A stretch of 64,000 nucleotides of DNA. It comes from an uncultured Nitrososphaerota archaeon (lineage in GTDB: Archaea > Thermoproteota > Nitrososphaeria > Nitrososphaerales > Gagatemarchaeaceae). The position numbers and the translations under genes were made by a program. Below, piece by piece: positions 1-64,000 of the stretch (positions are counted from its first letter, which is position 1; each line of letters opens with the position of its first letter). The stretch is from positions 1,856,001 to 1,920,000 of the forward strand of contig OY969807.1 in the NCBI GenBank assembly GCA_963703285.1. The letters run 5' to 3'. The notes under the pieces are model-generated. The model was not told where the DNA came from, searched no databases, and was given only the letters and a program-made list of their open reading frames with translations.

Positions 1-1633
1 GCCGCTCCTTCAGATGCCTCTCCAGGACCCCGCACGCCATCAGGGTCGCGGAACCGGCGTAGACTATGCTCCGACTCGTAGTCGTTCCGACTCCCAGCGG
101 ACTCGTCGCCGTGTCGCCTAGGCGCAACTCGATGTCGCTCTTCGGGACCTTGAGTCTCCTCGAAATCATCGCAGCCAGAGTCCTCTCGCTACCCTGTCCA
201 GACGGCGCGACCGATGAGAAGAGGCGTAGTTTCCCATCCTGTGTCAGCTCGAGCCGGACCGTCTCGGCCGACGGAGGAGCCGACTCTGCGAGATAGAATG
301 AGATTCCGAACCCGCGAAGGACCTGGCCATTGTCGGACGACGAACGACGAATTATATCCCTCGTGGCCCTGGACTTCGCAGCCGCCTGCAGCACGTCGTC
401 GAACCGAAGCTCCGGGATTGAGAGCCCCAGGGGACTCCTATAGGGGACGGAGCCGCCCCGGATCAGGTTCGCCCTCCTGACCGAGAACTGGTCAAGGCCG
501 AGCCTACCTGCAATGACGTTCAGCACTCGCTCGAGGATGAAGGTAGCCACGGCGTATCCCGAGCCCCTGATCGGTCCCATCATCATCTTGTTGGTGGCCA
601 CCGCCCTCACACGAACCTTCACATCCTTCACGCCGTAGGGACCCGTAATCATCGTCACGAGCTGTTCAATCGGCGTAGATTCATGCCCCACCTTCATCCC
701 CGGCGTCTCTAGGGATGCGCCAGCGGAACCGCCGTAGTAAGCGCCGGCATCCTGGAGCACGTCATCCTTCAGCGCCAGAATCCTCCCCGCTCCGTCGTAT
801 CCGACCTGGACGTCATGGGTCTGGTCCGGGCGGTGCGTAAGCGTTACCAGCTTCTCCCCGGGAAACGGGATCCACTTCACGTTCCTGCGGAGCCTGGCCG
901 AGACGAGGTAGCACGCCAGGTCCTCGGCGTAGGGGAACATCTTGGAGCCGAACGCCCCGCCCACCGCGGTCTGTATCACGCGGACAGGCCCTCCCTCCAC
1001 CAACGAGCGCGAGAGGAACTGGCGGAGAACATGCGGAGATTGGGTCGACGAATACACGACCGTCTCCCCCGGGGCGCGCTCGATCACCATCCCCCTTCCC
1101 TCCATCGGGTAGGGGGACACCCTGGGGAGGCTGAATCTGAGCTCGAGTTTGTGGGGCGACCTCCTAACGACATCGGAGGGTCGTCCCGCTTTGCGTTCCT
1201 GCGCGAAGACGAGGTTGGACGAGGCCGTCGAGAGCCACTTGACCTTCCCTGTAAGGGCCGTGCCTGGGTTGGACACCACGGGGAGCGGCTCATAGGAGAC
1301 TCTCACACAATCCAAGCAGTCCTCAAGCGACTGTTTCTTGGAGGACACGACGGCGGCGACCGGCTGGCCCTGATAGACGACCTCAGAGTCTGCAAGCGGA
1401 TATTCCCGCCACACAGATGGTTTGAGGAGGTCATGCAGTTCAGACCCCCTGAAGACCACGACGGCGCCCTCGATTCTGCTGATCCCTCTCGTGTCAATCT
1501 CTCTGATTCGCGCGTGAGCCAGAGGCGATCTCGCGAAAGCGATGTGGAGCTGGTCCGGGACGTCGATGTCCTCGATGAAGCTAGCCGAGCCAGTGAGGTG
1601 CGATTCGAGGGACTTCTGGGGGAGCTTGGCCAA
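1..1633 (-). CDS. Xanthine dehydrogenase/CoxL-family molybdopterin-binding large subunit (3' end runs off window)
   Basis: Not in ORF track (no stop in window). Manual translation from TTG 1633: LTGSASFIEDIDVPDQLHIAFARSPLAHARI, VGGAFGSK, GPIRGSG, GDTATSPLGVGTTTSRS, all typical Mo-hydroxylase motifs. Confidence 0.85.
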   Translation of the reverse strand, partial: MAKLPQKSLESHLTGSASFIEDIDVPDQLHIAFARSPLAHARIREIDTRGISRIEGAVVVFRGSELHDLLKPSVWREYPLADSEVVYQGQPVAAVVSSKKQSLEDCLDCVRVSYEPLPVVSNPGTALTGKVKWLSTASSNLVFAQERKAGRPSDVVRRSPHKLELRFSLPRVSPYPMEGRGMVIERAPGETVVYSSTQSPHVLRQFLSRSLVEGGPVRVIQTAVGGAFGSKMFPYAEDLACYLVSARLRRNVKWIPFPGEKLVTLTHRPDQTHDVQVGYDGAGRILALKDDVLQDAGAYYGGSAGASLETPGMKVGHESTPIEQLVTMITGPYGVKDVKVRVRAVATNKMMMGPIRGSGYAVATFILERVLNVIAGRLGLDQFSVRRANLIRGGSVPYRSPLGLSIPELRFDDVLQAAAKSRATRDIIRRSSSDNGQVLRGFGISFYLAESAPPSAETVRLELTQDGKLRLFSSVAPSGQGSERTLAAMISRRLKVPKSDIELRLGDTATSPLGVGTTTSRSIVYAGSATLMACGVLERHLKER

Positions 1634-1776
1634 CGGGAAAAGGTGAAGATTGCGCGAAGTTAAGCCTAGGCGGGACAACTGGCACCGGCTCGAAATTGGA
1701 CCAATCGGGTCGGTCTTTGAGCCAGAACCGTTAATATTCACCCGAAAAGGTTCAAGAAATCACGGCGAGCTAGGAT

Positions 1777-3831
1777 TTGGATCTACCCGTCCTATGGCTG
1801 ATAGCCGCTGCGATGGCCGTCTTCACTGCCTGGCTGCTGAAGAGGGGCTCGACCATGAAGACGCTGACGGACGCCGGCATAGTCCTCTTCCTCCTCGTGA
1901 TGATGGCGTCGATGTTCATCAGCACCGTCGTCTACCTCTACATCCCCACCTTCATCACCATCTTCGAGCTCGTGGCCCTGAACATGATCTCGATGTCCAT
2001 CGGGCTCATCCCGATCCTCACCGCCCTCGTCAAGGGAGACAGGCAGCTCGATGAGACGCGCAAGGGCAGCAAGGTGTCCAGCAGGTACATGATCATCGCC
2101 GCCATAATCTGCCTGGCGATACTCTCCGAGGTCTTCATGGGATGGACCTTCGCCATCCTCTCGGGCGCCGCCTCGACCTCGACCCAGAGCGTCTTCTCGG
2201 CGCTCGTCGACTCGATGAGCACGTACTGGTTCATCTTCACGATGGCCTCCGAGATGGCGGTCACGCTCTACCTCGTCGGCAAGAACTTCCCAAGCACCTT
2301 CCGATGGCTGGTCGCCCTCCAGATTTCGATAATGGTTCTCTCGCCGACGGCCATAGCCAACGGCGGGTGGGCTACCTTCGCCCTCGTCGGCAACAGCGCG
2401 GTCATGATTGTCGCCATCATCCTCCTCTTCGAGTACATGTTCAAGAACCGAACCATGCCGCTGGGGGCGTCCAAGTACATCGTCCGCCTGCTGGGGGCGT
2501 ACGCGCTGATGATGGGGGGCCTCTTCGCGTGGCAACTCTACGGCGACGTGCTGCCCTTCGTGCTCTCCATTGTCGCCGAGATGGTAATCTACTTCTCAAT
2601 AGTCCTGGACGAGAAGACCCTGACCTCGCCGCCCCTGGTCAACTGGCAGACCAGGCCTCTCTGGACCTTCGCGATGCTCGGGGGCCTCTTCGTCGCTGAG
2701 TTCTTCATGGGAGGCGTCCTGGACGCGGTGGCGCTCGGGACGGGTTACTTCCTCACGGCACAGCCGTTCACTGCGATTTCGGGCTCCGCGCTGACGGTCG
2801 TGGGGGCCGCGTTCTACGACTTCATCGTCGCCGTGGGGAGCATCACCGCATCCTTCTGGTTCCTGCTCATGATGGGCATCGAGATGGGCGCGCTCGTCGT
2901 CTTCAAGATCAAGTACGCCAGGGAGATGGAGACCAAGCTCAGGCTGGTCCTGGTGATAGTGGCTTACGCCCTCTACACCCTCTTCTTGCCCACGTTCGTC
3001 ATCGGGGGGTCGATGTCCAGCGTCCCGTGGATTGGGTGGAGCATGGGCCTCGGCACGGCGGGCGCTCTGGCTCCGGACGTCATACTCGTCCTCCTGGCGA
3101 CCTACCTCATATCCGGAGGCCTCTCGTTCTTCTTCGGCTCGAGGAACGTCTGCTCGCTCTTCTGCACCGCGGCGCTGATGTACCAGGGTACCACCTACGA
3201 CGCGATGAGCTCGTTCAACAGGACCTCCAAGATAGGTCGTCATCTCCTCACGAGCCGCATCTCCGGCGCCTACAAGGTCGTCGTCTCCCTGGTCTGGGTC
3301 TCGCTCCTCGGCGGCGCCGTGATCTCGTATCTCACCTCAACTGGTTACATAAGCGCCTCGATATTCGGGACCGACCCTAGCTACTTCTTCTTCGTCTTCT
3401 ACTTCTCCTTCCTCTGGTACCTCATCTGGATAATGATTCCGTTCGTCGGGACCTATGGCTGCGCCACGACCGGCATGTGCGGCTGGGGGTCCTTCAACCA
3501 GCTCATATCCAGATTCGGCCTCTTCAGGCTGAAGGTCAGGGACAGTAACATTTGCGTCAATTGCAAGACCAAGGACTGCGCCAGGGTCTGCCCGGTGGGG
3601 CTGACCGACCTGCCCGGCGCCTTCATCGACAAGGGCGAGTTCAGGAGCTTCAAGTGCGTCGGCGTCGGCGACTGCGTCTCGGCCTGCCCCTACGAGAACG
3701 AGTACTTCTTCGACGTCAGGAACTGGGTAAGGAAGAAACTCAACAAGCCGCTTCCCCCTCTGGCAAAGCCGGTGAGGACGGAGCCGATCGAAAGCCCGAT
3801 TGTTTTCGGCGGTCAGGCAAAGACAGATTAA
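1777..3831 (+). CDS. Polytopic membrane protein with C-terminal 4Fe-4S ferredoxin domain (NapH/CcoG-like Cys pattern)
   Basis: Many hydrophobic segments; CSLFC, CATTGMC, CVNCKTKDCARVCP and CVGVGDCVSACP motifs. Confidence 0.75.
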   Translation: MDLPVLWLIAAAMAVFTAWLLKRGSTMKTLTDAGIVLFLLVMMASMFISTVVYLYIPTFITIFELVALNMISMSIGLIPILTALVKGDRQLDETRKGSKVSSRYMIIAAIICLAILSEVFMGWTFAILSGAASTSTQSVFSALVDSMSTYWFIFTMASEMAVTLYLVGKNFPSTFRWLVALQISIMVLSPTAIANGGWATFALVGNSAVMIVAIILLFEYMFKNRTMPLGASKYIVRLLGAYALMMGGLFAWQLYGDVLPFVLSIVAEMVIYFSIVLDEKTLTSPPLVNWQTRPLWTFAMLGGLFVAEFFMGGVLDAVALGTGYFLTAQPFTAISGSALTVVGAAFYDFIVAVGSITASFWFLLMMGIEMGALVVFKIKYAREMETKLRLVLVIVAYALYTLFLPTFVIGGSMSSVPWIGWSMGLGTAGALAPDVILVLLATYLISGGLSFFFGSRNVCSLFCTAALMYQGTTYDAMSSFNRTSKIGRHLLTSRISGAYKVVVSLVWVSLLGGAVISYLTSTGYISASIFGTDPSYFFFVFYFSFLWYLIWIMIPFVGTYGCATTGMCGWGSFNQLISRFGLFRLKVRDSNICVNCKTKDCARVCPVGLTDLPGAFIDKGEFRSFKCVGVGDCVSACPYENEYFFDVRNWVRKKLNKPLPPLAKPVRTEPIESPIVFGGQAKTD

Positions 3832-3898
3832 GGATTCGTCGTCGCGAGTCGTGCCATGAGGCCCTGTCGGGGCGGCTGAGTGGGGCGGGAAGGCATCT

Positions 3899-4987
3899 TT
3901 GTCCTACCTGATCTACTACCTAGTGCCCACAGCTTTCCTGATGGTAGCTTTCATCAGTTGGGTGATTACGAAGACCACCAAGGCGCGCACCGGCATCGAC
4001 AACACCGTTCTCCTGCTCCTACTCGTCATGATGGTGGCCATGCTCGTCGGCCCGGCCTACCTCTACCTGACGACGCTCGGTTTCACCCTGGGCGACGTCG
4101 CCATCTGGGAGATTGCAGTCTTCATGAGCGTCGGCATGATGCCCATAGGCGTCCTCCTCTTTGCGCAGTTCTGGATGGAGGGGGACACCGATAGGAAGGG
4201 ACCCCTCCCTCTCTCGAACCTGCTCCCGCACGTCACGGGGCTCAGGGCCGCGTACATAGTCCTCCTGCTGCTCAGCGAGCTCCTCATGGGTTGGACGTTC
4301 AACCTAGCCTCGGGCTTCATCTCCCTCTCAGCCGGCTACTCGCTCGCCGCCGTCGAGCGTGAGTTCAGCTACAGCGTCACCACGTCGTGGTTCGTCTTCA
4401 CGATGGCCGGGGAGATGGTCCTGACCCTCTTCGCTTTCCGCAAGAGCGTGCGCCGGGACCTCATGGCCGTGCTCTGCCTGCAGACCGCCGTGATGTTCCT
4501 GACGCCCACTGCGTTCCAGTCGCGGTCCTGGGAGACGTACACGCTCTACCTCGATGCCGCCGTGATGCTGGGCGTCGTCGGTTTCGCCATCTACTACCTC
4601 CGTGGGGGGAAGGAGCACGACCGCGCTCTCCTGAACTATCTCGCGCTCTTCATTGTCGCCAACGCCGTCATGATGGGGGGTTTCCTGCTGTGGCTGGTCT
4701 CCGGCGACACGCTGCTGCTGGCCCTGTCTCTGGTGGCGGAGACGGCCATATACTTCGACGCGGTCCTGACCGGAGCGGGCTTCGGCGGAACCTTCGGTCT
4801 CCCCCGCCCCAACCCGAGAGAGTCGGAACCTCAGACATCGCCACCTGTCTCCTTCACGGGGGGTCCGACACAGACCGGCGGGCTAGAGCCTCAACCGGGT
4901 GCGACGGCAGGAAGGATCGGCCCCTTCGCCTCACCCGACAGTCTCAGGTTCGCCGTCATCTTGCCGACCGAGTGCAGGTTCAGGTAG
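3899..4987 (+). CDS. Membrane protein paralogous to the N-terminal part of the upstream ferredoxin-membrane protein
   Basis: LSELLMGWTF and WFVFTMAGEM match LSEVFMGWTF and WFIFTMASEM of 1777-3831. Confidence 0.7.
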   Translation: MSYLIYYLVPTAFLMVAFISWVITKTTKARTGIDNTVLLLLLVMMVAMLVGPAYLYLTTLGFTLGDVAIWEIAVFMSVGMMPIGVLLFAQFWMEGDTDRKGPLPLSNLLPHVTGLRAAYIVLLLLSELLMGWTFNLASGFISLSAGYSLAAVEREFSYSVTTSWFVFTMAGEMVLTLFAFRKSVRRDLMAVLCLQTAVMFLTPTAFQSRSWETYTLYLDAAVMLGVVGFAIYYLRGGKEHDRALLNYLALFIVANAVMMGGFLLWLVSGDTLLLALSLVAETAIYFDAVLTGAGFGGTFGLPRPNPRESEPQTSPPVSFTGGPTQTGGLEPQPGATAGRIGPFASPDSLRFAVILPTECRFR

Positions 4988-5730
4988 AGTAGGACCACCG
5001 CGAAGGGAGGGAAGAGGAAGTAGGTCGCGTCGTAGACCCAGAGCAGTGACGAAAGTGCGGCGGCCGACGGGACCGCCACCGTGAAGAGCAGCGGGACGCT
5101 GAGGCAACAAGACGCGCCGAAGGCAATCCCGAGGGCCGGGAAGACGATGAGCGACCTCGACTTGGCTCCGAGCGAGCAGGCCTTCCCTAGCTCCCGTGTC
5201 TTCCCTATGTTCGCCACTATCAGGACGTCTATTATGAGTGCTATCACCAGGCTGTAGAGGCTCAGCGTCGTCGTGAAGGCCGGCGGTGTCGTCAGCGTGA
5301 TCCACGGATTGTACCAGAGGGCGAGGATGACATTCACGGCGGTGGGTGGGGTGAAGACCGTGGTGGTGAGCGATACCCCGGCGCCGGTCGTGAAGAAGTG
5401 GCTGCCGTAGAAGGAAGTGAGGATTCCCTCGAGCAGATATCCGTAGAGGAGGATGTGTATGACGAGGTAAACCGCAAAGACGACCACACCGGAGAGCGTC
5501 CGGATGTATCTCCGAAAGTCAGCTACCGCCGAGCGCAGCGGGTAGCTCAGAAGCAGAAAGGCGATGCCATACCAGAAGAGGAACGGGGCGAGGATCTCAG
5601 CCGGGTTCACGGTGACCGAGCCCCAGACGTAGGCGAAGTAGGAAGAGATGACCGCTAGAGCCATGACTGAGAACCCGTGGATTGGGACCGCGAGGCTCCT
5701 GTGCGCCTGACCCTCGACCGTCGTCTTCAT
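4891..5730 (-). CDS. Hypothetical membrane protein with vicinal Cys pair (ASCC)
   Basis: 279-aa ORF with several TM segments, directly downstream of the cupredoxin. Confidence 0.6.
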   Translation of the reverse strand: MKTTVEGQAHRSLAVPIHGFSVMALAVISSYFAYVWGSVTVNPAEILAPFLFWYGIAFLLLSYPLRSAVADFRRYIRTLSGVVVFAVYLVIHILLYGYLLEGILTSFYGSHFFTTGAGVSLTTTVFTPPTAVNVILALWYNPWITLTTPPAFTTTLSLYSLVIALIIDVLIVANIGKTRELGKACSLGAKSRSLIVFPALGIAFGASCCLSVPLLFTVAVPSAAALSSLLWVYDATYFLFPPFAVVLLYLNLHSVGKMTANLRLSGEAKGPILPAVAPG

Positions 5731-5779
5731 GGTATTCCCTCGGGCGACGAGCTACAATATGACCCTGTCGACAACACCC

Positions 5780-6268
5780 CTAGGTCACGACCCTGAGCTG
5801 CCCGAACTGCATGAAGAAGTGGATGGCGCAGGGGATGGCGCAGTAGATCTGGAAGTTCCCCGCCTTGGTCGCCACGAAGGTGAAGTTGACGACCTCGCCC
5901 GGCGCTATCACGTTGATCTTGCTGTCCACGTAGTTCTGTATCTGGAAGCCGTGCGCCTCGTCGCCCACGTTGCAGACCTCGATGCTCACCGTCTGGCCCT
6001 CCTGCACGGTGATTACGGGCCAGGGTTTCGAGAGCCCGGCACCCTCGATGATGCTGTCGTTGTAGCCGTACTCGCTCTGCAGGACGAGGAACCCATTCGC
6101 GGGCCTCACGCAGCCCGTCGGGAGGATGACCTGGGTGGTCGTCGCGAGGCTGTTGGCCCTGTCACCGAATGCCACGCCGAGTCCCAGCACCGTCGCGACC
6201 GAGGCCACGGCGAGAATCGTCGCCGCGGCTAGAACCATAGTGGGGTTTCTCGATTTCATGAGTGTCAA
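5780..6268 (-). CDS. Membrane-anchored cupredoxin-domain protein
   Basis: N-terminal TM helix; HGF motif plus CAIPCAIHFFM (CuA-like Cx3Cx2Hx2M). Confidence 0.8.
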   Translation of the reverse strand: MTLMKSRNPTMVLAAATILAVASVATVLGLGVAFGDRANSLATTTQVILPTGCVRPANGFLVLQSEYGYNDSIIEGAGLSKPWPVITVQEGQTVSIEVCNVGDEAHGFQIQNYVDSKINVIAPGEVVNFTFVATKAGNFQIYCAIPCAIHFFMQFGQLRVVT

Positions 6269-6476
6269 CCTGAGGTCAGGGCGATATGGTCGGACCTCTA
6301 CTCTTGCCCACGCACCGGTGGGCGCACCGCAAGATTCGCTGATTCATCGCCGCGATTACCGGGAAAGGCCCCCCATCGAGGCTCTAATCCTTTATGGCTC
6401 AAATCACACGAGGATTCGCAGGCCTCGCTCCGGCGCGTGCGGCGTCAGCACCACCATGCCGCGAGTGGGAAGCTCC

Positions 6477-6800
6477 CTAGCGGTTCATCTCTGCCTGGAT
6501 GAGCTCGGAGAGCTTCTGGAAGTAGAGCCTCGTCGCCAGGGGCATCGCCTCCAGGTTCCCGTCAATCGCCTCCAGCACGTATCCGACGGCCCTCCTCGAC
6601 GTCCTGAACTCGAACTTCATCGGCAGTATTTCGTTCTGGATCACCTGAATGCTTTCCCTGAGTTGGTCGGGGGCCCTAGCCCTGGCCTGGGCCTCGATGC
6701 GCTGGTACCATCCGGCGAGGACGGTCGGGTCCAGACCGAGCTTCAGGTTGTCTATCTCCCTGACGAGCCTCTCGATTAGCCTTGTCTCTTCGTCCGCCAT
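6477..6800 (-). CDS. Hypothetical protein
   Basis: 107-aa ORF abutting the upstream gene; protein-like composition. Confidence 0.6.
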   Translation of the reverse strand: MADEETRLIERLVREIDNLKLGLDPTVLAGWYQRIEAQARARAPDQLRESIQVIQNEILPMKFEFRTSRRAVGYVLEAIDGNLEAMPLATRLYFQKLSELIQAEMNR

Positions 6801-7214
6801 TCAGCTGCACTTCGACTGGAAGATCTCCGTCTTCTCATACTCGGCTTCCCAGGCGTGCGTGCTGTTCCTTGCCCTTCTTAACGCTAGGAGAGTGTACCCA
6901 TCGGGCTGCTCCGCCACAGCCCTCTGGAAGATAGCCTGCATCGGCTCCCTCTCCTCGTCGTAGTTCCTGATTATGTGCTGCCTGTATTTCTCTATCTCCT
7001 TCATATGGTCCTTCAAACAGAGTGTCCTGCCCTGGAACCGCGACGACGTCAGCCTCTTGACCTCATCGCCGCAGACCTCACACCTAACCTTCTCCATCCC
7101 GCACGTCATGCAGATCCTCCCGACCCCGATCACCAACGGGAAGCTGCCCGCCGTCTGCTCCGCCTTCCCGCAGACCGCGCACTTGGCTGGGGTCTTGGAA
7201 CCGAGGTGCTGCAT
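6801..7214 (-). CDS. Small Zn-finger protein (several CxxC motifs)
   Basis: CAVC, CMTC, CEVC, CLKDH; ATG 7214 chosen to avoid overlap with the HAD gene. Confidence 0.6.
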   Translation of the reverse strand: MQHLGSKTPAKCAVCGKAEQTAGSFPLVIGVGRICMTCGMEKVRCEVCGDEVKRLTSSRFQGRTLCLKDHMKEIEKYRQHIIRNYDEEREPMQAIFQRAVAEQPDGYTLLALRRARNSTHAWEAEYEKTEIFQSKCS

Positions 7215-7255
7215 GTCCCGGCGATGCCCCTGCTGCTTAATACGGTTTCGACGCG

Positions 7256-8032
7256 CTATATCAGGTCCGCCAGCTCGTCCACGCTGTCGATGACCCAGGT
7301 GGCCTTGGTCTTCGTCTTTCCATCGTGGACCCCCGTCAGCACGAGGACAGAATCGATTCCGGACCTGTGCGCCCCCTCGATATCCGTGTCCTCCTGATCT
7401 CCTATCATCACGGTTTCGCGCTTCGTGCACCCCGTCCGCTTCATCGCGACCTCGAACATTTGCTTGGAAGGTTTCCCGACCGAGTACCCCCTCTTCCCCG
7501 AGCCATACTCAACCGCCTTCAGGATTGGCCCGACGGTTATAGCAGGACCAGTCCTCGACATGTAGAGGGCCGCCGAGTGGCACGCGACGATGGCCGCACC
7601 ACGCCTGGCCAGCAGGACCGCCCTGTTGAGCTTCGCGTAGGTGACTTTCCGGTCCAGGCCTATGGCGACGACATCGGCTCTGTCGCCGCGGGTCCGTTTC
7701 AGCCCGAGGCTGTCCAGCTCCTCTGCGAAACCCGACTCTCCAACGAGGAAGTAGGTCGCTCCGCGGTAAGTATCAGCTATGTACTCCGCCGTCGCCCTTG
7801 CGCTCGTGAGCAACTCGTCCCTCTCCACCAGTATCTGCTGGGAACCCAGGCGCCTCAGCACGGTCTGGACCGAGTCGGTGGAGTTGTTGGTGACTATGCG
7901 CAGCTTCTTCCCCTGGGTCCTGATTTTCTCGAAGATCCTTGTGCCGCCGATCTTGACCGGGCTTTCCTTCCCCTTCAGCAGCACTCCGTCGAGGTCGAAG
8001 AGAAAGAGCTTCTTCCCAGTTAGGTCAATCAT
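7256..8032 (-). CDS. HAD-IIA family hydrolase (NagD-like)
   Basis: FDLDGVL, TNNS, GKP and MIGDQEDTDI motifs. Confidence 0.9.
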   Translation of the reverse strand: MIDLTGKKLFLFDLDGVLLKGKESPVKIGGTRIFEKIRTQGKKLRIVTNNSTDSVQTVLRRLGSQQILVERDELLTSARATAEYIADTYRGATYFLVGESGFAEELDSLGLKRTRGDRADVVAIGLDRKVTYAKLNRAVLLARRGAAIVACHSAALYMSRTGPAITVGPILKAVEYGSGKRGYSVGKPSKQMFEVAMKRTGCTKRETVMIGDQEDTDIEGAHRSGIDSVLVLTGVHDGKTKTKATWVIDSVDELADLI

Positions 8033-8119
8033 CCGAGGCGCGTCGCAGTCTCGTGGATAATTAGATTGCGGGGCTAAACGTCTAAATATCCACACGGAGG
8101 GCCGGGAATCGAACAAAGG

Positions 8120-8431
8120 ATGACGCAGTACGCGCGAATCAAGCTCACCAGCTCCAACCTAGAGCAGCTCGACAGGCTGGCCAAGGAGATCAAAGACATC
8201 ACCGAGAAGACCGGCGTCAAGATCAAGGGACCCCAGCCCCTCCCGACTAAGAGGCTCAAAATCACGACCAGGAAGGCCCCTACCGGCGAAGGGACCCACA
8301 CGTTCGACCACTGGCAGCTCCGGATTCACCGCAGGATCATGGACATCGAGCCCGACGACAGGACGATGAAGCAGATCACCAAGCTCCGGATACCCGAAGA
8401 CGTGAAGATAGAACTCACGCTTACGAGCTAG
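8120..8431 (+). CDS. rpsJ: 30S ribosomal protein S10 (uS10), archaeal type
   Basis: ARIKLTS...GPQPLPTKRLKITTRKAPTGEGTHTFDHWQLRIHRR. Confidence 0.97.
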   Translation: MTQYARIKLTSSNLEQLDRLAKEIKDITEKTGVKIKGPQPLPTKRLKITTRKAPTGEGTHTFDHWQLRIHRRIMDIEPDDRTMKQITKLRIPEDVKIELTLTS

Positions 8432-9314
8432 ACCGCATCCAGTCGGCCGTCCTCCTCAGTCCGGTTTCCAGGTCGAGTTCATACTCGTAACCCAGAAGCC
8501 TCTTAATCTTCTCGGTAGAGGGATAGCTCACCTGCGGCTCCGATTCCGACTCGCTCCTCGGAGGGAGCATCTGCAGCTCTGACCTGGAGCCAGTCAGCTC
8601 CTTTATCGTCTCGGCCAGCTGCCTGATCGTGACCGTCCTCTCGCCCGCGAAGTTGAAGGCCTGCCCGATGGCGGAGTCCTTCTCGATCAGGTTGGCGACG
8701 AGCCGCCCATAGTTCACGGCGTGCGAGGGTGCGGTGGTGTCACGTCCGGAGTTGAAGAGCTTGATCGGCTCGTTGCGCAGGCAGGAGGAGATGAACCGCG
8801 GCACCGCCCTGTTGGGCGCGTCGTACTCCCCGAAGAGAAGCCAGGCCCTCGTTATCGAGACGGGCAGCCCCTTCGCGCGGTTGTACCCCATCACGAACGA
8901 TTCCCCCGCCACCTTGGAGTAGTCGTAGGGGACCCTGGGGCTGAACCTCGCCTCCTCGGTGACGGGGTTATCCTTCGGGGCGCCATAGACGTTCGCCGAG
9001 CTGGCATAGACGACTCTCCTGACGTTCTTCCGCAGGGCGAGCTCCAGGACGTTGAGGGTGCCGTAGCTGTTGACCTCGAAGGCCCCGTAGGGGTCCTCGA
9101 CCGTCTTGCGGAGGTCCGCTATCCCGGCAAGGTGCACCACCGCCTCGAAGTCGAGCCTCCCGAGCTCGTTCAGGACGAAGGACCGGTCGGTCACGCTCCC
9201 CGCGTTCGGGCCGCCCGCTACGTCCGTCGGAATCGGCTCATGGCCGTGGGAGGAGAAGTACCGCATGACGTGCTTCGCCACGAACCCGGATGCGCCGGTG
9301 ACTAGGACCTTCAC
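8421..9314 (-). CDS. NAD-dependent epimerase/dehydratase
   Basis: VLVTGASGFVA, HLAG, SSANVYG and YDYSK extended-SDR motifs. Confidence 0.9.
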   Translation of the reverse strand: MKVLVTGASGFVAKHVMRYFSSHGHEPIPTDVAGGPNAGSVTDRSFVLNELGRLDFEAVVHLAGIADLRKTVEDPYGAFEVNSYGTLNVLELALRKNVRRVVYASSANVYGAPKDNPVTEEARFSPRVPYDYSKVAGESFVMGYNRAKGLPVSITRAWLLFGEYDAPNRAVPRFISSCLRNEPIKLFNSGRDTTAPSHAVNYGRLVANLIEKDSAIGQAFNFAGERTVTIRQLAETIKELTGSRSELQMLPPRSESESEPQVSYPSTEKIKRLLGYEYELDLETGLRRTADWMRSSS

Positions 9315-9365
9315 GGCCCGGAGGGGCGGGTCGTTTGTTATTTAAAAAAACCGTGAGCGTCGTCC

Positions 9366-9746
9366 TCACAGCAGCGACTGCCTGTAGGAGTCGACGAAGG
9401 GCGGGTCAATGACTCCGGAGACGAGCCTCTCCCTCCCCTCCGTGTCCAGGACCGGCATGGCGGTCGCGTGATAGGGGAGGTCGAGAGCATCCAGCTTCGT
9501 GTCGTCCTCGGTCTCGGCCACCTTGACGCAGCTTCCGCCCCCCAGCTGGTAGTGGTACAGCCTGACGATTCTCCTCTCCCCGAAGCCTCCTCCCCTGCCT
9601 CCTGCGGCGGTCGAGCCGTCGGGTAGCTGGAGCACGTAGACGGTGTTGGGCGTCGCGGGATCCCTCAGGTCTATCGGCCTCTCCGCCACGTAGACCCTCC
9701 TTCCCTTTCCCGTGACGAGCTCGAGAAGCTCGGAGAGTCCGTCCAT
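9366..9746 (-). CDS. Hypothetical protein
   Basis: 126-aa ORF with a TATA-like element upstream. Confidence 0.55.
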   Translation of the reverse strand: MDGLSELLELVTGKGRRVYVAERPIDLRDPATPNTVYVLQLPDGSTAAGGRGGGFGERRIVRLYHYQLGGGSCVKVAETEDDTKLDALDLPYHATAMPVLDTEGRERLVSGVIDPPFVDSYRQSLL

Positions 9747-9786
9747 GTTCGATCTGACGGGTGGACCTTGGTTTAAGGTTGCGGCG

Positions 9787-10740
9787 CTATATCCCGAGGG
9801 CGACCCTGAGGTTCTTGTACCTGTTCCTGATCGTGACCTCGGTCACACCAGCGGCCCTGGCGATGTCGCGCTGGGTCTTATCCTCCCCGGAGAGCGTGCT
9901 GGCGACGTAGAGCGCCGAAGCCGCCAATCCCACGGGGTCCTTGCCAGCCGCGACGCCGAGCTGCCTCGCCTTGGCCAGTATCTCGAGGGCCCTCCTCCTC
10001 GTCCTCTCGCCAGCCTCGACCCTCGAGGCTATCTTAGCGACCGACTTGGCAGGGTCGGGCACCGGCATCTTGATGTCCATCTCCCTGACGAGCAGCCTGT
10101 ACGACCTCGCGAGGTCCTTCCTGCTTATGTTCGCGACGTTGGAAACGTCCTTCAGCGTCCTCGGGATTTCGCTGTCCCTGCAGGCGGCGTAGAGAGACGC
10201 GGCGATCATCTCTGTGATAGACCTCCCCCTAATCAGACCCCTCTCCAGCGCCTTCCGGTAGATGTACGCCGCCCGCTCCACAATCTCCTCCGAGAGCGAG
10301 AGTTTGTCGGCGAACGTGCGCAGTTGCACGAAGGCCTTGCCCATGTTCCTGTCCGACGACTCGTGCATCTGGGACCTCCTGTCCCAGGTCCTGAGCCTCT
10401 CCACGGTAGTCCTCATCGAGCCAGTAAGGGGTCTGCCCGTCGAGTCCCTGTTGGCGGGACCTATCGTCGTCGAAAGTCCCATGTCGTGAGAGGCTATCGA
10501 TGTGGGGAGCCCCGCCCGGCTCTCGTCCTTCGACTCGTTATTGCCCGAGGACCTCCACTCGGGCCCCGTGTCCTCTATCTTCTCCTTCAGGACATATCCG
10601 CAGTTACCGCAAATCAGCTCGCCGCTCTCGGAATCAAAGACCATCTTGCCGGTCCCGCACCTGGGACACTTATTGAGAGCCCGCTGAATCCTGAGCTGCC
10701 TCGCCATGTCACCCGTCGATGTCTGCATTTCTATAACCAT
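9787..10740 (-). CDS. tfb: Transcription initiation factor IIB (TFB), paralogue 1
   Basis: Zn ribbon CPRC...CGNCG, GPEWR, two cyclin repeats, GVTEVTIRNRYK; ATG 10740 chosen from TATA spacing. Confidence 0.95.
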   Translation of the reverse strand: MVIEMQTSTGDMARQLRIQRALNKCPRCGTGKMVFDSESGELICGNCGYVLKEKIEDTGPEWRSSGNNESKDESRAGLPTSIASHDMGLSTTIGPANRDSTGRPLTGSMRTTVERLRTWDRRSQMHESSDRNMGKAFVQLRTFADKLSLSEEIVERAAYIYRKALERGLIRGRSITEMIAASLYAACRDSEIPRTLKDVSNVANISRKDLARSYRLLVREMDIKMPVPDPAKSVAKIASRVEAGERTRRRALEILAKARQLGVAAGKDPVGLAASALYVASTLSGEDKTQRDIARAAGVTEVTIRNRYKNLRVALGI

Positions 10741-10757
10741 TGTTATGAGCTCCAAAA

Positions 10758-10773
10758 CAAGTATTTATACTTG
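10758..10773 (-). promoter_or_regulatory. TATA box of tfb embedded in a CAAGTA-N4-TACTTG palindrome
   Basis: Minus strand CAAGTATAAATACTTG, about 25 nt upstream of ATG 10740. Confidence 0.5.
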
Positions 10774-11011
10774 GTAGTCATCTGAAACTTACTACGGTCG
10801 CTTTACCTTGCTTGGTACAGGCATACTTACCACTAGGAATGGCGGGACTTGTCGAAATATCCTGCGACACCGGAAATGATTGTTGATAGAATTCTGGATA
10901 TCTGGAGCAAAATAAATAATACCTTAATGGTCTCCCAATCAGACGGCTCGAGAGATAGAATCTACTCAACAGTCTACGGACTAGACGTCGACGCTGATAT
11001 GAATATGGGTA

Positions 11012-12196
11012 CTATGTTTCCTTCGAGAACTCCAGGGCGACCGCCGCTAGAGAGACTGAACCATATTTCAGCACGTCCTCGTCAACCTTGAACCTTGAAC
11101 TGTGGTTGGGGGCGGTGCACCCCTTCGAGACGTTGGTCGTGCCGAGGTACCAGAAGACTCCAGGGGCCTTCTGGAGGAATCTGGACATGTCCTCACCTCC
11201 GAGCCTCTGGTCCATCAGTTTGGTCTTGGCGCCCCGGATCCTCCTGAGGACCCGTACCACCCTCTCCGCAGCTCTCTCGTCGTTGTAGGTCACCGGGTAG
11301 GGGTCCTTCTTGAACTCTATCTCGCACTTCGCCCCATAGGCGCGGCAGGTCGAGCTGACCACCTGCTTGATGTCGGCGAGGGCCTTCGTCCGCGTCTCCC
11401 TCTCCAGGGTCCGCATGGTGCCCTCAAGGACGACCTCGTCGGGGATTATGTTGTCCTTCGTGCCGCCGTGTATGCTGCAGACAGATATCACGAACGGCCT
11501 TATCGGGTTGACCATCCTTGAGGAGACCCCCTGCAGCGCTATTGTCACCTGTGCAGCCACGTAGACAGGGTCGACCGTCTTGTGGGGCGCCGACCCGTGG
11601 CCGCCCCTGCCTATCACCCTGATCCTGAAACCGTCGGGCCTGGCCATGAAGGCGCCCCCCCTCACCCCGAAGGTGGCCGAGGGGAAGTCGCTCGCGATGT
11701 GGAGACCGAAGACGTTGTCGACGTGGGGGTTCTCCATCGCCCCCGCCTCGATCATCGGCTTGGCCCCTCCTCTCCCCCCGTCCTCCTCGGCCGGCTGGAA
11801 GAGGAACTTGACGTCGCCTGCCAGCTCGCGCTTGTGCTTCACGAGGAGCATCGCCGCTCCGAGTAGCATGGCGACATGGGTGTCGTGTCCGCAGGCGTGC
11901 ATAACCCCCTTCCTCTTCGACCTGAACTCGACGTCGACGTTCTCTTGCACAGGGAGGGCGTCCATGTCCGCCCTGAGCGCGACTACGCGGCCCTTCTTCC
12001 CGGTCCTCAGGATTCCGACGACGCCCGTCCCTCCGACGCGCGTCTTCACCTCTATCCCCAGCGACTTCAACTCCTTTGCCACGAGCGCCGCCGTCGCCGT
12101 CTCGTGATAGGCGAGCTCTGGCTTCTGGTGGATCGTCCTCCTGATCTCTATGATCCGAGGTTCGACCCGCTTGACCTCGTCGATGAGGCTCGGCAC
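11012..12196 (-). CDS. M20D amidohydrolase/carboxypeptidase
   Basis: HQKPELAY, ALRADMDALP, MHACGHDTH, FQPAEE, GGHGSAPH. Confidence 0.92.
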   Translation of the reverse strand: MPSLIDEVKRVEPRIIEIRRTIHQKPELAYHETATAALVAKELKSLGIEVKTRVGGTGVVGILRTGKKGRVVALRADMDALPVQENVDVEFRSKRKGVMHACGHDTHVAMLLGAAMLLVKHKRELAGDVKFLFQPAEEDGGRGGAKPMIEAGAMENPHVDNVFGLHIASDFPSATFGVRGGAFMARPDGFRIRVIGRGGHGSAPHKTVDPVYVAAQVTIALQGVSSRMVNPIRPFVISVCSIHGGTKDNIIPDEVVLEGTMRTLERETRTKALADIKQVVSSTCRAYGAKCEIEFKKDPYPVTYNDERAAERVVRVLRRIRGAKTKLMDQRLGGEDMSRFLQKAPGVFWYLGTTNVSKGCTAPNHSSRFKVDEDVLKYGSVSLAAVALEFSKET

Positions 12197-12385
12197 GGGC
12201 TAACATCTCCGGGCGGCCGATAAATTAGTTGCGATGCAGGCCGAAAAGATTCGAGTTGCGAAGCCTGATCACGAGAGTAGAGCACAAGCGAACACATGGA
12301 CCAAAGCCTGGACGCCGCGCCCAACCATCGCCCAGGCGTTTGGTTGGCGCCGGGGGTGGCCGGTGTTCACGAACTCTCTCTCAGC

Positions 12386-13153
12386 TCAGGTCCACCCGCC
12401 CAGCATCCCGCCGTCCACGGCGACGACGCTTCCGGTCACGAAGGACGAGTCGTCCGACGCAAGGAAGAGGGCCACCTTGGCGACCTCCTCCGGGTCGCCT
12501 ATCCTTCCGAGCGCGTGCTTGCGGGCCAGCTCGGCCTCGGCTTCCTTGGGGTTGGGAGCTTTGCTCGGGATGTCCCTCAGCATCGGGGTCTCTATCGCCC
12601 CGGGGCAGATGCAGTTCACCCGGACGTTGTCCTTGGCGAAGTCCATCGCCGTCGCCCTCGTGAGCATCAGCACGCCGCCCTTCGAGGCGTCGTAGGCTGC
12701 CTCGTCCCTCATCGCCATGAGAGAGTTTATCGATCCGGTATTGATTATCACACCCCTCTTCTGCTTGATCATGTGCGGCAGCGCGTACCTCGTGCAGAGG
12801 AAGGTCCCGTTGATGTTCGTGTCTATGACCTCTCTCCACTCCTTCTCGGAGGTGGTCAGGACGGTGCCCACCGGAGAGAGAGCAGCGTTGTTGAAGAGGA
12901 TGTCCACCCTTCCGAACGTCGCGATGGTCTTCTCTACCATCGCCCTGGCGTCGGAGCTCTTCGAGACGTCCGTCTTCACGAAGATCGCCCTACCGCCGTG
13001 TTCGGTGATCTCGTCGACGACCTTCTTCCCTCTGGCTGCGTTCCTCCCGGCCACGACGACCTTGGCGCCCTCCCTCGCGAAGAGCAGGGCGGTGGCCCGG
13101 TCTATGCCCGAGTTTCCTCCGGTGATTATCGCGACCCTTCCCTTCAACCTCAT
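12386..13153 (-). CDS. Short-chain dehydrogenase/reductase
   Basis: TGGNSGID, NNAA, YDASK, VNCICPG. Confidence 0.9.
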   Translation of the reverse strand: MRLKGRVAIITGGNSGIDRATALLFAREGAKVVVAGRNAARGKKVVDEITEHGGRAIFVKTDVSKSSDARAMVEKTIATFGRVDILFNNAALSPVGTVLTTSEKEWREVIDTNINGTFLCTRYALPHMIKQKRGVIINTGSINSLMAMRDEAAYDASKGGVLMLTRATAMDFAKDNVRVNCICPGAIETPMLRDIPSKAPNPKEAEAELARKHALGRIGDPEEVAKVALFLASDDSSFVTGSVVAVDGGMLGGWT

Positions 13154-13219
13154 GGGCCTGCGTGGGGTACAGGGGGCTAACGAATACTTCTGAACGGCGA
13201 CGTAAACAGAACCCGGGCG

Positions 13220-14179
13220 GTGGGCACGGCTATCGCAAGGGCGGGTCTTGATGGGCGCGTATATACCGTAACCCGCTCTCTTCTCGTGGGTGCTCCTCCG
13301 CGGACTCTAGCCAGGGTGCTTTCCCTGCCTCGGAGAAGGACTATCCCTCTTGCGCTCAGAGTCGAACTCTACGGGCGAGCGAGAGAACTCAGAAGAAGTG
13401 GACTGGCCTATTTCAAGATCGCAGAGGCTTTGGAAAGACAATACAACATACGACCGTCGAAGGGCCAGCTCTCGGAGTGGCTCCGAGGAATTCACGGACC
13501 GCTCGGGAGCGCGAACAACTTCTCCGCTGAGCCGACTCCCGAACTCGCATACGTGATCGGTGTGACGCTGGGGGACGGCTCCCTCAATCGCAAGGGCTAC
13601 AACCGGCGAATCAGGCTCCAATCCGTCGACCTGGATTTTGTGTTGGAGTTCGACCGCTGCCTCTCCAAGGTGCTGGGCACCCGTAGGCACACGCCGTGGT
13701 TCGACACGAAGAGGAGAGAGATACACATCGAGGCCAGCAGCGTCCTTCTCCACGCCTTCCTAAACCGACCTTGGGAACGGCTCAAGCCTTGGATAACCCA
13801 CTGTAAAGCTTGCGTCTCAATGTTTCTGAAAGGGTTCTTCGATTCCGAATGTTCCGTGTCAAAAGACGGAAGCATTAGGTGCTATAACTCTGAAGTTAGG
13901 ATTCTGAGATTTGCCCGTCATCTTCTTGGGACTTTCTTCGGAGTAGAATCCACTGGACCGCGCATCTACACGAAGAGGGGTACCAAGATGTCGAATAGGG
14001 GACGGAGCTACTTCAGAAGACACAATTGCTATTACATTTATATCAGAGCGGCATCACTTGCAAGATTCTATCACGACGTCGGTCTTACGATACGGAGGAA
14101 GAAGATTCGACTTGAAGCCAAACTGGAAGTGCATTCGGCACAACCAAAGTTTCTGGTAAGCCAAGAGCGCCGGGGGTAG
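13220..14179 (+). CDS. Free-standing LAGLIDADG (DOD)-type endonuclease with N-terminal HTH-like region
   Basis: LAYVIGVTLGDGSL and FLKGFFDSEC motifs; start uncertain; stop overlaps the tRNA 3' end. Confidence 0.8.
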   Translation: MGTAIARAGLDGRVYTVTRSLLVGAPPRTLARVLSLPRRRTIPLALRVELYGRARELRRSGLAYFKIAEALERQYNIRPSKGQLSEWLRGIHGPLGSANNFSAEPTPELAYVIGVTLGDGSLNRKGYNRRIRLQSVDLDFVLEFDRCLSKVLGTRRHTPWFDTKRREIHIEASSVLLHAFLNRPWERLKPWITHCKACVSMFLKGFFDSECSVSKDGSIRCYNSEVRILRFARHLLGTFFGVESTGPRIYTKRGTKMSNRGRSYFRRHNCYYIYIRAASLARFYHDVGLTIRRKKIRLEAKLEVHSAQPKFLVSQERRG

Positions 14180-14296
14180 GATTCGAACCCACGAGACCCG
14201 GATGGGTCACAGGCTGACTTTGGTGCTACTCAAGGCCCGCGCATTACTGTGGAGGTGAATAGACCACTCTGCTTTCAGGCTCCAGTGAACCCCGGC
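14168..14296 (-). tRNA. tRNA-Ser(TGA) with three introns (14288-14274 at 8/9; 14261-14247 in the D-loop; 14228-14216 at 37/38)
   Basis: Acceptor GCCGGGG/CCCCGGC + G73; T-arm GTGGG-TTCGAAT-CCTAC; long variable arm; anticodon arm CGGGC-CTTGAGA-GCCTG and D-arm appear only after removing three inserts. Confidence 0.88.
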
Positions 14297-14381
14297 ATTC
14301 CCCGGCGTCATCGGACTGTCTCTGCCTCTTGATAAGGAGTAAGCTGTTAACATTATTATCCGCAGTCTGGAACGCACCCCC

Positions 14382-15275
14382 ATGGGTTCGGAGATTCAGA
14401 GGGTCGCCGTCCTGGGGGCGGGTTTGATGGGCCACGGCATCGCGCAGGTCTGCGCTCAGACGGCCGGATACGAGGTCATCCTGCTAGACGTGAATCGGGA
14501 GCTCGTCGAGAGGGGTCTGCTGATGATCCGAGAGAGCCTCTCGAGGTTCGTTGAGAAGGGCGCCATCACGCCCTCGGAGGCGGGGAAGATCATCGCAAGG
14601 ATAAACACCACGACCGACCTGCAGTACGCCGTCGAAGGCTCGCAGCTGGTGATCGAGGCCGCCACCGAGGACCCCGAGCTCAAGCTCGACCTTTTCGGGC
14701 GCGTCGCCGAGGTCATAGGACCCGGGACGGTGCTGGCGTCGAACACCTCCTCAATCAGCATCACGCTCCTCGGGTCGGCATCCAGGGACCCAAGTAAGGT
14801 CGTCGGCATGCACTTCTTCAACCCGCCCCAGCTCATGCCCCTCATAGAGATAGTGAGGGGCGCGAAGACCTCGGACGAGACAGTCGAGTTCGTGAGGGCC
14901 GCCGCCACATCGATGAAAAAGGAGACCGTCCTCTGCAAGAAGGACTCTCCCGGCTTCATCGTCAACCGCATCCTCGTCCCCGCCCTGAACGAGGCCACCC
15001 TGCTCGTGAACGAGGGCGTGGCCGACCCGGAGGACATCGACAAGGCGATACGTCTCGGATTGAACTGGCCGATGGGCCCGCTGAGGCTCCTCGACTACGT
15101 CGGCCTGGACACGACGCTCAACATCTCCGAGGTCTTCATGTCGGAGTTCGAGGACAGCAAATATCGACCGTCGCCCCTCATAAGGCAGATGGTGAGAGCG
15201 GGCCTCCTGGGGAGAAAATCCGGCAAGGGGTTCTACGACTGGGGGTCTCCCTCTTCCACTAGGCCGAAAGCCTAG
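14382..15275 (+). CDS. hbd: 3-hydroxybutyryl-CoA / 3-hydroxyacyl-CoA dehydrogenase
   Basis: GAGLMGHGIAQ, SNTSS, GMHFFNP, PGFIVNR, LGRKSGKGFY. Confidence 0.92.
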   Translation: MGSEIQRVAVLGAGLMGHGIAQVCAQTAGYEVILLDVNRELVERGLLMIRESLSRFVEKGAITPSEAGKIIARINTTTDLQYAVEGSQLVIEAATEDPELKLDLFGRVAEVIGPGTVLASNTSSISITLLGSASRDPSKVVGMHFFNPPQLMPLIEIVRGAKTSDETVEFVRAAATSMKKETVLCKKDSPGFIVNRILVPALNEATLLVNEGVADPEDIDKAIRLGLNWPMGPLRLLDYVGLDTTLNISEVFMSEFEDSKYRPSPLIRQMVRAGLLGRKSGKGFYDWGSPSSTRPKA

Positions 15276-15660
15276 ACCTGAGGGCCTCGGGGATCGGCAT
15301 CGGCTTGCCGTCCTTCCCCACGACCACGTGGACGGTGTGGCCGGTGCATAGCGGCTCCATCTCGGGTAGCCTGAAGACCTCGTTCTCGAAGGTGACGCTC
15401 GTCCTGCCCATGTGCCTCAGCCGCGTCCTGACGAGCAACTCGTCGTCGAACCGCGCGGGAGCCTTGTAGTTGGCCTTCGCCTCCACGACGGGGATGAAGA
15501 TCCCCATCTCCTCGATGTCCCTGTACACGATGCCCCTAGACCTGAGAAGCTCCACCCTCCCCGACTCGAACCAGACGAAAAAATTCGCGTAGTACACGAC
15601 GTGCATTGTGTCCGTGTCCGCGTAGCGGACCCTGACCTTGATTTCGTGCTCGACGACCAA
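15259..15660 (-). CDS. Acyl-CoA thioesterase (YbgC/4-HBT family)
   Basis: VRYADTDTMHVVYYANFFVWFE hotdog-fold motif. Confidence 0.88.
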   Translation of the reverse strand: MVVEHEIKVRVRYADTDTMHVVYYANFFVWFESGRVELLRSRGIVYRDIEEMGIFIPVVEAKANYKAPARFDDELLVRTRLRHMGRTSVTFENEVFRLPEMEPLCTGHTVHVVVGKDGKPMPIPEALRSRLSA

Positions 15661-15773
15661 AGACGACGCTCGCGCCGGGCCGCGTGGCCGCTAGGCTTTT
15701 TGCGTTCTGGCTGCGCAGGCCGACCGACCAGCAAATCTTATCTCGCCTCGCCGACGGCAGTCGCCGCCCATTC

Positions 15774-16244
15774 ATGGTCGTCTACAGGCGAGCCAACCGG
15801 CAGTACGTCGCGATGTCCGAGGACGAGGTCTGGAGGTTCCTCGAGTCGCAGACGAAGATCTACGCGGGGTTCCCGATGGAGGACGGATACCCACACGTCT
15901 CCCCCATCTGGTTCTGCGTGGAGAACAGGACCATCTACCTGAGGACCCACGACTACAAGACGAAGACGAGGCTCGCTCGCGCAGGGAAGGCCTGCTGCGT
16001 CGCCGACGACGGCTTCCTGTACAGGGAGCTGAGGGGGGTCATAGTGTGGGGAAAATCGAGGGTGATAACCGACCCGAAGTTGATCGAGCACATCAACGGG
16101 ATACTGGACAGGAAGTACGCCGAGCAGCAGTGGAAGCCCTCCGAGATGCCCCGCAGCTGGGTAGAGGAGAGGAGGAAGGAGAGGCGGGCGTTCATCGAGG
16201 TCAGGCCGGAGAGGATAGACTCCTGGGACAACGGTAAGGTCTAA
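15774..16244 (+). CDS. Pyridoxamine 5'-phosphate oxidase-like flavin/F420-binding protein
   Basis: MSEDEVWRFL...DGYPHVSPIWF...LRGVIVWG...SWD. Confidence 0.8.
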   Translation: MVVYRRANRQYVAMSEDEVWRFLESQTKIYAGFPMEDGYPHVSPIWFCVENRTIYLRTHDYKTKTRLARAGKACCVADDGFLYRELRGVIVWGKSRVITDPKLIEHINGILDRKYAEQQWKPSEMPRSWVEERRKERRAFIEVRPERIDSWDNGKV

Positions 16245-16816
16245 TCGAGCTCCCAGACCTCATCCTCGACCCCCTCCAGTACGTTGGCAGACCTCGCCGC
16301 GTTGAAGAGGTACGTCGAGAGCCTGTTGAGGAACGGCACCATCTCGGGGTTGACGTCCTCCTTCTTGGAGAGCGAGACGACCGTCCTCTCGGCCCTCCTG
16401 CACACCGAGCGGGCGAGATGGAGGTTTGCGGAGAGGGCGCTCCCGCCGGGGAGGATGAACTTGGTAAGGCTCGGGAGCTTCGCCTGCAGCCCGTCGATCA
16501 TGGCCTCGAGCTTCCCGACGTCCTCCTTCCCGATGCGGGGAACCCTGTCCTGACGACCGCCCGTGGGACGTTCCGACGCCAGGTCCGCCCCGGCGACGAA
16601 GAGCCTCCCCTGCACCCACCTCAGGTCCCTTGAGACCTCTTCCTGCACGCTGCTCGCGACGGCGACCCCGATGCAGCTGTTGAGCTCGTCCACCGTCCCG
16701 TAGGCCTCGACCCTCTGGGAGTCCTTCGCGACCCTCTTGGAGCCGTAGAGCCCGGTCTCGCCCCTGTCTCCCCCCCGAGTGTACATCTGGGTTTCGCTTT
16801 CTTGTCTTTTAATCAA
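16241..16816 (-). CDS. pduO: ATP:cob(I)alamin adenosyltransferase, PduO type
   Basis: YTRGGDRGET, EAYGTVDELNS, FILPGG, RSVCRRAER, FLNRLS. Confidence 0.92.
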   Translation of the reverse strand: MIKRQESETQMYTRGGDRGETGLYGSKRVAKDSQRVEAYGTVDELNSCIGVAVASSVQEEVSRDLRWVQGRLFVAGADLASERPTGGRQDRVPRIGKEDVGKLEAMIDGLQAKLPSLTKFILPGGSALSANLHLARSVCRRAERTVVSLSKKEDVNPEMVPFLNRLSTYLFNAARSANVLEGVEDEVWELD

Positions 16817-16902
16817 CTATTTTAGGCTTGGAGTCGCAACTTTTCTCGACCGAAGGGATATAATCTAACCTTGCGCAGACTCGAAAGTTGGTGTAAAGTT
16901 AA

Positions 16903-17322
16903 ACGACCGAATTCTCCACTGATGAAACTCACCTCTTCACGCCCCACGAGGCCGCGCGCATCCTGCCGGACCTGAAGCTCAGGCTCAAGGAGATAATCGA
17001 GCGCAAGAGGATTGCCGACGGTCTGAAGAACGAGATCGAGCGCTACGGCCTGGTCGGGTTCGAGACCCCGGAGCTTTTGCAGAAGACCCAGGAGCTCGAC
17101 GCCGTCGTGAAGGACCTTATGTCCCGGGTCGCTGAGCTGGAGGACCTCGGGGTCAGGGTGCGCGACATCGACACGGGCCTGATAGACTTCCCGGCAATCA
17201 GGTTCGGGAACACCGTCTACCTCTGCTGGAGGTACGGCGAGTCCGAGATCGAGTACTGGCACAACGCCAACGAGGGTTTCAGCGGCAGGAAGTCCCTGAG
17301 GCAGCAGGTCATCTCCCAATAA
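16903..17322 (+). CDS. DUF2203-family protein, probable ACG start
   Basis: GLIDFPA...YLCWRYGE...WH...GFSGR; the frame extends upstream through HLFTPHEAARILP to ACG 16903, directly after TAA. Confidence 0.75.
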   Translation, partial: TTEFSTDETHLFTPHEAARILPDLKLRLKEIIERKRIADGLKNEIERYGLVGFETPELLQKTQELDAVVKDLMSRVAELEDLGVRVRDIDTGLIDFPAIRFGNTVYLCWRYGESEIEYWHNANEGFSGRKSLRQQVISQ

Positions 17323-17371
17323 CCGCGCGACGAAACGATTAGGTTTTGTATCAGCACTTCCAGGACGTTCC

Positions 17372-17848
17372 ATGGAACCCTCTGTGGACGAGATCAAGGA
17401 AGGGTCCCCGGCGCCCGACTTCACCCTCCCCTCCTCGACCGGGAAGGACGTCGCGCTGAGCGGGCTGCGCGGCAGGAAGGTGGTGCTCTACTTCTATCCT
17501 AAGGACGACACCGCGGGCTGCACCAAGGAGGCCTGCTCCTTCAGGGACAACCTCCCCAACTTCAAGAAGCTGGACGCCGTCGTCCTTGGGGTCAGCAGGG
17601 ACTCCCTCGACTCGCACCAGAGCTTCATCAAGAAGTACGGCCTGAACTTTACCCTGCTCAGCGACGAGGACCTCAAGGTTCACCAGCTCTACGGCACGTG
17701 GAAGGAGAAGAACATGTACGGCAAGAAGTACATGGGCACCGAGCGCTCGACCTTCGTCATTGGCGAGGACGGCAGGATCAAGAAGATCTTCAGGAAGGTC
17801 AGCGTCGACGGCCACGAGAAGGAAGTCCTAGAGGCACTCTCCTCCTGA
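17372..17848 (+). CDS. bcp: Peroxiredoxin, BCP family
   Basis: APDFTL, YFYPKDDTAGCTKEACSFRD. Confidence 0.93.
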   Translation: MEPSVDEIKEGSPAPDFTLPSSTGKDVALSGLRGRKVVLYFYPKDDTAGCTKEACSFRDNLPNFKKLDAVVLGVSRDSLDSHQSFIKKYGLNFTLLSDEDLKVHQLYGTWKEKNMYGKKYMGTERSTFVIGEDGRIKKIFRKVSVDGHEKEVLEALSS

Positions 17849-17858
17849 GTGCACTGCG

Positions 17859-18557
17859 TTGGGTTCCTTTCTCGGAGGGCTCAAGGCGGGCGTCTTCGGG
17901 AGCATCTATCTCGCGGCGTCGATCTCCGTCTTCAACGCGCTGGTCCTCCTCTCCTTCAAGGGCGAGGTCCTCTCCGCGCTGGCGTCTAGCACCTCGCTCC
18001 AGTGCTCCTCCCCGCCCGCGGCGACCCAGTCCTGTTTCAACGACCTCCTCGTCCCCGGCATCCCGGAGTACGACTTCGTCCGGACCCTGATAGTCGCGAT
18101 ATTCTTCTCCGTCTCCATCGGGATGTACTTCGACTACATCCCCGGGGTGACCTACACGCGGAGGGCCGTCCTCGCATCCTTCGTCATGCTGATCGTGATG
18201 CTCTTCCTCGGGCTCTACGGCATCGTCGCCGACGCCCTCGAGGAGGTCCTCATGGTCTCCTTCGAACTCGTGGCCGTCACCGTCTTCGCGTTCATCTACG
18301 CGAGCCTCTACAGGCGCTTCACCCGCGAGGTAGAGTTCCAGAGCCAGAAGCCCGGTCTGAAGATACTGGTCGACAGGCGGGACCTGACGGGGAAGAAGCG
18401 GACGTTCACGACCAACTCGTCGCACAGGGTCGAGGCCCTCTCGGACGGGAAGCAGTTCAAGGGGTGGCTGGTCAGCGGCGGCGTCAGCGTCGAGAACGCG
18501 AAGGACCCCAAGACGAAGGTGAGGGTGGTCGGGGACGGCCTGCTGAAGGCCTCCTGA
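17859..18557 (+). CDS. Hypothetical membrane protein with C-terminal beta-rich domain
   Basis: About 4 TM segments followed by a soluble tail; follows bcp by 10 bp. Confidence 0.6.
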   Translation: MGSFLGGLKAGVFGSIYLAASISVFNALVLLSFKGEVLSALASSTSLQCSSPPAATQSCFNDLLVPGIPEYDFVRTLIVAIFFSVSIGMYFDYIPGVTYTRRAVLASFVMLIVMLFLGLYGIVADALEEVLMVSFELVAVTVFAFIYASLYRRFTREVEFQSQKPGLKILVDRRDLTGKKRTFTTNSSHRVEALSDGKQFKGWLVSGGVSVENAKDPKTKVRVVGDGLLKAS

Positions 18558-18565
18558 CGCTCCGC

Positions 18566-19048
18566 TCAGGGCTGGTGAGTGTCCTCGATGGCGAAGGTAT
18601 CGACGAGGGCCCTGAAGCCGCGCTTCGTGTAGAACTTGGACGCGATCTCGTTCCTCGCCGGGAAGTCAGCCACGATCATCTCTGCCCCCTTCTTCTTCAG
18701 GGTCTCCGACGCTCGCTGGAGCATGTCGTCGCCGAGGGCCCGCCTCCTCCACTCCGGCAGCACATAGAAGTCGGTGATCACGCCCTCCCGTGACGGCTCG
18801 TAGAACAGCCGGTCCATCAGTTCGGCCCTCAGTACCCCGAGGACCTTCGGACCCTCGGTTGCCACCAGGACGAGGCGGCCCGCCGTCTGCATGGACTCGC
18901 CGAGGTACCTCGTGGCCCTCTCCTTAGCGTCGTCGACGACCTTGAAGAGCGGGTCGAACTCGCCGTTGAGCCTCTTCATCCTGACGACCAGGTCAGCGGC
19001 CTGTTCGAGGTCCTCCTCCTTCGCCTCCCTTATCGTTACGCCTTCCAT
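18566..19048 (-). CDS. GNAT N-acetyltransferase
   Basis: IREAKEED...FYVLPEWRRRALG...FYTKRGF; ATG 19048 directly after the malic enzyme stop. Confidence 0.85.
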   Translation of the reverse strand: MEGVTIREAKEEDLEQAADLVVRMKRLNGEFDPLFKVVDDAKERATRYLGESMQTAGRLVLVATEGPKVLGVLRAELMDRLFYEPSREGVITDFYVLPEWRRRALGDDMLQRASETLKKKGAEMIVADFPARNEIASKFYTKRGFRALVDTFAIEDTHQP

Positions 19049-19050
19049 CT

Positions 19051-20406
19051 TCAGTCCCCCTCCCTCGCGAGCCCTTCTTCCGGGAAGGGTGCTATTATCC
19101 CCTTCTCGATCAGGACTGAGGAGAGGTCCCTGCTCTTCTGGATGATTCGCCTGGCCTCCTCGAAGAGCTCGCTCTTCGAGAGGTTCTTCCCCGCGATCCC
19201 CTCGCGCTGCGCCTGCTCCCCTATGACCGCGGCGACAGAGGGGAAGACGTCCCAGTCCAGCATGGTGGGTATGATATTGGTCCTGCTCAACCCTTTCCTC
19301 TTCGCGAAATCCGCCAACTCCCTCGCGGCGGCTATGACCATCGTGTCGCTGATGGTCCTCGCCCTGACGTCGAGCGCGCCCCGGAAGACGCCGGGGAAGA
19401 GCACGCTGTTGTTGACCTGGTTGGGGAAGTCCGACCTGCCCGTCGCGACGACGGCCGCCCCGGCGTCGAGCGCGTCCCGGGGCCACATCTCCGGGACGGG
19501 GTTCGAGAGCAGGAAAGCTATGCCGTCGCGGGCCATCACGGAGATGTCCCCCTTCCTGATCACGTTGGGACCGGGCGTGGATGCCGCGATGAGCACGTCA
19601 GCCCCTGAGAGCGCTTCCCTCAGCGACCCCCTCACCTTCTGCGCGTTCGTCTTGAGGGCGATGTCGTACTTCCACCTGTTCCTGAAGAGCAGCTGATCGA
19701 TGTCCTCCCGTTCCGAGTGGAGGGTCCCCTTGGAATCGAGGAGGATCATCGCGCCCGCGTCGGCCCCGGCCTGTATGAGCAGCCTCGCGGCCGCGATGTT
19801 GGCCGCCCCAGACCCCATCAGCACAATCTTCGAACCTCTGAGGTCCCTCCCGGTGACCTCCAGGGCGTTGTAGAGCGCCGCAAGGATCACCCCCGCCGTC
19901 CCCTGCTGGTCGTCGTGCCAGACCGGGATCTTCATGCTGGCCCTCAGTTTCTCCAGTATGTCGAAGCAGCGCGGCGAGGCTATGTCCTCAAGGTTGATCC
20001 CGCCGAGACCCGGCTCGAGCGACTCCGCGACGGCGATGAACTCCTCCTCCGACGATACCCTCACGGGGATGGGGACCGCGTCGACCCCTCCCAGATACTT
20101 GTAGATCAGGGCCTTCCCCTCCATGACCGGGAGGGAGGCCTCCGGGCCGACGTTCCCCAGGCCGAGGACCCTGCTGCCGTCGGTCAGGACCGCCACCGTG
20201 TTCCATCTGTTCGTGTACTCGAAGGAGAGCTCGCTATCCTTCTCGATTGCGCGAGAGACGGCGGCGACGCCGGGTGTGTACCAGACGGAGAAGTCGTCGA
20301 GAGACCGGACGGGCACCTTGGGCACCATCCCGACCTTCCCCCGGTAGAACGCGGAGGATTCCAGAGACCTCCTCGAAGTCTGGTCTTCGCTCCCGTCCTG
20401 AGACAT
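19051..20406 (-). CDS. NAD(P)-dependent malic enzyme
   Basis: YTPGVA, TDGSRVLGLGN, VMEGK, INLEDI, HDDQQGT, TGRSDFPNQVNN. Confidence 0.93.
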   Translation of the reverse strand: MSQDGSEDQTSRRSLESSAFYRGKVGMVPKVPVRSLDDFSVWYTPGVAAVSRAIEKDSELSFEYTNRWNTVAVLTDGSRVLGLGNVGPEASLPVMEGKALIYKYLGGVDAVPIPVRVSSEEEFIAVAESLEPGLGGINLEDIASPRCFDILEKLRASMKIPVWHDDQQGTAGVILAALYNALEVTGRDLRGSKIVLMGSGAANIAAARLLIQAGADAGAMILLDSKGTLHSEREDIDQLLFRNRWKYDIALKTNAQKVRGSLREALSGADVLIAASTPGPNVIRKGDISVMARDGIAFLLSNPVPEMWPRDALDAGAAVVATGRSDFPNQVNNSVLFPGVFRGALDVRARTISDTMVIAAARELADFAKRKGLSRTNIIPTMLDWDVFPSVAAVIGEQAQREGIAGKNLSKSELFEEARRIIQKSRDLSSVLIEKGIIAPFPEEGLAREGD

Positions 20407-20513
20407 GCGGGCGCGGGGTGCCGGCATACGATTTAAGGGTGCAGTGGAGTTCGGCGCCAGTCGATTCCGGACTCCCTCAAAGCTTATCTCCGGACGCGCT
20501 GGCGTCGGCCGCG

Positions 20514-21875
20514 ATGACCATCGACCCCGCCGTGAGGGAGTACATTCACGAGAGCCAGGACAGGTTCCTGAAGGACATCGCAAGGCTCGTCGCTCAACCG
20601 AGCGTCTCCGCAAAGGGCGAGGGGGTCGAGGAGTGCGCCCTCCTCGTCAAGAAGATGATCGAGGAGATAGGCGGAGAGACCAAGATGCTGAAGCTGGAGG
20701 GAGCGCCGACCCTCGTCTACGGCGAGGTGCCTTCGAGCTCCAAGAAGACCATCCTGTTCTACAACCACTACGACGTACAGCCGGTCGAGCCCCTAGAGCT
20801 CTGGAAGTCTCCCCCTTTCCAGCCCGAGGTTCGCGACGGCAGGATGTACGGTCGGGGCGTCTCGGACGACAAGGGGCAGCTCGTCTCCCGCCTCAAGCTG
20901 ATAGAGTCCTACGTCAGGGTCCGCGGTGAACCGCCCTGCAACGTCAAGTTCTGCTTTGAGGGGGAGGAGGAGGTCGGGAGCAAGAGCCTGGCCAAGTACA
21001 TCGAGGCCTACCCTGAGCTCTTCAAGTCCGACGCGGTGGTCTGGGAGTACAGCAAGATAGACGAGAAGGGAAGGCCGATTATTGGGCTCGGGGTCAAGGG
21101 GATGATCTACGTGGAGCTCGTCGTCAGGTCCCTGAACCAGGACGCGCACAGCGCCTACGCGGCCGCCCTCCCAAGCGCCGTGTGGCGGCTCGTACGTCTC
21201 CTCAACCTGATCAAGGACGAGAACGAACACATCCTGATCCCCGGCTGGTACGACAACGTCCTCCCGCTCGCCCCCGACGAGCTCAAGGTCCTCGAGGAGG
21301 AGCCCTCCGAGGCAGAGCATCTCCTGGCCACGTACGGAGCGACCGAGTTCGCGGGGAAGATGTCAATGGCGGAGGCGAGGAGGGCGCTGGCGTCCCTCCC
21401 CACGGCGAACATCGCCGGCATATGGGCCGGCTACACCGGACCGGGGAGCAAGACCGTGCTGCCGGCCGAGGCCCACTGCAGGATGGACCTGCGGCTCGTC
21501 CCCGACCAGGACCCCGACGAGCTCCTCGGGCGCTTCAGGCGGTTCCTCGACGATCACGGATACTCCGACGTCCAGGTCAAGGTGGAGACGTTCGAGCCCG
21601 CCGCGAGGACGAGCTACAAGAGCCCCTGGGCCCACGCCGCGGCGAGGGCGGCCGAGGAGGTCTTCAAGGTGAAGCCCGTGATAGAGATATCGAGCGCCGG
21701 GACCGGGCCGATGTACGTCTTCACGAGAAGGTACGGGTCGGACGCCATCGACCTCGGATTCTCACCGCACGACGACGCGATCCACGCCCCGAACGAGAAC
21801 ATACGGCTCGATCTCCTGGAGAAGGGGATGCTGTGGATCGGGCAGGCGATCGAGAACTTCATCCAGGCCGGCTGA
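20514..21875 (+). CDS. M20/M25/M40 metallopeptidase (dipeptidase-like)
   Basis: YNHYDVQP, GRGVSDDKG, EGEEEVGS, IHAPNE. Confidence 0.92.
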   Translation: MTIDPAVREYIHESQDRFLKDIARLVAQPSVSAKGEGVEECALLVKKMIEEIGGETKMLKLEGAPTLVYGEVPSSSKKTILFYNHYDVQPVEPLELWKSPPFQPEVRDGRMYGRGVSDDKGQLVSRLKLIESYVRVRGEPPCNVKFCFEGEEEVGSKSLAKYIEAYPELFKSDAVVWEYSKIDEKGRPIIGLGVKGMIYVELVVRSLNQDAHSAYAAALPSAVWRLVRLLNLIKDENEHILIPGWYDNVLPLAPDELKVLEEEPSEAEHLLATYGATEFAGKMSMAEARRALASLPTANIAGIWAGYTGPGSKTVLPAEAHCRMDLRLVPDQDPDELLGRFRRFLDDHGYSDVQVKVETFEPAARTSYKSPWAHAAARAAEEVFKVKPVIEISSAGTGPMYVFTRRYGSDAIDLGFSPHDDAIHAPNENIRLDLLEKGMLWIGQAIENFIQAG

Positions 21876-22020
21876 GCCTTCGTTCGGCGTGTCGACGGAA
21901 GTTCGATTTATGACGAAAAGAATTTTAGAGGATGTATAAGAATTGCAAAGGATGATAATCTAACAAGCAAACATTATACCCGTCTTTGAAGTGGGTCCTG
22001 ACCCGTCAGAGTCTCCATAA

Positions 22021-23160
22021 ATGATCGTGGGCGTCCCGAAGGAAACTGCACAGGGTGAGAAACGGGTCTCGCTCGTCCCCGATGCGGTCCCCAAGCTCAC
22101 CGGGGCCTCGGTCCTCGTGGAGACCGGCGCAGGAGAATCCGCAGGCTTCCAGGACTCCGCATACGCCGAGAAGGGCGCGTCCATCGCCCCGGATGCGCAG
22201 ACCCTCTACGGACAGGCGGACGTCGTCATCAAGGTGACCCCTCCCTCGAAGGCCGAGGCGGCGATGCTGAAGGAAGGGTCGACCATGATTTCGTTCCTGT
22301 ATCCTCTCGCCAACCTCGACGCCGTCAGGGTTCTGAGCGCCCGCAGGGTGACCGCCTTCGCCATGGAGCTCATCCCCAGGATTAGCCGCGCACAGCCGAT
22401 GGACGCCCTCTCGTCCCAGTCCAACCTCGGCGGCTACAAGGCCGCTCTCCTCGCGGCAGAGACCCTCCCGAGAATCTTCCCGATGATGATGACGGCCGCC
22501 GGGACGCTCTCCCCCGCCAAGGTCTTCGTCGTGGGCGCTGGGGTGGCGGGGCTCCAGGCCATCGCGACGGCGCGCAGGCTCGGCGCCCTGGTGGAAGCCT
22601 ACGACGTGCGGCCCGTCGTCAAGGAGCAGATTGAGAGCCTCGGAGCGAGGTTCGTGCAGATGCCCGTCGAGGCAAAGGACGCCCAGGACGCCGGAGGCTA
22701 TGCGAAGGCGCAGACCGAAGAATTCTACGCCAAGCAGCAGAAGTTCCTCGCCGAACGCGCCCAGGCCTCCGACGTCGTCATAACCACGGCCCTCGTGCCC
22801 GGTCAGAAGGCACCGAAGCTGATCTCCGAGGAGGCTGTCAGGGGGATGCGCCCTGGCTCTGTGGTGGTCGACATGGCCGCGGAGCAGGGGGGAAACTGCG
22901 CCCTCACCGAGGCCGGAAAGACCGTCACCAGGTATGGCGTGACCATAATCGGCCCCCTGAACCTTCCTTCGACGATGGCCCCACAGGCCAGCCAGCTGTA
23001 TTCGCGGAACATCACGTCCTTCCTCCTGGCGATGATGAAGGAGGGCAGGGTGATCGTCGATCTGAAGGATGACGTGGTCAGGGGGTCCCTCGTGATGGAC
23101 CGGGGCTCGGTCGTGCACCCCGCGACGAAGGCTGCGATCGAGGGGGTCCCGCAGCGATGA
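22021..23160 (+). CDS. pntAA: NAD(P) transhydrogenase alpha subunit part 1 (domain I)
   Basis: GVPKE..GEKRV, PRISRAQPMDALSSQ, GAGVAGLQAIATA, AEQGGNC. Confidence 0.93.
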   Translation: MIVGVPKETAQGEKRVSLVPDAVPKLTGASVLVETGAGESAGFQDSAYAEKGASIAPDAQTLYGQADVVIKVTPPSKAEAAMLKEGSTMISFLYPLANLDAVRVLSARRVTAFAMELIPRISRAQPMDALSSQSNLGGYKAALLAAETLPRIFPMMMTAAGTLSPAKVFVVGAGVAGLQAIATARRLGALVEAYDVRPVVKEQIESLGARFVQMPVEAKDAQDAGGYAKAQTEEFYAKQQKFLAERAQASDVVITTALVPGQKAPKLISEEAVRGMRPGSVVVDMAAEQGGNCALTEAGKTVTRYGVTIIGPLNLPSTMAPQASQLYSRNITSFLLAMMKEGRVIVDLKDDVVRGSLVMDRGSVVHPATKAAIEGVPQR

Positions 23161-23456
23161 CGCTCGCCTCCACGGACCTGCAGGTCAATCTCATCATCTT
23201 CATCCTGGCGACCTTCCTGGGACTGGAGCTGGTCCGCCACGTCTCCCGTCTCCTCCACACGCCGCTCATGGCGCTCACCAACGCCATCTCCTCCGTCTCG
23301 ATAGTCGCCGCGCTGATAGTCCTCTCCGACCCCAAGAACCAGATGGTGCTGATTCTCGTGATCGTCGCCATCGCGCTCGTCTTCACCAACATCGTCAGCG
23401 GCTTCGGGATTACCGAGCGCATCCTCAGGCTCTTCAAGCAGAGGAAGACCAGATGA
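23157..23456 (+). CDS. pntAB: NAD(P) transhydrogenase alpha subunit part 2 (membrane)
   Basis: LHTPLMALTNAIS, NIVSGFGITERIL. Confidence 0.92.
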   Translation: MTLASTDLQVNLIIFILATFLGLELVRHVSRLLHTPLMALTNAISSVSIVAALIVLSDPKNQMVLILVIVAIALVFTNIVSGFGITERILRLFKQRKTR

Positions 23457-24841
23457 ACGACGCCATCGTCGAGTACCTCTACGTCATAGCGGTCCTGTTC
23501 TTCGTGATCTCGCTCAAGTGGATGAGCGAGGTGAGGACCTCGCGGTACGGAAACTGGATAGCCGCCTCCGGGATGGCCGTCGCAATCGGGGGAACGCTCC
23601 TCGCCTATCAGGTCCAGAGGATAGACCTGCTGATAGTCGCGGTCGTCGTGGGCGTCATCATCGGGGCACCGATAGCCGTGAAGGTCCCCATGACGGCCGT
23701 CCCACAGCGGACCGCCGCGTCCCACGCCTTCGGCTCGCTGGCCGTCGCGCTGGTGGGAACGGCCGAGTACTACCAGAGGACGCCCGGCATCGACGTCTTC
23801 ACCCTGACCGTGCTGTGCGCCGAGATGATACTTGGGTACCTCACGTTCATGGGAAGCTGCATCGCCTTCGCGAAGCTCCAGGGGCTGATTCCCGGAAAAC
23901 CGTTCGTCTACGGCGGACGGAACTTCATCAGCCTCACGGTCCTCGGGGCCGCCGTCGCCCTCGCGATCTACCTCGTCGCCAACCCGGCCCAGTCCTTCGT
24001 CCTCCCCATCATGGCGGGCTTCGCAATCCTCTTCGGGTTCCTCCTCGTCATGGCGATAGGAGGGGCAGACATGCCCACGGTCATAGCGATCCTGAACTCC
24101 TACGCGGGGATGTCAGCGGCCGCGCTCGGCTTTGTGCTGAACAACCAGGTCCTCATCGTCGCGGGAGCGCTCGACGGATCGTCGGGCTTCATCCTCGCGA
24201 TGATAATGAGCAAGGCGATGAACCGCTCCTTCACCAACGTGCTCTTCGGCGGCGTGGGCGCGGCCGCCGTCTCGGCGCCTGGGGGGCCGTCGGTCGCCGG
24301 CGGACGCACTGCGCAAGCGTTCACGGTCGACGACGTCGCCACCATCCTGCAGGACGCGAGGTCTGTCGTCTTCGTCCCCGGCTACGGGATGGCCGTCGCC
24401 CAGGCCCAGCACGTCGTCAAGGAGGTCGCCGAGATCCTGCAGTCCCGCGGAGTCGACGTAAAGTATGGGATCCACCCGGTAGCCGGCAGGATGCCCGGTC
24501 ACATGAACGTCCTCCTGGCGGACGCCGACGTCTCCTACGACCAGCTGTGGGAGATGGACCGGATCAACCCGCTCTTCCCCGAGACCGACGTGGCCATCGT
24601 AGTGGGAGCGAACGACGTGACGAACCCCGCAGCGAGGACAAGGCCGGACTCGCCCCTCTACGGGATGCCGATAATGAACGTCGACAAGGCAAAGACCGTG
24701 GTGTTCATCAAGCGGTCCATGAACCCGGGATTCGCCGGGGTCGAGAACGAACTGTTCTACCTGCCGAACACGATGATGGTCTTCGGAGACGCGAAGAAGG
24801 TTCTATCCGACCTGGTCGCCTCCCTCAAGAGACAGGGCTAG
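23453..24841 (+). CDS. pntB: NAD(P) transhydrogenase beta subunit
   Basis: IGGADMPTVIAILNSY, PGYGMAVAQAQH, HPVAGRMPGHMNVLLA, GANDVTNP. Confidence 0.95.
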   Translation: MNDAIVEYLYVIAVLFFVISLKWMSEVRTSRYGNWIAASGMAVAIGGTLLAYQVQRIDLLIVAVVVGVIIGAPIAVKVPMTAVPQRTAASHAFGSLAVALVGTAEYYQRTPGIDVFTLTVLCAEMILGYLTFMGSCIAFAKLQGLIPGKPFVYGGRNFISLTVLGAAVALAIYLVANPAQSFVLPIMAGFAILFGFLLVMAIGGADMPTVIAILNSYAGMSAAALGFVLNNQVLIVAGALDGSSGFILAMIMSKAMNRSFTNVLFGGVGAAAVSAPGGPSVAGGRTAQAFTVDDVATILQDARSVVFVPGYGMAVAQAQHVVKEVAEILQSRGVDVKYGIHPVAGRMPGHMNVLLADADVSYDQLWEMDRINPLFPETDVAIVVGANDVTNPAARTRPDSPLYGMPIMNVDKAKTVVFIKRSMNPGFAGVENELFYLPNTMMVFGDAKKVLSDLVASLKRQG

Positions 24842-24982
24842 AGTCTCATTGGCAAGCGAGCTTTCTGCTCGCCCTTGCGCGATAGGAGCCGGGTTCTCCA
24901 CGGGTTTCGCTTTTATGGTTTTGTAAAGGTTTATAAGTACCATCTTGTAAGCAAGAACTTCCTTTCGGATTTGCATTAGAAT

Positions 24983-25921
24983 ATGTCTCGAAACCCGAAC
25001 TTCTCGCGTCTGATGAAACTGGAGAAAGCTCTAGACAAATGTCCCAGATGCGCGCACAGCCCCATGATAATCGACTCGTCTGGGGGAGAGCTATTCTGCA
25101 GCAACTGCGGCTTCGTGCTCAAGGAGAAGATGGAGGAGGCGGGTCCCGAGTGGCGGTCCTTCTCCAACGAGGAGAAAGACGAGAAGAGCAGGGTCGGGCT
25201 CCCGACCTCGGTGGCCATATCAGACATGGGCCTTGCGACAGTCATCGGCGGTGAGAACAGGGACGCTTCGGGGAGGACGCTCTCGGGCTCGATGCGGTCG
25301 ACCGTAGAGAGGCTGAGGACGTGGGATCGGCGCAGCCAGGCACACGAGTCTGCCGACAGAAACCTCAGACAGGCGTTCAGCGAACTTCACAGATACGCCG
25401 ACAAGCTCACCGTCAACGAGGCGGTGGTCGAGAAGGCGGCCTACATTTACAGGAAGGCCTTCGAGCGCGGGCTGGTGAGGGGAAGGTCGATAACGGCAAT
25501 CACCGTCGCGTCTCTCTACGCGGCGTGCAGGGACATGGAGATACCTCGGACCCTGAAGGACATGGCGGCTGTCAGCAACATAAAGAAGAAGGACATCGCA
25601 CGATCCTACAGGCTTCTCTTCAGGGAGCTCGACATGCACATGCCTGTCGTTGACCCCGCGCGGTGCATCTCCAAGATTGCATCCAGGGCGGGCATGAAGG
25701 AGAAGACCCAGAGGAGGGCTCTCGAGATACTCACCATGGCAGGGCCGATGCGCGTCTCCGCAGGCAAGGACCCGATGGGTTTCGCCGCATCAGCGCTCTA
25801 CGTCGCATGCACACTGGAGAACGACGGCAAGACTCAGCGCGATATCGCCGAGGCCGCGGGCGTCACCGAGGTCACGATCAGGAACAGGTACAAGGGCCTG
25901 AGGGCCGCCCTGGGCTTCTAG
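24983..25921 (+). CDS. tfb: Transcription initiation factor IIB (TFB), paralogue 2
   Basis: CPRC...CSNCG, GPEWRSF, cyclin repeats, GVTEVTIRNRYK. Confidence 0.95.
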   Translation: MSRNPNFSRLMKLEKALDKCPRCAHSPMIIDSSGGELFCSNCGFVLKEKMEEAGPEWRSFSNEEKDEKSRVGLPTSVAISDMGLATVIGGENRDASGRTLSGSMRSTVERLRTWDRRSQAHESADRNLRQAFSELHRYADKLTVNEAVVEKAAYIYRKAFERGLVRGRSITAITVASLYAACRDMEIPRTLKDMAAVSNIKKKDIARSYRLLFRELDMHMPVVDPARCISKIASRAGMKEKTQRRALEILTMAGPMRVSAGKDPMGFAASALYVACTLENDGKTQRDIAEAAGVTEVTIRNRYKGLRAALGF

Positions 25922-26360
25922 GGTCATCCATCCGCCGCGCACCTCGAACAGCACTCGCTAAGGCTCGATCCCCGCTAATCGGCAGTATACGGCGCCAAGT
26001 CCGGGAATCGGCTAGAGCGCAACATATATTAAATGAATAATTCATTCACGTAATCTGTAGGGCCAAAGATATGCCACGCAAGAAGATGGACCAAGAGCTG
26101 AGGGACGAGAAGTCCGAGCTGATCCTCGACGCTGCTAGGAAGGTCTTCGCGAGGAAGGGCAGCGCGGCGACCATGGCCGAGGTGGCTGAGGAGGCGGGGG
26201 TCAGCCCTGAGGTAAGAGTGCGTTGCCACGCTAGAATTGCTTCAGGCAGGAAACACGCACCCTCCCTCCCAAACCCGGCGTGATACTTTCGCATCACCGG
26301 GCTTTCACCCCTACGTCCTCCGTCCTCTTCTTGTGCATTGGATGGATGGGTTTCGGCTGC

Positions 26361-28112
26361 CTAGTTTCTAGGTAGCCTACTGTGGCATGTCGCGCACAAT
26401 GTCTGAAGATTTTCGACCCGGTGCACGACCTGCGGGTTGAAGACCATTCCTTTGGGGACAGGTTCCCTATGGTGCGCCTGAAGTCTTTCCCGACTGCCGC
26501 ACAGAGTACACCTCCATCCATCCCTCTCAAACGCCAGAAAGCGGTTGGAGAGATAGGTTTCATCGTACTCGGGCGCAATCGGGTGGATGTTGGGCACATC
26601 AACGATTGGGTCGTCGTTTTCCTCTGATACGCTGGTTGCGGTGTGGTTCTGGCGGATGTATGGATTGCTGATTGACCTGTATTTCCAAACAAGTCTGTGA
26701 TTCAGTGAGGTGTGCATGCTCTTGTTCGAGTTCATCCTAAAGAGTTCGGTCTTGACCGGCCCTCTTTGGATGACTACACTACCGTTTCTGAGCACGACGG
26801 AGAGGCATTTCTGGACGCTTATCTGGTATTTCCTACAATACCATTGATAGAACAGGCGCTGTGCCAGAAAGTCTCCCGTAGCGAATTGCTGATGTGAGTT
26901 GACGGTTCTGTAGTAGTTTGCCCATCCTCTCAAGACTCTGTTCATGGCTGCAATCTTCATCTGAGGGTCGTCGCTCTTCGCGCTCGGCCCTAGCATGGCT
27001 TGCAGTTTGTACTTGAGTCGGAGTAGGTTCTTTTGTGTTGGTCGTATCCTGACGCACATGCCGTGGTCTAGCCTTACTCGCTGGATGCGAAATCCGAGGA
27101 AATCGAATCCAGCTTCCAGATGCACGACACGCGTCTTTTCTGCGGACAGGCTCAGCCTCAGCTTCTCCGTGAAGAAGCTGCGTATGTTGTCCATGATTGC
27201 GGTGGCCTGCTCCTGAGTGCCTTTCACGCTCAGGATGAAGTCGTCCGCATACCTGAACAGCACGCAGCTTGCCTGCCCTTTCTCACGTCGCAGTCTTCTC
27301 TGCTTGTAGGTGAGTTTGCCCCAGCTCTCGTACCAATGCTGGTCAAACTCGTTGAGGTAGATGTTGGCTAGGAGTGGCGAAAGGACTCCGCCTTGCGGGG
27401 TTCCTTTCTTGGTCTGAGTTCGGATGCCCTTCTCGATGACGGGTGCCTTGAGGAATCGGCGGATCAGCCACAGGACTTTTGGGTCGGCTATCCTTCGTTC
27501 TATAGCTTCCATCAGTATCCAGTGGTCGATGTTGTCGAAGCACCCTTCGATGTCTCCCTCGATGACCCATTCGTACAGACGCTTGCTGTCCCCGTACTGA
27601 TACATGGGCAATACGCACTCCAGCGTGCTTCGCTCAGGTCGGAAGCCGTTGGAATTGGGCAGGAAGTCGGCCTCAAAGATTGGTTCGAGAACCATCTTCA
27701 AGACCATCTGAACTGTCCTATCCTTCAGCGTTGGAATGCCTATTGGTCGTTTCCCTCCGCTGGCCTTCGGAATGTACTTCCTCAGGACAGGCGAGGGGTG
27801 GTAGGTCTTGTGTTTCAGTTCTGTCCGCAGTTCCTCGACAAATCTGGCCCTAGCAGACGGTTCGTGCAGGTCTGCCCCGCACACTCCGTCTACGCCTGAG
27901 GTCTTCGCGCCAGTGTTGTCTAGGACTGCTTCCAGAGCCGATTTGAGCCACTCTCTTCTCCAGAGTAGCGGGTGTAGGTTGTGGAACCGTTTGTTCGGTT
28001 GTCTTGTTGCTGCTATGGCGAGCCCACTCTGGATATGGAGAATGACTCTGCCTTCGTCCTTGCGGACTACTGGATTGGGTGATTGCTCACCCAACTGATT
28101 GTTTGAGTCCAT
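26361..28112 (-). CDS. ltrA: Group II intron-encoded RT/maturase with C-terminal HNH endonuclease
   Basis: RPIGIPTLKDR, EGDIEGCFDNIDH, GTPQGGVLSPLLANIYL, RYADD, FDFLGF, LRGWANYY, RDGWRCTLCG..HH..NLQTLCATCH; SD GGAGGTGA before ATG 28112. Confidence 0.95.
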   Translation of the reverse strand: MDSNNQLGEQSPNPVVRKDEGRVILHIQSGLAIAATRQPNKRFHNLHPLLWRREWLKSALEAVLDNTGAKTSGVDGVCGADLHEPSARARFVEELRTELKHKTYHPSPVLRKYIPKASGGKRPIGIPTLKDRTVQMVLKMVLEPIFEADFLPNSNGFRPERSTLECVLPMYQYGDSKRLYEWVIEGDIEGCFDNIDHWILMEAIERRIADPKVLWLIRRFLKAPVIEKGIRTQTKKGTPQGGVLSPLLANIYLNEFDQHWYESWGKLTYKQRRLRREKGQASCVLFRYADDFILSVKGTQEQATAIMDNIRSFFTEKLRLSLSAEKTRVVHLEAGFDFLGFRIQRVRLDHGMCVRIRPTQKNLLRLKYKLQAMLGPSAKSDDPQMKIAAMNRVLRGWANYYRTVNSHQQFATGDFLAQRLFYQWYCRKYQISVQKCLSVVLRNGSVVIQRGPVKTELFRMNSNKSMHTSLNHRLVWKYRSISNPYIRQNHTATSVSEENDDPIVDVPNIHPIAPEYDETYLSNRFLAFERDGWRCTLCGSRERLQAHHREPVPKGMVFNPQVVHRVENLQTLCATCHSRLPRN

Positions 28113-28757
28113 TCTCTCACCTCCTGTTGTGTTTCGTGGACTGAATCCATCCTTCTGCACAGTTCAGACTTCGGATTTCAGGCTAGAGTCCTTCCCCACA
28201 GGTCGGTAATTGGCCGACGTTCAGGGTACTATGACTCCTCGGAGCCAACCCGGTCAAGTCGGACGCAGCCGTCCTATCCTCTCGCCCTTTATCGACGGGA
28301 GTCAGACCGGGTTGGGTCTCACGTTCTGTAAGGAGCACTTCTGCGGACGGATTTAGGCACCCACCAGTTACCGAGAGAGCTCCAGCTCGCTGGCCGGTTC
28401 TCGCCTGCCTGAAGGAGGGGATTTGCCACACTTCGTCCTTGAGTAAAGTGTGGTAGCTCTCTATACCATGCGCGCTTCGTCCTATCCTAGCGTCTTCGCA
28501 TGGCGCATGCGCTACCTGTTGTGGATTCCTTAACGTTGCCGTGTCCGTCCTAAGGTCGCCGTCTCGGGAACCTAGGCTGTTCCCTTATCGGCTGTCTATG
28601 TCTGGGGCTAGCCCCATGCTGGACTCTGCTCAGAGCCCAACAAGCCAGACGACTTTCACCTTCGGGAGTCCTGACCTTGCGGTCGAGGACGCCCAGCCTT
28701 ACCTACTGTAGTGTGGGATGGAGATGACTGAGCATGCTGGTGATGAGGTGTTCCAGC

Positions 28758-29324
28758 TTATGGTACTGCGCTCGCGCAGTACGAGGTAGACCCATACGGA
28801 ACGGATGTTTCATTGGAGCCAGTGACGGTTACGATGAGGGTATTGTTGGAGCTGTCGAGTTTCTGTGCTGTGGCGCAAAGAGTCAGGCCGCCGGTAACTA
28901 CTGATGTCATGGTAACGTTCTTGGCGAAGAAACCGCTACCAGTGTAGCTCCCACTGACATTCGTAGGATTGGTCTGGCCGAGGTTGTTGTATCCCAGATA
29001 CGTCAACTTCCACGGACCAGTATAGTTTACGGAAACGATGAAAGTGTAGTTGTAGGTCGCAAGACAATCACCGCCCGACTGATACCCCGAGCACGAGCTA
29101 GAGATCGTCGTCGAGGTCGTTTGCGACTGGGTGGTAAGAGTTTGACTGGTATTGACCGGCAGAGTAGTGGTCGATGATAAGTTGGAAGAAGTCGATGGAC
29201 TGGAAGAATGGGAAGTATTCGACTGTGACGTGAGTACAATGACTCCTGTCGCTCCGACCAGGATGACCACGACTGAAACAATGGCAATGATTGCTGTTCC
29301 AATTCCTCTTCTGGAAGTCTTCAT
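28758..29324 (-). CDS. Intron passenger: Ser/Thr-rich surface protein with class III (prepilin-like) signal peptide
   Basis: MKTSRRG-IGTAIIAIVSVVVILVGATGVIVL, S/T-rich linker, Cys-containing beta domain; own TATA-like element (TATTAA, about 29361-29356). Confidence 0.75.
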   Translation of the reverse strand: MKTSRRGIGTAIIAIVSVVVILVGATGVIVLTSQSNTSHSSSPSTSSNLSSTTTLPVNTSQTLTTQSQTTSTTISSSCSGYQSGGDCLATYNYTFIVSVNYTGPWKLTYLGYNNLGQTNPTNVSGSYTGSGFFAKNVTMTSVVTGGLTLCATAQKLDSSNNTLIVTVTGSNETSVPYGSTSYCASAVP

Positions 29325-30001
29325 GTCGTGTCTGTGTTTGATGTGGTCGTGCGTCATTAATACCTTTGTCCGAATGGCGCTACTTTGCATGGAATAGTTG
29401 TGGTAGGTAGGGGAATATAGTCCTACGGTTTAGGACGGCTGTTCTGATGTTTGACTACAGTTCTTCGGGCATTGCTCCTTACAGCAGAGAGGTAGCAGGC
29501 TACCTCTTTTCGTGACGCGCAGGGGCTCGCTTACAGGTACTTCTCGAGCAAGGATGAGATTGTCGCAACCCTGGTCAGGAGGATGATCCAATCGAGAGGC
29601 AAGCTAACCTCGATGGTCCGGGAGATGCCGGGAACCCCAGGAGCGCGTCTCTTCAAGGTCGTATCGACGATGGTCGACAACAGGCGGGAGCGGCCTGAGT
29701 ACCACCAGATGATGTACCAGGGGATGGCCGACGAGAACTTGTCGCAGGAGCTGCGCGATGCCATAAGCGAGCAGAGGAGAGCCGTCAACGAGATAGTGCG
29801 GGGTCTCATCGTCGAGGGTCAGGCGACGGGTGAGGTCGCGGGGGACGACCCGGATCAGCTGGTCACGGCTGTTATGGCGTGTCTCGACGGCCTCTCGAGG
29901 AGGGTGTTGACGATGCCTCACGGCGAGTCCGGGGAGAAGTTGCCGCCCCCCGGGATAATCCTGAGGATGCTCAGGCCGGACGTGGGGAGGGTGAGCCTGG
30001 G

Positions 30002-31051
30002 TTGAAGCTGAAGGGCGTCTGTTACGATGTCGGAGCTGTTATGGGCTTCAATTGGCGTCCAGTCTTCGACCCGAAGGTTGTACGCCGGGAGCTGGAGGTC
30101 ATCAAGAACGACCTGCATTGCAACGCGGTGAGCATCAGCGCCCTGGATGTTGGTCGGATTGTGACCGCCGCAACAGCCGCGCTCGAGGAGGGGCTCGAGG
30201 TCTGGCTCTCGCCTCTGCTGTGGGACAAGAGCGAGGATGAGACCGTCGCGTACTTGGCCAAGGCGGCCGGGCGGCTGGAGGCTCTCCGCAAGCGGTGGCC
30301 CGACAAGGTGGTGCTGAGCGTCGCCTCAGAGTCCACGCTGTTCATGCAGGGGATACTCGAGGGGAAGAACATCATCCAGCGGCTCGGAAACCCAAAGTTC
30401 AGAGCGAGAATCATGGCCGGCGAGCACAACGGGCCGCTCAACGCGTTCCTCGGCAAGGCCGTGGCTGCAGTCAGGAAGGAGTTCAAGGGCAAGCTGACCT
30501 ACCACTCCCTCATCTGGGAGAAGGTCGACTGGAGCCTCTTCGACTACGTCGGCGTGGACCACTACCGGGCCAAGGACATCGAAGACAAGTACGTCGAGAT
30601 GCTGAAGCCGCTCTTCGACAGCGGCAAGCCCGTGGTGGTCACGGAGTTCGGGTATGGGACCTACCAGAGCGACGGGAAGCTCGCCCAGGTCCTGCTGGGA
30701 GGAGGGGACGTCGACTTCAAGTCGCAGTTCTTCCACGCCCTACCGGTCGTGGGAAGGTTCGTCCGTCCCAAGGTGCGGGTCATCCACCCGCGCGACGAGG
30801 CCTGGCAGGCGCGCAAGGTCGTCGAGACCCTGGAGATTCTCGACGACGCGGGCGTGGACGGAGCCTTCGTGTCGCAGTTCGTGTCCCAGATCAATCCCTT
30901 CGATGAGGACCCGAGGTACGACCTGGACTTGGCAGGAAGCACCCTCGTCAAGAGCTTCGAAGGGGGAAGGAGGGGCACCACCTATCCAGATATGCCGTGG
31001 GAGCCGAAGGAGTCCTTCAGGGCCGTGGCCGACTATTACGCCACCCACTAG
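30002..31051 (+). CDS. TIM-barrel glycoside-hydrolase-like protein
   Basis: KGVCYDVG, DLHCNAV, KPVVVTEFG; TTGA overlap with the TetR stop. Confidence 0.6.
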   Translation: MKLKGVCYDVGAVMGFNWRPVFDPKVVRRELEVIKNDLHCNAVSISALDVGRIVTAATAALEEGLEVWLSPLLWDKSEDETVAYLAKAAGRLEALRKRWPDKVVLSVASESTLFMQGILEGKNIIQRLGNPKFRARIMAGEHNGPLNAFLGKAVAAVRKEFKGKLTYHSLIWEKVDWSLFDYVGVDHYRAKDIEDKYVEMLKPLFDSGKPVVVTEFGYGTYQSDGKLAQVLLGGGDVDFKSQFFHALPVVGRFVRPKVRVIHPRDEAWQARKVVETLEILDDAGVDGAFVSQFVSQINPFDEDPRYDLDLAGSTLVKSFEGGRRGTTYPDMPWEPKESFRAVADYYATH

Positions 31052-31273
31052 CAATGGCGGCACAGGAAACGAGGCTCTCCATAAGCTGGAACAGGAAGCC
31101 ACTAGGACCGACAGCAATCTGGCAATAGCCCGCATCATTCAACGAGAGAGACGGCATCACCGGGGGTTTCAAGACGACGTTTCCTTGCAGTCCAGTCGTC
31201 CACTCCCCCCGCTTTGCTGGAGTGTGCAGCCTTTAGAGGGTAATCTGGCTAGCGGAACATTGTTCTGTACCCG

Positions 31274-31744
31274 TCAGTCACCGACCGGGGGGACGTATTC
31301 TTCCTCAGCACGGGACTTGTCCTGGAGATGCTCGAGCTCAGAATAGAAGTCCTTGGCGATTCGGAATGCCGCGTCGCTCTCGCGCATAAGGACCCGATGG
31401 AAGGTGGAGAACCTCTGATTGGGGGGCGTCACCTTCTCCGCGGGCGATAGCATCGAGAGGAACATGTCCCTCCTCTGCCTGTACAGGGCGATCTTCGCCG
31501 CGCACTCGTAATCGATTCGAGCCAGGATCTTGTCTCCAGAGGCTCTCGCCTCGTCGGCGGTCCTCTTGAGGTCCTCGGGCTCCCCCAGCTGCGCGACCTG
31601 CTCCCGGGGGTTGAGGAGGAGAAAGTACTCCATCGCGTCATGGAGGGCCATGCCGTTGGCAACCAACGCCTCCAGGGACGGGATTGGTTGTTGGTCCTGT
31701 GGGTCACCGGCCGCAATCTCACTCTCCCTCAGCTCTTCCGGCAT
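31274..31744 (-). CDS. Hypothetical protein
   Basis: Helical-looking ORF; no recognisable motif. Confidence 0.5.
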   Translation of the reverse strand: MPEELRESEIAAGDPQDQQPIPSLEALVANGMALHDAMEYFLLLNPREQVAQLGEPEDLKRTADEARASGDKILARIDYECAAKIALYRQRRDMFLSMLSPAEKVTPPNQRFSTFHRVLMRESDAAFRIAKDFYSELEHLQDKSRAEEEYVPPVGD

Positions 31745-32009
31745 TCTTTCTCCGGAGGAAGGCAACATGCTGTCGAGAGCCGGCCCCTGCCCTTATCACC
31801 TACTGAACAATTCAACGAAGAAATGTGCCACAGCCGGTTCCGAACTGGGACGTCGCATGTGCATACGGTATTTGTCGAATGGCGAGGCAGATTCCGACCT
31901 TCGCCCGCTCGAATTTTCGATCCGAACGCCGCAGGAGCTAGAGAGAAGAGACCCGTCAAATCATTAATCACACATAACAGTCGACAGAAGTTGTCCTGAC
32001 AGATTTACG

Positions 32010-32180
32010 ATGCCCGGAAAGAAGCACGTCAGGGGTGTTGGCGCAAAGGAGCAGCGAGAGTACGAGCATATCAAGGAGAGCGCGGAGAAATCGGGGCGCT
32101 ACGGCGACCGAGCGGCCGAGGTGGCGGCGCGCACAGTGCTCAACCAGCACAGAGAAAAGGGGCACAGGAAGGGGCAGTAG
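32010..32180 (+). CDS. Small basic protein (REYEHIKES...AARTV family)
   Basis: Manual translation MPGKKHVRGVGAKEQREYEHIKESAEKSGRYGDRAAEVAARTVLNQHREKGHRKGQ; below the ORF-track cutoff. Confidence 0.65.
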   Translation: MPGKKHVRGVGAKEQREYEHIKESAEKSGRYGDRAAEVAARTVLNQHREKGHRKGQ

Positions 32181-32372
32181 AGCCTCTGGACGATCCCGGC
32201 AAAGTCTACCGCGTCAGGCAAATTCTCGCCCTCTCTATCGACGCGGGACCTGAGGGCTGCCGTCCGGCGTGGCCAGAGTGACATCTGGAAGTCCATCGCC
32301 GAGATTCGCACAATAACGAGGTCGAGGAGGACCTTCGTGAGGCTAATAAGTCGCCTCAGCAACCGAGTCCCC

Positions 32373-32927
32373 ATGCCTGTGGGCAGGTTCCAAGTGATGG
32401 CGTTGTTGCAGGCGGCCCGCGCTTACTCCCTGGGTCTCCCCCTCGAGTCAGCCTACTCATGGGGCCTGAACCGAGCCATCTTCTACGCGGCCGCGAAGCG
32501 CGGCTTCAGGGGAGGGAGAGGAAGGACCACCGAGAGAGGCACCGGAGGACCACATCGCCCGCCCGTTGCGAACGAATCGCCGGCAGAGTTCCACCTCGGA
32601 GACGACCTGGCGTTCAAGGACAGGAACAGCAGCGCTTCCAGGCCGATATTTGAAATCGGAGGGCAGCGCCAGACGACGGAGGGTTTCAAGCGACAGGTGG
32701 AGGCGAGGTTCGAGGGCTCTACGTTCGAGGAAGCCTGGAAAGATGCCCTGGACTACGTGCAGCACTTCGACAAGAGAACCCTCGAGTCCCAGAGCGGCTT
32801 TTACTCCGACGTCTACCGGCCGAAGAGGGACGAGTTCGCCAAGAAGTGGACCGAGCTGGGTGGCAAGTCGGGTCAGGCAGGCGGCACGAGGGGAAGGGCC
32901 GCGAAACCGGAAAGAACGCGGGGTTAA
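32373..32927 (+). CDS. Conserved-looking hypothetical protein
   Basis: VGRFQVMALLQAARAY...SWGLNRAIFYAAAKRGF. Confidence 0.6.
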   Translation: MPVGRFQVMALLQAARAYSLGLPLESAYSWGLNRAIFYAAAKRGFRGGRGRTTERGTGGPHRPPVANESPAEFHLGDDLAFKDRNSSASRPIFEIGGQRQTTEGFKRQVEARFEGSTFEEAWKDALDYVQHFDKRTLESQSGFYSDVYRPKRDEFAKKWTELGGKSGQAGGTRGRAAKPERTRG

Positions 32928-33050
32928 GCTGCGAGACCGGTCCGGGCCCACCCCGCGACCGCCTCTGCGAGCTCCTCGCTCGGCGACCACCACTCCGATC
33001 CTCCGCCAGATGATGCTCCGGCAAAGGGCAGCCGGACGCTTGGGCCGACC

Positions 33051-33200
33051 TTACTTCGGGTGGCCGTACCTGTGTGGGTCCTTGTCGAAGGCGGTCTTGC
33101 AGGCCGACGAACAGAAGTAGAACGCCTTCCCCTCGTGCTCAGACTTCAGCTTCGCAGTCCTCTCGTCCACCATCATTCCGCACACAGGGTCTTTCATCAT
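33051..33200 (-). CDS. YHS/TRASH-domain metal chaperone (CopM-like)
   Basis: Manual translation MMKDPVCGMMVDERTAKLKSEHEGKAFYFCSSACKTAFDKDPHRYGHPK. Confidence 0.88.
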   Translation of the reverse strand: MMKDPVCGMMVDERTAKLKSEHEGKAFYFCSSACKTAFDKDPHRYGHPK

Positions 33201-33246
33201 CGTTGTCTCAACGGGGTGTGGGTTTCCTTCCTATATCAAAACTCGC

Positions 33247-33263
33247 CTTTACGAATGTTAAGC
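33247..33263 (-). promoter_or_regulatory. Candidate CopR operator, copy 1 (GCTTAACATTCGTAAAG)
   Basis: 15/17 identical to 33920-33936; semi-palindromic; upstream of the TATA of the YHS gene. Confidence 0.7.
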
Positions 33264-33292
33264 TTTTATGGTAGGAGGAGTCCGAACCATTC

Positions 33293-33916
33293 GTGATCCC
33301 CGACGCTGTAGACACCAAGATACTCGAGGTTCTAATGTCTGACGGAAGGGCATCCTTCAGGCAGATCGCACAACGGACCTCCCTCACCACCCCGACAGTG
33401 TCCTCTCGATTAGCGAGGATGACGAAGGCCGGCCTCATCAAGAAGTTCGTGCCGATACTATCTGCGGACTCGGTCAATCGTGGCGTCATGGCCCTCGTGA
33501 CGCTGAGGGTGAGCTTAGCTTCAGCCCAGAAGATTGCGGACGGCCTCGCAGAACTGCGGGAGGTAGAAGCCGTCTACATGACGACGGGACAAAGCATCAC
33601 CCTGAAAGTTACTCTTGACTCCGCCCAAGAGGTTCAATCATTCCTGGCGAAGAACTTGCTCAATAGAAAGGGAGTAGAGGTGACGTCCAGCCAGATCATC
33701 ACAAGCACCGTCAAAGAGGAGCCTGCCTCGCTTCTTCCGGGGAATCTCGTAATGAACCTGAAGTGCGACCACTGTGGAGGGAAAGTGACGAGCGGCAGGC
33801 CGTACACCCTCGCGGCCGGCTCCTCTCACTACTACTTCTGCTGCAAGACCTGCAGGAAAGACTACCTTGAAGAGCACGGCAAGAGGCTTGCGAAGATGAG
33901 CGAATCCGACAAATGA
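33293..33916 (+). CDS. copR: Copper-responsive regulator (Lrp/AsnC HTH + C-terminal TRASH; CopR/CopT-like)
   Basis: DTKILEVLMSDGRASFRQIA HTH; CDHCG...YYFCCKTC. Confidence 0.85.
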   Translation: MIPDAVDTKILEVLMSDGRASFRQIAQRTSLTTPTVSSRLARMTKAGLIKKFVPILSADSVNRGVMALVTLRVSLASAQKIADGLAELREVEAVYMTTGQSITLKVTLDSAQEVQSFLAKNLLNRKGVEVTSSQIITSTVKEEPASLLPGNLVMNLKCDHCGGKVTSGRPYTLAAGSSHYYFCCKTCRKDYLEEHGKRLAKMSESDK

Positions 33917-33919
33917 CAG

Positions 33920-33936
33920 GCTTGACGTTCGTAAAG
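33920..33936 (+). promoter_or_regulatory. Candidate CopR operator, copy 2 (GCTTGACGTTCGTAAAG)
   Basis: Matches copy 1; upstream of a TTTAAG TATA-like element and the copA ATG. Confidence 0.7.
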
Positions 33937-33976
33937 ACGCTGATTTAAGAAAAGGGAAAGGTCGCCTGCATTCCGA

Positions 33977-36076
33977 ATGGCAACCGACCCTGTTTGTGGA
34001 ATGTACGTCGACGAAGCCACCGCCGAGCTGAAGGCGGAGGTCAGGGGCGTCACGTACTACTTCTGCAGCGAGTCGTGCATGCAAGAGTTCCTGACCCCAG
34101 AGAAGGAGCTCAGAGAGCTCAAGATTGAGGTCCTCGCTTCGGCTTTGCTCTCAATCCCGATACTGATCTTCACCTACGTCTCTCCTCTGACCGCGCGGCC
34201 TTCCGACTACGTCCTCTTCGCGCTCGACACACCCATCCAGTTCGTCGTCGGATGGAGATTCTACAGAGGGACCTACGACAGTCTCAAAAACCGGATGGGG
34301 AACATGGACGTGCTAATAGCGCTCGGCACGTCGGCGGCGTGGGCGTACTCGACGGTCGTCACCTTCGCCCCCGGCCTCTTCCCCTCCTCGGGGGTCTACT
34401 TCGACACGTCGGCGGTCATAATCACGCTGATACTGACGGGCCGGTATCTGGAGCACGTGACGAAGAGCAGGGCCTCCGCGGCGGTGAGGGAGCTCGTCGA
34501 CCTTCAGCCAACAGTCGCTCACAGGATAGATGAGAAGGGCACGGAGGTCGACGTCCCCATCGAGCGTGTAGAGGTCGGAGACGTCCTCGTCGTCAGGCCG
34601 GGGGAGAAGATACCAGTGGACTCGATTGTCCTAGAGGGCAGGTCGGCCGTCGACGAATCGATGATCACCGGAGAGAGCATCCCGGCGGAGAAGTCGCCGG
34701 GTGACGAGGTGATAGGCGCGACTATCAACAAGTCCGGACTCCTCAAGCTCAAAGCGGACAAGGTGGGCCAGGACACGGCCCTCTCCCAGATAGTCAAGCT
34801 CGTCGAGGAGGCGCAGGCTGGAAAAGCGCCCATACAGAGGCTCGCAGACAGGATCGCGTCCTACTTCGTTCCGATCGTCATCACTGCGGCTGCCGTCGCC
34901 AGCCTGTCCTGGTACTCCTTCGGGCACATAGGGTTCGGGTTCTCCGTGCTCGTCTTCGTCTCGGTCGTGGTGATATCGTGCCCCTGCGCATTGGGCATCG
35001 CCACACCAGCGGCGCTCCTCGTCGGCACTAGCAAGGGAGCTCAGAGCGGGGTGCTGATCAAGGGAGGCGAGTACCTCGAGCTTGCCAGCAAAGTGGACAC
35101 AGTGGTGTTCGACAAAACGGGGACTCTCACCTCCGGAAGACCCTCGGTCACAGACATCGTCCCAATGGACGGCCTCAGTTCCGAGCAGCTTCTGCATCTT
35201 GCGGCGTCTGTCGAGAGAGGTTCCGAGCATCCGTTGGGCGAGGCCATAGTCAACGAGGCGAAGAGTCGCTCCATCCGTCTTTCCGACCCGCAGGAGTTTG
35301 AGGCGATACCGGGAGAGGGCGTCAGTGCCACGGTCGACGGCGGGGCTGTCCTGCTCGGAAACAGGCGACTCATGGCAGAGAGCGGCGACGACCTGTCCGT
35401 AGCGGAGGCTGAGATCGGCAAGCTGGAAGACGAAGGCAAGACTGCGATGATTGTCTCCCTCGACGGGAAGGTCGCAGGAGTGATTGCCGTCGCGGATACC
35501 GTGAAGCCCTCTGCCAAGGCGACCGTCGAGGCCCTGAAGGGGATGGGAGTTCAGGTGGTCATGCTGACCGGAGACAACGCTCGAACCGCTCGAACCATCG
35601 CACGGAAGATCGGCATCGACAAGTTCCTAGCCGAAGTCGTTCCGCAGCAGAAAGAGGAGAAGATAGAGGCTCTGCAAAAGGAGGGAAGAGTCGTCGCCAT
35701 GGTTGGGGACGGAATCAACGACGCACCGGCGCTGGCCAAGGCAGACGTCGGCATAGCCATTGGAAGCGGAACCGACATTGCGAAGGAGACGGGCGGGATT
35801 GTGCTGATAAGGGACGACCTCCGGAACGTTGCGACGGCTCTCAAGCTCAGCCGGAAGACTCTCGCGAAGATCAAGCAGAACCTGTTCTGGGCGTTCGCCT
35901 ACAACGTGGTCCTGATCCCCGTGGCCGCAGGAGCACTCGTACCGGCCTTCGGTGCCCATGTCTACACCGTCCTCCCCTTCCTGGCGGCTGGCGCGATGGC
36001 CATCAGCTCGGTCACGGTCCTCAGCAACTCGCTGCTCCTCTTCAGGTTCAGGACCGACTACGGTGAGAAAGCTTGA
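33977..36076 (+). CDS. copA: Cu(I)-translocating P1B-type ATPase with N-terminal YHS/TRASH domain
   Basis: [44 protein letters not shown]. Confidence 0.95.
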
Positions 36077-36339
36077 GTGAGAAGAAAGAGAAAGGGAGAA
36101 GAGCGGTATTCTCGGTGAGAAACATGGATTGCGCGACCTGCGGCCTCGCCTTAGAGAAGAGGCTGAGAAAGATGGAGGGCATCGAAGGGGTAGGAAGCGC
36201 CATCATGCTGAACAAGGTCTTCGTCGACTACGACGAGACCAAGATCGGCGTCCCACAGATAATGAGAGCGATCAAGGACGCCGGATACTCGAACTTCGTG
36301 ACGGCGTCGGAGACGCGAGAATCACCGCGACACCCATGA
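36073..36339 (+). CDS. Heavy-metal-associated (HMA) domain protein
   Basis: MDCATC motif; overlaps the copA stop. Confidence 0.85.
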
Positions 36340-36342
36340 CGG

Positions 36343-38058
36343 TTAGGCCTTCGAGCCTGCCGCATTCGCCTCCGGAGCCGGAATCGGTTGCACTTGCACC
36401 TTCTCTCGATACATGTACATCTTGCCCCTCAGAAGCGACGCCACGGCCGCGGCAATGGAGAGCGCTGCCCCGATGTAGAATGCCAGGTCCAAGGCCGAGA
36501 TGAACGCAGGAGCTATCGCGTTCGGGAAGAAGATCTTGCCCTCTAGGGTTGTCACCACCGTCTGGGGAATCTGGGCGACCACTGAAGACAGCTGCGGCAT
36601 GGAAAGTATCTGCTGCATCGGGTTGTAACCCAGAAAGGCCGAGAAGAGCGCGCTCGTCGGCGAGATTGATGTGAACGCACCTGCGAGCTGCGGGACTCCG
36701 GCGTTGGTCATCGCCGTCGAAAGTGCGTTCGGCAGACTGCTGGACAGCCCGGTGATTATCACGGTGAAGAAGATCGCTAGGCTCACCGTCTGCCCCGTGT
36801 TCTGGAGCGTCGCCCGCATCCCGGAGGCTGCCCCCCTGTCCTGCGGGGGGACCGAGTTCATGATCGAGGCTGTGTTTGGAGCCGCGAACATCCCTCCTCC
36901 GAGCCCCATGATGAAGATGATTGCCGCAAACGTCGGGTAGCTGAAGTTGTAAGGAAGGAAAGAAAGGGCGAGAAAGGTGCTAGCGGTGACAATGCATCCG
37001 AGGGTCGCGAACGTCCTGGCCCCGTACTTGTCAGAGAGGAATCCGCTCAGCGGACCCATCACTACGAACCCGAGAATCATCGGGATCATGTAGACCCCAG
37101 CCCAGAAGGGCGTGGACTGGTAGCTGACTCCGTGCAGGGGGAGCCATATCCCTTGGAGGAGGATGATGAGCATTATCTGCACCCCGCCTCTCCCCATCGA
37201 CGCTAGAAATCCGGCGATGTTCGCGGCGGTGAACATCCGGTTCCCGAAAAGCTCCATACGAAACATCGGGTCAGGCACCCTGCGCTCTATGAAAGGGAAG
37301 ACCACGAGCAGAGCGAACCCTGAAGCCAGCGAGGCTATGACCCATGGATCACCCCATCCCATCGAGGAACTCCCGAACGGAATCAGGGCGTAGGTGACAC
37401 CTACGAGCAACAGGGTCAGCCCTCCCCCGAAGGCGGCATTCCCCAAGATGTCGATTCTCTGATTCAATCTTCGTGTGGCGACTTCCTTGAGCTTCGTGTA
37501 CGACCAGACGGTGCCCACCGCTCCCACGGGCACGCTCACCAGGAAGATGTAGCGCCAGTCGTAGAGCGCTAGAATCCCGCCCAGCACCAGGCCGATGACG
37601 GAGCCGGCGATGACGGCGGTTATGTTTATCCCGAGCGCCCTTCCCCTCTCGTTCTCGGGAAAAGCGTCGGTCAGAATCGCAGCGCTGTTGGCGAACAGGA
37701 AAGCGCCTCCGACTCCCTGAATGATCCTGAACGCGATGAGCTCCGTCGCCCCAAGATCACCGGTGCTGGGCGTAATGGCGCAGAGAAGCGAACCTGCGGT
37801 GAAGATTACGAAGCCCAGGTTGAACAGCCTGACCCTGCCAAATATGTCCGAGATGCGGCCGAAGGACACGAGAAGGACAGATGTCACCAGGCTGTAACCG
37901 AAGAGGATCCACAGGAGGTACTGGAAAGAAGTGAGGGGGTCAATCGAGAGTCCCCGGAATATCGCGGGGAGGGAGATCAGGACGATGGTTCCGTCGATGC
38001 CTGCCATCAGCGTCCCGATCGTTGTGTTGGAGAGCGCGACCCACTTGTACTCGACCGT
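36343..38058 (-). CDS. MFS transporter (DHA2-like), probable ACG start
   Basis: [31 protein letters not shown]; frame extends 17 codons above ATG 38007 ([16 protein letters not shown]) to ACG 38058 after TGA. Confidence 0.88.
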
Positions 38059-38246
38059 TCAGGCTTCACCCTTGCCCGTTGTAACGGGCCCAGTAGCCCG
38101 AGCATCCGTCAGCCGACCAATCAAACTGTGAGGGCGTCTAGGACTGCTCACAAAAAGGTATCTGTCGGCCCTCGGGTCGCGGTCCGTCTGTATCCTGCGG
38201 CTCTTCGTGAATTAGGTCGACCCTGCACGGAGGATCTGCCCGGCAG

Positions 38247-39323
38247 CTACCCGAGCACTTCCTTGAAGACGCGCAGGAAGTTCCCACCAAGGATTTTTCC
38301 CACCTCGCCTTCCGAGTACCCCTTCTCGATCAGGGCGCACGTCAGGTTAGGGACCTTGGTCACGTCCTCCAGACCTGCGACCTTCAGGTCCTCCACCTTC
38401 CTGCCCCATCCGTCGGCCTGGCTCTCGCCGAGCCAAGCCATCCGCGCGGGCGTGCAGTAGTCCATGAAGTCGAATCCCAACCCCACGTGGTCGATCCCAA
38501 CGAGTCCGATCACGTGCTCCACGTGGCGCACACAGTCATCCACGGTAGCCTGCTTCTCGGTCAGGAAGTAGCTCAACCCCGCGATGCCCACGACGCCCCC
38601 CCTGTCGGCTACGGCCTGGATCTGCCTGTCCGTCACATTCCTCCAAGGGACGTCGGCCGATCTGAAGGGAGAGAGGTCCCTGCATCCGGTGTGCGAGACG
38701 ATGGGGACGTTCTTCGCGATCTCGATTGCCTCGAAGAAGCAGCGCTCGGAAATGTGAGCCAGGTCGAGCATGACGTGCAGCCTTTCCATCTCGTCGATGA
38801 CACGTCTACCGAGATTGGTTAGGCCGCCGCTATCGCGTATCCCGGCTCCGTCTGCAAGCTGGTTCCTCACGTTGTGGGTCAGCGAAATCGATCTGACGCC
38901 AAGGCGGTGCAGACTCCTCAGGACCGCAAGGCTGCCTTCGAGCGGCTTTGCTCCCTCCAGGGCCAGAAGCATGGAGAACTTCCCCTCGGCCCTGGCCTTC
39001 TCCATCTCAGAGCCGCTGAGGGCGACGGTCATCCGCCCCTCCGTCTCGCCGGCCTCCTGGAAAGTATCATCCACGATTTCGATGGTCTGTCTCGCAGCCC
39101 CCTCGAAGTATGTCTCCCACCTCGCCCAGTCCCCACCGACTGTGGAGACCGCGCCGTGCACCCCGCCTTGTCGGAGGCGAGGCAGGTGAATCCTCTGCAT
39201 GACCATCCCCTCGCCGTCTGCCCTCCTCGGGTAGACGTCCGCCATGGGGATGTCGGAGTGCGCGTCGAGCACGAAGCTCTTGGAGTGAATCTTCCTTGCT
39301 GCATCGTACGTAGAGGGAATCAT
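38247..39323 (-). CDS. Membrane dipeptidase (M19) family
   Basis: DAHSD, LALEGA, DLAHIS, SHTGC, DHVGLGFDF, GGNFLRV. Confidence 0.9.
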   Translation of the reverse strand: MIPSTYDAARKIHSKSFVLDAHSDIPMADVYPRRADGEGMVMQRIHLPRLRQGGVHGAVSTVGGDWARWETYFEGAARQTIEIVDDTFQEAGETEGRMTVALSGSEMEKARAEGKFSMLLALEGAKPLEGSLAVLRSLHRLGVRSISLTHNVRNQLADGAGIRDSGGLTNLGRRVIDEMERLHVMLDLAHISERCFFEAIEIAKNVPIVSHTGCRDLSPFRSADVPWRNVTDRQIQAVADRGGVVGIAGLSYFLTEKQATVDDCVRHVEHVIGLVGIDHVGLGFDFMDYCTPARMAWLGESQADGWGRKVEDLKVAGLEDVTKVPNLTCALIEKGYSEGEVGKILGGNFLRVFKEVLG

Positions 39324-39476
39324 GGACGCAGTTCTTCACCGCGTCACTCGAGAAGTCTGCATCATATCCGTTTCCATCTCAGCAATGCGGGTTCAAGCTG
39401 AGCTACCGTCCCGTCGAGCAACTGACGCCGCCTATCGCGTCCTGATGGTCGCACAACTTGCTCGCATTGAACTCGG

Positions 39477-40889
39477 CTATCTCTCCGGCTTGATATTCTG
39501 GTTCATGTGAAAGAAGTTGGTGGGGTCGTACTTCGCCTTGAGAGCGGCGAGTCTTCTGTATTTCTCTTCGCCGTAGGCGGACTTCACCCTCTCCTCGCCT
39601 TCCTCGCCCAGGAAGTTCACGTAGGCCCCCGTGGTGAACCCTTTCATCTCCTCGAAGAAGTCTCTCGTCCACTCGATGTTCTTCTCGTCGTCCTTCGGGT
39701 CCGTCCACGCCGATACCATGTTCAGGACGAAGGAAGCGTCGCGATTGCCGAACGCCGTGGCGTCGTCTCCGAACCTCCGCATCGCTCCGCCCAGGTGATG
39801 GAGGTGGACTGCCGTCAGGGGTGAAGGCGCTCTCTCCACGTTTTCAAGGATCGTCTCTATCGCTTCATCGTCCAGACCTTTGAGGTACGCCGATTTCCAG
39901 TAGTTCTGGATGCCAGACGGCGCGCTTTCGTCGAAAAGCGACTGGAGGACGGCGTAGGGCATCGGGCCGATCAGGTCCGCAACCGGCTGACCGAACTTCT
40001 TCAGAGGCGCGAGCAATCGCTCTCCCTCTGCGACCGGACCCGAGTAGCATGCGACCACGGCTACGAGATGTGTGCCGACGACCTCCTGCGGGAGGAAGGG
40101 AAGCGGTGGGGCGGTCAGGAAGACGACCAGCGTCGTCAGTTCGTCCGGAATCGCCTTCACGAACTCCCTGTGGAACCTCAGGAGCGCCTCGGCATCCTTT
40201 GCCCGGTGCATCACGGGGCCTCCCACGATGATCGGTCCAACGGGGTGCAGCTGAAACTCGAAGCATGTCACAATGCCGAAGTTTCCTCCCCCACCCCTGA
40301 CTCCCCAGAATAGGTCCGGATTCTCGCTCACGCTCGCTGAGACGAGCCTGCCGTCCGCCGTGACGAGGTCCACCGAGATCAGGTTGTCCATCGCCAGCCC
40401 ATGCTTGCGGACCAGCCACCCTATCCCTCCCCCGAGTGTGAAGCCCGCCACCCCAGTCGAGGAGACCAGCCCGCCTGTCGTGGCCAGTCCGAAGGCCTGA
40501 GCCTCGAGGTCGAACTGCCGCCAGGTGGCGCCCGGCTCGACCCTGGCTGTGCGGCGAACGGGGTCGACCCTCACGCTCTTCATGGGCGAGAGGTCAATCA
40601 TCAATCCGCCCTCGCACACCGCATTTCCTGCGATGTTGTGTCCTCCTCCCCTGATCGAGACCGTCTTCAACCCTTGGTCGTGCGCAAACTTGACCGCCTT
40701 CATTACGTCGCTGGTTCCGGCGCACCTCACGATGACTGCGGGATGCCTGTCGATCATCCCGTTCCAGACCTTCCTCGTCTGGTCGTACATCTCATCCCCG
40801 GGTACGACAACCTCTCCCCTGACATCGGCCCTCAGCGCTTTCAGACTTTCAGACATCTCCCCCCTCTTCGATTCTGGCATGACTTCCAA
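39477..40889 (-). CDS. FAD-binding oxidoreductase (BBE-like)
   Basis: RGGGHN, GVAGFTLGGGIG, LFWGVRGGGGNFGIVT, KYDPTNFF. Confidence 0.92.
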   Translation of the reverse strand: MEVMPESKRGEMSESLKALRADVRGEVVVPGDEMYDQTRKVWNGMIDRHPAVIVRCAGTSDVMKAVKFAHDQGLKTVSIRGGGHNIAGNAVCEGGLMIDLSPMKSVRVDPVRRTARVEPGATWRQFDLEAQAFGLATTGGLVSSTGVAGFTLGGGIGWLVRKHGLAMDNLISVDLVTADGRLVSASVSENPDLFWGVRGGGGNFGIVTCFEFQLHPVGPIIVGGPVMHRAKDAEALLRFHREFVKAIPDELTTLVVFLTAPPLPFLPQEVVGTHLVAVVACYSGPVAEGERLLAPLKKFGQPVADLIGPMPYAVLQSLFDESAPSGIQNYWKSAYLKGLDDEAIETILENVERAPSPLTAVHLHHLGGAMRRFGDDATAFGNRDASFVLNMVSAWTDPKDDEKNIEWTRDFFEEMKGFTTGAYVNFLGEEGEERVKSAYGEEKYRRLAALKAKYDPTNFFHMNQNIKPER

Positions 40890-40987
40890 CCTGTGCTCTA
40901 GGGACTAGTTCCTCCGAGGTTTCTATTTAGGCGGGACGTTGACAACGTAATACTTATTCACACACGGGCGAATTCGGAAGGAGAAAC

Positions 40988-41539
40988 TTGCCAACAGAGA
41001 GCGGCGAAAGCAAGAAGACCGTGATCAGGAGCATACGTCTGAGCGCGGAGCACGATAAACTGCTGGAGGAAGAGGCAAGGAGGAAGGGCCTCAGCGTCAA
41101 TTCGCTGCTGGTTACGATGATTACCAAGTACGTCGAGTGGGACCGTTTCGCCGAGAAGTTCGGAATCGTCTCCCTCGGAAGACAGGGATTCAGGAGTTCC
41201 TTTGAGTTCCTCAGCGACGAAGCACTTGTGGCCCATGGGAAGGATGTTGGGGCCAGGAGCGCACCTGAGATCACCAGGTTCTGGTTCGGGAAGCTCAACC
41301 TCGAGACGTTCCTCTCCTTCATCGCCCTCCAATCGAAGTACAGCGGAATCTACCACTATGAAGTGGCGGCGCGGGGACGTTCATATTCGATAACCTTCCA
41401 TCACGAACTCGGCCCCCGCTACAACGTGGTCCTGGTGAACTACTTCGACCAGGCCATCAGGAACATCGTGGGGGTCGCCCCCAGGATCGAGAGAGGGGAG
41501 AACACCTTCGTTGTATCTTTTGAGGAACCGCGTCCATGA
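40988..41539 (+). CDS. Ribbon-helix-helix (CopG-like) transcriptional regulator with C-terminal sensor-like domain
   Basis: TVIRSIRLSAEHDKLLEEEARRKGLSVNSLL strand-helix-helix pattern. Confidence 0.65.
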   Translation: MPTESGESKKTVIRSIRLSAEHDKLLEEEARRKGLSVNSLLVTMITKYVEWDRFAEKFGIVSLGRQGFRSSFEFLSDEALVAHGKDVGARSAPEITRFWFGKLNLETFLSFIALQSKYSGIYHYEVAARGRSYSITFHHELGPRYNVVLVNYFDQAIRNIVGVAPRIERGENTFVVSFEEPRP

Positions 41540-41647
41540 GCGTAGGCCGCCTCCATCCGCGCCCTCGCCGCGGCTTCGCTGGTGTCGGTGAGGGCTCGCG
41601 CCGCCCGACGGGGCCGTGAGCACCACGGCACACAACATAACATAAGA

Positions 41648-41671
41648 TTATATACAAAACGTGACAAAACG
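41648..41671 (+). promoter_or_regulatory. TATA box (TTATATA) plus tandem ACAAAACG direct repeats ahead of the tail operon
   Basis: TATA 41648-41654; ACAAAACG at 41654-41661 and 41664-41671; ATG at 41677. Confidence 0.6.
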
Positions 41672-41676
41672 CCTGC

Positions 41677-43026
41677 ATGGCAAGGGTCATCCCAGGCGTA
41701 GAGATCAAGGTCGTCAAGGAAATCGTCCCGCAGCAGCTGTATCCGTCGGGCGTTGTGGGCATGATTGGCACGGCGGACGACGGGCCCGTCAACAAGCCGA
41801 CGGGTGTGACGAGCTACAGGGAGCTCGTCTCGATATTCGGGAGCGAGGGTTCGCTCGTCCGAGACGCCAAGCTGGCCTTCCTCAACGGCGTCTTCCAGGT
41901 GTTCGCGACGAGAATCGAAGGGTCGGGCGGCGCCAAGGCGTCCACCACCCTTAAGGGTGCCAAGAACAGGAACACCTTGAGGATAAGCGTCAAGTCGGCG
42001 GGCGAGAGGGGCAACTCGACACAGGTCGTAGTGCTACAGGGACAGCAGGAGAACACGGTCAGGTTCGAGATAACCGACGGTAAGTCCCAGGAGACATTCG
42101 ACAACCTGTCGATGGAGCCCGGCAAGGAGTTCTTCTTGGTGGACTACCTCAACAATAACTCCAAACTTGTGATGGCGGAGAACCTCAACGCCAACCTCGA
42201 GTTCCCCGATAACAACCCCGTCGCGGTCGAGGCCACGCTCTCGGGCGGCATGTCAGCCCCGCCCACCAAGGATGACTACGACGCCGCCCTGCAGATGCTC
42301 GAGATGGAGGCGGAGGTCGACTCGGTCTACGCATGCGATTGCTGGGACCCGGCCGTCCACGCCCTCATTGACGCCCACTGCAAGAACATGAGCACCGACG
42401 CGAAGAACAGGATTGGCTTCGGCACGGTGGGACCCAACGAGAGCGTCGACGACATCATGAAGAGGACCGAGGTCCTGGCGAGCGACAGGTTCGTGGTCGT
42501 GGCGCCCTACGGAGTTGGTGGAGCGGTCGCAGGGCTGATCAGCAAGCTCAGCTACTGGGAGTCGCCCACCTTCAAGGCTCTCACGGGCATCGCGGACATC
42601 GAGAGGCGGTACACACCCTCAGAACAGATGAAGCTGCTCACGTCCGGTATCCTGCCGGTCGACGCCGTTAGGGGACGGGGCATCATCGTCGTCAAGGGAA
42701 TCACCACGAGCAGGGAGCAGATTAGCGTCATGAGGGTCGCCGACCACGCGGTGAGGGGCGTCAAGAACGTCTCGGAAAACTTCATCGGGACACTCAACAA
42801 CGAGCGGGGGAGGGTTGCCTTGAGGGAGGCGATGACCGGCTTCCTGCTCGGCATGTCCAAGGAGGGCTCCCTGGTTCCGTCCGTCGACAACACGAGCCCG
42901 CCGTTCCTCGTTGACGTCTACTCATCCCAACTCGACTTCGCCCAGGGCATAGTGAGGGCAGACGTCGCGGTGAGGCCGGTGCGAGCCATGGACTACATCT
43001 ACGCTACACTGACGGTCGAGGCATAG
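41677..43026 (+). CDS. Contractile tail sheath protein
   Basis: IPGVEIKVV, GMIGTADDGPVNKPTGVTSYRELVSIFG; C-terminal VAVRPVRAMDYIYATL. Confidence 0.92.
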   Translation: MARVIPGVEIKVVKEIVPQQLYPSGVVGMIGTADDGPVNKPTGVTSYRELVSIFGSEGSLVRDAKLAFLNGVFQVFATRIEGSGGAKASTTLKGAKNRNTLRISVKSAGERGNSTQVVVLQGQQENTVRFEITDGKSQETFDNLSMEPGKEFFLVDYLNNNSKLVMAENLNANLEFPDNNPVAVEATLSGGMSAPPTKDDYDAALQMLEMEAEVDSVYACDCWDPAVHALIDAHCKNMSTDAKNRIGFGTVGPNESVDDIMKRTEVLASDRFVVVAPYGVGGAVAGLISKLSYWESPTFKALTGIADIERRYTPSEQMKLLTSGILPVDAVRGRGIIVVKGITTSREQISVMRVADHAVRGVKNVSENFIGTLNNERGRVALREAMTGFLLGMSKEGSLVPSVDNTSPPFLVDVYSSQLDFAQGIVRADVAVRPVRAMDYIYATLTVEA

Positions 43027-43042
43027 GAGGGGGTGAAGACAA

Positions 43043-43444
43043 GTGTCAATGCTAATTGCGGCAAACGCCAGCCAGATAACCATTGACGGAAAGGTCGTCC
43101 CTGGGATTCAGTCCATCGACTTCAAAATAACTAGGAACCGCCAGAACATCCACGCCATAAGCACCGAGGAGAGGCTCGGGGCCTACTACGGCGCGCTCTT
43201 CGTCCAGGGCTCGGTCAAGATAAAGTCAGGATACGACGCCCTCGACAAGAAGATGTACGAGACGATCCCCACACTGAAGTTCTTCCAAATCGTCGTCCAG
43301 CTCCAGCCTCAGTCGGTCGACAAGCCGGTCAAGAAGATCACCTTCGACGAGTGCATCCTGGAGGACAAGACGTTCGCTATGGACGCGACCGGCGTCGCAA
43401 CGACGACCTACAACTTCACAGCGACCAGAATACGCGAAGAGTAG
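43043..43444 (+). CDS. Probable tail tube protein
   Basis: 133-aa beta-rich protein directly after the sheath, ending YNFTATRIREE; SD GGAGG. Confidence 0.7.
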   Translation: MSMLIAANASQITIDGKVVPGIQSIDFKITRNRQNIHAISTEERLGAYYGALFVQGSVKIKSGYDALDKKMYETIPTLKFFQIVVQLQPQSVDKPVKKITFDECILEDKTFAMDATGVATTTYNFTATRIREE

Positions 43445-43451
43445 AGGCGCC

Positions 43452-43820
43452 ACGACGCGCAGGCTAACGAAGGAGGACATCATTGAGGGGTCTCGCGTCC
43501 GCGAGACCGTCTTCCTCAAGGAGTATGGCTCAGAGGTGGTCGTGAGGCCCCTGACCGACGGTGAGCTCTCGCGGATATTCTCGATAGTAGGCCCCATCCC
43601 GCTCCGGCCGGACGGGACTCCCGACCTCGCCAGGGTCGAGGTAGACAAGAACTTCGACGCCCTTCGCCTGGCCGCCTCGATAGGGATGGTCGAGCCGCAG
43701 CTCGACACCAAGGAGGTCGCCGAGATGAAGTTCGGAGTCCCCGAGGCTATAGGGATGAAGATTCTCGAGATAAGCGGCGTCGCTCCTCCGGAGCAGGCTA
43801 AAAAAAAAGACGCGAGATAG
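43452..43820 (+). CDS. Tail assembly chaperone (gpG-like), probable ACG start
   Basis: LTKEDII...EVVVRPLT...VEPQL pattern; ends on an A9 run. Confidence 0.72.
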   Translation, partial: TTRRLTKEDIIEGSRVRETVFLKEYGSEVVVRPLTDGELSRIFSIVGPIPLRPDGTPDLARVEVDKNFDALRLAASIGMVEPQLDTKEVAEMKFGVPEAIGMKILEISGVAPPEQAKKKDAR

Positions 43821-44038
43821 AGGGATTCGCGAGGAGCCCTGAGGGCCAGGAGCTGGCGACTCTCTGCCTAGACCTAGGGTACAAGCTCGCCCCGGAGGCG
43901 CGCGACCTCACCAGGCTCCAGATCGGGTTCCTCATGGCTGCCCTCTCGCTGAGGGCCGAGGCCGCCTCCGTCGCGGAGCTTGCGGAGCAGGGAGTGACCC
44001 GCATCGTCGTAAGGGATGACCTCGGAGGAGAGGGATGA
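43808..44038 (+). CDS. -1 frame extension of the chaperone (gpGT-like)
   Basis: Open -1 frame RREIEGFARSPEGQELATLCLDLGY...DLTRLQIGFL; its TGA overlaps ATG 44035. Confidence 0.7.
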   Translation, partial: RREIEGFARSPEGQELATLCLDLGYKLAPEARDLTRLQIGFLMAALSLRAEAASVAELAEQGVTRIVVRDDLGGEG

Positions 44039-47000
44039 GCAGCCCAAGAGACTCCGGGCGCCTGGCCTCGCTGGCGTCGAGGTTCGCCGCCTTCCTTAAG
44101 GGCCCGAGGGTAGGCCCGGTCGTCGAGAGCACCACCGCCTCTCTGTCCTCCCTGGTGGATCTCGGCGCCCGCCTGGCCTCGCGGGTGTCGAGGAGCGTCG
44201 CGGTGGTGGTCACCGGCCCTCCCTACACGCCGAAGGTGCGGCGAAGGGCCGCTGCCAGAGGTGTCGGCCCGGAGGAAGCCGCTCCGGACATCGAGCTTCA
44301 AACCGTGCCTTCTCAGCAGGAGTCTCCGTCGGGCGGCCCAGGCGGAGAGGATCGCGCCCTCTTCCCCTCCCTGACGAGCCCGATGCAGGCTGCATTTCGT
44401 TCGTTCTCCCAGCGGGGAGGCGGGCCAGCGCCCTCCACAACCGCGTTCCAGCCCGTGCCCGCAGCGGGGTCCTCATCCTCCGCCGCTCAGGGGCCTTCGT
44501 CAACCGGCGAGACCGCTTTTCACGACCTCTCGGCCGACTCAGGCTCGAGCTACCCCTCCTCGCCCGCCGCTACCCTGCTCTCCTTCCAGGGGGCGATGAC
44601 AGGAGCGGCCTCGGCAGCGGCTTCCGTCCTCCAGCAGGCGGTCGCGCCCTCGCCGGTGGGTTACGCGACCGGGGGTGCGGCGATGCCTGCCGTCTCCAAC
44701 GCCGCGGCCCGAGGCGAATCACAGCCGTCGTCGGGCACCGGGGGGCCACCGGCGGGAAGCACCCAGTTCCAGACCAGCCCTCCTGCGCCACAGCCGGGCT
44801 ATCAGGCGTCGACGGCAGTCCAAGCCCCTCCCCCTCCTCCGGCGGGAACCGCGGGCCCGCCCGCCGTACTCAGCACCGCAGCCTTCCGGAGCGTCTCTAC
44901 GGGGACCAGGGCCGTCGCCCCCGAAGCCTCGGGCAGCGCGGCGGAGAAGAGCGCGACGTCCCCGCAGCCGGGCGGTCCCGAACCGCAGAGCCCTCCGCAG
45001 GTCGCGGCGCAGCCCATGCCAAACCCGGCAGCCCCTCCTCCCTCGGGCTTCCCCGGCCAGCCCGCGCAGCAGGAGCAAGCCGTCTCACCGGCGAGCCCCT
45101 CTCTCTCGTCCTCTGCGCTGATCCCTTCGCTCGCTGCAGCCGCGTCGACAAGCTCCGCAGCGGCATATCTGGGGGTCCCTCCCCCGCCAAGCGCCGGACC
45201 CTCCGCTCTCGTCCTTGGGCCCGCGTCTGCCTCGAGTCGCCCGGGCGGAGGGGGGCCGATGCCTCCCAAACCCACGGGGCCGTCCCAGTCCCTTGAACCT
45301 GGCCCTGCCTCTCAGGCCGTCACGACGGAGTCGGCGTTGCGAGAGGCTTCGCAGACCCAGCCGAACCCTCCGCCCGCGCCCGCCACCGAAGAGGGAACCC
45401 CACCGACCATCGAGCGCGGCCCCCCATCCGACGTTGCCCGCTCGCCGGAGGAGCAGCCCGCCGCGGAGTCGGTCCCGGGATTGTCGCCCGCGCCTCGAGC
45501 CCCTCCCATCGGGCTCGAAGCTGCCTCGTCTCGCCATGCCGGTACGGAACCCGTCGCTCTCGAGCTCGGGCCCGCTCCACCTCTGCCGGGTGTATCCGCC
45601 CAACCCTCCCCCGAGCAACAGGGGACCGCTCCGGCTTCTCCAGGGGGTGGCACCACAAGCACAGTCCCCTTCTCCATGGATTGGCGGTGGTCCGCCGCGA
45701 TCGTGCGCATGGCGGCCACGCAGGCACTTCTCTCCTCGTACTTGGGGGGCACCGGTGTATCTCAGGTCCCCCTCGCGCCGCCCGGAGTCCCCCGCGCTGC
45801 CAATGCGAGTTCAGCGGTCCAACCTGAGCCCGCAGCCCCCGCGCCTCCGAGCGACATCGGACCCTCTGCCCCGCCGGGTCCGACTGGTGGGCCGCCTTCT
45901 ACCGAGTCGCCGAGGGGGCCTGAAGAGAGCCCGACCACCCCGCCGATGCCGCAAGCCTCTCCAGCGGTTCCCGAGGCGAGCGGTAGCGAAGTGCTCACGC
46001 CCTTCGGCATCGTCGCCTCCATGCAATCTGCATTCGCCGGTTCGAGAGTCGCTGAGGTGCTCGGAACCTCTGCTGCGGCTCCCCCGTCCCCGCCACCTCC
46101 CGCCGCTCGAATCGTCCCCCCGAGCGCTCCGCCTCCAACGGCGGGGCTTCCATCAGAGGGGTACGGTCCGAGAGCAGCGCCCTTGCCCGCAGAGCTGGCG
46201 GGTGGCAATGCTCCATCAGCGGGCGAATTGGAATTGGGGCTGCGACCCGCTCCACCGCCTAGCGGGTCGGTCCCCTTCCCCTCCCAGTCACGAGAGGCAG
46301 AATCGAGGGCGGCTCCTCCGGCTCCATCGGCTCCGTCGGTCGCGGCCGTCTCCGTCCCCCCTCTCCCAGCGGCCACCCGGGCACCGGTGCCGCCGCAGGT
46401 CCCTTCTGCGACCCCAGCCGCTCCTACAGTTCCCAGCCAGCGGGCGCGGGCCCCCGTCTCTACCGGTGGAGGAGTCGAGCCAGCGGGCGCTCCCGTCGCG
46501 GTGCCTGAGACCCCGGGAGGGCTCGCCTCCCTCTCACGCGTCGAGGTGCCTCCTCCAGCTCCCCCGTCGCCCCGCGGGCCTCCTTCGCCTACGCCAATGG
46601 GGACCACCGTTGTCTTCAGCCCCGCGGCCTTTGAGAGCGCCATTAGGGGAGTGAGGCCCGGAGTTCCGGAGGCGGAGGGGGCGCGTCTGAGGGTGCTGTG
46701 GAAGCTCCGGCGCAGCCGGGACCCGCGCCTCCGCCAGCGCCTCCCGCAGCACCCTCTGGCTTGCCTGGCGCCGGCCCGAGCGGTGCCCTGGTGACTCCTT
46801 CAGCCGCCCAGGCTGTCGCGTATGCGACCAGTCTCGGATTGATGCGCGGATCTCTCGTCTCTCCGCTTCCGCCTCCGGTTCCGCGTGGTTCGTTGGCCCC
46901 GGCGGCGCCCAGGCCGGCCGCCCCTGCCGGCCAGCAGTTGGTTACCGGGGAGAGCCGTGCGCCCGGGGAGCGTGAAGGGTCAGAGAGCGTCTTTGAGCTC

Positions 47001-47153
47001 CCGACGGGCGAGGAGGCACCTCTGGCCGAGGAAGAGCGGCAGCCGGAGTCGAGGGAAGAGAACGGGTCGCGTGATCAGGATGAGCTGTCGGCGATGCGCA
47101 AGACAATCGAGAGACTTTTGCAGGAGGAGCTCCGGAGGTACGGTATCCAATGA
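44035..47153 (+). CDS. Pro/Ala/Ser-rich low-complexity protein at the tape-measure position (two frames, shift near 46647-46700)
   Basis: ORFs 44035-46794 and 46698-47153 share composition; C-terminal helix ELSAMRKTIERLLQEELRRYGIQ. Confidence 0.6.
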
Positions 47154-47228
47154 CCCGTCCGCCCGGGGCTCGCCATTCTATCACACACAAGTGGCTCGGG
47201 CGAACGCCTTGGGAGGGAGGCTTCAAAG

Positions 47229-47978
47229 TTGGACATTAAGCTCGACGACATAGACCTCGTCAAGAGGGTGCAGCCGTCCGCCGCCGGGCCATACACCGAA
47301 ATTCGTAGCGTCACGACTGTCGACGTCGATGACAGGAGAGATGTGGTCGAGATCAGGGTACCAGGGGCCGAAGGGAACGCGCTGCAGGACATGGGGCGCG
47401 AAGCCATCAGGATTAGGGTGGTGGGCGAGATATGGGGCAAGAGCGCCAAGACCACCCTGGAGTCCCTCAAGGACAAGTCGGACGGCGGGGAGGCGGTCTC
47501 GTTCACGTCGGACCTCCTCTCAGCGGCCAAGGTCAGCAACGTGGTCATCGAGAGGCTGCTCATAGACCAGTCGGCGGGAGTCCCGGACCGCTTCAAGTAC
47601 ACCCTCTTCCTGAGGGAGTACAAGGGGGAGACGGAGGAGGAAGGGGTCGAGGAGGGCGAGGAGGAAGAAGAGGCGGAGGAGCCCCCAGACCAGACCGAGG
47701 AGGCGGAGGAGGAGGCCGAGAAGGAGACAGAGGTGGACGACATAAGCGGACAGGTCCTCGACGCAGAGGGCAATCCGGCGCCCCACGTCGCGGTGAAGAT
47801 AGTGGGGCCGGACGGGGAGCGCATCATCATGACCGACGAGGACGGCAAGTACCAAGTCCTAGACGCGCCGGACGGAGAGTACACGGTCTCGGTTGACGAG
47901 GAGGGGTACGAGGAGGAGTCGAAGGTCACGGTCAAGAAGGGGGCCGGCGGGGAGGAGGCACCCCCGGGCGGAGCCTGA
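47229..47978 (+). CDS. Tube-initiator/DNA-circularisation-N-like domain + acidic linker + carboxypeptidase-regulatory-like Ig domain
   Basis: VPGAEGNALQDMGREAIRIRVVG; poly-Glu tract; ISGQVLDAEGNP...TDEDGKY...GEYTVSV. Confidence 0.6.
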   Translation: MDIKLDDIDLVKRVQPSAAGPYTEIRSVTTVDVDDRRDVVEIRVPGAEGNALQDMGREAIRIRVVGEIWGKSAKTTLESLKDKSDGGEAVSFTSDLLSAAKVSNVVIERLLIDQSAGVPDRFKYTLFLREYKGETEEEGVEEGEEEEEAEEPPDQTEEAEEEAEKETEVDDISGQVLDAEGNPAPHVAVKIVGPDGERIIMTDEDGKYQVLDAPDGEYTVSVDEEGYEEESKVTVKKGAGGEEAPPGGA

Positions 47979-47983
47979 CGTGA

Positions 47984-49516
47984 ATGTCGGCGTCGAAGCA
48001 GGTCCAGGCAGATCCGCTGAAGGAGGAGAAGGCCCGGCTCTCTATCCAAATCTCGGAAACCGACCCCAACTGGATTCCCGACGCACGCAACGGTCTGCTC
48101 AAGTTCACAGCGAGGATCTACGCCTTCGTCAACGGCCAGTGGGTTCCCGCGAAGAGGGCGAACCAGATGAAGAAGATTGTCTTTATGTTCGCGGATGTCT
48201 CCAAGGAGAAGGGGGTATGCATGAACTATCCGAAGGATGCGAACACCAACCCCGACCTGTTCTTTGCATGCCCGTGCCCGGACTGCTACAAGAATCAGGA
48301 TCCGAAGATGTCCGAATTCGACTTCGAGGAGGACAAGACCTCGGACCCGGCCTGTGTCGAGAAGATAGTAGACGCGGGCGACAATCCAAAGCACAAGCAC
48401 CATTACCAAAAGGCCACAACGAAGGAGGCGGTCTTCGAGGCCACGGCGGTGGTCCGCTGCGAGGACTTCGGGGCCAACGGCGTCCTGACCGTCACAGCCG
48501 ATGACACCGAAGCAATGACGAGAGGCGACACAGGGAAACCCGCTCACATCGTGACCATCCCGGTCGACGAGAACCAGAACAAGATAGCCGACTCGGCCCC
48601 TCAAGACAAGGACGAGTCTGGGAATGCGGCCAAGGCAGGAGACGACAACGACTCCACCCCCGTCGGGGACGGGACCAAGGGAGACGGGTTCACCAACTAT
48701 GAGGAGTATCGCGGCTTCATCATCTCGGACGAGAGCAGAGGCTCAGGAAAGCTGAGGCACTTCAGGACCGACACCTCGAAGAAGGACCTCTTCATCTACA
48801 ATCCCGACGGCCTCCAGATCAGTCTCTTCCGCAGCGCGTCCGCCCTGGAGATCTGCCTCCTACCGGACCCAGACCTCTTCAACGGCGCCTCGGCCGACAA
48901 CGACACGGGCCCGACCGGGAAGACGCAAATCGTGAACTTCAACCGCGGCTACGCGTCCGGCGGCGACCAGCACGGTCTCAGGCTCGTCAAGGAGACCTCG
49001 GATCCGAATCTCTTCGGTGTCTCCCGGGGCGGTGGTCCGGGCACTCCCAAGGTCGTGAACAGGGTGGCGGTCAACACAGACAACACGCGCGACGCGAACG
49101 AGCCTCCGAACCGGGAGCTGCGCACGGTTGCGCACGAGCTCGGTCACTCCGTGGGGCTGTGGCACCACGGTGAGAAGGAGAAACACGACCACACAGTAAC
49201 GTTCACCGACGGCACCACGGCAACCTACTCGTCCGAGCCCACGGGGGGTCAGACCAGCGGCATTGTAAACTGCATCATGAGGTACGCGAACTTCGCTTCC
49301 CTCTGGTGCCACCCAGACGATAACAACCGTGCATCGCACCACCCTCACTACGTCCCCCGCGTGAACCCGCTGCCGGGCGATAACTACTGCACCGGGACCG
49401 AGGGGACCGAGGTCAACGCGGGGAACGATTTCAAGAACGACGCCACCTCCAACGGGGGATACGGCCGCAGGAGCCGCGGCAAGTGCAGGGAACAGCTGAA
49501 GGTGAAGGACTGGTGA
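47984..49516 (+). CDS. Metzincin-type zinc metallopeptidase (candidate effector)
   Basis: HELGHSVGLWH (HExxHxxGxxH) and a CIMRY Met-turn; no signal peptide. Confidence 0.75.
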   Translation: MSASKQVQADPLKEEKARLSIQISETDPNWIPDARNGLLKFTARIYAFVNGQWVPAKRANQMKKIVFMFADVSKEKGVCMNYPKDANTNPDLFFACPCPDCYKNQDPKMSEFDFEEDKTSDPACVEKIVDAGDNPKHKHHYQKATTKEAVFEATAVVRCEDFGANGVLTVTADDTEAMTRGDTGKPAHIVTIPVDENQNKIADSAPQDKDESGNAAKAGDDNDSTPVGDGTKGDGFTNYEEYRGFIISDESRGSGKLRHFRTDTSKKDLFIYNPDGLQISLFRSASALEICLLPDPDLFNGASADNDTGPTGKTQIVNFNRGYASGGDQHGLRLVKETSDPNLFGVSRGGGPGTPKVVNRVAVNTDNTRDANEPPNRELRTVAHELGHSVGLWHHGEKEKHDHTVTFTDGTTATYSSEPTGGQTSGIVNCIMRYANFASLWCHPDDNNRASHHPHYVPRVNPLPGDNYCTGTEGTEVNAGNDFKNDATSNGGYGRRSRGKCREQLKVKDW

Positions 49517-50403
49517 CCCCTGCGAACCGAGAAGAGGAACCTCCGATTGACGTCTCCTTCAGCATCAATGGGAGCAGGGCTGCATCGGTCAACAGAGACG
49601 AGTCCCTCATCATGTATGTCTCGTTGACCAACTATGAAGCCACATCGGCCGTCCTCAACAACGAGTCCATCAACGCGCGCATCGAAGATTTCAGGAAGGA
49701 GGCCAAGGAGAGGGACATCGACCGAGACGACCTGAACAAGCGGGTGAAGGCGCTCTCGGCGGGCCTGAAGCCGGTCAGGACGTTCAGGTTCGGAGGCAGA
49801 GAGAACTGGACAGCGTTTCTGAAGATTGAGATAAAGAACGGGGAGAGTTGGGTCCCATCTGTTTGGTCCACAAGACTCCTATCCTGGGCTCCGAGGACCT
49901 CCGTGGCGGAGCTGGACTCGGACCGGATCTGCTTCGCGGAGTTGGGCATCGACCCAGAAGAAGTGGAAAAAATCCCGAAGGGTCTCCACGAGGTCAGGGT
50001 CGCTCTCGAGCTCGTCAAGGGATTCAAGACGGTCTCCAACACCGCAATGCTCGAGTTCACAGGCAAGGACACGCCCGCCGAGACAAGGTCCGGAGAGGGC
50101 TTCCTCTTCGCGCTGGGCACCTACTACATGAAGCGCGGTCCGAGGGACCGAGCCATGACCTTCCTCCGGGACGTCAACGCAGCACACCCCGACTACGACC
50201 GGATCGTCGTGTTGTTGGGGGACGTCCTCGAAGCGGATGGGGACCTTAACGGCGCGCTTGAGCTCTACAGGCAGGCGCTCGCATCTTACAGGAAGCGGGA
50301 GCACAACAGGACAGAGGAGCCCGAGGCTCTAGTCGCCCGGATAAACCGGATACAGCTGCGCATAACGGGACGGACGGATGGCGTGGGTCTGGGTGTAAAA
50401 TAA
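49513..50403 (+). CDS. TPR-containing protein
   Basis: LGTYYMKRG..A and LGDVLEADGDLNGALELYRQAL; GTGA overlap with the peptidase stop. Confidence 0.65.
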   Translation: MTPANREEEPPIDVSFSINGSRAASVNRDESLIMYVSLTNYEATSAVLNNESINARIEDFRKEAKERDIDRDDLNKRVKALSAGLKPVRTFRFGGRENWTAFLKIEIKNGESWVPSVWSTRLLSWAPRTSVAELDSDRICFAELGIDPEEVEKIPKGLHEVRVALELVKGFKTVSNTAMLEFTGKDTPAETRSGEGFLFALGTYYMKRGPRDRAMTFLRDVNAAHPDYDRIVVLLGDVLEADGDLNGALELYRQALASYRKREHNRTEEPEALVARINRIQLRITGRTDGVGLGVK

Positions 50404-50425
50404 ATAGCCTCGAGATGAGATTGTC

Positions 50426-51406
50426 GTGGTTATGTCGCGTCCTTCGTATCAGATAAATTTGGGGTCTGCTGCCGTGGAACGCGGGGGCGCAGGTGATCTC
50501 GTTTCTGTACGCGTCTCTACCGACCTGGAGGGCAGGGCCGGCCTCTGCGAACTGGTCGTGAGGGCGAACGACTCGAACCTCGATTTTTCCGTCGGCGATT
50601 CCATGGACGCCTCGTTGGGGTACGTCGACGACACGACCAAGGTATTCACCGGTACGATAGACAGCGTATTCAGGGAGCTCGACTACGACCGCATCGTCTC
50701 TCTGAACTCCGTGGCGAAGCTCCAGAGGTACCGCACGGACAAGTTGTTCGAGAATCAGACCTGCGGCGCCATAGTCACCGACCTTGCGGCCTCTGCGAAC
50801 GCCTCCACCGGAGACGTCCAGGATGGACTCCAGCTTCCCTTCTACGCCGTCGATAGCGCGAAGAACGCGCACGAGCACGTGCTCGAGCTCGCGCGGCGCT
50901 GCGGCCACGAGGCCTACGTCGACGCGGACGACGCGCTTGCGTTCGGGCCATACGAGGCGGATTCCCCCAAACAGTTCGAGTACGGGAAGACCATCATCGC
51001 CGTGACGCGCCTCGAAAGGGGCGCGATCTTCGGCTCCGTCCACGTCTACGGCGAGAGCCCTTCGAGCTCGAAGGGGGCCGATTCTGTGCACTGGCTGACG
51101 AAGACGCCGGTCGACTCCACCAGCGGCGACGGCAATGCGCTGCTCGTGAGCGACGCGGCGGTAAGAGACACCGACACTGCGGGGAGCGTCAGCGATGTCC
51201 TGTTGGCCTCTGTCTCTCGTAACACGCTCCTCCGGCTGAAGACGCTCGGCGACGCGACGGTCGCCCTGAACTCCACGGTGCAGATACTGAGCATGACGGA
51301 CGAAGCTCTGAACGGCGATTATCAGGTAAGGGGAGTGGAGCACCTCTTCAGCAAGTCGAGGGGCTTCACCACGACCCTCTTGCTTTCGGGGACGGGTCAA
51401 GAATGA
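50426..51406 (+). CDS. Baseplate hub protein (P2 gpD / Mu gp44-like)
   Basis: LGY....VFTGTID, LARRCGHEAYVDADDALAF, GDYQVRGVEHLFSKSRGFTT. Confidence 0.8.
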   Translation: MVMSRPSYQINLGSAAVERGGAGDLVSVRVSTDLEGRAGLCELVVRANDSNLDFSVGDSMDASLGYVDDTTKVFTGTIDSVFRELDYDRIVSLNSVAKLQRYRTDKLFENQTCGAIVTDLAASANASTGDVQDGLQLPFYAVDSAKNAHEHVLELARRCGHEAYVDADDALAFGPYEADSPKQFEYGKTIIAVTRLERGAIFGSVHVYGESPSSSKGADSVHWLTKTPVDSTSGDGNALLVSDAAVRDTDTAGSVSDVLLASVSRNTLLRLKTLGDATVALNSTVQILSMTDEALNGDYQVRGVEHLFSKSRGFTTTLLLSGTGQE

Positions 51407-51828
51407 GCGAAGAGAAACCGGTACTCGGCAGAGACCTCAGACTGGTAGAGACGCAGACGGGCGCCGACCTTGCACTCTCCGCGAGCGGAGACCTCGACCT
51501 CGTGGAGGACGAACTGAACCTCGGCCAGGCGATTGTGCACAGGATCAGGACGAGAAGGGGAGAGCTCACCGACATAGGACACAGGAGGTACGGCTCGCGG
51601 CTCTACGACCTGATAGGCGAGCCGAACAACGATACGACGAGGGAGCGCATCAAGGTGCTCGTGAGAGAGGCGCTCGCCCACGAGTCAAGGGTCAAGGAAA
51701 TACTCGGCCTTACGGTGACCCCCTCAAAGGATAGAGCCGACGCAGTGAGCATCGAGATCAGCGTCTCCGCCATCGGCGGCGAGGTCCCACTCAACATAGT
51801 CATGCCCTTCTACCTGGAGGTCGCCTGA
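51403..51828 (+). CDS. Baseplate wedge protein gp25/GPW family
   Basis: NLGQAIVHRIRTRRGEL...YGSRLYDLIGEP...ESRV. Confidence 0.88.
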   Translation: MSEEKPVLGRDLRLVETQTGADLALSASGDLDLVEDELNLGQAIVHRIRTRRGELTDIGHRRYGSRLYDLIGEPNNDTTRERIKVLVREALAHESRVKEILGLTVTPSKDRADAVSIEISVSAIGGEVPLNIVMPFYLEVA

Positions 51829-51829
51829 T

Positions 51830-53446
51830 ACGTCCTCGCCCTACTCCAGGAAGTCCTTCGCGGAGATTACGGAGTCGATACTCGAACAGCTAACCAAGGG
51901 CGTGGTCGACGAGAAGCACGTGTACGACTCGGCGAAGGTGAGGTACAAGCTTGGGACGGACGAGAGGGTGAGGTCGATAGCCAAGGTCGAGGGGACGGTC
52001 AAGGGCAACAGGCACGTCTTCTCGCCCGAATCCGACTACGCGCTCTCCGACAACATGCTCGAGTGGACCTCCGGCGCCAAGCCCGACCAGATGACGCCCT
52101 TCCGCGTAAGCTACTCCTTCGGTGTCCCGTCTCCGATAACGGACGTCAACACGGGGTCCGTCGTGAGAACGATTGTGGAGGCGATAGGGAGGGAGATGGA
52201 GTACCTATACGTCCAGATGGACTACGTGTACGCTTCGGGATTCATCGACACCGCGACGGGGAGCGCCCTCGACCAGGTCGTCGCCATGCTAGGCGCGAGG
52301 AGGAGACCGGCGCAGAAGGCGCGGGGCGCCGTCGTCTTCGGGAGGAAGAACCCGCCCCAGGAGGGGAGCAGCGTAGAGGAGGTCGTCCTGCACGAGGGAA
52401 GGACCGAGTACCCCCTCAAGCAATCTCCCGTGAAGGAGGTGACCTCGGTGCGCGGGAGGACGGCAGGGGCCCCCGTGCAGTTCAAGAAGGGCGTGGACTA
52501 CCGCCTCTCCGGAAACTCGCTGGTCTGGACCCCCGGGGGGACCTCTCCAGAGCAGGGAACCGAGTTCACCATTAACTACAAGACGTTCCAGCAGGTCACC
52601 ATACCACCCGCTACGAAGGTTTCGACCTTCTCCAAGCGCGGAGAAGACGCGGTCGTCTTCCACACCATTGGCACGGCGGCCTTGGGAAGGACGGAGGACG
52701 GCGCGTGGGAGGCGGAGGTCACGGTCGAGGCCGACGAGCCGGGTCAGCGGGGGAACGTCCTTCCTGGGACCGTGACGCTGATGCCGAAGCCGGTGGAGGG
52801 GGTCGAGTACACGATTAACAGGAGAACCATCAGCGGTGGCTCGCCCATCGAGATGGACGACGAGCTCCGTTCGCGGGCCAGGGGGGAGCTCAAGTCCTTG
52901 GGACGGGCTACCCGGACCGCCCTCAAACAGAGGATAGAGAATGTCGACGGAGTCCTCCGCCCCGTCAAGATAGAGGAGCTCCCGATACCCTTCAGCACGG
53001 AGGTTGGAGGGGCCCCCGTGCAGCTCCCCATCCCTGGAGTGGTCCGCGTGATTGTAGACGGCGGCGACATCGAGGAGATAAGGCGCGTCGTGGAGGAGAC
53101 GCGTGCTGCGGGTGTGCTGGTGGAGGTCGTGAGACCGAGGCAGGTCCTGTTGGGCGTCCAGGCGGTCGTGGAGCTCGAACGCAATGCTCGGCTCGAGAAG
53201 GTCCAGGCGCTCATACGGGAGCAGCTCGAGGGCTATGTCGATTCTCTGCAGACGGGAGACACGGTGATATTCAGTCGAGTAGCCTCGTTCATCCTCTCCG
53301 CCGAGGGAGTCCGCGACGTGAAGAGCATCCAGGTCCAGGCGTACCGGGAGGGACAAGCAGCCAGCTTCAACACCAACGTCAGCCTCGCCCAGGACGAGAA
53401 GGCCCGGCTTAGGGACGTCTCAATCCAGCCGGCAGGAGGCCCTTAG
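51830..53446 (+). CDS. Baseplate J-like protein, probable ACG start
   Basis: GSVVRTIVEA, FIDTATGSALD, EPGQRGNV, GGSPIEMDDELRSR; GGAGGT 51816-51821 before in-frame ACG 51830. Confidence 0.88.
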   Translation, partial: TSSPYSRKSFAEITESILEQLTKGVVDEKHVYDSAKVRYKLGTDERVRSIAKVEGTVKGNRHVFSPESDYALSDNMLEWTSGAKPDQMTPFRVSYSFGVPSPITDVNTGSVVRTIVEAIGREMEYLYVQMDYVYASGFIDTATGSALDQVVAMLGARRRPAQKARGAVVFGRKNPPQEGSSVEEVVLHEGRTEYPLKQSPVKEVTSVRGRTAGAPVQFKKGVDYRLSGNSLVWTPGGTSPEQGTEFTINYKTFQQVTIPPATKVSTFSKRGEDAVVFHTIGTAALGRTEDGAWEAEVTVEADEPGQRGNVLPGTVTLMPKPVEGVEYTINRRTISGGSPIEMDDELRSRARGELKSLGRATRTALKQRIENVDGVLRPVKIEELPIPFSTEVGGAPVQLPIPGVVRVIVDGGDIEEIRRVVEETRAAGVLVEVVRPRQVLLGVQAVVELERNARLEKVQALIREQLEGYVDSLQTGDTVIFSRVASFILSAEGVRDVKSIQVQAYREGQAASFNTNVSLAQDEKARLRDVSIQPAGGP

Positions 53447-53448
53447 AC

Positions 53449-54360
53449 TTGCAGCGGACCGCGCGGGTCGCCGAGAGGCTCCCAGAGTTCTATCGCTCCT
53501 GGGACCCAGATAGCGTCCTCTACGGGCTCATCAACGCCTTCGCCAGGTCGCTGAACGAGCAGCAACGGGACCTCTTCCGGATTCCGAGGACCCACTGGGT
53601 AGAGACGGCCCACCTCGCCGACCTCGACGCAATCGGTGCAATCTTCGACCTCCTGCGCTCTCCGGGAGAGACCGACGAGGACTACAGGATAAGGATCAAG
53701 AACGGCATCCAGCGGTTCAAGGGCGGCGGCACCAGGGAATCCGTGATATCGATGATGGCCGCGTTCCTGAAGACGGAGGGAGCCGAGCTCGAGCTGGTGG
53801 AGAACCCCGCCGCCCCGCTCGTCGTCACGCGTTCTGTCGCGGGCGACAGCGAGTGGACCCTCGGAAGCATGGGCGTGGAGGACGCCCCGCCTAGGATGGA
53901 GCTCTCGGTCGTTGACGAGGGCGAGAGGATAGTCGACCCGACCCTGACAGTCAAGGAGACGGGCGCCAGCGTCAGGTTCAGGGGGACCGTCGCCTACGGC
54001 CAGCGCCTGGTCATCGAGGGTGCGCGTGCGACGCTCGACGAGGAAGACGTCTCGGACAGCCTAGAACGGAAGGGCGAGCCCTCCCTCCTCCGGTCGGGGT
54101 CGACCTGGTCCTTCCACGAGGCGCTCTCCTCCCTGGTGGGGAGCTTCGACCGCTCCGTCTTCGATGGCTCCGTCTTCCAGAAGCCCGTGCCTAGGGTCCG
54201 CGTCAGGTTCGATTGGACCAGCAGGCAGCCCTGCGCCTTCGAGCTGGTCGTTCCCCGCCGCGCCCTGGAGAGGAGCCACTCATCGCCGGAGGAGGTCGAG
54301 GGCCTCCTCAATATTATAAGGGCCCAGGGAGTCAGGGCGACCCTAAGAGTCAAGGAGTAG
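53449..54360 (+). CDS. Baseplate wedge/tail protein (gpI-like)
   Basis: LPEFY...LDAIGAIFDLLRSPGETDEDYRIRI...GGT; follows baseplate J. Confidence 0.65.
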   Translation: MQRTARVAERLPEFYRSWDPDSVLYGLINAFARSLNEQQRDLFRIPRTHWVETAHLADLDAIGAIFDLLRSPGETDEDYRIRIKNGIQRFKGGGTRESVISMMAAFLKTEGAELELVENPAAPLVVTRSVAGDSEWTLGSMGVEDAPPRMELSVVDEGERIVDPTLTVKETGASVRFRGTVAYGQRLVIEGARATLDEEDVSDSLERKGEPSLLRSGSTWSFHEALSSLVGSFDRSVFDGSVFQKPVPRVRVRFDWTSRQPCAFELVVPRRALERSHSSPEEVEGLLNIIRAQGVRATLRVKE

Positions 54361-54372
54361 GTGCATCGTTGG

Positions 54373-55023
54373 ATGACAGAGTTTAAACCGAGACCTGCGC
54401 AGCCGGGCGAGCCGATCAAGTCCGAGGACTGGAACTACGTCCAGCAGGGCCTCCTGGACGAGATCCTCGCGCTGCGGGCGCGGTGCGACGACCTCCGGAA
54501 GTACGTCGACAACATGTCCGTCCTCCACACCATGACCAACCTCGAGAGCGCCGAGGGCAAGTCATACGGGCTCGATGAAACGGTGCCCGGCGAGGTGGGG
54601 AACTACGGTGCCGGCGTCGTTGGGCTGATCTCGCGGCAGTGGGTACCGCCCCTGAAGGGGAACGTCGGAATCTGCAGGTTCACCCTGACGAACGCCTTCG
54701 ACCAGCTCGACTTCTGGGCCGGAGCCGAGGGAGGCAACAGGAGGGCCCTCGAAGTCACGCTGAACTACGCGGACGGGACGACAGAGACCTTTCCTGACCT
54801 TTACGTCCACGACAGAGCAGCGCTTGCGCCAGCCGGAGACGACAATCCGTTCGTCGAGTACATCCTCTCTCCCTCGCAGTGGGTCTGGTACCGGTACAGG
54901 TTAGCCAACCCGCACCCGGAGCGCGAGGTCATCTCCGTCTCCTTCGCGAACGCGAGCCCCGAGGCCCGCGGCAGGATCGGAAACGTGGTTCAGCTCCGAG
55001 TCAAGGTCAGACAGCTAGCGTGA
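54373..55023 (+). CDS. Hypothetical CIS-associated protein (fibre-attachment-like N-terminus)
   Basis: PGEPIKSEDWN followed by a short coiled coil and a beta domain. Confidence 0.5.
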   Translation: MTEFKPRPAQPGEPIKSEDWNYVQQGLLDEILALRARCDDLRKYVDNMSVLHTMTNLESAEGKSYGLDETVPGEVGNYGAGVVGLISRQWVPPLKGNVGICRFTLTNAFDQLDFWAGAEGGNRRALEVTLNYADGTTETFPDLYVHDRAALAPAGDDNPFVEYILSPSQWVWYRYRLANPHPEREVISVSFANASPEARGRIGNVVQLRVKVRQLA

Positions 55024-55029
55024 TGGTGG

Positions 55030-55740
55030 ATGCACGAACTCTCTGAACGGGTCGTCGACGTCCTGAAGGAGAGGCTGGAGATTGTCCCGGCACAGAGCAT
55101 CGCGGCGAGGACCCCGGGCGGGAAGAAGGTGCCAAAGCTCCCGTTCGTCTTCGTCTACACGCCCGAGTTCACCTTCGAGGATGCGGGCGTAGGAGGAGGA
55201 AGCGTGCAGGTATCCGAGGAGGTCGAGGACACCCGGGAGGGCAACGGCAAGGGTGCGACCTTCAAGCTGTCGCAGAGGGCCCAGAGGCCGCTCAAGTCCG
55301 TCGAGTCTCCCTCCGGCTCGCAGCTCATCGAGGGGTCAGACTTCACGGTGAACTACGGGACGGGGAGGGTCACCTTCGAGAAGCCGCCGAAGGACGGGGC
55401 GGCCGTCGTCTTCCGCTACCTGTCAGCGGCAAGTGCGGGGAGGACGCGTGCGGTGAGGCTCAGCGTTGTCCTGCACGTCGACGTTTGGGGCGAGGACGAG
55501 GCGAGCGTCGACGACATCGTCCTAGACGTGATAAAGGGGATGGTGCTCTCCCAGGAGGCCCTCACGCGGAGAGGACTAAACCTCAAACCCTCGAAGGGCT
55601 TCATCCTGGGCCAGGAGGACGGCCTCCCCGACGAGATCTTCGCGCAGCGGGTCGTCTACACCGCCGAGACAGAGGTGCAGGCCAGGGAGTCGATCCCGAG
55701 GATTGAGAGCATCGAGGTCCGACAGAAGCCCCCGCTGTGA
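55030..55740 (+). CDS. Probable tail terminator/cap protein with inserted beta module
   Basis: LPFVFVY...LHVDVWGED pattern; insert DFTVNYGTGRVTFEKPP. Confidence 0.5.
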   Translation: MHELSERVVDVLKERLEIVPAQSIAARTPGGKKVPKLPFVFVYTPEFTFEDAGVGGGSVQVSEEVEDTREGNGKGATFKLSQRAQRPLKSVESPSGSQLIEGSDFTVNYGTGRVTFEKPPKDGAAVVFRYLSAASAGRTRAVRLSVVLHVDVWGEDEASVDDIVLDVIKGMVLSQEALTRRGLNLKPSKGFILGQEDGLPDEIFAQRVVYTAETEVQARESIPRIESIEVRQKPPL

Positions 55741-55789
55741 GAGAGATGTACACCGCGAGCGCAACCCCGAGCGAAGCCAGGGCGAGAGC

Positions 55790-56419
55790 ATGAGCGGCAT
55801 CGTCGACTCGATGAGGAAGATAGCTCAGGCCGAGGTGAGGAAGCTGCACCTCTCGGAGCTGGGAGTCGTCACCTCCGTCTTCCCGCACTCCGACGAAGGG
55901 GACAACGACAACTATGAATGCAACGTCAAGCTCAGGGACAGGGACATCGAGCTAAGGAAGGTCCCCGTGGCCACCTCGCAGGTGGGCCTCGTCAACCCCC
56001 CTCACGTGGGCGACCTCGTCCTGCTCGCCTTCGTCAACGGGGACTTCAACTCGCCGATAATCATAGGTCGGCTGTACAACGACGAGGACAGGCCCCCCAC
56101 GAGCCAGAGCGAGGAGGTGGTCTACAAGCCGGCCTACGACAAGAACGCCGACCTGCGCAGGGTCCACCTCGAGCTCCCCGAGGGCGACGTGAAGGTCACG
56201 ATCCAGGACGAGCAGCTGATCCTCCACGTCGGCGAGACGGACGTCACCGTCAGCAAGGAGAGCGTGACACTCGAGACGAAGAAGCCGATCACGATCAAGA
56301 CAGAGGATGACCTCTCGATCAAGGCGAAGAACATCAAGTTCGAGAGCGACGCCGCGACGGAGATCACCGCCTCGGGGAAGATGACCTTGAAGGGAGCGAC
56401 TGTGGAGATCAACCCGTAG
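55790..56419 (+). CDS. Baseplate spike protein (gpV/Gp5 OB-fold, VgrG-like)
   Basis: LGVVTSV, PHVGDLVLLAFVNGDFNSPIIIGRLY; C-terminal beta-helix ending LKGATVEIN. Confidence 0.9.
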   Translation: MSGIVDSMRKIAQAEVRKLHLSELGVVTSVFPHSDEGDNDNYECNVKLRDRDIELRKVPVATSQVGLVNPPHVGDLVLLAFVNGDFNSPIIIGRLYNDEDRPPTSQSEEVVYKPAYDKNADLRRVHLELPEGDVKVTIQDEQLILHVGETDVTVSKESVTLETKKPITIKTEDDLSIKAKNIKFESDAATEITASGKMTLKGATVEINP

Positions 56420-56429
56420 GTGCGGATGG

Positions 56430-56747
56430 ATGCCGAGCGCCGCCAGGCAGACCGACCAGGTGCAGGGGAACTGCGCGCACGGGTGCCCGGTCTGCCCCCA
56501 CCCGGTGGCCGGGATGATAGCCTCGGGCTCTCCGGACGTCCTGATCAACAGCCTGCCCGCGGCCCGAAAGGACGACAAGGGGCTGCACGCCGCGTGCTGC
56601 GCCGCCAACAACTTCACCATCTCCAACGGCTCCGCCACGGTGAAGGTGAACGGGAAGCCCATGGCCCGGGCCGGTGACCCGACACAGCACTGCGGCGGCA
56701 GCGGTACGATCTCGGCTGGGAGCCCCACCGTAATCGTGGGTGGGTGA
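56430..56747 (+). CDS. PAAR spike-tip protein
   Basis: SAAR, GSPDVLINSLPAAR, VNGKPMARAGD, ISAGSPTVIVG. Confidence 0.93.
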   Translation: MPSAARQTDQVQGNCAHGCPVCPHPVAGMIASGSPDVLINSLPAARKDDKGLHAACCAANNFTISNGSATVKVNGKPMARAGDPTQHCGGSGTISAGSPTVIVGG

Positions 56748-57570
56748 AGGCATGCCGGCCCCCGACGCGAACCTGATGTCTCAGCTCGTCAAGGCCAACT
56801 TCCTCTCCAAGGGCATCAAGGTCCCCTCCTCCTGGGACGCGAGCCTGGAGGACAAGTACAACGGGAAGGTCGATGACTTCAAGCCTGGCGTCCCGCGGCC
56901 CACGAACATCTTCGTCCCTCCCAGCGCGGACAAGATAGCGGTGGACGCCTGCAACAAGGTCAGCGAGGGTTTCGAAGGTTTCATCGACGACGTCTGCGGG
57001 GCGGTCTGCGGTTGCTGGAGCACCTGGCAGAGCACGGTCCAGTTCGTCGGGGTAATCATCAACGCGGGGGTCGGGATACTCCCGCCGGGAGGGATGGTCG
57101 GGGGCGGACTGATGGCTGGTCCGATGATCCTCGCCAGAATGAAGCAGAAGGGTGGCAACTACGCCCTCTACGGCAACGCCATCGCCTCCGCTATAGGTCA
57201 AGCTTGGACCGCGTGGGAGCTTGGCTACACGAACCCGGCCCTCCCGTTCCCCGGAGGGATGGTCTGCTCGACAACCATGCCGCCCTCCCCCAACACGCCC
57301 CTCCCCCTGGTGTCGGGGATGTCGCCGGGCGACGCGTTGATGGACGGGGCGTTGCTGAAGCTCTCTATGCTTGGGATGCTGGGTGCCCCCGGCGAGCACG
57401 CTGAGCCGCTTTGTGACTCGGTCGCCCAGGCGTTCGCCCAGCTCTTCCTGACTTGGAAGGGAACCACGATGATTTCGAATGTCCTGGGGGCGGGCGGCGT
57501 CGCCCCTCCTCCTCCCGCCCCTCCGGGTCCCGTCGCGGGTGCGGTGGGGAACGGGGGTAGCTTGGTGTGA
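56740..57570 (+). CDS. Hypothetical Gly/Pro-rich protein coupled to PAAR
   Basis: Overlaps the PAAR stop; repeated WxxW helices. Confidence 0.55.
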   Translation: MGEGMPAPDANLMSQLVKANFLSKGIKVPSSWDASLEDKYNGKVDDFKPGVPRPTNIFVPPSADKIAVDACNKVSEGFEGFIDDVCGAVCGCWSTWQSTVQFVGVIINAGVGILPPGGMVGGGLMAGPMILARMKQKGGNYALYGNAIASAIGQAWTAWELGYTNPALPFPGGMVCSTTMPPSPNTPLPLVSGMSPGDALMDGALLKLSMLGMLGAPGEHAEPLCDSVAQAFAQLFLTWKGTTMISNVLGAGGVAPPPPAPPGPVAGAVGNGGSLV

Positions 57571-57576
57571 ACGCTG

Positions 57577-58362
57577 TCAGGCGTTCTGCACAGGAGGAGG
57601 GGCTTCCGGCGCGGCGTTCTGGGGCTGCGCCGTTCCGCACGAGTAGCAGAACGAGGCAACCCTCGGGAGCTCGGCCCCGCAAGTCAGGCACTTCTTCGTC
57701 GCGATGCCACTGAAGGCCTCCTGCGGGATGCCGCAGTTCCAGCAGAAGGGAGCCTTGACGGGGATGGTGGTGTCGCAGTTCATGCAGAATTTGGTCTCGC
57801 GTCCGACGCCCTGGATGTTTGCCCTCGGCATCATGACCGAGAGCACCAGCGTCATCTTGCCCATGCTGCTCCTGAGGAAGGCGCCCCGTCCCTTGACTAT
57901 GTAGCTGACCTCGAACGTGTTGATTATCCCCTTGTCGCTTGTCTGGATGTACTGCGTGACGTCGACGTTGTCCTTCTTGATGGACCGCAGCTTCCCGGGA
58001 TCCGACGGCATGTCCTTTATCTCGACCATCTCACCGTTGATTCTTATCGCCCTCACCGGATCGAGGTAGGTGCTCCTCGTGTCTGTAAAATCCGCGAAGA
58101 AGGACATCACAACTCGCTCAGGCTGGTTGTACGCCAGCATCACGCTCTTCCTCGCCGGAGGGTGGCCGATCGTCTCGCCCGCCCAGACGACCTTGATGTA
58201 GTCAGCCTTCGGGAGGGGCCCCTGATCCTTCAGGACCGTCTGCTGGACGGGCATCTTCCTGATTGTCTTGACCACGCCCTCCCAGAAGACGACGACGAAG
58301 GTCGCGACTACCCCCGCGACGATCAGCCCTATCACGAGCCACTCCCAGGGTTCGAGGGCCAT
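57577..58362 (-). CDS. Membrane-anchored double zinc-ribbon protein
   Basis: N-terminal TM; CMNC..FCWNCG and CLTCG..FCYSCG. Confidence 0.75.
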   Translation of the reverse strand: MALEPWEWLVIGLIVAGVVATFVVVFWEGVVKTIRKMPVQQTVLKDQGPLPKADYIKVVWAGETIGHPPARKSVMLAYNQPERVVMSFFADFTDTRSTYLDPVRAIRINGEMVEIKDMPSDPGKLRSIKKDNVDVTQYIQTSDKGIINTFEVSYIVKGRGAFLRSSMGKMTLVLSVMMPRANIQGVGRETKFCMNCDTTIPVKAPFCWNCGIPQEAFSGIATKKCLTCGAELPRVASFCYSCGTAQPQNAAPEAPPPVQNA

Positions 58363-58418
58363 CGGGAATCGGCAAGAAAGCCGCGCGAACCGTATTTAAG
58401 GCTTGGACGTGACCGCGC

Positions 58419-59585
58419 TCACAGGATGGGTACAGAGCAAATCCTCGTCTGGCAGACGGAGTAGAATAGCCACCAGATGAGGATCGTCGAGGCGACTGGG
58501 ATGACGATCAACGTTACCCTGTCCACCCAGCGGATGAGCCCCGCGTGCTTCTCCGGGCTCAGCCACTTCTGCACAACCGTTATGCCCAGCCCGTACATGA
58601 GCACGACGTAGAGCACCATGACGGTCCTGTCCGCCAGTGTGAACGTCCCCGTCGCTGGTATGTTCTGGTCGAAGTTGATCTGGAGCAGCACCGCCGACAG
58701 AACCGCCGTGACGAGGAGCGCGAGCCTCTCTTCGAACTTCTCGATTGGGATGAAAAACGAGACGAGAGTCAGCGCGAGGAGGATTGCGATCGGAAGCAGC
58801 AGAGTGCTCACCGTGTTCGCGAACGGTCTCCTGATGGTGAACGACGCGTCAAAGTGCGAGTAGCTCGAGGTCGTGTTCATACCGGGGATCACACCGTACC
58901 CGAAGGCGCTCGCGTAGAGGTGGTTCGTGACGGTGACCGAGAACGAACTCGCGTCGTAGTTCCACCCCGGTATCCCGTTCCCTGACGTGATCGAGGGATC
59001 GATGCTGCTCCCGCTGTCGGGGACGTAGACCAGCGTCGAGTTCGGATAGAAGCTGTCCTCGATTTCGATGGAGAGTGTCTGCACGTCGAGGGGATAGTTC
59101 TGGAGCACGATGGGGTCGTGCATGGACGCGTGCACCCTGTATTCGAGGAAGTTGTAGCCGCTTCCGTTGTAATCAGGCTGGGCGGATATCAGAGTCAACC
59201 CCATCACCTGCCCGTTCATCAGCTCGAAGTGGATCGGGAACGCGTACTCGGCGAGCTGAGAGTAGCTCCCGGTCGGGTTCGCCTCCGCCGCGGCGATGTC
59301 GGCCGCCACGGTCGCGTTCACATCCCCCTCCGTCCAGTTCCCCTGCCACCTGAACCATAGGTAGAAGTCGGCGTCGAACGAGCCCGTCGTCTGGTCCAGA
59401 CCCGCCACGTCGTTCAGGTACAATCCCACCGTCACCTGGCGCGGCTGGGGCGCGCTCTGGCTCTGACCCAGTACCGGCGCCGCGCACGAGAGGAGGAGGA
59501 GCACGAGGACGGGGAGCGCCAAAAGCACACCCCAGCCCCGGCGGGACCCGGCCCTCCTCGATGATGGGTACAACGGATTCACCAA
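58419..59585 (-). CDS. Pentameric ligand-gated ion channel homologue (Pro-loop), subunit A
   Basis: Signal peptide; VTVGLYL, FDADFYLWFRW, NYPLDVQTL Pro-loop, four TM helices. Confidence 0.82.
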   Translation of the reverse strand: MVNPLYPSSRRAGSRRGWGVLLALPVLVLLLLSCAAPVLGQSQSAPQPRQVTVGLYLNDVAGLDQTTGSFDADFYLWFRWQGNWTEGDVNATVAADIAAAEANPTGSYSQLAEYAFPIHFELMNGQVMGLTLISAQPDYNGSGYNFLEYRVHASMHDPIVLQNYPLDVQTLSIEIEDSFYPNSTLVYVPDSGSSIDPSITSGNGIPGWNYDASSFSVTVTNHLYASAFGYGVIPGMNTTSSYSHFDASFTIRRPFANTVSTLLLPIAILLALTLVSFFIPIEKFEERLALLVTAVLSAVLLQINFDQNIPATGTFTLADRTVMVLYVVLMYGLGITVVQKWLSPEKHAGLIRWVDRVTLIVIPVASTILIWWLFYSVCQTRICSVPIL

Positions 59586-59598
59586 CAGCCCTGCCTCG

Positions 59599-60525
59599 TC
59601 AGGCGAAGCCCACCAGCTGGAGACCCAGGAAGATTACCACCACGGCGGGGACGAGCACCGCAGCTTTCAAGTTAATCCTCTCCGCCCTCTCCTTGTCGCC
59701 GTTGACGACCATCCTCGTCAGCAAAATCGAGACACCAATGCTATAGACGAAGAGGAAGAAGACGGTTACCGAGATCTCTTCAGAGAGGGTGAGGTACCCG
59801 ACCGATGGAACCTCCGACATCGTCTGAACCGTCAGCGCGACCGCTGAGAGCAGGGTGGTGACCGAGAGGAACGTCCTCTCGAAGGTCCGCTCGACTGGGA
59901 GCAGAAAGACCATCATTCCGATCAGCGTCACCAGCATAATCGGCAGTACGTTCTCTATGAAGGACTGCGTCGCAAACCTGCTGATCGTGACGGAGAAGAC
60001 CGCACTCGAGAAGACCTGCCCGGGATACGAATGGGTCGTGACGCGCATGGTCCCGTTGGAGAGCTGCCATCCTGATACGCCGGCGTTCGTCTCGAACCCG
60101 CTCGCCGGGTCGGGGGTGAAGACGAGCTGGCTCGCCGTGAGCGTCTTGTCCTCGATGTCTACCGCAAGCTGGTGGCTGTCGAAGGGGAACTTCTGGAAGT
60201 TGAAGGTCGTCTGGAAGGTACCCCAGACCCTGTACTCCTGGTACGCGCTCGTGTTCTGGATGATGTCCATCGAAGTAGCCTGGCCGTTCGTGAACTCATA
60301 GTCGACGTAGTGCGGGTTCCCAGTCGAGTTGAACCAGAGGTAGAAGTCGAGGCTGTAGGTGCCCGCCTGAAGATTCACCGACTGCACGTTCACGAGGTAG
60401 ACCCCCACCTCGACGCTCGACGGGGTCGCCGTCTCGGTCTTCACAGCGGGTGTCAGGGAGAGGCCGAACGCTAACCCGACGAGGAGACCGAGCAGGAGCA
60501 CGGCCTGCGGATGCTTCGGCCTCAT
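59599..60525 (-). CDS. Pentameric ligand-gated ion channel homologue (Pro-loop), subunit B
   Basis: Signal peptide; VEVGVYL, YSLDFYLWF, KFPFDSHQL Pro-loop, PSVGYLT M2-M3 loop, four TM helices. Confidence 0.82.
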   Translation of the reverse strand: MRPKHPQAVLLLGLLVGLAFGLSLTPAVKTETATPSSVEVGVYLVNVQSVNLQAGTYSLDFYLWFNSTGNPHYVDYEFTNGQATSMDIIQNTSAYQEYRVWGTFQTTFNFQKFPFDSHQLAVDIEDKTLTASQLVFTPDPASGFETNAGVSGWQLSNGTMRVTTHSYPGQVFSSAVFSVTISRFATQSFIENVLPIMLVTLIGMMVFLLPVERTFERTFLSVTTLLSAVALTVQTMSEVPSVGYLTLSEEISVTVFFLFVYSIGVSILLTRMVVNGDKERAERINLKAAVLVPAVVVIFLGLQLVGFA

Positions 60526-60868
60526 TTCAAGCGCAGCGCATCTTCCACTGCTTGCTTAAGAGAATTTGCCGCAAGAGAAGTCATGGCCGATTATCAGACG
60601 ATTCCAGGGGTTCCCGTAAGAAGGTCCTTCGCTAGAACGGTCAAATAGTGACGGGCGGCAAAATCACATCTGTCTTGAGCACCTTCTTCACGGAGATCCG
60701 CGAGACCCTCTTCCCTCGGCTCGACCCCGGTCAGCCCCGCATGGTCTCCGGTCGCACGCTACAGCGGATGGCGGCCGCCCCGGGCGGCGCCCGCAATGGG
60801 CGGCGGGACCGGCGAGCTCTACTGGTGTGTCTGCCCTCCATGTCTCCGTACGGGTCTCCAGCCAAGCA

Positions 60869-62199
60869 ATGCTTTTAACGAGAAATCGTGCAGCTCGGAC
60901 CGTGCCTCCTCTCCATCGAGAGAAGGAAGTCGTGATTGAGGACCGCGAGGAACTCATCTTCTTGCTCTCTGAAGCAGCGACCCTAGAGCACATGGTGATG
61001 TGCGGGTATCTCTATGCGGTCTTCAGCTTGAAGCGCGAGAAGATCAGGGCCTGGACTCCGACGAATTGAAGCTGGTCGAGCGGTGGGACAGAGCCGTCTC
61101 CCAGGTCGCAGTCCAGGAGATGCTTCACCTCTCGCTCGTGAACAACCTGCTCACCTCCATAGGGGCCGCGCCTCACCTCCTGCGCCCAAACTTCCCCGTC
61201 CGGTCGAAGTACTTCTCCTCGACGATGCAGATGGTCCTCCTTCCCTTCGGGGAGCAGGCGCTGCGCCACTTCCTGTACCTCGAACGACCCGAGGGCATGC
61301 CCATGCGGGACGCCAGGTCGCTCTCCAGGCACCTTCAGCGGTCCCAGGTCCGTGACCACATGGAGCTCGTACCCACGGGACAGGAGTTCTCGACGATCGG
61401 CCGCCTCTACCGGGCCGTCGAAAACGGGATCGTCCACCTGGCGGACAAGTACGGAGAGAAGCGCCTCTTCGTGGGTCCGACGCGGACCCAGGCGACCGCG
61501 GAGTCGTTCGGATGGCGGGAGCTGGTGACGGTGCACGACCTGAAATCGGCGAAGAAGGCGGTCGAGACGATAATCGTGGAGGGAGAGGGAGCGAGGGGCG
61601 ACTGGAAGAAGGCGCACTTCGGCAGGTTCCTCGAGGTCCATGACGAGCTGCGCGAGGTCACGTCCGGCAACCCGGCGTTCGAGCCCGCCAACCCAGTCAT
61701 ACCTGCCTACGTCGAGGATCACAGCGACATCACCGAGCCGGTTGCGACCATATCGGACCCCTTCACCCTCAGGGTCGCCGAGCTGTTCAACGCCTCCTAC
61801 GAGGCCGCCATGGAGGTCCTTACGCGTTTCTTCCTGCACGTAGACACCTCGCAGGAGGAGCTCCGGACGCTCTCGGGCTCGGCCGTGGGGCTCATGGAGG
61901 AGGTCTTACGACCGCTCGGTCGGCTCATGACGACGCTCCCGGTCGGTGCGGACCATCCGGGGAAGACGGCCGGTCCCGCGTTCGAGGTCTATCGAAGAAT
62001 CTCGTACGTGCTCCCACACAGGCACGCGGCCTGGGTCATACTTCACGAAAGACTCGTCGAGCTGGCTGACTTCTCGGCCAAGCTGAAAGCCCCGCCGAGC
62101 GCCGAGGGCAGACTTGAGCCCGTCAGCGACTCGCTCAGGACCCTCGCCTCCAGGCTCGAGACCCACGCCCAGGCGGACCACGTCTTCGGCCAAGCCTAG
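60869..62199 (+). pseudogene. Ferritin-like (VioB-type) protein with a frameshift near 61040
   Basis: AATLEHMVMCGYLYAVFSLK in one frame; QEMLHLSLVNNLLTSIG, LERP, TIGRLY and EGEG...HF in the -1 frame. Confidence 0.7.
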
Positions 62200-62217
62200 G
62201 GCGGATCGGGGCCGGCG

Positions 62218-62538
62218 CTAGGTAGACCTCTTCGTCGTCAGGCTCGAGAAGAGTTGGACGATTCGGTAGATCATGAACAGGAAAATGCCCATGGAGATTG
62301 CGTCCACAAGGGGATGGAGCTGCACCGCCGGCCCGGCGGTGACGTAGTATTCTAGAAACAGCGCGACCGACGTGTAGACGGCAAAGACCAGGAAGATCCT
62401 GCCTATCGATGCGAGGTCCCTGATCAGCCTTTCAGGGACCCGCACCCCCTGAGATCCGAGCGACTCTATCAGCGGGAGAAAGGACAGGATTATCGCCGCG
62501 ACCACAACGCCAGAACCCAGGAGGGTGTCAAGAAACAA
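62218..62538 (-). CDS. Small hypothetical membrane protein
   Basis: Three hydrophobic segments; overlaps the stop of the TPR gene. Confidence 0.5.
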   Translation of the reverse strand: MFLDTLLGSGVVVAAIILSFLPLIESLGSQGVRVPERLIRDLASIGRIFLVFAVYTSVALFLEYYVTAGPAVQLHPLVDAISMGIFLFMIYRIVQLFSSLTTKRST

Positions 62539-64000
62539 GTTCGCTCATCTTGTCCGGGTCGGAGACGACATGGAGCGGAAACCTGGCTCCCGAAAGCTTG
62601 TCGGCATATTCCTTCACCTCGTTCGGGGGCTCGCGCTCGGAGAGGAGCACGCCGAACCTGACGTTGTAGTCGAAGTTCGAGCGGGCCAGGAGCTTCAGCT
62701 TGTCGTGGAGCCCCTCCACCGTCGCTTTGGTCGCCTGCTCACAGTAGTCGCATAATATGTACTGCGAGCTCTCCTCGTTGTATGTCGTCAATCTGAAGCT
62801 GACGGTCTCCCCCAACACGACGGGGAGTTTGTCCTCGACCCGACGGTATCCCGACTTCCGGAGGTTCAACGCAAGTCTCTCGGCCTTGCTCTCCCTCGAT
62901 ACAGCCTGGACGCCCTCGGGTACCGTCTCCTTCGCTCCCAGCCCCACCCTGTCCAGCAGCGCGACGAACCTGGGGTCAGCCCTGATGCCGTCGAACCATC
63001 TCTCGACCCTCAGCGAGCAGAGGTAGGGTGAATGTTCCGAGAACGCCACCTCCAACCACTCGATGGCCCTGTCGGTCTCCCCAAGGCAGGCGTGCATGCC
63101 TGCGAGCGCCACGGGGGGGATGTGGACGGCGCTGGTGTTCCGCTGGTCCGACACGACCCGTGACATCACTTCTCTGGCTTCGCGTGACCTCCCGGCGCTC
63201 GCGTAGGCGTAGCAGAGGTCCGTCATGAACATCACGTTGTTCGGGTCGAGCTGCATTGCCTTCTTGATCTCGTCCAAGCCTCCGTCGAACTTGCCTCCTT
63301 TGCAGAGGGCGAGACCAAGATTGTCGTGCGCGAATGCTGCGCCGGGGTCAATCTCTATGGCCCTCCCGAGCCTCTCGATGGCCTCGCCGTTCCTCCCAGC
63401 AATGTAGAGTATCGATCCGGCCACCTGGCTGACGGCCACCGAGAGCGGGTCCAGCTCCTCGGCTGTCTTGATCTCAGCGAGGGCCTCAGCGTTCCTCATC
63501 AGGTTGATCAGGAGCAGCGCGTACCGGTAGTGAGCTTCGGCGCTGTTCGGGCTCATCTCTATGGCGCGCTTGAATTCGGCCTCTGCGCCTGACCAGTCCC
63601 AATCCGCGTCCATCAGCAGCCTCCCCATGAGCATGTGCGCCGCGTCCAGGTGGTCGTCTATCTCGATGGCCCGCCTTAGGAGCGGCCTGGCCTTCTCGAA
63701 CCCTTCACCGGGCGTGACGAAGCCGAAGAAGCCCAAGAGCATCGCGCACTGGGCGGACATCGCATAGGCTGATGCGAACCGTTCATCAAGCTTCGTCGCC
63801 TGTTCGAAGAGTTCAGCGGCCTTCCTGACCTCCGGCTCCGAGTATCTGGTGAGGTGGTACCTCCCCTTCAGGTAGAGATTGTACGCCTCGGGGTTGGATG
63901 TCGGGCTCTTCCTGAGACTCCGTCTCTCGGATTCCAGCAGCTTGACCCTCAGCGCCTCGACGACCTTCTCCGCTATCTCGCTCTGGACGGCAAAGATGTC
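62528..64000 (-). CDS. TolB-like/TPR protein (5' part outside the window) with extra C-terminal alpha/beta domain
   Basis: Frame open to the window edge: DIFAVQSEIAEKVVEAL...NPEAYNLYLKG, WDWSGAEAEFKRAIE, multiple TPRs. Confidence 0.8.
   Translation of the reverse strand, partial: DIFAVQSEIAEKVVEALRVKLLESERRSLRKSPTSNPEAYNLYLKGRYHLTRYSEPEVRKAAELFEQATKLDERFASAYAMSAQCAMLLGFFGFVTPGEGFEKARPLLRRAIEIDDHLDAAHMLMGRLLMDADWDWSGAEAEFKRAIEMSPNSAEAHYRYALLLINLMRNAEALAEIKTAEELDPLSVAVSQVAGSILYIAGRNGEAIERLGRAIEIDPGAAFAHDNLGLALCKGGKFDGGLDEIKKAMQLDPNNVMFMTDLCYAYASAGRSREAREVMSRVVSDQRNTSAVHIPPVALAGMHACLGETDRAIEWLEVAFSEHSPYLCSLRVERWFDGIRADPRFVALLDRVGLGAKETVPEGVQAVSRESKAERLALNLRKSGYRRVEDKLPVVLGETVSFRLTTYNEESSQYILCDYCEQATKATVEGLHDKLKLLARSNFDYNVRFGVLLSEREPPNEVKEYADKLSGARFPLHVVSDPDKMSELVS

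What the first reader, a model, noticed from the sequence alone, without database searches (positions are those of the whole stretch)
26207..29520. Group II intron with GC...AG ends and a compensatory gamma-gamma' swap
Exon reconstitution and the DVI bulged A (26213, 7 nt from the end) give a 3' end of ACCTCAG rather than the canonical AY. J2/3 between DII and DIII reads CGA (C at 28241) instead of RGA, so the gamma-gamma' pair is C-G rather than R-Y. This covariation argues against a simple error. The 5' end is GCGCG instead of GUGYG, and an extra hairpin (29488-29507) precedes the DI stem. An archaeal group II intron ending in AG resembles spliceosomal 3' ends. Archaeal group II introns are described mostly from methanogens.
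Basis: partly seen in the sequence, partly recalled or inferred. Interest (0 to 1): 0.8.

Follow-up and report, generated by a model that had tools for sequence, protein, structure and literature searches.

The report
Archaeal group II intron ending AG
A mobile self-splicing intron in a soil archaeon has unusual ends (GCGCG…AG instead of GUGYG…AY), and the internal base that pairs with its last base has changed to match, so this is a working variant rather than an error.

Summary
Window 29520→26207 (minus strand, 3314 nt) is a complete group II intron, with DV/DVI, an RT-maturase-HNH protein and covariation-supported DI–DIII. It lies antisense inside a TetR gene.

**Ends.** They are 5'-GCGCG…CCUCAG-3'. 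A second, 100% identical copy sits in the sense strand of an ArdC-like gene, a third decayed copy has the same ends, and removing 3314 nt restores the TetR frame.

**γ–γ′.** In 21 of 21 aligned introns the first J2/3 base pairs Watson-Crick with the last intron base:
- 8 are C–G: this lineage plus L013.
- 13 are G–C: the sister lineage and the outgroups.
- On the IEP tree this needs at least two coordinated changes.

EBS1, EBS2 and a δ-like base track each copy's own exons, which confirms both junctions. GCGCG and the 5' hairpin are features of the whole clade.

The penultimate A and G1 are kept, so the likeness to spliceosomal AG ends is superficial. The TetR copy is an ectopic, gene-disrupting insertion.

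**Limits.** Splicing itself is not shown, because no RNA run was listed. I found no report of a natural C–G γ–γ′ pair in the papers I searched.

**Verdict.** New variant of a known kind. First-reader notes on the second copy in this genome recorded the same ends.

The parts
26207..29520 (-). Complete group II intron, 3314 nt (q1 = 29520, q3314 = 26207)
   Evidence: Identical 3314-nt copy elsewhere in the genome with unrelated flanks. Excision restores the TetR frame.
29516..29520 (-). 5' terminus GCGCG (consensus is GUGYG)
   Evidence: Every clade member where a 5' end was found starts GCGCGUCAC(G/A), preceded by varying bases.
29511..29515 (-). I(i) 5' strand UCACG; pairs with CGUGA at 28319-28323
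Evidence: Both strands are near-invariant in the clade. No covariation is available, so the pairing is inferred.
29488..29507 (-).
   Evidence: RNAfold -11.2 kcal/mol. Relatives have hairpins of different sequence at the same place, 25-38 nt as a rule and 131 nt in L013.
29473..29484 (-). I(ii) 5' strand CUGUAAGGAGCA; pairs with UGCUCCUUACAG at 28326-28337
   Evidence: 12 complementary bases, read directly. In L011 and L008 changed bases on both strands keep pairing, read by eye.
28705..29461 (-). Domain I hairpin (stem ACUGUAG 29461-29455 with CUACAGU 28711-28705) whose loop holds a ~740-nt insertion
   Evidence: L008 has a plain hairpin with a 4-nt loop at this place.
28758..29390 (-). Cargo ORF, 210 aa: TM helix, S/T-rich linker, Cys-containing C-terminal domain
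   Evidence: ORF, with no Pfam family above its cut-off. Homologs at 38-39% identity in the intron relics L007 and L094. The family is widespread in the host's archaeal family.
28505..28511 (-). EBS2 (CGCAUGC)
   Evidence: Pairs 6/6 by script, 7/7 when extended by eye, with -14..-8 of the ArdC-like site. At the TetR site it pairs 4 WC + 1 GU of 6 by script (6/7 by eye). The same region tracks the exons in L009, L114, L115 and L123 and, by eye, in the tier-2 introns.
28435..28441 (-). Delta-like C (28441) followed by EBS1 AAGGAC (28440-28435) in a hairpin loop
   Evidence: The EBS1 column was found by exon complementarity in 7 introns and confirmed in L115, L123, L114 and L013. In this genome EBS1 pairs only 4/6 at both sites. 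The base 5' of EBS1 tracks the +1 exon base.
28242..28318 (-). Domain II
   Evidence: RNAalifold columns 523-601 of A2, with many compensatory pairs. Coordinates.
28239..28241 (-). J2/3 = CGA; gamma = C at 28241
   Evidence: A2 columns 602-604. CGA in all tier-1 copies examined, GCA in tier 2, GGA in outgroups.
28185..28238 (-). Domain III
   Evidence: RNAalifold columns 605-664 with compensatory pairs.
26361..28112 (-). Intron-encoded protein in domain IV (583 aa from the ATG at 28112; the open frame runs from 28160, 599 aa)
   Evidence: Pfam RVT_1 1.2e-39, GIIM 2.4e-10, HNH 4.5e-5. M17 is invariant in 22 relatives and GGAGGUG lies upstream of it.
26271..26304 (-). Domain V (34 nt, AGC triad, 2-nt bulge)
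   Evidence: Rfam RF00029 alignment.
26207..26270 (-). J5/6 and domain VI with bulged branch A at 26213; penultimate A at 26208; terminal G (gamma') at 26207
   Evidence: Rfam alignment. The terminal AG is conserved in 8 of 8 C-gamma introns.
26071..26206 (+). TetR-family gene, N-terminal part, interrupted by the intron
   Evidence: Pfam TetR_N 3.3e-8.
29521..30005 (+). TetR-family gene, C-terminal part
   Evidence: Pfam TetR_C_24 3.5e-10 and others. The frame continues from 26206 once the 3314 nt are removed.

Best explanation
This is a recently mobile group II intron of a lineage confined, as far as sampled, to Gagatemarchaeaceae-type Nitrososphaerota. It should work like any retromobile group II intron. 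The RT-maturase-HNH protein binds the RNA. The bulged A of domain VI (26213) attacks the 5' junction before G29520. The freed 5' exon then attacks the junction after G26207. [quoted passage not shown] The excised lariat reverse-splices into DNA chosen by EBS2 and EBS1. What differs from the textbook is the polarity of gamma-gamma' (C-G in place of purine-pyrimidine), which gives a terminal AG, and C at position 2 of the 5' end. The ArdC-like gene at the second copy is the cognate target. The TetR copy in the window is an ectopic antisense insertion that splits and probably inactivates the regulator. Shown: the anatomy, the exact boundaries, and the covariation. Inferred: splicing chemistry, mobility mechanism and activity.
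For: Boundaries:
- Two 100% identical 3314-nt copies with unrelated flanks, plus a third copy with the same ends.
- The TetR frame is restored by excision.
- In relatives, removing GCGCG...CAG or ...UAC opens frames of more than 200 aa across the junction in 7 of 9 introns tested. One lies inside a TFB zinc ribbon, where the result is the same 15-residue spacing as the uninterrupted TFB in this window.
- Three intron-less homologs fix L013's junction at ...CCAG.

Ribozyme:
- RF00029 at 57.1 bits.
- 63 of 150 consensus pairs show compensatory changes.
- The IEP has RVT_1, GIIM and HNH domains.

Gamma-gamma':
- 21 of 21 aligned introns pair (8 C-G, 13 G-C). Neighbouring columns pair in 8, 9, 0 and 13 of 21.
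- On the IEP tree L013 (C-G) branches below tier 2 (G-C) and tier 1 (C-G), with G-C outgroups, so at least two coordinated changes are needed.

Exon recognition tracks each copy's own flanks:
- EBS1 pairs 5-6 of 6 in 9 introns (L013 by eye).
- EBS2 pairs 5-6 of 6 in own@ArdC, L009, L114, L115 and L123.
- The delta-like base gives 8 WC + 2 GU + 1 mismatch in 11 introns (plus by-eye readings).

The reading of the J2/3 order as gamma-G-A follows P.li.LSUI2 A420 and A422 (passages of PMC6224600).
Against: - No splicing product was seen. No RNA run is listed for this sequence.
- In this genome EBS1 pairs only 4 of 6 with both insertion sites, which is weak for a supposedly active element.
- The window copy is antisense to its host gene and has no shown promoter upstream of its 5' junction.
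- The covariation rests on about two evolutionary events, not 21 independent ones.
- The I(i) pairing is invariant, so it is untested by covariation.
- L009's IEP is broken (stops inside the match), so not every lineage member is active.
- The literature check was limited to an open-access library.
Confidence: 0.85

Rival explanations
1. The terminal G and the J2/3 C are not partners. Their association reflects shared ancestry, and the 3' site is set by other contacts (the delta-like pair, domain VI geometry).
For: Only about two evolutionary events underlie the 21-of-21 association. The neighbouring J2/3 base also differs between lineages (G in tier 1, C in tier 2), so J2/3 is changing for reasons that may be unrelated.
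Against: Both states always occur together, in both directions on the tree. Neighbouring columns do not track the terminus. The gamma-gamma' pair is established for group II introns in general (passages of PMC4424553, PMC4238363 and PMC6224600).
Confidence: 0.08
2. The copies are inactive relics moved by recombination or as part of a larger element, so the unit's ends are not splice sites.
For: Weak EBS1 pairing at both sites in this genome (4/6). The window copy is antisense. The genome also holds a decayed third copy.
Against: - The identity stops at the ribozyme ends, apart from one shared G, in unrelated flanks.
- The IEP frame is intact.
- EBS2 pairs 6/6 by script (7/7 by eye) with the ArdC-like site.
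- Diverged relatives sit in sense orientation in TFB, transposase-like and other frames that are restored exactly by excision.
Confidence: 0.04
3. The boundaries are shifted by one base (CGCGU...CAGG). The sequence of this genome allows it, because a G follows the unit at all three sites.
For: The same G flanks the unit at all three sites in this genome. Contigs from one run start at 26206.
Against: In relatives the base after CAG is C, A or G, while the leading G of GCGCG is always present after varying bases. The delta-like base pairs with the base directly after CAG.
Confidence: 0.02

Closest known systems
Retromobile bacterial group II introns with RT-X-En proteins (e.g. Ll.LtrB / LtrA, T.el4h)
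   Same: Domain V and VI, bulged branch A, DI-DIII architecture, an IEP in DIV with RT, maturase and HNH domains, and EBS1/EBS2 target pairing. The best solved relatives of the IEP are the T.el4h RT (6me0, 5.6e-56) and LtrA (5g2x, 2.9e-52).
   Different: The ends are GCGCG...AG rather than GUGYG...AY. Gamma is a pyrimidine and gamma' a purine. The host is an archaeon. There is an extra ORF in a domain I loop. The IEP is at most about 40% identical to any annotated plasmid-borne IEP.
RmInt1 of Sinorhizobium meliloti (class D)
   Same: A mobile intron whose 3' end departs from AY. Its paper shows that gamma-gamma' variants which keep Watson-Crick pairing are the better tolerated ones (passages of PMC4238363).
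   Different: RmInt1 ends CC: the penultimate base is changed and gamma' is still a pyrimidine paired with a purine. Here the penultimate A is kept and the pair itself is inverted. RmInt1's IEP also lacks the En domain.
Archaeal group II introns of Methanosarcina (CL, D and E lineages)
   Same: Archaeal hosts and several copies per genome. The review describes the archaeal introns as IIB and of lineages CL, D and E (passages of PMC4424553).
   Different: A different phylum (Nitrososphaerota). This lineage sits in protein-coding genes (TFB, ArdC-like, transposase-like), whereas the Methanosarcina introns are nested in other introns. Recognition of the +1 exon base looks like the IIA delta-delta' type rather than IIB EBS3.
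CL1 (IIB1) introns with a 5' insertion near the intron start (Michel et al. 2007, known to me only through its citation in PMC4028801)
   Same: Extra sequence right after the 5' end. Here it is a hairpin of 25-38 nt as a rule and 131 nt in L013.
   Different: Membership of CL1 was not tested, and the original paper could not be read.
Class B introns with a 3' extension ('domain VII', B.c.I4)
   Same: The relative L013 splices, by exon reconstitution, 48 nt downstream of a normal-looking domain VI. Class B introns splice about 50-70 nt downstream (passages of PMC4424553).
   Different: This applies to L013 only. The window's intron has no extension. L013's extension is a second domain VI-like hairpin without a bulged A.
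Spliceosomal GC-AG introns
   Same: The first two and last two letters.
   Different: No mechanistic likeness is shown. The terminal G here appears to be read by a Watson-Crick pair with J2/3. The review I read says no such pair has been reported for spliceosomal introns (PMC4424553).

Membership tests
Group II intron (ribozyme) | Domain V: 34-nt hairpin with AGC triad and 2-nt bulge | tested here: met
   Rfam RF00029 at 57.1 bits against a gathering score of 40, full model 1-77.
Group II intron (ribozyme) | Domain VI with a bulged A 7-8 nt from the 3' end | tested here: met
   A at 26213, 7 nt from the end, in the Rfam alignment.
Group II intron (ribozyme) | DI-DIII secondary structure supported by covariation | tested here: met
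   RNAalifold on 7 introns: 150 pairs, 63 of them with compensatory changes.
Group II intron (ribozyme) | 5' consensus GUGYG | tested here: not met
   GCGCG in the window and in every clade member whose 5' end was found. G1, G3, Y4 and G5 are kept; only U2 has become C.
Group II intron (ribozyme) | 3' consensus AY | tested here: not met
   AG in 8 of 8 introns of the C-gamma group. 17 of 19 outgroup ends read AC, 1 AU and 1 GC; the GC was not followed up.
Group II intron (ribozyme) | Gamma-gamma' Watson-Crick pair between J2/3 and the last base | tested here: met
   21 of 21, with inverted polarity (C-G) in this lineage.
Group II intron (ribozyme) | EBS1-IBS1 and EBS2-IBS2 pairing with the 5' exon | tested here: met
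   Both regions track each copy's own exon. In this genome EBS2 pairs 6/6 by script (7/7 by eye) at the ArdC-like site, but EBS1 pairs only 4/6 at both sites.
Group II intron (ribozyme) | Self-splicing with lariat formation | not testable with these tools
   No RNA run is listed.
Mobile group II intron (retroelement) | IEP in domain IV with RT, X/maturase and En domains | tested here: met
   RVT_1 1.2e-39, GIIM 2.4e-10, HNH 4.5e-5, with the YADD motif present.
IIB structural class | EBS3 in the coordination loop pairs with the first 3' exon base | tested here: not met
   A scan of all DI-DIII alignment columns found only the column next to EBS1 tracking the +1 base, at 6 or more of 7. Only 7 introns were used, so this is weak.
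IIA structural class / ML lineage | Delta, directly 5' of EBS1, pairs with the first 3' exon base | tested here: met
   8 WC + 2 GU + 1 mismatch in 11 introns, using four pair types (for 7 introns; L115, L123, L114 and L013 read by eye).
IIA structural class / ML lineage | IEP groups with ML reference proteins | not tested
   No class-labelled reference set was available. LtrA and the T.el4h RT score alike.
Class B 'domain VII' introns | 3' extension after domain VI with downstream splicing | tested here: not met
   The window's intron ends at the foot of domain VI. The feature is present only in the relative L013.

The most novel reading that the evidence does not exclude
This is an undescribed archaeal group II intron lineage, possibly a class of its own. 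It combines an En-containing IEP, IIA-type delta-delta' exon recognition, GCGCG...AG termini with an inverted gamma-gamma' pair, and sense insertions in TFB genes that would need splicing. It has also repeatedly picked up host-type small membrane-protein genes in loops of domain I and domain IV, so it would act as a vehicle for host genes as well as a selfish element.
Probability: 0.3. Interest if true: 0.7.

Novelty: new variant of a known kind. Interest (0 to 1): 0.5.

Why it matters
The reviews I read treat GUGYG…AY, with a purine at γ, as close to universal for mobile group II introns. This is a whole lineage, apparently still active, in which the last base is a purine and its J2/3 partner has switched to match.

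- It is a natural counterpart to the classic compensatory-mutation experiments.
- It shows that a terminal AG is compatible with group II architecture.
- It gives a ready test case for how strictly the second splicing step reads γ–γ′.
- It warns that boundary-finding pipelines built on AY profiles will mis-call such introns.
- It adds a characterised ribozyme, not just an RT hit, to the thin record of group II introns in TACK archaea.

It does not bridge group II and spliceosomal introns, because the way the terminal G is read remains the group II way.

Tried and rejected
- **Expression.** No RNA holder is listed for the sequence, so splicing could not be examined.
- **Empty site.** I laid four soil-metagenome DNA runs from one study on window 25700-30200. 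No contig joins 26206 to 29521. Contigs stop at 29520 and start at 26206, and loose ends at 29520 read into the other copy's flank. That fits a repeat boundary and proves nothing more.
- **Class-level genome sample.** Only this genome matched, 1 of 401. The family-level search matched 12 of 97, this genome included.
- **Metagenome scan.** The patterns were too general: 5 of the 80 loci kept were close relatives.
- **Class assignment.**
  - Solved-structure hits are ambiguous.
  - The permissive Rfam scan gave only a sub-threshold group-II-D1D4-1 match at J2/3-DIII, E 2.3.
  - The best annotated plasmid IEP is 39.8% identical, from a cyanobacterium.
  - The class remains open.
- **Alternative 3' site.** An AY site at ...CUUAC|CUCAG is rejected, because CUCAG travels with the unit into every site.
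- **L013.** I first read it as a nested intron or as ending UC. Three intron-less host homologs rejected that.
- **Literature.**
  - One search returned 101 papers; I saw the listing of 20. One search returned 0 papers and one search returned 5. None reports a natural C-G gamma-gamma' pair.
  -, and passages of PMC8632793 and bioRxiv 2024.12.10.627823, show that group II RTs are known in TACK archaea, but only from protein surveys.
  - Jacquier & Michel 1990, Michel et al. 1989 and 2007, and Simon et al. 2008 were not readable.
  - Supplements are closed. Figure S1 of PMC4028801, which gives class-specific boundary consensus sequences, may bear on whether any class departs from AY.
- **Rows left out.**
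  - Tree: L009 (broken IEP), L018 and L019 (near-identical to L016) and most distant loci.
  - Table: L007 (no J2/3), L119 and L121 (no 3' end in the locus), L018 and L019, and the outgroups L020-L023, L026, L027, L029, L032 and L034.

Full report
**What is there.** On the minus strand, window 29520→26207 is a 3314-nt unit that starts GCGCGUCACG and ends CUCUUACCUCAG.
- Rfam finds one family in the whole window: Intron_gpII at 26306-26207(-), 57.1 bits against a gathering score of 40. It aligns a 34-nt domain V and a domain VI whose bulged A lies at 26213, 7 nt from the end.
- Upstream lies a 599-aa open frame, 26361-28160(-). It matches RVT_1 (1.2e-39), GIIM (2.4e-10) and HNH (4.5e-5).
- The likely start is the ATG at 28112. 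That methionine is invariant in 22 relatives and follows GGAGGUG.

**Host gene and orientation.** The flanks encode a TetR-family regulator on the plus strand. The N-terminal part is 26071-26206 (TetR_N 3.3e-8) and the C-terminal part is 29521-30005 (TetR_C families). Removing exactly 3314 nt joins the two in frame. The intron is therefore antisense to the gene it splits, and it cannot be spliced out of the TetR transcript.

**Copies in the same genome.** The genome is one contig of 2.25 Mb. A search with the unit gave six matches: the window's own copy, a second copy that is 100% identical over all 3314 nt, and four pieces of a third copy.
- The flanks of the two full copies are unrelated. 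Identity begins at the G of GCGCG and ends one base after CAG, at a shared G.
- The second copy lies in the sense strand near the 3' end of a gene with an ArdC N-terminal domain (5e-5) and an HExxH motif.
- The third copy starts GCGCGUCAC, ends CCUCAG, and sits at the homologous place of a decayed paralog. It has lost the IEP and most of domains I-IV.

**Relatives.**
- The IEP has about 30 protein clusters at 71-92% identity, a second tier at 54-64%, and then a drop to about 40%.
- Named records place the close ones in Nitrososphaerota, including a Candidatus Gagatemarchaeum MAG.
- I obtained DNA for tier-1 introns L008, L009, L113, L114, L115 and L123 and the fragments L119 and L121. I also obtained tier-2 introns L010, L011, L012 and L014, plus L013 and more distant loci.
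- A class-wide sample found the IEP only in this genome (1 of 401). A family-level search found it in 12 of 97 genomes, this one included.

**Structure.** RNAalifold on seven introns gives 150 pairs, 63 of them with compensatory changes. It defines domain II, a 3-nt J2/3 and domain III.

The 5' part runs as follows in the clade members whose I(ii) motif the script located correctly (it mis-hit in L012 and missed L014):
- GCGCG.
- UCACG, which can pair with an invariant CGUGA directly before domain II.
- AAA.
- A hairpin whose sequence differs from copy to copy but stays paired.
- A 12-bp I(ii) stem.

It lies between I(i) and I(ii). A later domain I hairpin has a ~740-nt insertion in its loop that holds a 210-aa ORF. 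L008 has a 4-nt loop at the same place.

**The ends and γ–γ′.** I aligned 21 introns from just upstream of J2/3 to their last base.

| Group | Introns | J2/3 | 3' end |
|---|---|---|---|
| Tier 1 | 7 | CGA | AG |
| L013 | 1 | CGU | AG |
| Tier 2 | 4 | GCA | AC |
| Outgroups | 9 | GGA | AC |

- The first J2/3 base pairs with the last intron base in 21 of 21 introns (13 G-C, 8 C-G).
- The closing base of domain II, the two other J2/3 bases and the first base of domain III pair with it in 8, 9, 0 and 13 of 21.
- The base after CAG is G, C or A in different tier-1 copies, so it belongs to the exon.
- Reading J2/3 as γ-G-A follows the P.li.LSUI2 numbering, γ A420 and A422 (passages of PMC6224600).

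**L013.** Its domain VI ends ...CUCUUC and is followed by a 48-nt second domain VI-like hairpin, without a bulged A, that ends ...CUCUCCAG. Both candidate junctions keep the host frame. Three intron-less homologs of the host protein, 218 aa and 82-84% identical, read straight from the upstream exon into the sequence after CCAG. So the 48 nt are intronic and the intron ends in AG.

**How many events.** On an IQ-TREE tree of 22 IEPs the clade has 100/100 support.
- L013 branches first (96/96).
- Tier 2 (83/79) and tier 1 (100/100) follow.
- The nearest outgroups are GGA/AC.
- Either C-G arose at the base of the clade and tier 2 reverted, or it arose twice. Both histories need two coordinated double changes.
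- This is good evidence for a real pair, but it is two events, not 21.

**Independent support for both junctions.**
- A hairpin loop (A2 columns ~351-356) is complementary to the last six exon bases. It pairs 6/6 in L011, L012 and L014, and 5/6 in L008 and L010. In L009 it pairs 6/6 in a register shifted by one, three of the pairs being G·U. It pairs 5/6 in L115 and 5 WC + 1 GU in L123. By eye it pairs 5 WC + 1 GU in L114 and 6/6 in L013.
- The stretch after CCACAACRG is complementary to -14..-8. By script it pairs 6/6 for this intron at the ArdC-like site (7/7 by eye), 6/6 in L115 and L123, 5 WC + 1 GU in L009 and 5/6 in L114.
- The base 5' of EBS1 pairs with the first 3' exon base in 8 introns by Watson-Crick and in 2 by G·U, with 1 mismatch, out of 11 (plus by-eye readings). 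No other DI-DIII column does so. By the review's definition this is the IIA δ–δ′ arrangement, not IIB EBS3 (PMC4424553).
- Conceptual excision opens frames of more than 200 aa across the junction in 7 of 9 relatives. L114 and L012 were not convincing.
- In genome G447, L115 and L123 interrupt one TFB gene in sense. Excising L115 leaves two Cys pairs 15 residues apart, the same spacing as in the uninterrupted TFB at 24983-25921 of this window.

**Weak points.**
- This intron's own EBS1 (AAGGAC) pairs only 4/6 with both of its sites. The TetR site pairs with EBS2 at 4 WC + 1 GU of 6 by script, or 6/7 by eye.
- I read the ArdC-like gene as the cognate home and the TetR site as ectopic.
- No RNA run is listed, and no contig shows an empty site. 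Splicing at these ends is inferred from the precise, repeated transposition of the same unit and from the sense insertions in conserved genes.

**Compared with what is known.**
- Reviews give 5'-GUGYG…AY-3' for the vast majority, name ML, CL and B as the lineages with an endonuclease domain, and list only IIB introns (CL, D, E) for archaea (passages of PMC4424553).
- The RmInt1 paper describes γ as a purine, calls A-U and G-C the natural pairs, and treats its own CC end as exceptional (passages of PMC4238363).
- Degenerate organellar introns can lack consensus boundaries (PMC8063479).
- Surveys note group II RTs in TACK archaea without describing the RNAs.
- I found no report of a natural C-G γ–γ′ pair. 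Key older papers and all supplements were out of reach.

**Verdict.** The observation and the core interpretation stand. This is a member of the group II family by its defining architecture. It fails two consensus features, U2 and a terminal pyrimidine. The second failure is compensated at its pairing partner.
- It is a new variant of a known kind.
- The likeness to spliceosomal AG is one of letters only.
- First-reader notes on the second copy in this genome recorded the same ends and the cargo loop, and my tests agree with them.

Noticed in passing
window 28758-29390 (-): The intron carries a 210-aa ORF (TM helix, S/T-rich linker, Cys-containing domain) in the loop of a domain I hairpin. Homologs at 38-39% identity sit in the intron relics L007 and L094, and L009 has a 214-aa ORF of the same build (26% identity). 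A profile of the four ORFs matches 40 of the 60 other genomes sampled from the host's archaeal family, though many of those hits are weak and cover only the TM/S-T part.
   Followed up: partly
L113 2362-2985 (+); L115 ~1050-1500: Other tier-1 introns carry extra genes at a different place, between the IEP stop and domain V. L113 has a 207-aa TM + S/T-rich ORF on the intron strand. L115 has an insertion with a TM-rich ORF on the opposite strand. The relic L007 also has a small antisense membrane ORF (L007 ~1118-1330).
   Followed up: partly
L115 and L123 (one genome, G447 contig 8, ~3.7 kb apart): One TFB (TFIIB-like) gene is interrupted in the sense strand by two tier-1 group II introns, one in the zinc ribbon and one in the cyclin-fold region. 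Excising both restores open frames. A transcription factor gene that depends on group II splicing would be unusual for a prokaryote.
   Followed up: partly
L013 5695-5742: This intron has a 48-nt second domain VI-like hairpin, without a bulged A, between domain VI and the true 3' junction. It resembles the 'domain VII' extensions of class B introns. Three intron-less host homologs fix the junction.
   Followed up: yes
L010, L011, L012, L014 (J2/3): The sister lineage has GCA in J2/3. The middle base, G in the window's lineage and in all outgroups examined, is C there, while domain V keeps a normal AGC triad.
   Followed up: no
L001 688-1500 and 4815-4856 (genome C1 ~2.039-2.043 Mb): The host of the second copy is an ArdC-like gene (ArdcN domain plus HExxH), typical of conjugative or integrated elements. 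The intron's home is probably itself a mobile element. The third copy (L007) sits in a decayed paralog of the same gene.
   Followed up: partly
L009 (G409 contig 46, 49631-50560): The middle of this relative's IEP matches with 5 TGA and 1 TAG inside, so this copy's protein is broken although its ribozyme ends are intact. It also lies antisense in a 332-aa host frame.
   Followed up: no
L023 (3' end by the Rfam coordinate): One distant outgroup intron appears to end ...CCUGC, with a penultimate G, instead of AY. Its boundary was not verified.
   Followed up: no
window 24983-25921 (+): An intact TFB gene lies about 150 nt upstream of the start of the split TetR gene. It served here as the uninterrupted comparison for zinc-ribbon spacing.
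   Followed up: no

What the first reader, a model, noticed from the sequence alone, without database searches (positions are those of the whole stretch)
28326..29484. Group II intron carrying a passenger surface-protein gene inside domain I
A 12-bp inverted repeat (29473-29484/28326-28337) closes domain I. An inner 8-bp stem (29454-29461/28705-28712) loops out about 740 nt holding an intact 188-aa ORF with a prepilin-like class III signal peptide, an S/T-rich stalk, a Cys-containing head domain and its own TATA-like promoter. Group II introns normally encode only the IEP in domain IV. A host-type cargo gene placed in a peripheral DI loop, with no transposase or terminal repeats, would make this retroelement a vehicle for moving surface genes. 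The RT (YADD) and HNH motifs look intact.
Basis: partly seen in the sequence, partly recalled or inferred. Interest (0 to 1): 0.88.

Follow-up and report, generated by a model that had tools for sequence, protein, structure and literature searches.

The report
Archaeal group II intron with cargo slot
A self-copying intron in this soil archaeon carries, inside a small hairpin of its ribozyme, a complete host-type gene for a membrane-anchored surface protein, and its relatives hold either nothing or quite different small surface-protein genes at the same spot, so the intron family acts as a natural gene carrier.

Summary
A 3314-nt group II intron lies on the minus strand at 29520..26207. It is bounded by a 100% identical second copy elsewhere in the genome.

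The 8-bp stem (29454-29461/28705-28712) extrudes 741 nt. This insert holds a host-consensus promoter motif and a 188-aa ORF.

Cargo-less relatives (83% identical) have a 5-bp hairpin with a GNRA tetraloop at that point. Of 37 real family members found by a 21-nt motif, 22 carry the short hairpin and 15 carry an insert. The inserts encode at least 8 unrelated small proteins, all in sense orientation with a hydrophobic N-terminus.

Two introns in homologous target sites are 97.5% identical over 2198 nt, yet their cargoes are unrelated. Free homologues of the cargo are ordinary genes in sister genomes.

Not shown:
- splicing;
- cargo expression;
- the class III signal peptide.

The window copy's EBS1 loop pairs with neither of its target sites. 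I found no report of such natural cargo in domain I. This scan has earlier noted domain IV cargo in bacterial introns on other DNA.

The parts
26207..29520 (-). Whole mobile group II intron, 3314 nt, GCGCG...CUCAG
   Evidence: A second copy at G000:C1:2039889-2043202 is 100% identical and the flanks differ. Excising it restores the TetR frame.
29486..29507 (-). Extra 5' hairpin between the 5' end and the basal stem of domain I
   Evidence: Arms 29488-29496/29499-29507 (I6). The sequence varies with compensatory changes among relatives.
29473..29484 (-). 5' strand of the 12-bp long-range stem that closes most of domain I (partner 28326-28337)
   Evidence: I2. Predicted by alifold.
28326..28337 (-). 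3' strand of the 12-bp domain I stem
   Evidence: I2.
29454..29461 (-). 5' strand of the 8-bp closing stem of the cargo hairpin (ACUGUAGU)
   Evidence: I13. Cargo-less relatives have (G/A)CUGC-GNRA-GCAG(C/U) here.
28705..28712 (-). 3' strand of the closing stem (ACUACAGU)
   Evidence: I13.
28713..29453 (-). Cargo cassette, 741 nt: leader, promoter-like motif, ORF and a short 3' tail
   Evidence: This stretch is absent from G001:C38, G014:C8 intron X and G023:C59, which join A1-57/63 directly to A813 onward.
29356..29374 (-). Promoter-like motif TTCGGACAAAGGTATTAAT (BRE/TATA-like), about 30 nt upstream of the ATG
   Evidence: TTCGGACAAA occurs 22 times in the genome against 2.2 expected, usually 30-45 nt before an ATG. 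CGGACAAA is present in 12 of 17 cargo inserts examined.
28758..29324 (-). Cargo ORF, 188 aa: N-terminal hydrophobic helix, S/T-rich linker, and a ~110-aa beta-sandwich head with four conserved Cys
   Evidence: 50 homologues; alignment; AF2: 55 residues at pLDDT >=90, nearly all of them in the head.
28507..28512 (-). Candidate EBS2 (GCGCAU)
   Evidence: Pairs with AUGCGU in the 5' exon of copy B. The same region pairs with IBS2 in introns X and Y. This is an inference.
28426..28453 (-). ID3-type hairpin holding the EBS1 loop
   Evidence: The loop covaries with the 5' exon in four relatives. The window's own loop does not pair with its exons.
26361..28112 (-). Intron-encoded protein (RT, maturase, HNH), 583 aa from the ATG
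26207..26306 (-). Domains V and VI
   Evidence: Rfam RF00029, 57.1 bits.
26071..26206 (+). 5' part of the interrupted TetR-family gene (antisense to the intron)
   Evidence: Pfam TetR_N, 34.4 bits, profile positions 1-30 of 47.
29521..30005 (+). 3' part of the interrupted TetR-family gene
   Evidence: Pfam TetR_C_24, 40.6 bits. The joined frame is open for 206 aa.

Best explanation
This is a recently mobile group II intron (RT-maturase-HNH protein in domain IV) of a family found in Nitrososphaerota of peat and soil. The family uses the tip of a small hairpin near the 5' end of domain I as a cargo slot.

In unloaded members the hairpin is 5 bp capped by a GNRA tetraloop. In loaded members a 5-9 bp closing helix extrudes 0.4-0.76 kb, so the ribozyme core can still fold (inferred). 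The payload is a host-type expression cassette in sense orientation: a promoter motif that matches the genome's own consensus, followed by a small ORF for a membrane-anchored or secreted protein.

[quoted passage not shown] That it moved as one unit is shown. That the route was retrohoming is inferred.

Cargoes are exchanged between related introns at or near the hairpin. The exchange is shown. The mechanism is inferred: homologous recombination, or template switching of the RT near the 5' end of the template.

Intron decay leaves the cargo gene behind at the new locus.
For: Moved as a unit:
- Two 3314-nt copies are 100% identical with unrelated flanks.
- One sits in sense orientation near the 3' end of an ArdC-like gene. 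The other sits antisense in a TetR gene. Both host frames are restored by exact excision.
- Both 5' junctions are also seen in short-read contigs.

Slot:
- Three relatives at about 82-83% (74% for the partial one) identity join A1-57/63 directly to A813 onward.
- They have a 5-bp stem plus a GGAA, GAAA or GCAA loop at that point.
- 19 cargo-less loci show a perfect 5-bp stem with a GNRA loop.
- alifold on 9 distinct sequences gives both-sided changes at 3 of 5 pairs.

Prevalence:
- 15 of 37 real motif-bearing loci carry an insert: 3 of 9 genome contigs and 12 of 28 metagenome contigs.

Diversity:
- 17 cargo proteins fall into 9 BLAST components. One link rests only on the N-terminus, and two components are probably one family.
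- The longest ORF is on the sense strand in 15 of 17 inserts; in 16 of 17 the longest sense ORF has a 19-residue hydropathy peak of 2.3 or more.

Exchange:
- G014:C8 intron Y and L089 lie in homologous sites (91.5% over 59 nt).
- They are 97.5% identical over 2198 nt after the slot, but their cargoes (383 and 601 nt) share no detectable similarity.
- Their IEPs form one tight clade.

Functional carriers:
- Loaded introns with a full-length IEP are the window copy, Y (584 aa) and L089 (q1-582).

Real gene of host type:
- 50 homologues were found and four Cys are conserved.
- Of the AF2 model's 188 residues, 55 reach pLDDT >=90, nearly all in the head, whose 10-residue block means run 72-96.
- Homologues occur in 19 of 22 other genomes of the genus. 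The 19 sampled loci carry no intron motifs within 1.5 kb.

Promoter:
- The motif is ten-fold over-represented in the genome.
Against: - No RNA data. There is no evidence of splicing, of a lariat or of cargo expression (one search lists no RNA holder).
- The window intron's EBS1 loop pairs with neither of its 5' exons. Energies are -4.8 and -5.2 kcal/mol, and shuffled exons do as well in 51% and 43% of trials. Four relatives give -8.8 to -11.2. How these two copies were targeted is therefore unexplained.
- The termini are GCGCG...CAG, not GUGYG...AY.
- Constraint on intron-borne cargoes is only moderate: dN/dS is 0.23-0.72 for six pairs and 0.99 for one distant pair. Y's cargo looks frameshifted relative to L098.
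- Many loaded copies are relics without an IEP: own copy C, G014:C4, G001:C55, G017:C7 and L086.
- Counts come from an exact 21-nt motif and from contigs that are often cut at the intron, so the proportions are rough.
Confidence: 0.8

Rival explanations
1. The cassette is a separate small mobile element (MITE-like, or a cassette with its own recombination system). It targets the hairpin loop, and the intron is only its landing site.
For: The closing stem is an 8-bp perfect inverted repeat at the ends of the insert. Several different cargoes share a similar leader and the same promoter motif. A related cassette sits at a second position, between the IEP and DV, in G004:C126.
Against: No transposase, integrase or target-site duplication is present. 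The 'inverted repeat' extends a stem that already exists in unloaded introns. In the own genome the cargo occurs only inside the three intron copies. The promoter motif is the general motif of the genome, not specific to the cassette. Junction sequences differ between cargo types.
Confidence: 0.1
2. The loaded intron is a splicing-dead relic. The two identical copies arose by DNA-level duplication or gene conversion, and the ORF is merely trapped.
For: EBS1 does not match either target. The termini are non-consensus. One copy is antisense in its host gene, so it cannot splice from that mRNA. Many loaded relatives are fragments.
Against: The identity ends exactly at the intron's two ends at both loci. 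The IEP is intact with YADD and HNH. DV-DVI scores 57 bits. The same GCGCG...(C/U)AG ends occur in every relative examined whose ends lie on the contig, including those with good EBS1-IBS1 pairing. Loaded Y and L089 sit in sense orientation in a conserved target with intact IEPs.
Confidence: 0.1
3. The insert mainly serves the intron. Its internal host-type promoter drives transcription of the downstream IEP whatever the state of the host gene, and the small ORFs are secondary passengers.
For: The promoter motif is conserved while the ORFs vary. The cassette is always in sense orientation and upstream of the IEP. No T-run terminator is visible between the cargo stop codon and the ribozyme. One copy sits antisense in a gene, where an internal promoter would be needed.
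Against: 5 of 17 inserts lack the motif. The cargo families are conserved proteins with homologues elsewhere. A transcript that starts inside DI cannot splice or move.
Confidence: 0.15

Closest known systems
Mobile bacterial and archaeal group II introns with an RT-X-D-En protein (nearest solved IEP: T.el4h, PDB 6me0)
   Same: Both have DV-DVI (RF00029) and an IEP in domain IV carrying RVT_1, GIIM and HNH. The nearest solved IEP is 6me0 at E 5.4e-56. Relatives show EBS1/EBS2-IBS pairing. Both insert into genes of mobile elements and into related intron ORFs.
   Different: This family carries a second, host-type gene with its own promoter in a domain I hairpin. It has an extra 5' hairpin and ends GCGCG...CAG. 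The review PMC4424553 (passages read) lists intron variants and none has such cargo. PMC9294222 (passage read) states that the RT ORF is always in domain IV.
Engineered cargo-carrying targetrons (Ll.LtrB with genes placed in domain IV)
   Same: A foreign gene rides inside the intron RNA and is copied into DNA by retrohoming.
   Different: Targetrons are man-made, the cargo sits in domain IVb, and their abstracts report reduced efficiency with cargo (PMC8524655, listing and abstract only). Here the cargo is natural, lies in domain I, is up to 0.76 kb long, and is exchanged among relatives.
Group II introns encoding LAGLIDADG endonucleases; twintrons
   Same: A non-RT ORF or a foreign element lies inside a group II ribozyme (PMC4424553, passages read).
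   Different: Those inserts are mobility genes or other introns. Here the insert shows no intron or endonuclease signature and encodes surface-type proteins.
Cargo-carrying bacterial group II introns noted earlier in this scan (e1-5057215, e1-3110454, e1-4929738, e1-4299689, e1-4731302)
   Same: Small membrane, lipoprotein or secreted-protein genes sit in a dedicated stem-loop and are exchangeable among relatives (AI notes that I did not check).
   Different: Those are bacterial, with the slot in domain IV. This one is archaeal, with the slot in domain I. One relative here also uses the domain IV position.

Membership tests
Group II intron (ribozyme) | Domain V catalytic hairpin and domain VI with a bulged A | tested here: met
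   Rfam RF00029, 57.1 bits against a gathering score of 40, full model 1-77, at 26207-26306 on the minus strand.
Group II intron (ribozyme) | Consensus termini 5' GUGYG and 3' AY | tested here: not met
   The intron begins GCGCG and ends CAG. The same ends are seen in every relative examined whose ends lie on the contig. This is a family-wide variant, not damage to this copy.
Group II intron (ribozyme) | EBS1/EBS2 loops in domain I that pair with the 5' exon | tested here: inconclusive
   Met in relatives Y, L098, L100 and L101 (6-7 bp, covarying). For the window copy, EBS2 pairs with site B, but the EBS1 loop pairs with neither site.
Group II intron (ribozyme) | Six-domain fold with a long-range closing stem of domain I | tested here: met
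   alifold on five relatives predicts the 12-bp stem, DII, DIII and the DIV stem. Rfam D1-D4 models stay below threshold (19.2 against 35).
Mobile group II intron (retroelement) | IEP with RT, maturase and En domains, encoded in domain IV | tested here: met
   RVT_1 at 1.2e-39, GIIM at 2.4e-10 and HNH at 24.0 against 21.4. TIGR04416 at 353 against 300. YADD is present.
Mobile group II intron (retroelement) | Several copies with identical sequence and exact ends at different loci | tested here: met
   Two copies, 3314 nt, 100% identical, with unrelated flanks.
Archaeal type IV pilin-like protein (class III signal peptide) | Pilin_N-type N-terminus or prepilin peptidase site | tested here: inconclusive
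   No Pfam family passes its cut-off. A basic n-region and a ~25-residue hydrophobic helix are present. No FlaFind or SignalP was available.
IS element / MITE | Transposase, terminal inverted repeats distinct from host structure, target-site duplication | tested here: not met
   The insert holds only the cargo ORF. Its only terminal repeat is the hairpin stem. No duplication is seen at the junctions.
Twintron | The inner element is itself a group II or III intron | tested here: not met
   No Rfam match lies within 28713-29453 at E up to 10.

The most novel reading that the evidence does not exclude
This intron family is a natural, ribozyme-based gene-cassette platform. It has a dedicated domain I slot, usually with a built-in host-type promoter. 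ORFs for cell-surface proteins are swapped between co-resident introns, plausibly by RT template switching near the 5' end of the template. The ORFs are then spread by retrohoming to new loci and, via conjugative-type elements, to new hosts. In effect it is an integron-like system for surface variation, built on a retroelement, in archaea.
Probability: 0.4. Interest if true: 0.92.

Novelty: new variant of a known kind. Interest (0 to 1): 0.82.

Why it matters
Group II introns are usually described as minimal selfish retroelements whose only gene is their own reverse transcriptase, encoded in domain IV.

A natural lineage that tolerates 0.4-0.76 kb in a domain I hairpin would change that picture. 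It moves with that load and exchanges it among relatives. Such introns would count as vehicles of host-type genes, and they would give archaea a route for shuffling surface proteins.

It would also point to a second, naturally validated insertion site for engineered targetrons, whose cargo capacity in domain IV is limiting.

It makes several questions directly testable:
- how much foreign RNA a ribozyme periphery can carry;
- whether an internal promoter frees an intron from dependence on its host gene;
- whether RT template switching generates modular retroelements.

Tried and rejected
- Function of the cargo. Pfam gave nothing above cut-off. Foldseek against the PDB found no match at E <= 0.001. 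VIA-align wide gave a best Z of 6.5, only generic Ig/FN3-like beta-sandwiches and below the level the tool calls informative. The ESM Atlas best score was 0.79, below lead level. I therefore say only 'membrane-anchored beta-sandwich surface protein'.
- RNA evidence. No RNA holder is listed. Read laying gave DNA contigs only and no contig that joins across the intron.
The contexts of the closest metagenomic cargo homologues (P0001-P0005) could therefore not be examined.
- I considered that the gene holding introns X and Y in G014:C8 is a TFB paralogue. Pfam found nothing in the 126-aa inter-intron exon, so I dropped the claim.
- I looked for an EBS1 for the window copy elsewhere in domain I. 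The only perfect 6-mers lie in conserved structural segments that do not covary, so I rejected them.
- Rfam D1-D4 models could not be used to name the intron class. The class is left open.
- Supplements of papers were not consulted (closed).
- Papers: only search listings and abstracts were seen. Passages were read in PMC4424553, PMC6907783, 10.1101/2024.12.10.627823, PMC8919778 and PMC9294222.
Full report
WHAT IS THERE

The window holds a group II intron on the minus strand.
- Rfam places domains V-VI at 26207-26306 (57.1 bits, gathering 40).
- Upstream on that strand lies a 599-aa ORF (583 aa from the ATG). It carries RVT_1, GIIM and HNH, TIGR04416 at 353 bits and YADD.
- A whole-genome search found a second copy at G000:C1:2039889-2043202.
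- The longest identical stretch between the two loci, flanks included, is 3315 nt. One of these is a shared G of the 3' exons.
- The intron is therefore window 29520..26207, 3314 nt, GCGCG...CUCAG.

Excising it restores both host frames.
- In the window, a 206-aa TetR-family frame is restored on the plus strand (..AEEAGVSQGLAYRYF..). The window copy is thus antisense to the gene it interrupts.
- At copy B, a 284-aa ArdC-like frame is restored (PF08401, 23.9 against 22.6). There the intron is in sense orientation.
- Short-read contigs of coded run X1 cover 28547-29520 without a difference. They show both 5' junctions. These runs may be the source sample, so they are not independent support.

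THE OBSERVATION

- Both inverted repeats are exactly as described: 12 nt at 28326-28337/29473-29484, and 8 nt at 28705-28712/29454-29461 with 741 nt between the arms.
- RNAalifold on five relatives predicts both pairings. It also predicts a variable extra hairpin right after the 5' end, DII, DIII and the DIV stem.
- The 741 nt hold a 188-aa ORF (28758..29324).
- About 30 nt upstream of its ATG lies the motif TTCGGACAAAGGTATTAAT.
- TTCGGACAAA occurs 22 times in the genome against 2.2 expected, typically 30-45 nt before an ATG. It is the organism's own promoter type. Its function here is inferred.

THE DECISIVE COMPARISON

I searched 40 relatives with the whole element and re-aligned the hits. 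This gave introns at about 82-83% (74% for the partial G023:C59) identity in which A1-57/63 is joined directly to A813 onward:
- G001:C38;
- G014:C8 intron X;
- G023:C59, which is in another genus.

At the junction they have (G/A)CUGC-GNRA-GCAG(C/U). The cargo in the window therefore replaces the tetraloop of a small hairpin, and the stem is lengthened to 8 bp.

On nine distinct cargo-less sequences alifold predicts this hairpin between invariant GCCC/GGGC pairs. Both-sided changes occur at 3 of its 5 pairs, for example ACCAC/GUGGU. By position it is the first stem-loop after the basal stems of domain I. The conventional name (IA or IB) is my inference.

HOW COMMON, HOW VARIED

I scanned for an exact 21-nt motif just 5' of the slot.
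- Species-representative genomes gave 10 loci. One is a chance hit in a bacterial MAG. Six have the short hairpin and three have an insert.
- Metagenomes gave 28 contigs. Sixteen are short (14 of 22 nt, 2 of 26 nt) and 12 have an insert or run open.
- Adding the own genome and BLAST-found relics, I collected 17 cargo proteins. They fall into 9 BLAST components. One link rests only on the N-terminus, and L074 and L082 are probably one family, so there are at least 8 families.
- In 16 of 17 inserts the longest sense-strand ORF has a strongly hydrophobic segment within its first 60 residues; that sense ORF is also the longest ORF on either strand in 15 of 17.
- 12 of 17 inserts contain CGGACAAA.
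- L095 is the exception and remains unexplained.
- Closing helices of loaded copies are 5-9 bp, except in G011:C1, where the pairing is weak.

EXCHANGE

Intron Y of G014:C8 and metagenomic L089 lie in homologous target sites (91.5% over 59 nt). They are 97.5% identical over 2198 nt from the 3' strand of the slot onward. Their inserts (383 and 601 nt) share no detectable similarity, and their 5' hairpins differ as well.

With L098 they form a tight, fully supported IEP clade. Within the own genome, copy C keeps the ribozyme parts at 82-97% identity to copy A, but its cargo is only 33% identical in protein.

The cargo thus turns over far faster than the intron. In the one pair examined for this (Y vs L089, where the 5' hairpins also differ) the whole 5' segment seems to be exchanged. 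An RT copies the intron RNA from its 3' end, so a template switch near the slot would give exactly this pattern. That mechanism is my inference, not shown.

THE CARGO IS A REAL, HOST-TYPE GENE

- 50 homologues were found at E <= 0.01.
- An alignment of 43 sequences shows 9 invariant residues and four conserved Cys.
- AlphaFold2 gives an N-terminal helix, a disordered S/T-rich linker and a beta-sandwich head with 10-residue block means of 72-96; 55 of the model's 188 residues reach pLDDT >=90.
- No specific structural relative was found.
- Homologues occur in 19 of 22 other genomes of the genus and in 0 of 18 genomes of other genera.
- The 19 sampled loci carry no intron motif within 1.5 kb.
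- In the own genome the family exists only inside the three intron copies.
- dN/dS between intron-borne homologues is 0.23-0.72 for six pairs and 0.99 for one very distant pair. Constraint is present but moderate.

A SECOND SLOT AND RELICS

- G004:C126 carries a 207-aa signal-bearing ORF between the IEP stop and DV.
- G014:C8 intron X has a 398-nt insert at the same place, with an antisense membrane ORF.
- The G004:C126 cargo is homologous to the DI-side cargo of L086 (41% over 94 aa).
- L086, own copy C and G020:C7 are 'mini' elements. Cargo is followed almost directly by DV-DVI, with no IEP.
- A deletion between the two slots would produce such elements. This is an inference.
- Other relics (G014:C4, G001:C55, G017:C7) keep only the DI flanks around a cargo gene.

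WHAT DOES NOT FIT

In four relatives the loop of an ID3-type hairpin pairs for 6-7 bp with the exon bases abutting |GCGCG, and it covaries with them. This fixes the 5' splice site and the position of EBS1.

The window intron's loop pairs with neither of its two 5' exons any better than with shuffled exons. Only EBS2 matches, and only at site B. How these two copies were targeted is open.

All members examined whose ends are on the contig start GCGCG and end (C/U)AG rather than GUGYG...AY, as another first-stage note also said (e1-6362743). There is no RNA evidence of any kind.

COMPARISON WITH WHAT IS KNOWN

I ran six literature searches and read passages of two reviews, two surveys and one gut mobile-element study.
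- None gave a report of host-type cargo in a natural group II intron, in domain I or elsewhere.
- The reviews list LAGLIDADG ORFs, twintrons, domain VII and ORF-less forms, and place the RT ORF always in domain IV.
- Cargo is known from engineered targetrons.
- The library lacks most subscription journals, so this is 'not found', not 'not in print'.
- This scan has itself noted cargo in domain IV of bacterial introns on other DNA (not checked by me).

VERDICT

The element is a new variant of a known kind: a group II intron family with a domain I cargo slot.

Noticed in passing
L101 and L102 (metagenome contigs), intron start at oriented position 1314 / 824: An ORF-less member of the family, about 0.9 kb from the 5' end to DV, with a 26-nt variant hairpin at the slot. 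It is nested inside the IEP gene of another intron. IEP residues 58-137 lie just upstream, and the 3' exon reads LKMVLEPIFEADFLP.
   Followed up: partly
L056 (G014:C8:1201500-1211500), 1996-8243: Two related introns lie 378 nt apart in the same orientation within one open frame of an unidentified Cys-rich gene. X is unloaded in DI but has a 398-nt insert before DV. Y is loaded in DI. Pfam finds nothing in the 126-aa exon between them.
   Followed up: partly
window 29431-29441 vs 28266-28276 and 28545-28553: The cargo leader (CAGCCGUCCUA) is 11/11 complementary to a DII segment and 9/9 complementary to a DI segment of the same intron. The leader can also form its own hairpin (GUCCUA..UAGGAC). 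Whether this is regulatory or chance was not examined.
   Followed up: no
whole genome; e.g. G000:C1:1284071, 1286045, 1287559, 1449215, 1651609, 1660130: GTTCGGACAAAACTATTAATC recurs upstream of many genes. TTCGGACAAA occurs 22 times against 2.2 expected. It is probably this organism's strong BRE/TATA consensus.
   Followed up: partly
L008 (G000:C1:2037000-2046000), 2077-8875: Copy B sits in an ArdC-like gene. Next to it are a Fic/DOC-family gene (24 bits, at the cut-off) and an unassigned 316-aa ORF. This may be an integrated mobile or defence island.
   Followed up: no
L007 2918-3310 (own copy C) and L056 5319-5843: Small multi-pass membrane ORFs lie on the strand opposite to the intron, in the stretch just before DV.
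   Followed up: no
L069 (genome contigs, Chitinophagaceae MAG): The exact 21-nt motif occurs once in a bacterial contig with no other intron feature around it. I took this as a chance match.
   Followed up: partly

Follow-up and report, generated by a model that had tools for sequence, protein, structure and literature searches.

A soil archaeon gene cluster that probably encodes an intact, headless contractile injection system with a myovirus-type tail order

Contractile-tail genes on an archaeal chromosome raise the question of whether they encode an injection machine in its own right or are the remnant of a virus, and, if the former, how such a machine would fire and what it would deliver. 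Family and fold searches of a soil archaeon's DNA indicated that positions 41677-57570 of the window (the whole 64,000-nucleotide stretch that was analysed) hold one tight plus-strand operon that encodes every part of a contractile tail: sheath, tube, a G/GT chaperone pair with a predicted frameshift, tape measure, hub parts, gp25, J and I, together with the spike, PAAR, a terminator/cap and a short fibre-like protein. All parts were found at their expected coordinates, neighbouring genes being separated or overlapping by 0-100 nt:

41677..43026, +, contractile sheath, 449 aa (PF04984 2.1e-17, PF22671 4.7e-7)
43043..43444, +, probable tail tube, 133 aa (weak matches, PF18906 0.0043 and phrog_365 'tail protein' 0.0016)
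43536..44038, +, tail assembly chaperone pair G/GT (G, 43536-43820, 94 aa)
44035..47153, +, tape-measure-position protein, P/A/S/G-rich, 1039 aa after correction
47229..47978, +, putative hub-associated protein, 249 aa, with a Mu gpN / DUF6046-like N-domain and a CarboxypepD_reg beta-sandwich (PF07157, DNA_circ_N, 2.6e-5; PF19512, DUF6046, 1.6e-4; PF13620 2.7e-12)
47984..49516, +, metzincin-type metallopeptidase, 510 aa, candidate cargo/effector (Reprolysin_5 1.3e-5, under Pfam's cut-off)
49483..50403, +, TPR protein accompanying the metzincin, 306 aa (TPR_14 4.2e-6)
50426..51406, +, putative baseplate hub, P2 gpD / Mu gpP-like, 326 aa (phrog_196 'baseplate hub' 1e-6)
51403..51828, +, gp25-like sheath initiator, 141 aa (PF10934, Sheath_initiator, 3.7e-8; PF04965 1e-4)
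51902..53446, +, Baseplate J, gp6-like wedge, 514 aa (PF04865 2.3e-23)
53449..54360, +, gpI-like second wedge protein, 303 aa (phrog_1160 'baseplate protein' 9.6e-14)
54361..55023, +, short fibre-like protein, 220 aa, with an N-terminal helix (21-50) and a beta-sandwich
55030..55740, +, tail terminator/cap, 236 aa (AlphaFold2 pLDDT 82.3, Foldseek)
55703..56419, +, gpV/VgrG-like spike, at most 238 aa (PF04717, Phage_base_V, 2.1e-7)
56430..56747, +, PAAR spike tip, 105 aa (PF05488 4.5e-23)
56740..57570, +, glycine-rich, partly hydrophobic PAAR-linked protein, 276 aa

Gene content and the family and fold matches confirmed the claim of the first-pass annotation that the tail set is complete and stand-alone, and its split hub and spike were likewise seen as separate hub, gpV and PAAR genes. 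The sheath had 970 homologues. The tube and hub identities are weaker and draw on low scores combined with gene position: the tube gene followed the sheath gene in every relative mapped, and the Mu gpN-like hub gene sat after the tape measure in the relatives examined, permuted loci excepted. The hub at 50426..51406 also gave weak YQBQ and E217_GP41 matches and is conserved among relatives. The internal ATG of the run MSGIV may be the true start of the spike, whose gene lies between the hub and gp25 genes in other lineages. A fold check of the protein previously called terminator-like returned tail terminators and CIS caps, with the phage 812 neck as the best Foldseek match (1.5e-9), followed by the T5 p142 terminator, lambda gpU, the Anabaena CIS cap (7b5i), the PVC cap (9qgn) and the pyocin R2 collar (6u5f).

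The chaperone gene carries the recoding signal of a phage-style G/GT pair, as first proposed. G contains a run of nine A at 43800-43808, and the -1 frame is open for 78 codons, 72 of them past the stop of G, and the GT stop (44036-44038) overlaps the tape-measure ATG. The A-run was present in 23/23 loci examined, with the conserved GT extension peptide encoded in the -1 frame at 19 of them and in the +1 frame at the other 4; here GT would be produced by a -1 shift on the run. In the assembled sequence the tape-measure gene is split into ORFs 44035-46794 and 46698-47153, but both of the short-read contigs covering the site (2/2, which may derive from the same sample as the assembled genome) have one more G after 46676 and read as a single 1039-aa ORF, so the split is attributed to a one-base assembly indel. 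The protein is conserved at its ends (N-terminal ~200 aa, C-terminal ~50 aa), is a single 961-aa ORF in the closest relative, and ranges from 533 to 1124 aa among relatives. It is also of low complexity and rich in P/A/S, unlike known tape measures, which are helical.

Could the cluster be a myovirus provirus in decay, or supply the tail of a virus that keeps its head genes elsewhere? The phage-like gene order, the chaperone with its predicted programmed frameshift, the tape-measure frame break in the window sequence and the occurrence of the family on one IMG/VR contig would each fit. However, that break is the assembly indel, every other gene is open and none has an internal stop, so the widespread gene decay that the first-pass annotation had wished to see checked was not found. 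Neither were capsid or terminase genes elsewhere in the genome with att sites: the complete 2.25-Mb genome had no match to capsid, terminase or portal families, and the head families PF05065, PF03354, PF04860 and PF03237 were missing from 5/5 genomes searched (two of them complete, this one included). PF06074 was also missing from all five, with a control that matched nowhere. Capsid matches occurred in 3 of 19 further CIS genomes, none of them near the cluster. The sole PF00589 integrase match of the genome is ~270 kb away, and no flanking repeats were found around the cluster, in line with the original report of no head, terminase or integrase genes. The IMG/VR contig holds tail genes and the partner gene (below) only, and the identical headless set recurs across phyla at 55-65% sheath identity. 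The flanks also proved to be ordinary chromosome: the left flank consists of a BBE oxidase and an RHH protein gene, and this pair stays adjacent in a relative that has neither sheath nor partner gene. We consider a viral origin of this kind extremely improbable.

Instead, the cluster probably encodes an intact headless contractile injection system (CIS) and belongs to a pan-archaeal lineage with a Mu/P2-type myovirus-tail gene order. A genome contig search gave 56 loci of this lineage, which occurs, with sheaths 55-65% identical and the same gene order, in Nitrososphaera, Bathyarchaeia, Methanosuratincola, Hadarchaeota, Altiarchaeales, Methanocella, Methanoperedens and other methanogens; the order was identical in the loci mapped by tblastn. 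Its spread is patchy (6/22 other genomes of the genus, 0/18 other genomes of the order, 11/400 in a phylum sample). To our knowledge, the reported archaeal members of the dbeCIS/eCIStem superfamily are euryarchaeal, and in the literature searched we did not find this lineage described as such. The TACK host was upheld, the genome's GTDB phylum also containing Methanosuratincola, but the suggestion of a distinct TACK-type subtype was not, given the same lineage and gene order in euryarchaeal methanogens, Hadarchaeota and Altiarchaeales.

In Mu/P2-type myovirus tails, sheath, tube, frameshifted chaperone, tape measure, Mu gpN-like protein, hub, spike, gp25, J and I follow one another, and the archaeal cluster resembles them in this order. 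Like R-type tailocins it is headless; it shares a simple J/I baseplate with diffocin, whose TRI-2 is the closest solved sequence to its Baseplate J (1.5e-11), and a terminator fold with the pyocin R2 collar. It differs from Mu/P2 tails and tailocins in lacking a recognisable lysis cassette and long fibres with their chaperone, and in having embedded enzyme cargo genes, PAAR with a conserved zinc-ribbon partner, a low-complexity P/A/S-rich tape measure, an archaeal host and a sheath less than 30% identical to any of 50,697 phage records (10 matched, at query coverage of at most 55%). Afp/PVC eCIS are likewise headless and share sheath, tube, VgrG-like spike, PAAR, gp25, Baseplate J, cap and toxin-like genes within the locus; in contrast to them, the archaeal cluster has no Afp15 AAA+ ATPase, places the tape measure after the tube rather than late in the operon, has a G/GT chaperone, and has a sheath that solved Afp/PVC sheaths match weakly (1.9e-5 and 0.0015). 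All 19 PF00004 (AAA+) matches of the genome fall outside the window, the nearest ~74 kb away, in agreement with the reported absence of an Afp15-type ATPase. Afp15 is a core eCIS component, and the cluster fails the eCIS core, as the core is defined in PMC6899500, so the layout is indeed not canonical Afp/PVC.

Two parts of the operon had been missed. Between the Mu gpN-like and gpD-like hub genes lies a variable slot, filled here by an unrecognised metzincin/TPR pair. In the metzincin, H384, E385, H388, H394 and M432 are fully or almost fully conserved across 24 aligned homologues and the HExxHxxGxxH motif is invariant; a hydrophobic N-terminal segment was absent on reading the sequence. The TPR protein may be its adaptor or chaperone. 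The pair also occupies the slot of the closest relative and occurs twice in a Methanomicrobiales locus, with a TPR gene beside each metzincin copy. That locus's metzincin bears an N-terminal PG_binding_1 domain, a feature seen in 5/5 cargo-position proteins scanned from two euryarchaeal loci; this domain is a pro-domain in MMPs and therefore does not necessarily imply a cell-wall target. A subtilase and a phospholipase D (PLD) occupy the slot of a same-genus locus. The 276-aa glycine-rich protein, which had no Pfam or PHROG match and no named lead in the Atlas, follows PAAR in 4 same-genus loci (64-84% identity) and is, weakly, a candidate second effector. The second overlooked part is the protein at 54361..55023, which may act as a short fibre. 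A long fibre is absent, as claimed, but this protein (AlphaFold2 pLDDT 88.5) is among the system's most conserved, with 60% mean column identity across 18 orthologues. Fold comparison linked it to the Pgp3 trimer, CBMs and lectins, but only weakly (TM no higher than 0.41).

The system also reaches at least to 58362, past the end first assigned at 57570, and two channel genes sit next to its last gene:

57577..58362, -, partner protein, 261 aa, with a C-terminal double zinc ribbon (DZR 1.4e-8)
58419..60525, -, two paralogous GLIC-like pentameric ligand-gated channel (pLGIC) genes, 388 and 308 aa

The partner gene, which lies 7 nt past that earlier end, belongs to the system. Its beta domain was found in exactly the 6/40 relatives that have the sheath; counting the own genome, 7 genomes have both and 34 neither. 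In 14/20 distant CIS genomes the best genome-wide partner homologue lies within 25 kb of the sheath on the same contig, and in the mapped distant loci its gene either runs towards the cluster in convergent orientation or immediately precedes PAAR. Hydropathy and charge predict 7 residues outside, a TM helix (8-30), a ~150-aa beta domain and the double zinc ribbon; relatives have a signal peptide, ectodomain, TM, Invasin_D3/Big_1 and DZR. In most lineages the partner appears to cross the membrane once, and here to be anchored by its N-terminus. Three loci (two Nitrososphaera genomes, one IMG/VR contig) encode it without a TM segment, so membrane anchoring is not universal, and its conserved part might just as well serve in regulation or assembly instead of anchoring. 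TssJLM are absent, as the claim of no T6SS membrane complex had it, but a conserved, mostly membrane-anchored partner adjoins the cluster. The pLGIC genes share the strand of the partner gene and precede it; phmmer aligned their products over the full length with GLIC and GABA-A receptor chains (8e-9 to 1e-5), and Pfam gave weak Neur_chan matches. In each of the 6 same-genus genomes that carry the CIS, a 308-type gene adjoins the partner gene, and the 388 gene has close orthologues (55-83% identity) in those 6 alone; the association is genus-level.

Tentatively, and with somewhat less than even confidence, we propose that the partner couples the baseplate end to the cell membrane for contact-dependent, T6SS-like firing. 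According to PMC11566945, the T6SS-like CIS of Halogeometricum borinquense (clade IIa) is also archaeal, with effector genes inside the cluster and a locus-linked conserved membrane protein proposed as its anchor. That protein combines six TM helices with a ~150-residue cytoplasmic domain, whereas the present partner, built of an Ig-like domain and a double zinc ribbon, would span the membrane once or be N-anchored; the cis1-16 homologues there are of eCIS type, whereas the structural genes here are phage-type.

Alternatively, a released particle, either an archaeal R-type tailocin or eCIS-like, would kill or modify targets from outside, the partner acting in regulation, release or immunity rather than anchoring. 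The phage-type order of sheath, tube, G/GT and tape measure, the terminator/cap fold common to pyocin R2 and the PVC cap, the closeness of Baseplate J to diffocin TRI-2, the fibre-like protein after gpI and the three partners without TM would suit such a particle, but no gene for lysis or release was recognised, the enzyme genes inside the cluster are unlike the cargo-less pyocins, and the partner is a membrane protein in most lineages. Receptor-binding fibres are usually variable; the fibre-like protein, highly conserved across phyla, is unlike them and counts against release, which we judge rather unlikely. Lower still we place a free cytoplasmic CIS acting on its producer (stress-induced death or lysis), with the partner and pLGIC channels as triggers, which seems improbable. 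The Streptomyces system likewise has no secretion-type membrane complex and is reported to require an accessory membrane protein, CisA, for firing (PMC12237407), but is bacterial with an eCIS-lineage gene set. Here, the missing secretion-type complex, the missing recycling ATPase and the channel genes beside the partner gene in the genus agree with that mode; PAAR and the PG_binding_1 enzyme cargo, however, point to foreign targets, and the large, variable partner ectodomains suggest outward recognition.

If the parts act as their homologues do in phage tails, the Mu gpN-like protein, gpD-like hub, gpV spike and PAAR would make up the hub of a simple baseplate whose wedges are gp25, J and I. 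The tape measure, with the G/GT chaperone pair holding it, would fix tube length, and the sheath would polymerise round the tube, which a terminator would cap. On a trigger, sheath contraction would drive out tube and spike and deliver the slot payload, here the metzincin and its TPR partner. Since the slot is filled by hydrolytic enzymes (metzincin here; subtilase, phospholipase D and enzymes with PG_binding_1 at the N-terminus in relatives), the machine most likely delivers such enzymes to the interior or surface of neighbouring cells, which may be bacterial.

The locus encodes a genuine contractile injection system (CIS) of phage type, intact and headless, which has a partner protein of its own and putative enzyme cargo. 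It lies in a genome assembled as a single contig of 2.25 Mb (GC 0.61, completeness 96%), where 17 ORFs occupy window positions 41677-57570 on the + strand with spacing or overlap of 0-100 nt. Family scans and Foldseek identified the parts of this tight operon, and the full contractile tail set claimed in the first-pass annotation is indeed present and undamaged.

Features of the CIS cluster (41677-57570, +) and of the genes beyond its end
CIS cluster (+), sheath: PF04984, 2.1e-17 in the family scan
CIS cluster (+), tube: weak matches, PF18906 0.0043 and phrog_365 0.0016
CIS cluster (+), Mu gpN/DUF6046-like hub protein: DNA_circ_N/DUF6046 matches and a CarboxypepD_reg domain
47984-49516 (+), cargo slot: 510-aa protein
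49483-50403 (+), cargo slot: TPR protein, 306 aa
CIS cluster (+), gpD-like hub: phrog_196, 1e-6
CIS cluster (+), gp25: PF10934, 3.7e-8
CIS cluster (+), Baseplate_J: 2.3e-23
CIS cluster (+), gpI-like wedge: phrog_1160, 9.6e-14
54361-55023 (+), 220-aa fibre-like protein
55030-55740 (+), 236-aa terminator/cap-like protein
CIS cluster (+), gpV-type spike: PF04717, 2.1e-7
CIS cluster (+), PAAR: 4.5e-23
56740-57570 (+), 276-aa protein
57577-58362 (-), partner protein, 261 aa, 7 nt beyond 57570: TM helix at 8-30, beta domain, double zinc ribbon
58419-60525 (-), two GLIC-like ligand-gated channel genes

Two conserved proteins without a family match, of 236 and 220 aa, were modelled from orthologue alignments. 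The model of the 236-aa protein (pLDDT 82.3) resembles tail terminators and CIS caps, with a match to the phage 812 neck at 1.5e-9 and further matches to T5 p142, lambda gpU, the Anabaena CIS cap, the PVC cap and the pyocin R2 collar; searched against PDB sequences, the terminator profile gave a sole match (E 0.11), to the RcGTA distal tail protein. The 220-aa model (pLDDT 88.5) comprises an N-terminal helix and a beta-sandwich, for which Foldseek returned generic, weak beta-sandwich matches (TM <=0.41). Because of its position and this modelled shape, we read the short, highly conserved protein, the sole fibre-like protein of the cluster, as a putative short fibre or connector. PDB sequence searches with the fibre-like protein, the gpD-like hub and the Mu gpN-like protein gave nothing useful, and an Atlas search with the 276-aa protein gave low-recognition matches to unnamed bacterial clusters. 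The hub gene is lengthened in two related loci, to 821 aa in a Methanomicrobiales genome (L105:11906-14371, -) and to 872 aa in Methanocella (L110:11571-14189, -), the latter extension being long and helical with apolipoprotein-like repeats; in a same-genus relative, it is the Mu gpN-like protein (726 aa) that is fused to repeats like those of the Methanocella hub.

The 94-aa chaperone gene, 3' of the tube gene, terminates in GCT AAA AAA AAA GAC GCG AGA TAG, so that an A9 run (43800-43808) sits near the 3' end of the gene preceding the tape measure. The -1 frame holds 78 open codons, 72 of them past the chaperone stop, and ends in GGATGA, the ATG of which is the start of the next gene. A run of 9-11 A at the end of the chaperone gene was found in 23 of 23 loci (the window and 22 relatives); 19 of the loci encode the conserved extension peptide in the -1 frame and four (L021, L026, L110 and L117) in the +1 frame. 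The +1-frame extensions could stem from another kind of slip, from slippage in transcription or from homopolymer errors in those assemblies. Both the slippery site and the shifted-frame extension are present, and the predicted chaperone pair thus has the phage-tail G/GT arrangement, in which the ribosome would shift frame at the A-run.

The tape-measure gene encodes a P/A/S/G-rich product in DNA of locally 72% GC and, as assembled, consists of two ORFs (44035-46794 and 46698-47153), while the closest relative has a single 961-aa ORF to which both the N-terminus and the C-terminus match. Compared with short-read contigs from two runs, which may be the assembly's source, the assembly lacks one G of the G-run at window 46676: the contigs carry an additional G after this position (2/2 covering), where both frames are open, and a single 1039-aa ORF results. 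The tape-measure "break" is therefore an assembly indel and not decay. It is the sole frame break in an intact operon, and the widespread gene decay expected of a dead provirus was not found. Further homopolymer indels may occur elsewhere in the source genome.

We also weighed whether the tail genes belong to an integrated myovirus. The head families PF05065, PF03354, PF04860 and PF03237 had no match in any of five genomes (the source genome and four other carriers of the sheath gene; two of the five complete), nor did Portal_Mu in the same five, for which the search control was silent. Among 19 further carriers, capsid matches occurred in three, on other contigs or 770 kb from the cluster. 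The only tyrosine integrase of the genome lies ~270 kb away, and a search for direct repeats near the cluster turned up short matches that look like chance, with no candidate att sites. The left flank, a BBE oxidase and an RHH protein, is still adjacent in a relative without the CIS. An integrated myovirus thus fails on capsid, portal, large terminase, nearby integrase and att sites, and the original description of a cluster free of head, terminase and integrase genes stands after a search for the head genes and att sites that had been named as its refutation.

The upstream RHH gene (40988-41539, +, 183 aa), whose product weakly resembles NikA/RHH proteins at its N-terminus (Pfam matches under cut-off), was considered as a CIS component and rejected because its family is multi-copy and occurs in 27 of 41 genomes, with or without a CIS; the source genome contains 8 copies and relatives as many as 13. 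Elsewhere in the window, a group II intron (26207-26306, -; Rfam RF00029, 57 bits) adjoins a 599-aa ORF on the same strand (26361-28160), assumed to be a reverse transcriptase, and the intron region falls in a GC dip (0.54-0.55 at 26-30 kb). No tRNA genes were found in the window; ARAGORN at standard settings reported only 16 in the 2.25 Mb, and several of these have unusual anticodon loops; the low count probably reflects intron-containing archaeal tRNAs. A search for amoA (PF12942) gave no match, and its control was silent.

Like R-type tailocins (P2/Mu-derived), the cluster has a phage-type tail order in a genome where no capsid, portal or terminase gene was found, but it holds cargo genes and no release genes were recognised. 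Tailocins have a lysis cassette for release, and variable fibres with a chaperone determine their specificity; our scans contained no lysis-like families, we know of no release factors in archaea, and the one fibre-like protein here is short and highly conserved. The T6SS is defined by a two-part TssB/TssC sheath, ClpV, the TssJLM membrane complex and TssK. The cluster has a single phage-type sheath, and with no Tss family in Pfam scans of the cluster proteins and no AAA+ ATPase nearby, the annotation was right to set it apart from T6SS layouts. The Afp/PVC eCIS core, as described in PMC6899500, comprises Afp1/5, 2/3/4, 7, 8, 9, 11, 15 and 16. The cluster shares with these systems a sheath, a tube (weak match), a VgrG-like spike, a gp25-like protein, Baseplate J and a cap in one locus, but it lacks an Afp15-type AAA+ ATPase: PF00004 had 19 matches in the genome, none of them in the 64-kb window and the nearest ~74 kb off, which agrees with the claimed absence, and no AAA+ ATPase appeared in the portions of related loci scanned with Pfam. 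At the position of Afp7, no LysM match was listed for the Mu gpN/DUF6046-like protein. For want of an Afp15 the locus falls outside the eCIS core, and it does not fit the definition of a T6SS.

In the parts of the literature surveyed, a haloarchaeal eCIS-type system is the one archaeal CIS with experimental evidence, TACK sheath homologues are listed in PMC9230969, and ANME "PLTS" types that may overlap this lineage are described in PMC9012536 and PMC12180501. Such loci are there grouped as "eCIS" or "PLTS", or appear as sheath homologues only, and we found no account of this gene set in the main-text passages covered.

The slot that separates the Mu gpN-like gene from the hub gene holds the 510-aa protein and the TPR protein. 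In 24 homologues of the former, the HExxHxxGxxH motif (H384, E385, H388 and H394) is invariant and a Met-turn-like M432 is nearly so; this zinc site with its downstream Met-turn marks the protein as a metzincin-type metallopeptidase. Its Pfam match to Reprolysin_5 is under cut-off, a PDB sequence search found no solved relative, and reading of the sequence revealed no hydrophobic N-terminal segment. The 368 homologues are named in Nitrososphaeria, Bathyarchaeota and Methanomicrobiales. The metzincin and TPR pair also occurs in the closest relative and, twice in tandem at 40% identity, beside a Methanomicrobiales cluster, where both peptidases have an N-terminal PG_binding_1 domain. A subtilase and a phospholipase D (PLD) occupy the slot in a same-genus relative, and a Methanosarcinales locus has three cargo-position proteins, one a PLD, all with PG_binding_1 at the start. 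Comparison of the cargo proteins revealed no shared N-terminal signal. These occupants fit a swappable effector slot, and their PG_binding_1 domains may either bind the bacterial wall or act as a shared loading or pro-domain.

At E<=1e-5 we found 970 sheath homologues, and the best 120 of the 970, the query's own record excepted, were at least 59% identical. In collections with one genome per species, 6 of the 22 other genomes from this genus have the sheath, as do 11 of 400 in the phylum sample, while it was absent from all 18 other genomes from the order; a genome_contigs scan yielded 56 loci. Sheaths 55-65% identical came from Nitrososphaera/Nitrososphaerales, Bathyarchaeia, Methanosuratincola, Hadarchaeota, Methanoperedens, Methanocella (among them a cultured isolate whose genome is complete), Methanoregula, Methanothrix and Altiarchaeales. 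Bacterial matches were limited to three records (46-47%), and the 10 matching phage records all covered at most 55% of the query at <30% identity. Solved sheaths matched weakly, and the nearest solved Baseplate J was that of diffocin TRI-2. Mapping of all cluster proteins onto the fetched loci by tblastn gave a common order of sheath, tube, chaperone, tape measure, Mu gpN-like protein, variable genes, hub and (spike), followed by gp25, J, I, the 220-aa protein, terminator, (spike) and PAAR; the order is permuted in the Nitrososphaera loci and in the one related IMG/VR contig, which holds tail genes and the partner only. Since the same sheath lineage and gene order recur across archaeal phyla, the subtype is pan-archaeal and not TACK-specific. 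The proposal of a distinct archaeal subtype thus holds against Afp/PVC systems, but not as a TACK-specific one.

The partner protein is part of the CIS. Its beta domain alone was found in exactly the 6 sheath-positive relatives and in 0 of 34 others, and for 14 of 20 distant carriers the top partner match in the whole genome lay on the sheath contig, within 25 kb. Where mapped, the gene either is convergent with the cluster genes or lies immediately upstream of PAAR. Partners of distant lineages comprise a signal peptide, a variable ectodomain (NHL, fn3, Big_7 or InlB-repeat), one TM helix, a basic stretch, an Invasin_D3/Big_1 domain and a DZR; the partner lacks a TM helix in three loci, two of them in Nitrososphaera genomes and one on the IMG/VR contig. 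We consider the protein a candidate anchor, sensor or assembly factor. In a Bathyarchaeia locus (L108, G444:C15:48000-58000), four partner-type zinc-ribbon matches lie in tandem downstream of the cluster, and the one extracted is an 817-aa protein with an NHL-propeller ectodomain; these copies suggest diversification of the outward-facing part. The two channel genes are a paralogous pair in an apparent operon with the partner gene. A GLIC-like channel gene always adjoins the partner gene in this genus, the linkage holding in all 6 CIS-positive genomes, and close orthologues of the second channel gene are confined to same-genus carriers; tblastn with the cluster-region proteins found no channel matches in distant loci.

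These features can be joined in a reading that we regard as unlikely, in which the locus would encode a receptor-coupled injection system, docked by its partner, triggered by contact or ligand and firing enzymes into bacteria. The partner would be a single-pass protein with a variable ectodomain (NHL/PQQ-like propellers, Ig/fn3) and a conserved cytoplasmic part made of an Ig-like domain and the double zinc ribbon. At the membrane, this protein would hold the end with the baseplate or PAAR and signal contact with a neighbouring cell, and in this genus the two ligand-gated ion channels would supply a chemical trigger. Metzincin, phospholipase D and subtilase, some with peptidoglycan-binding domains, would be fired into bacteria. 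If true, this would be a contact- or ligand-gated archaeal weapon against bacteria, built from a phage tail and independent of the T6SS and of Afp-type eCIS.

Little is known of how archaea antagonise or communicate with their neighbours. The locus represents a second, phage-type archaeal CIS lineage beside the haloarchaeal eCIS-type one, spanning Nitrososphaeria, Bathyarchaeia, Methanomethylicia, Hadarchaeota and several methanogen orders, with hosts that include abundant soil and sediment archaea. It offers a conserved, putative archaeal A-run recoding site and a small chassis of 13 genes that might be expressed heterologously. With its apparently exchangeable enzyme payload and a membrane partner of its own, the lineage provides a testable path to archaeal antagonism, in which bacteria are possible targets.
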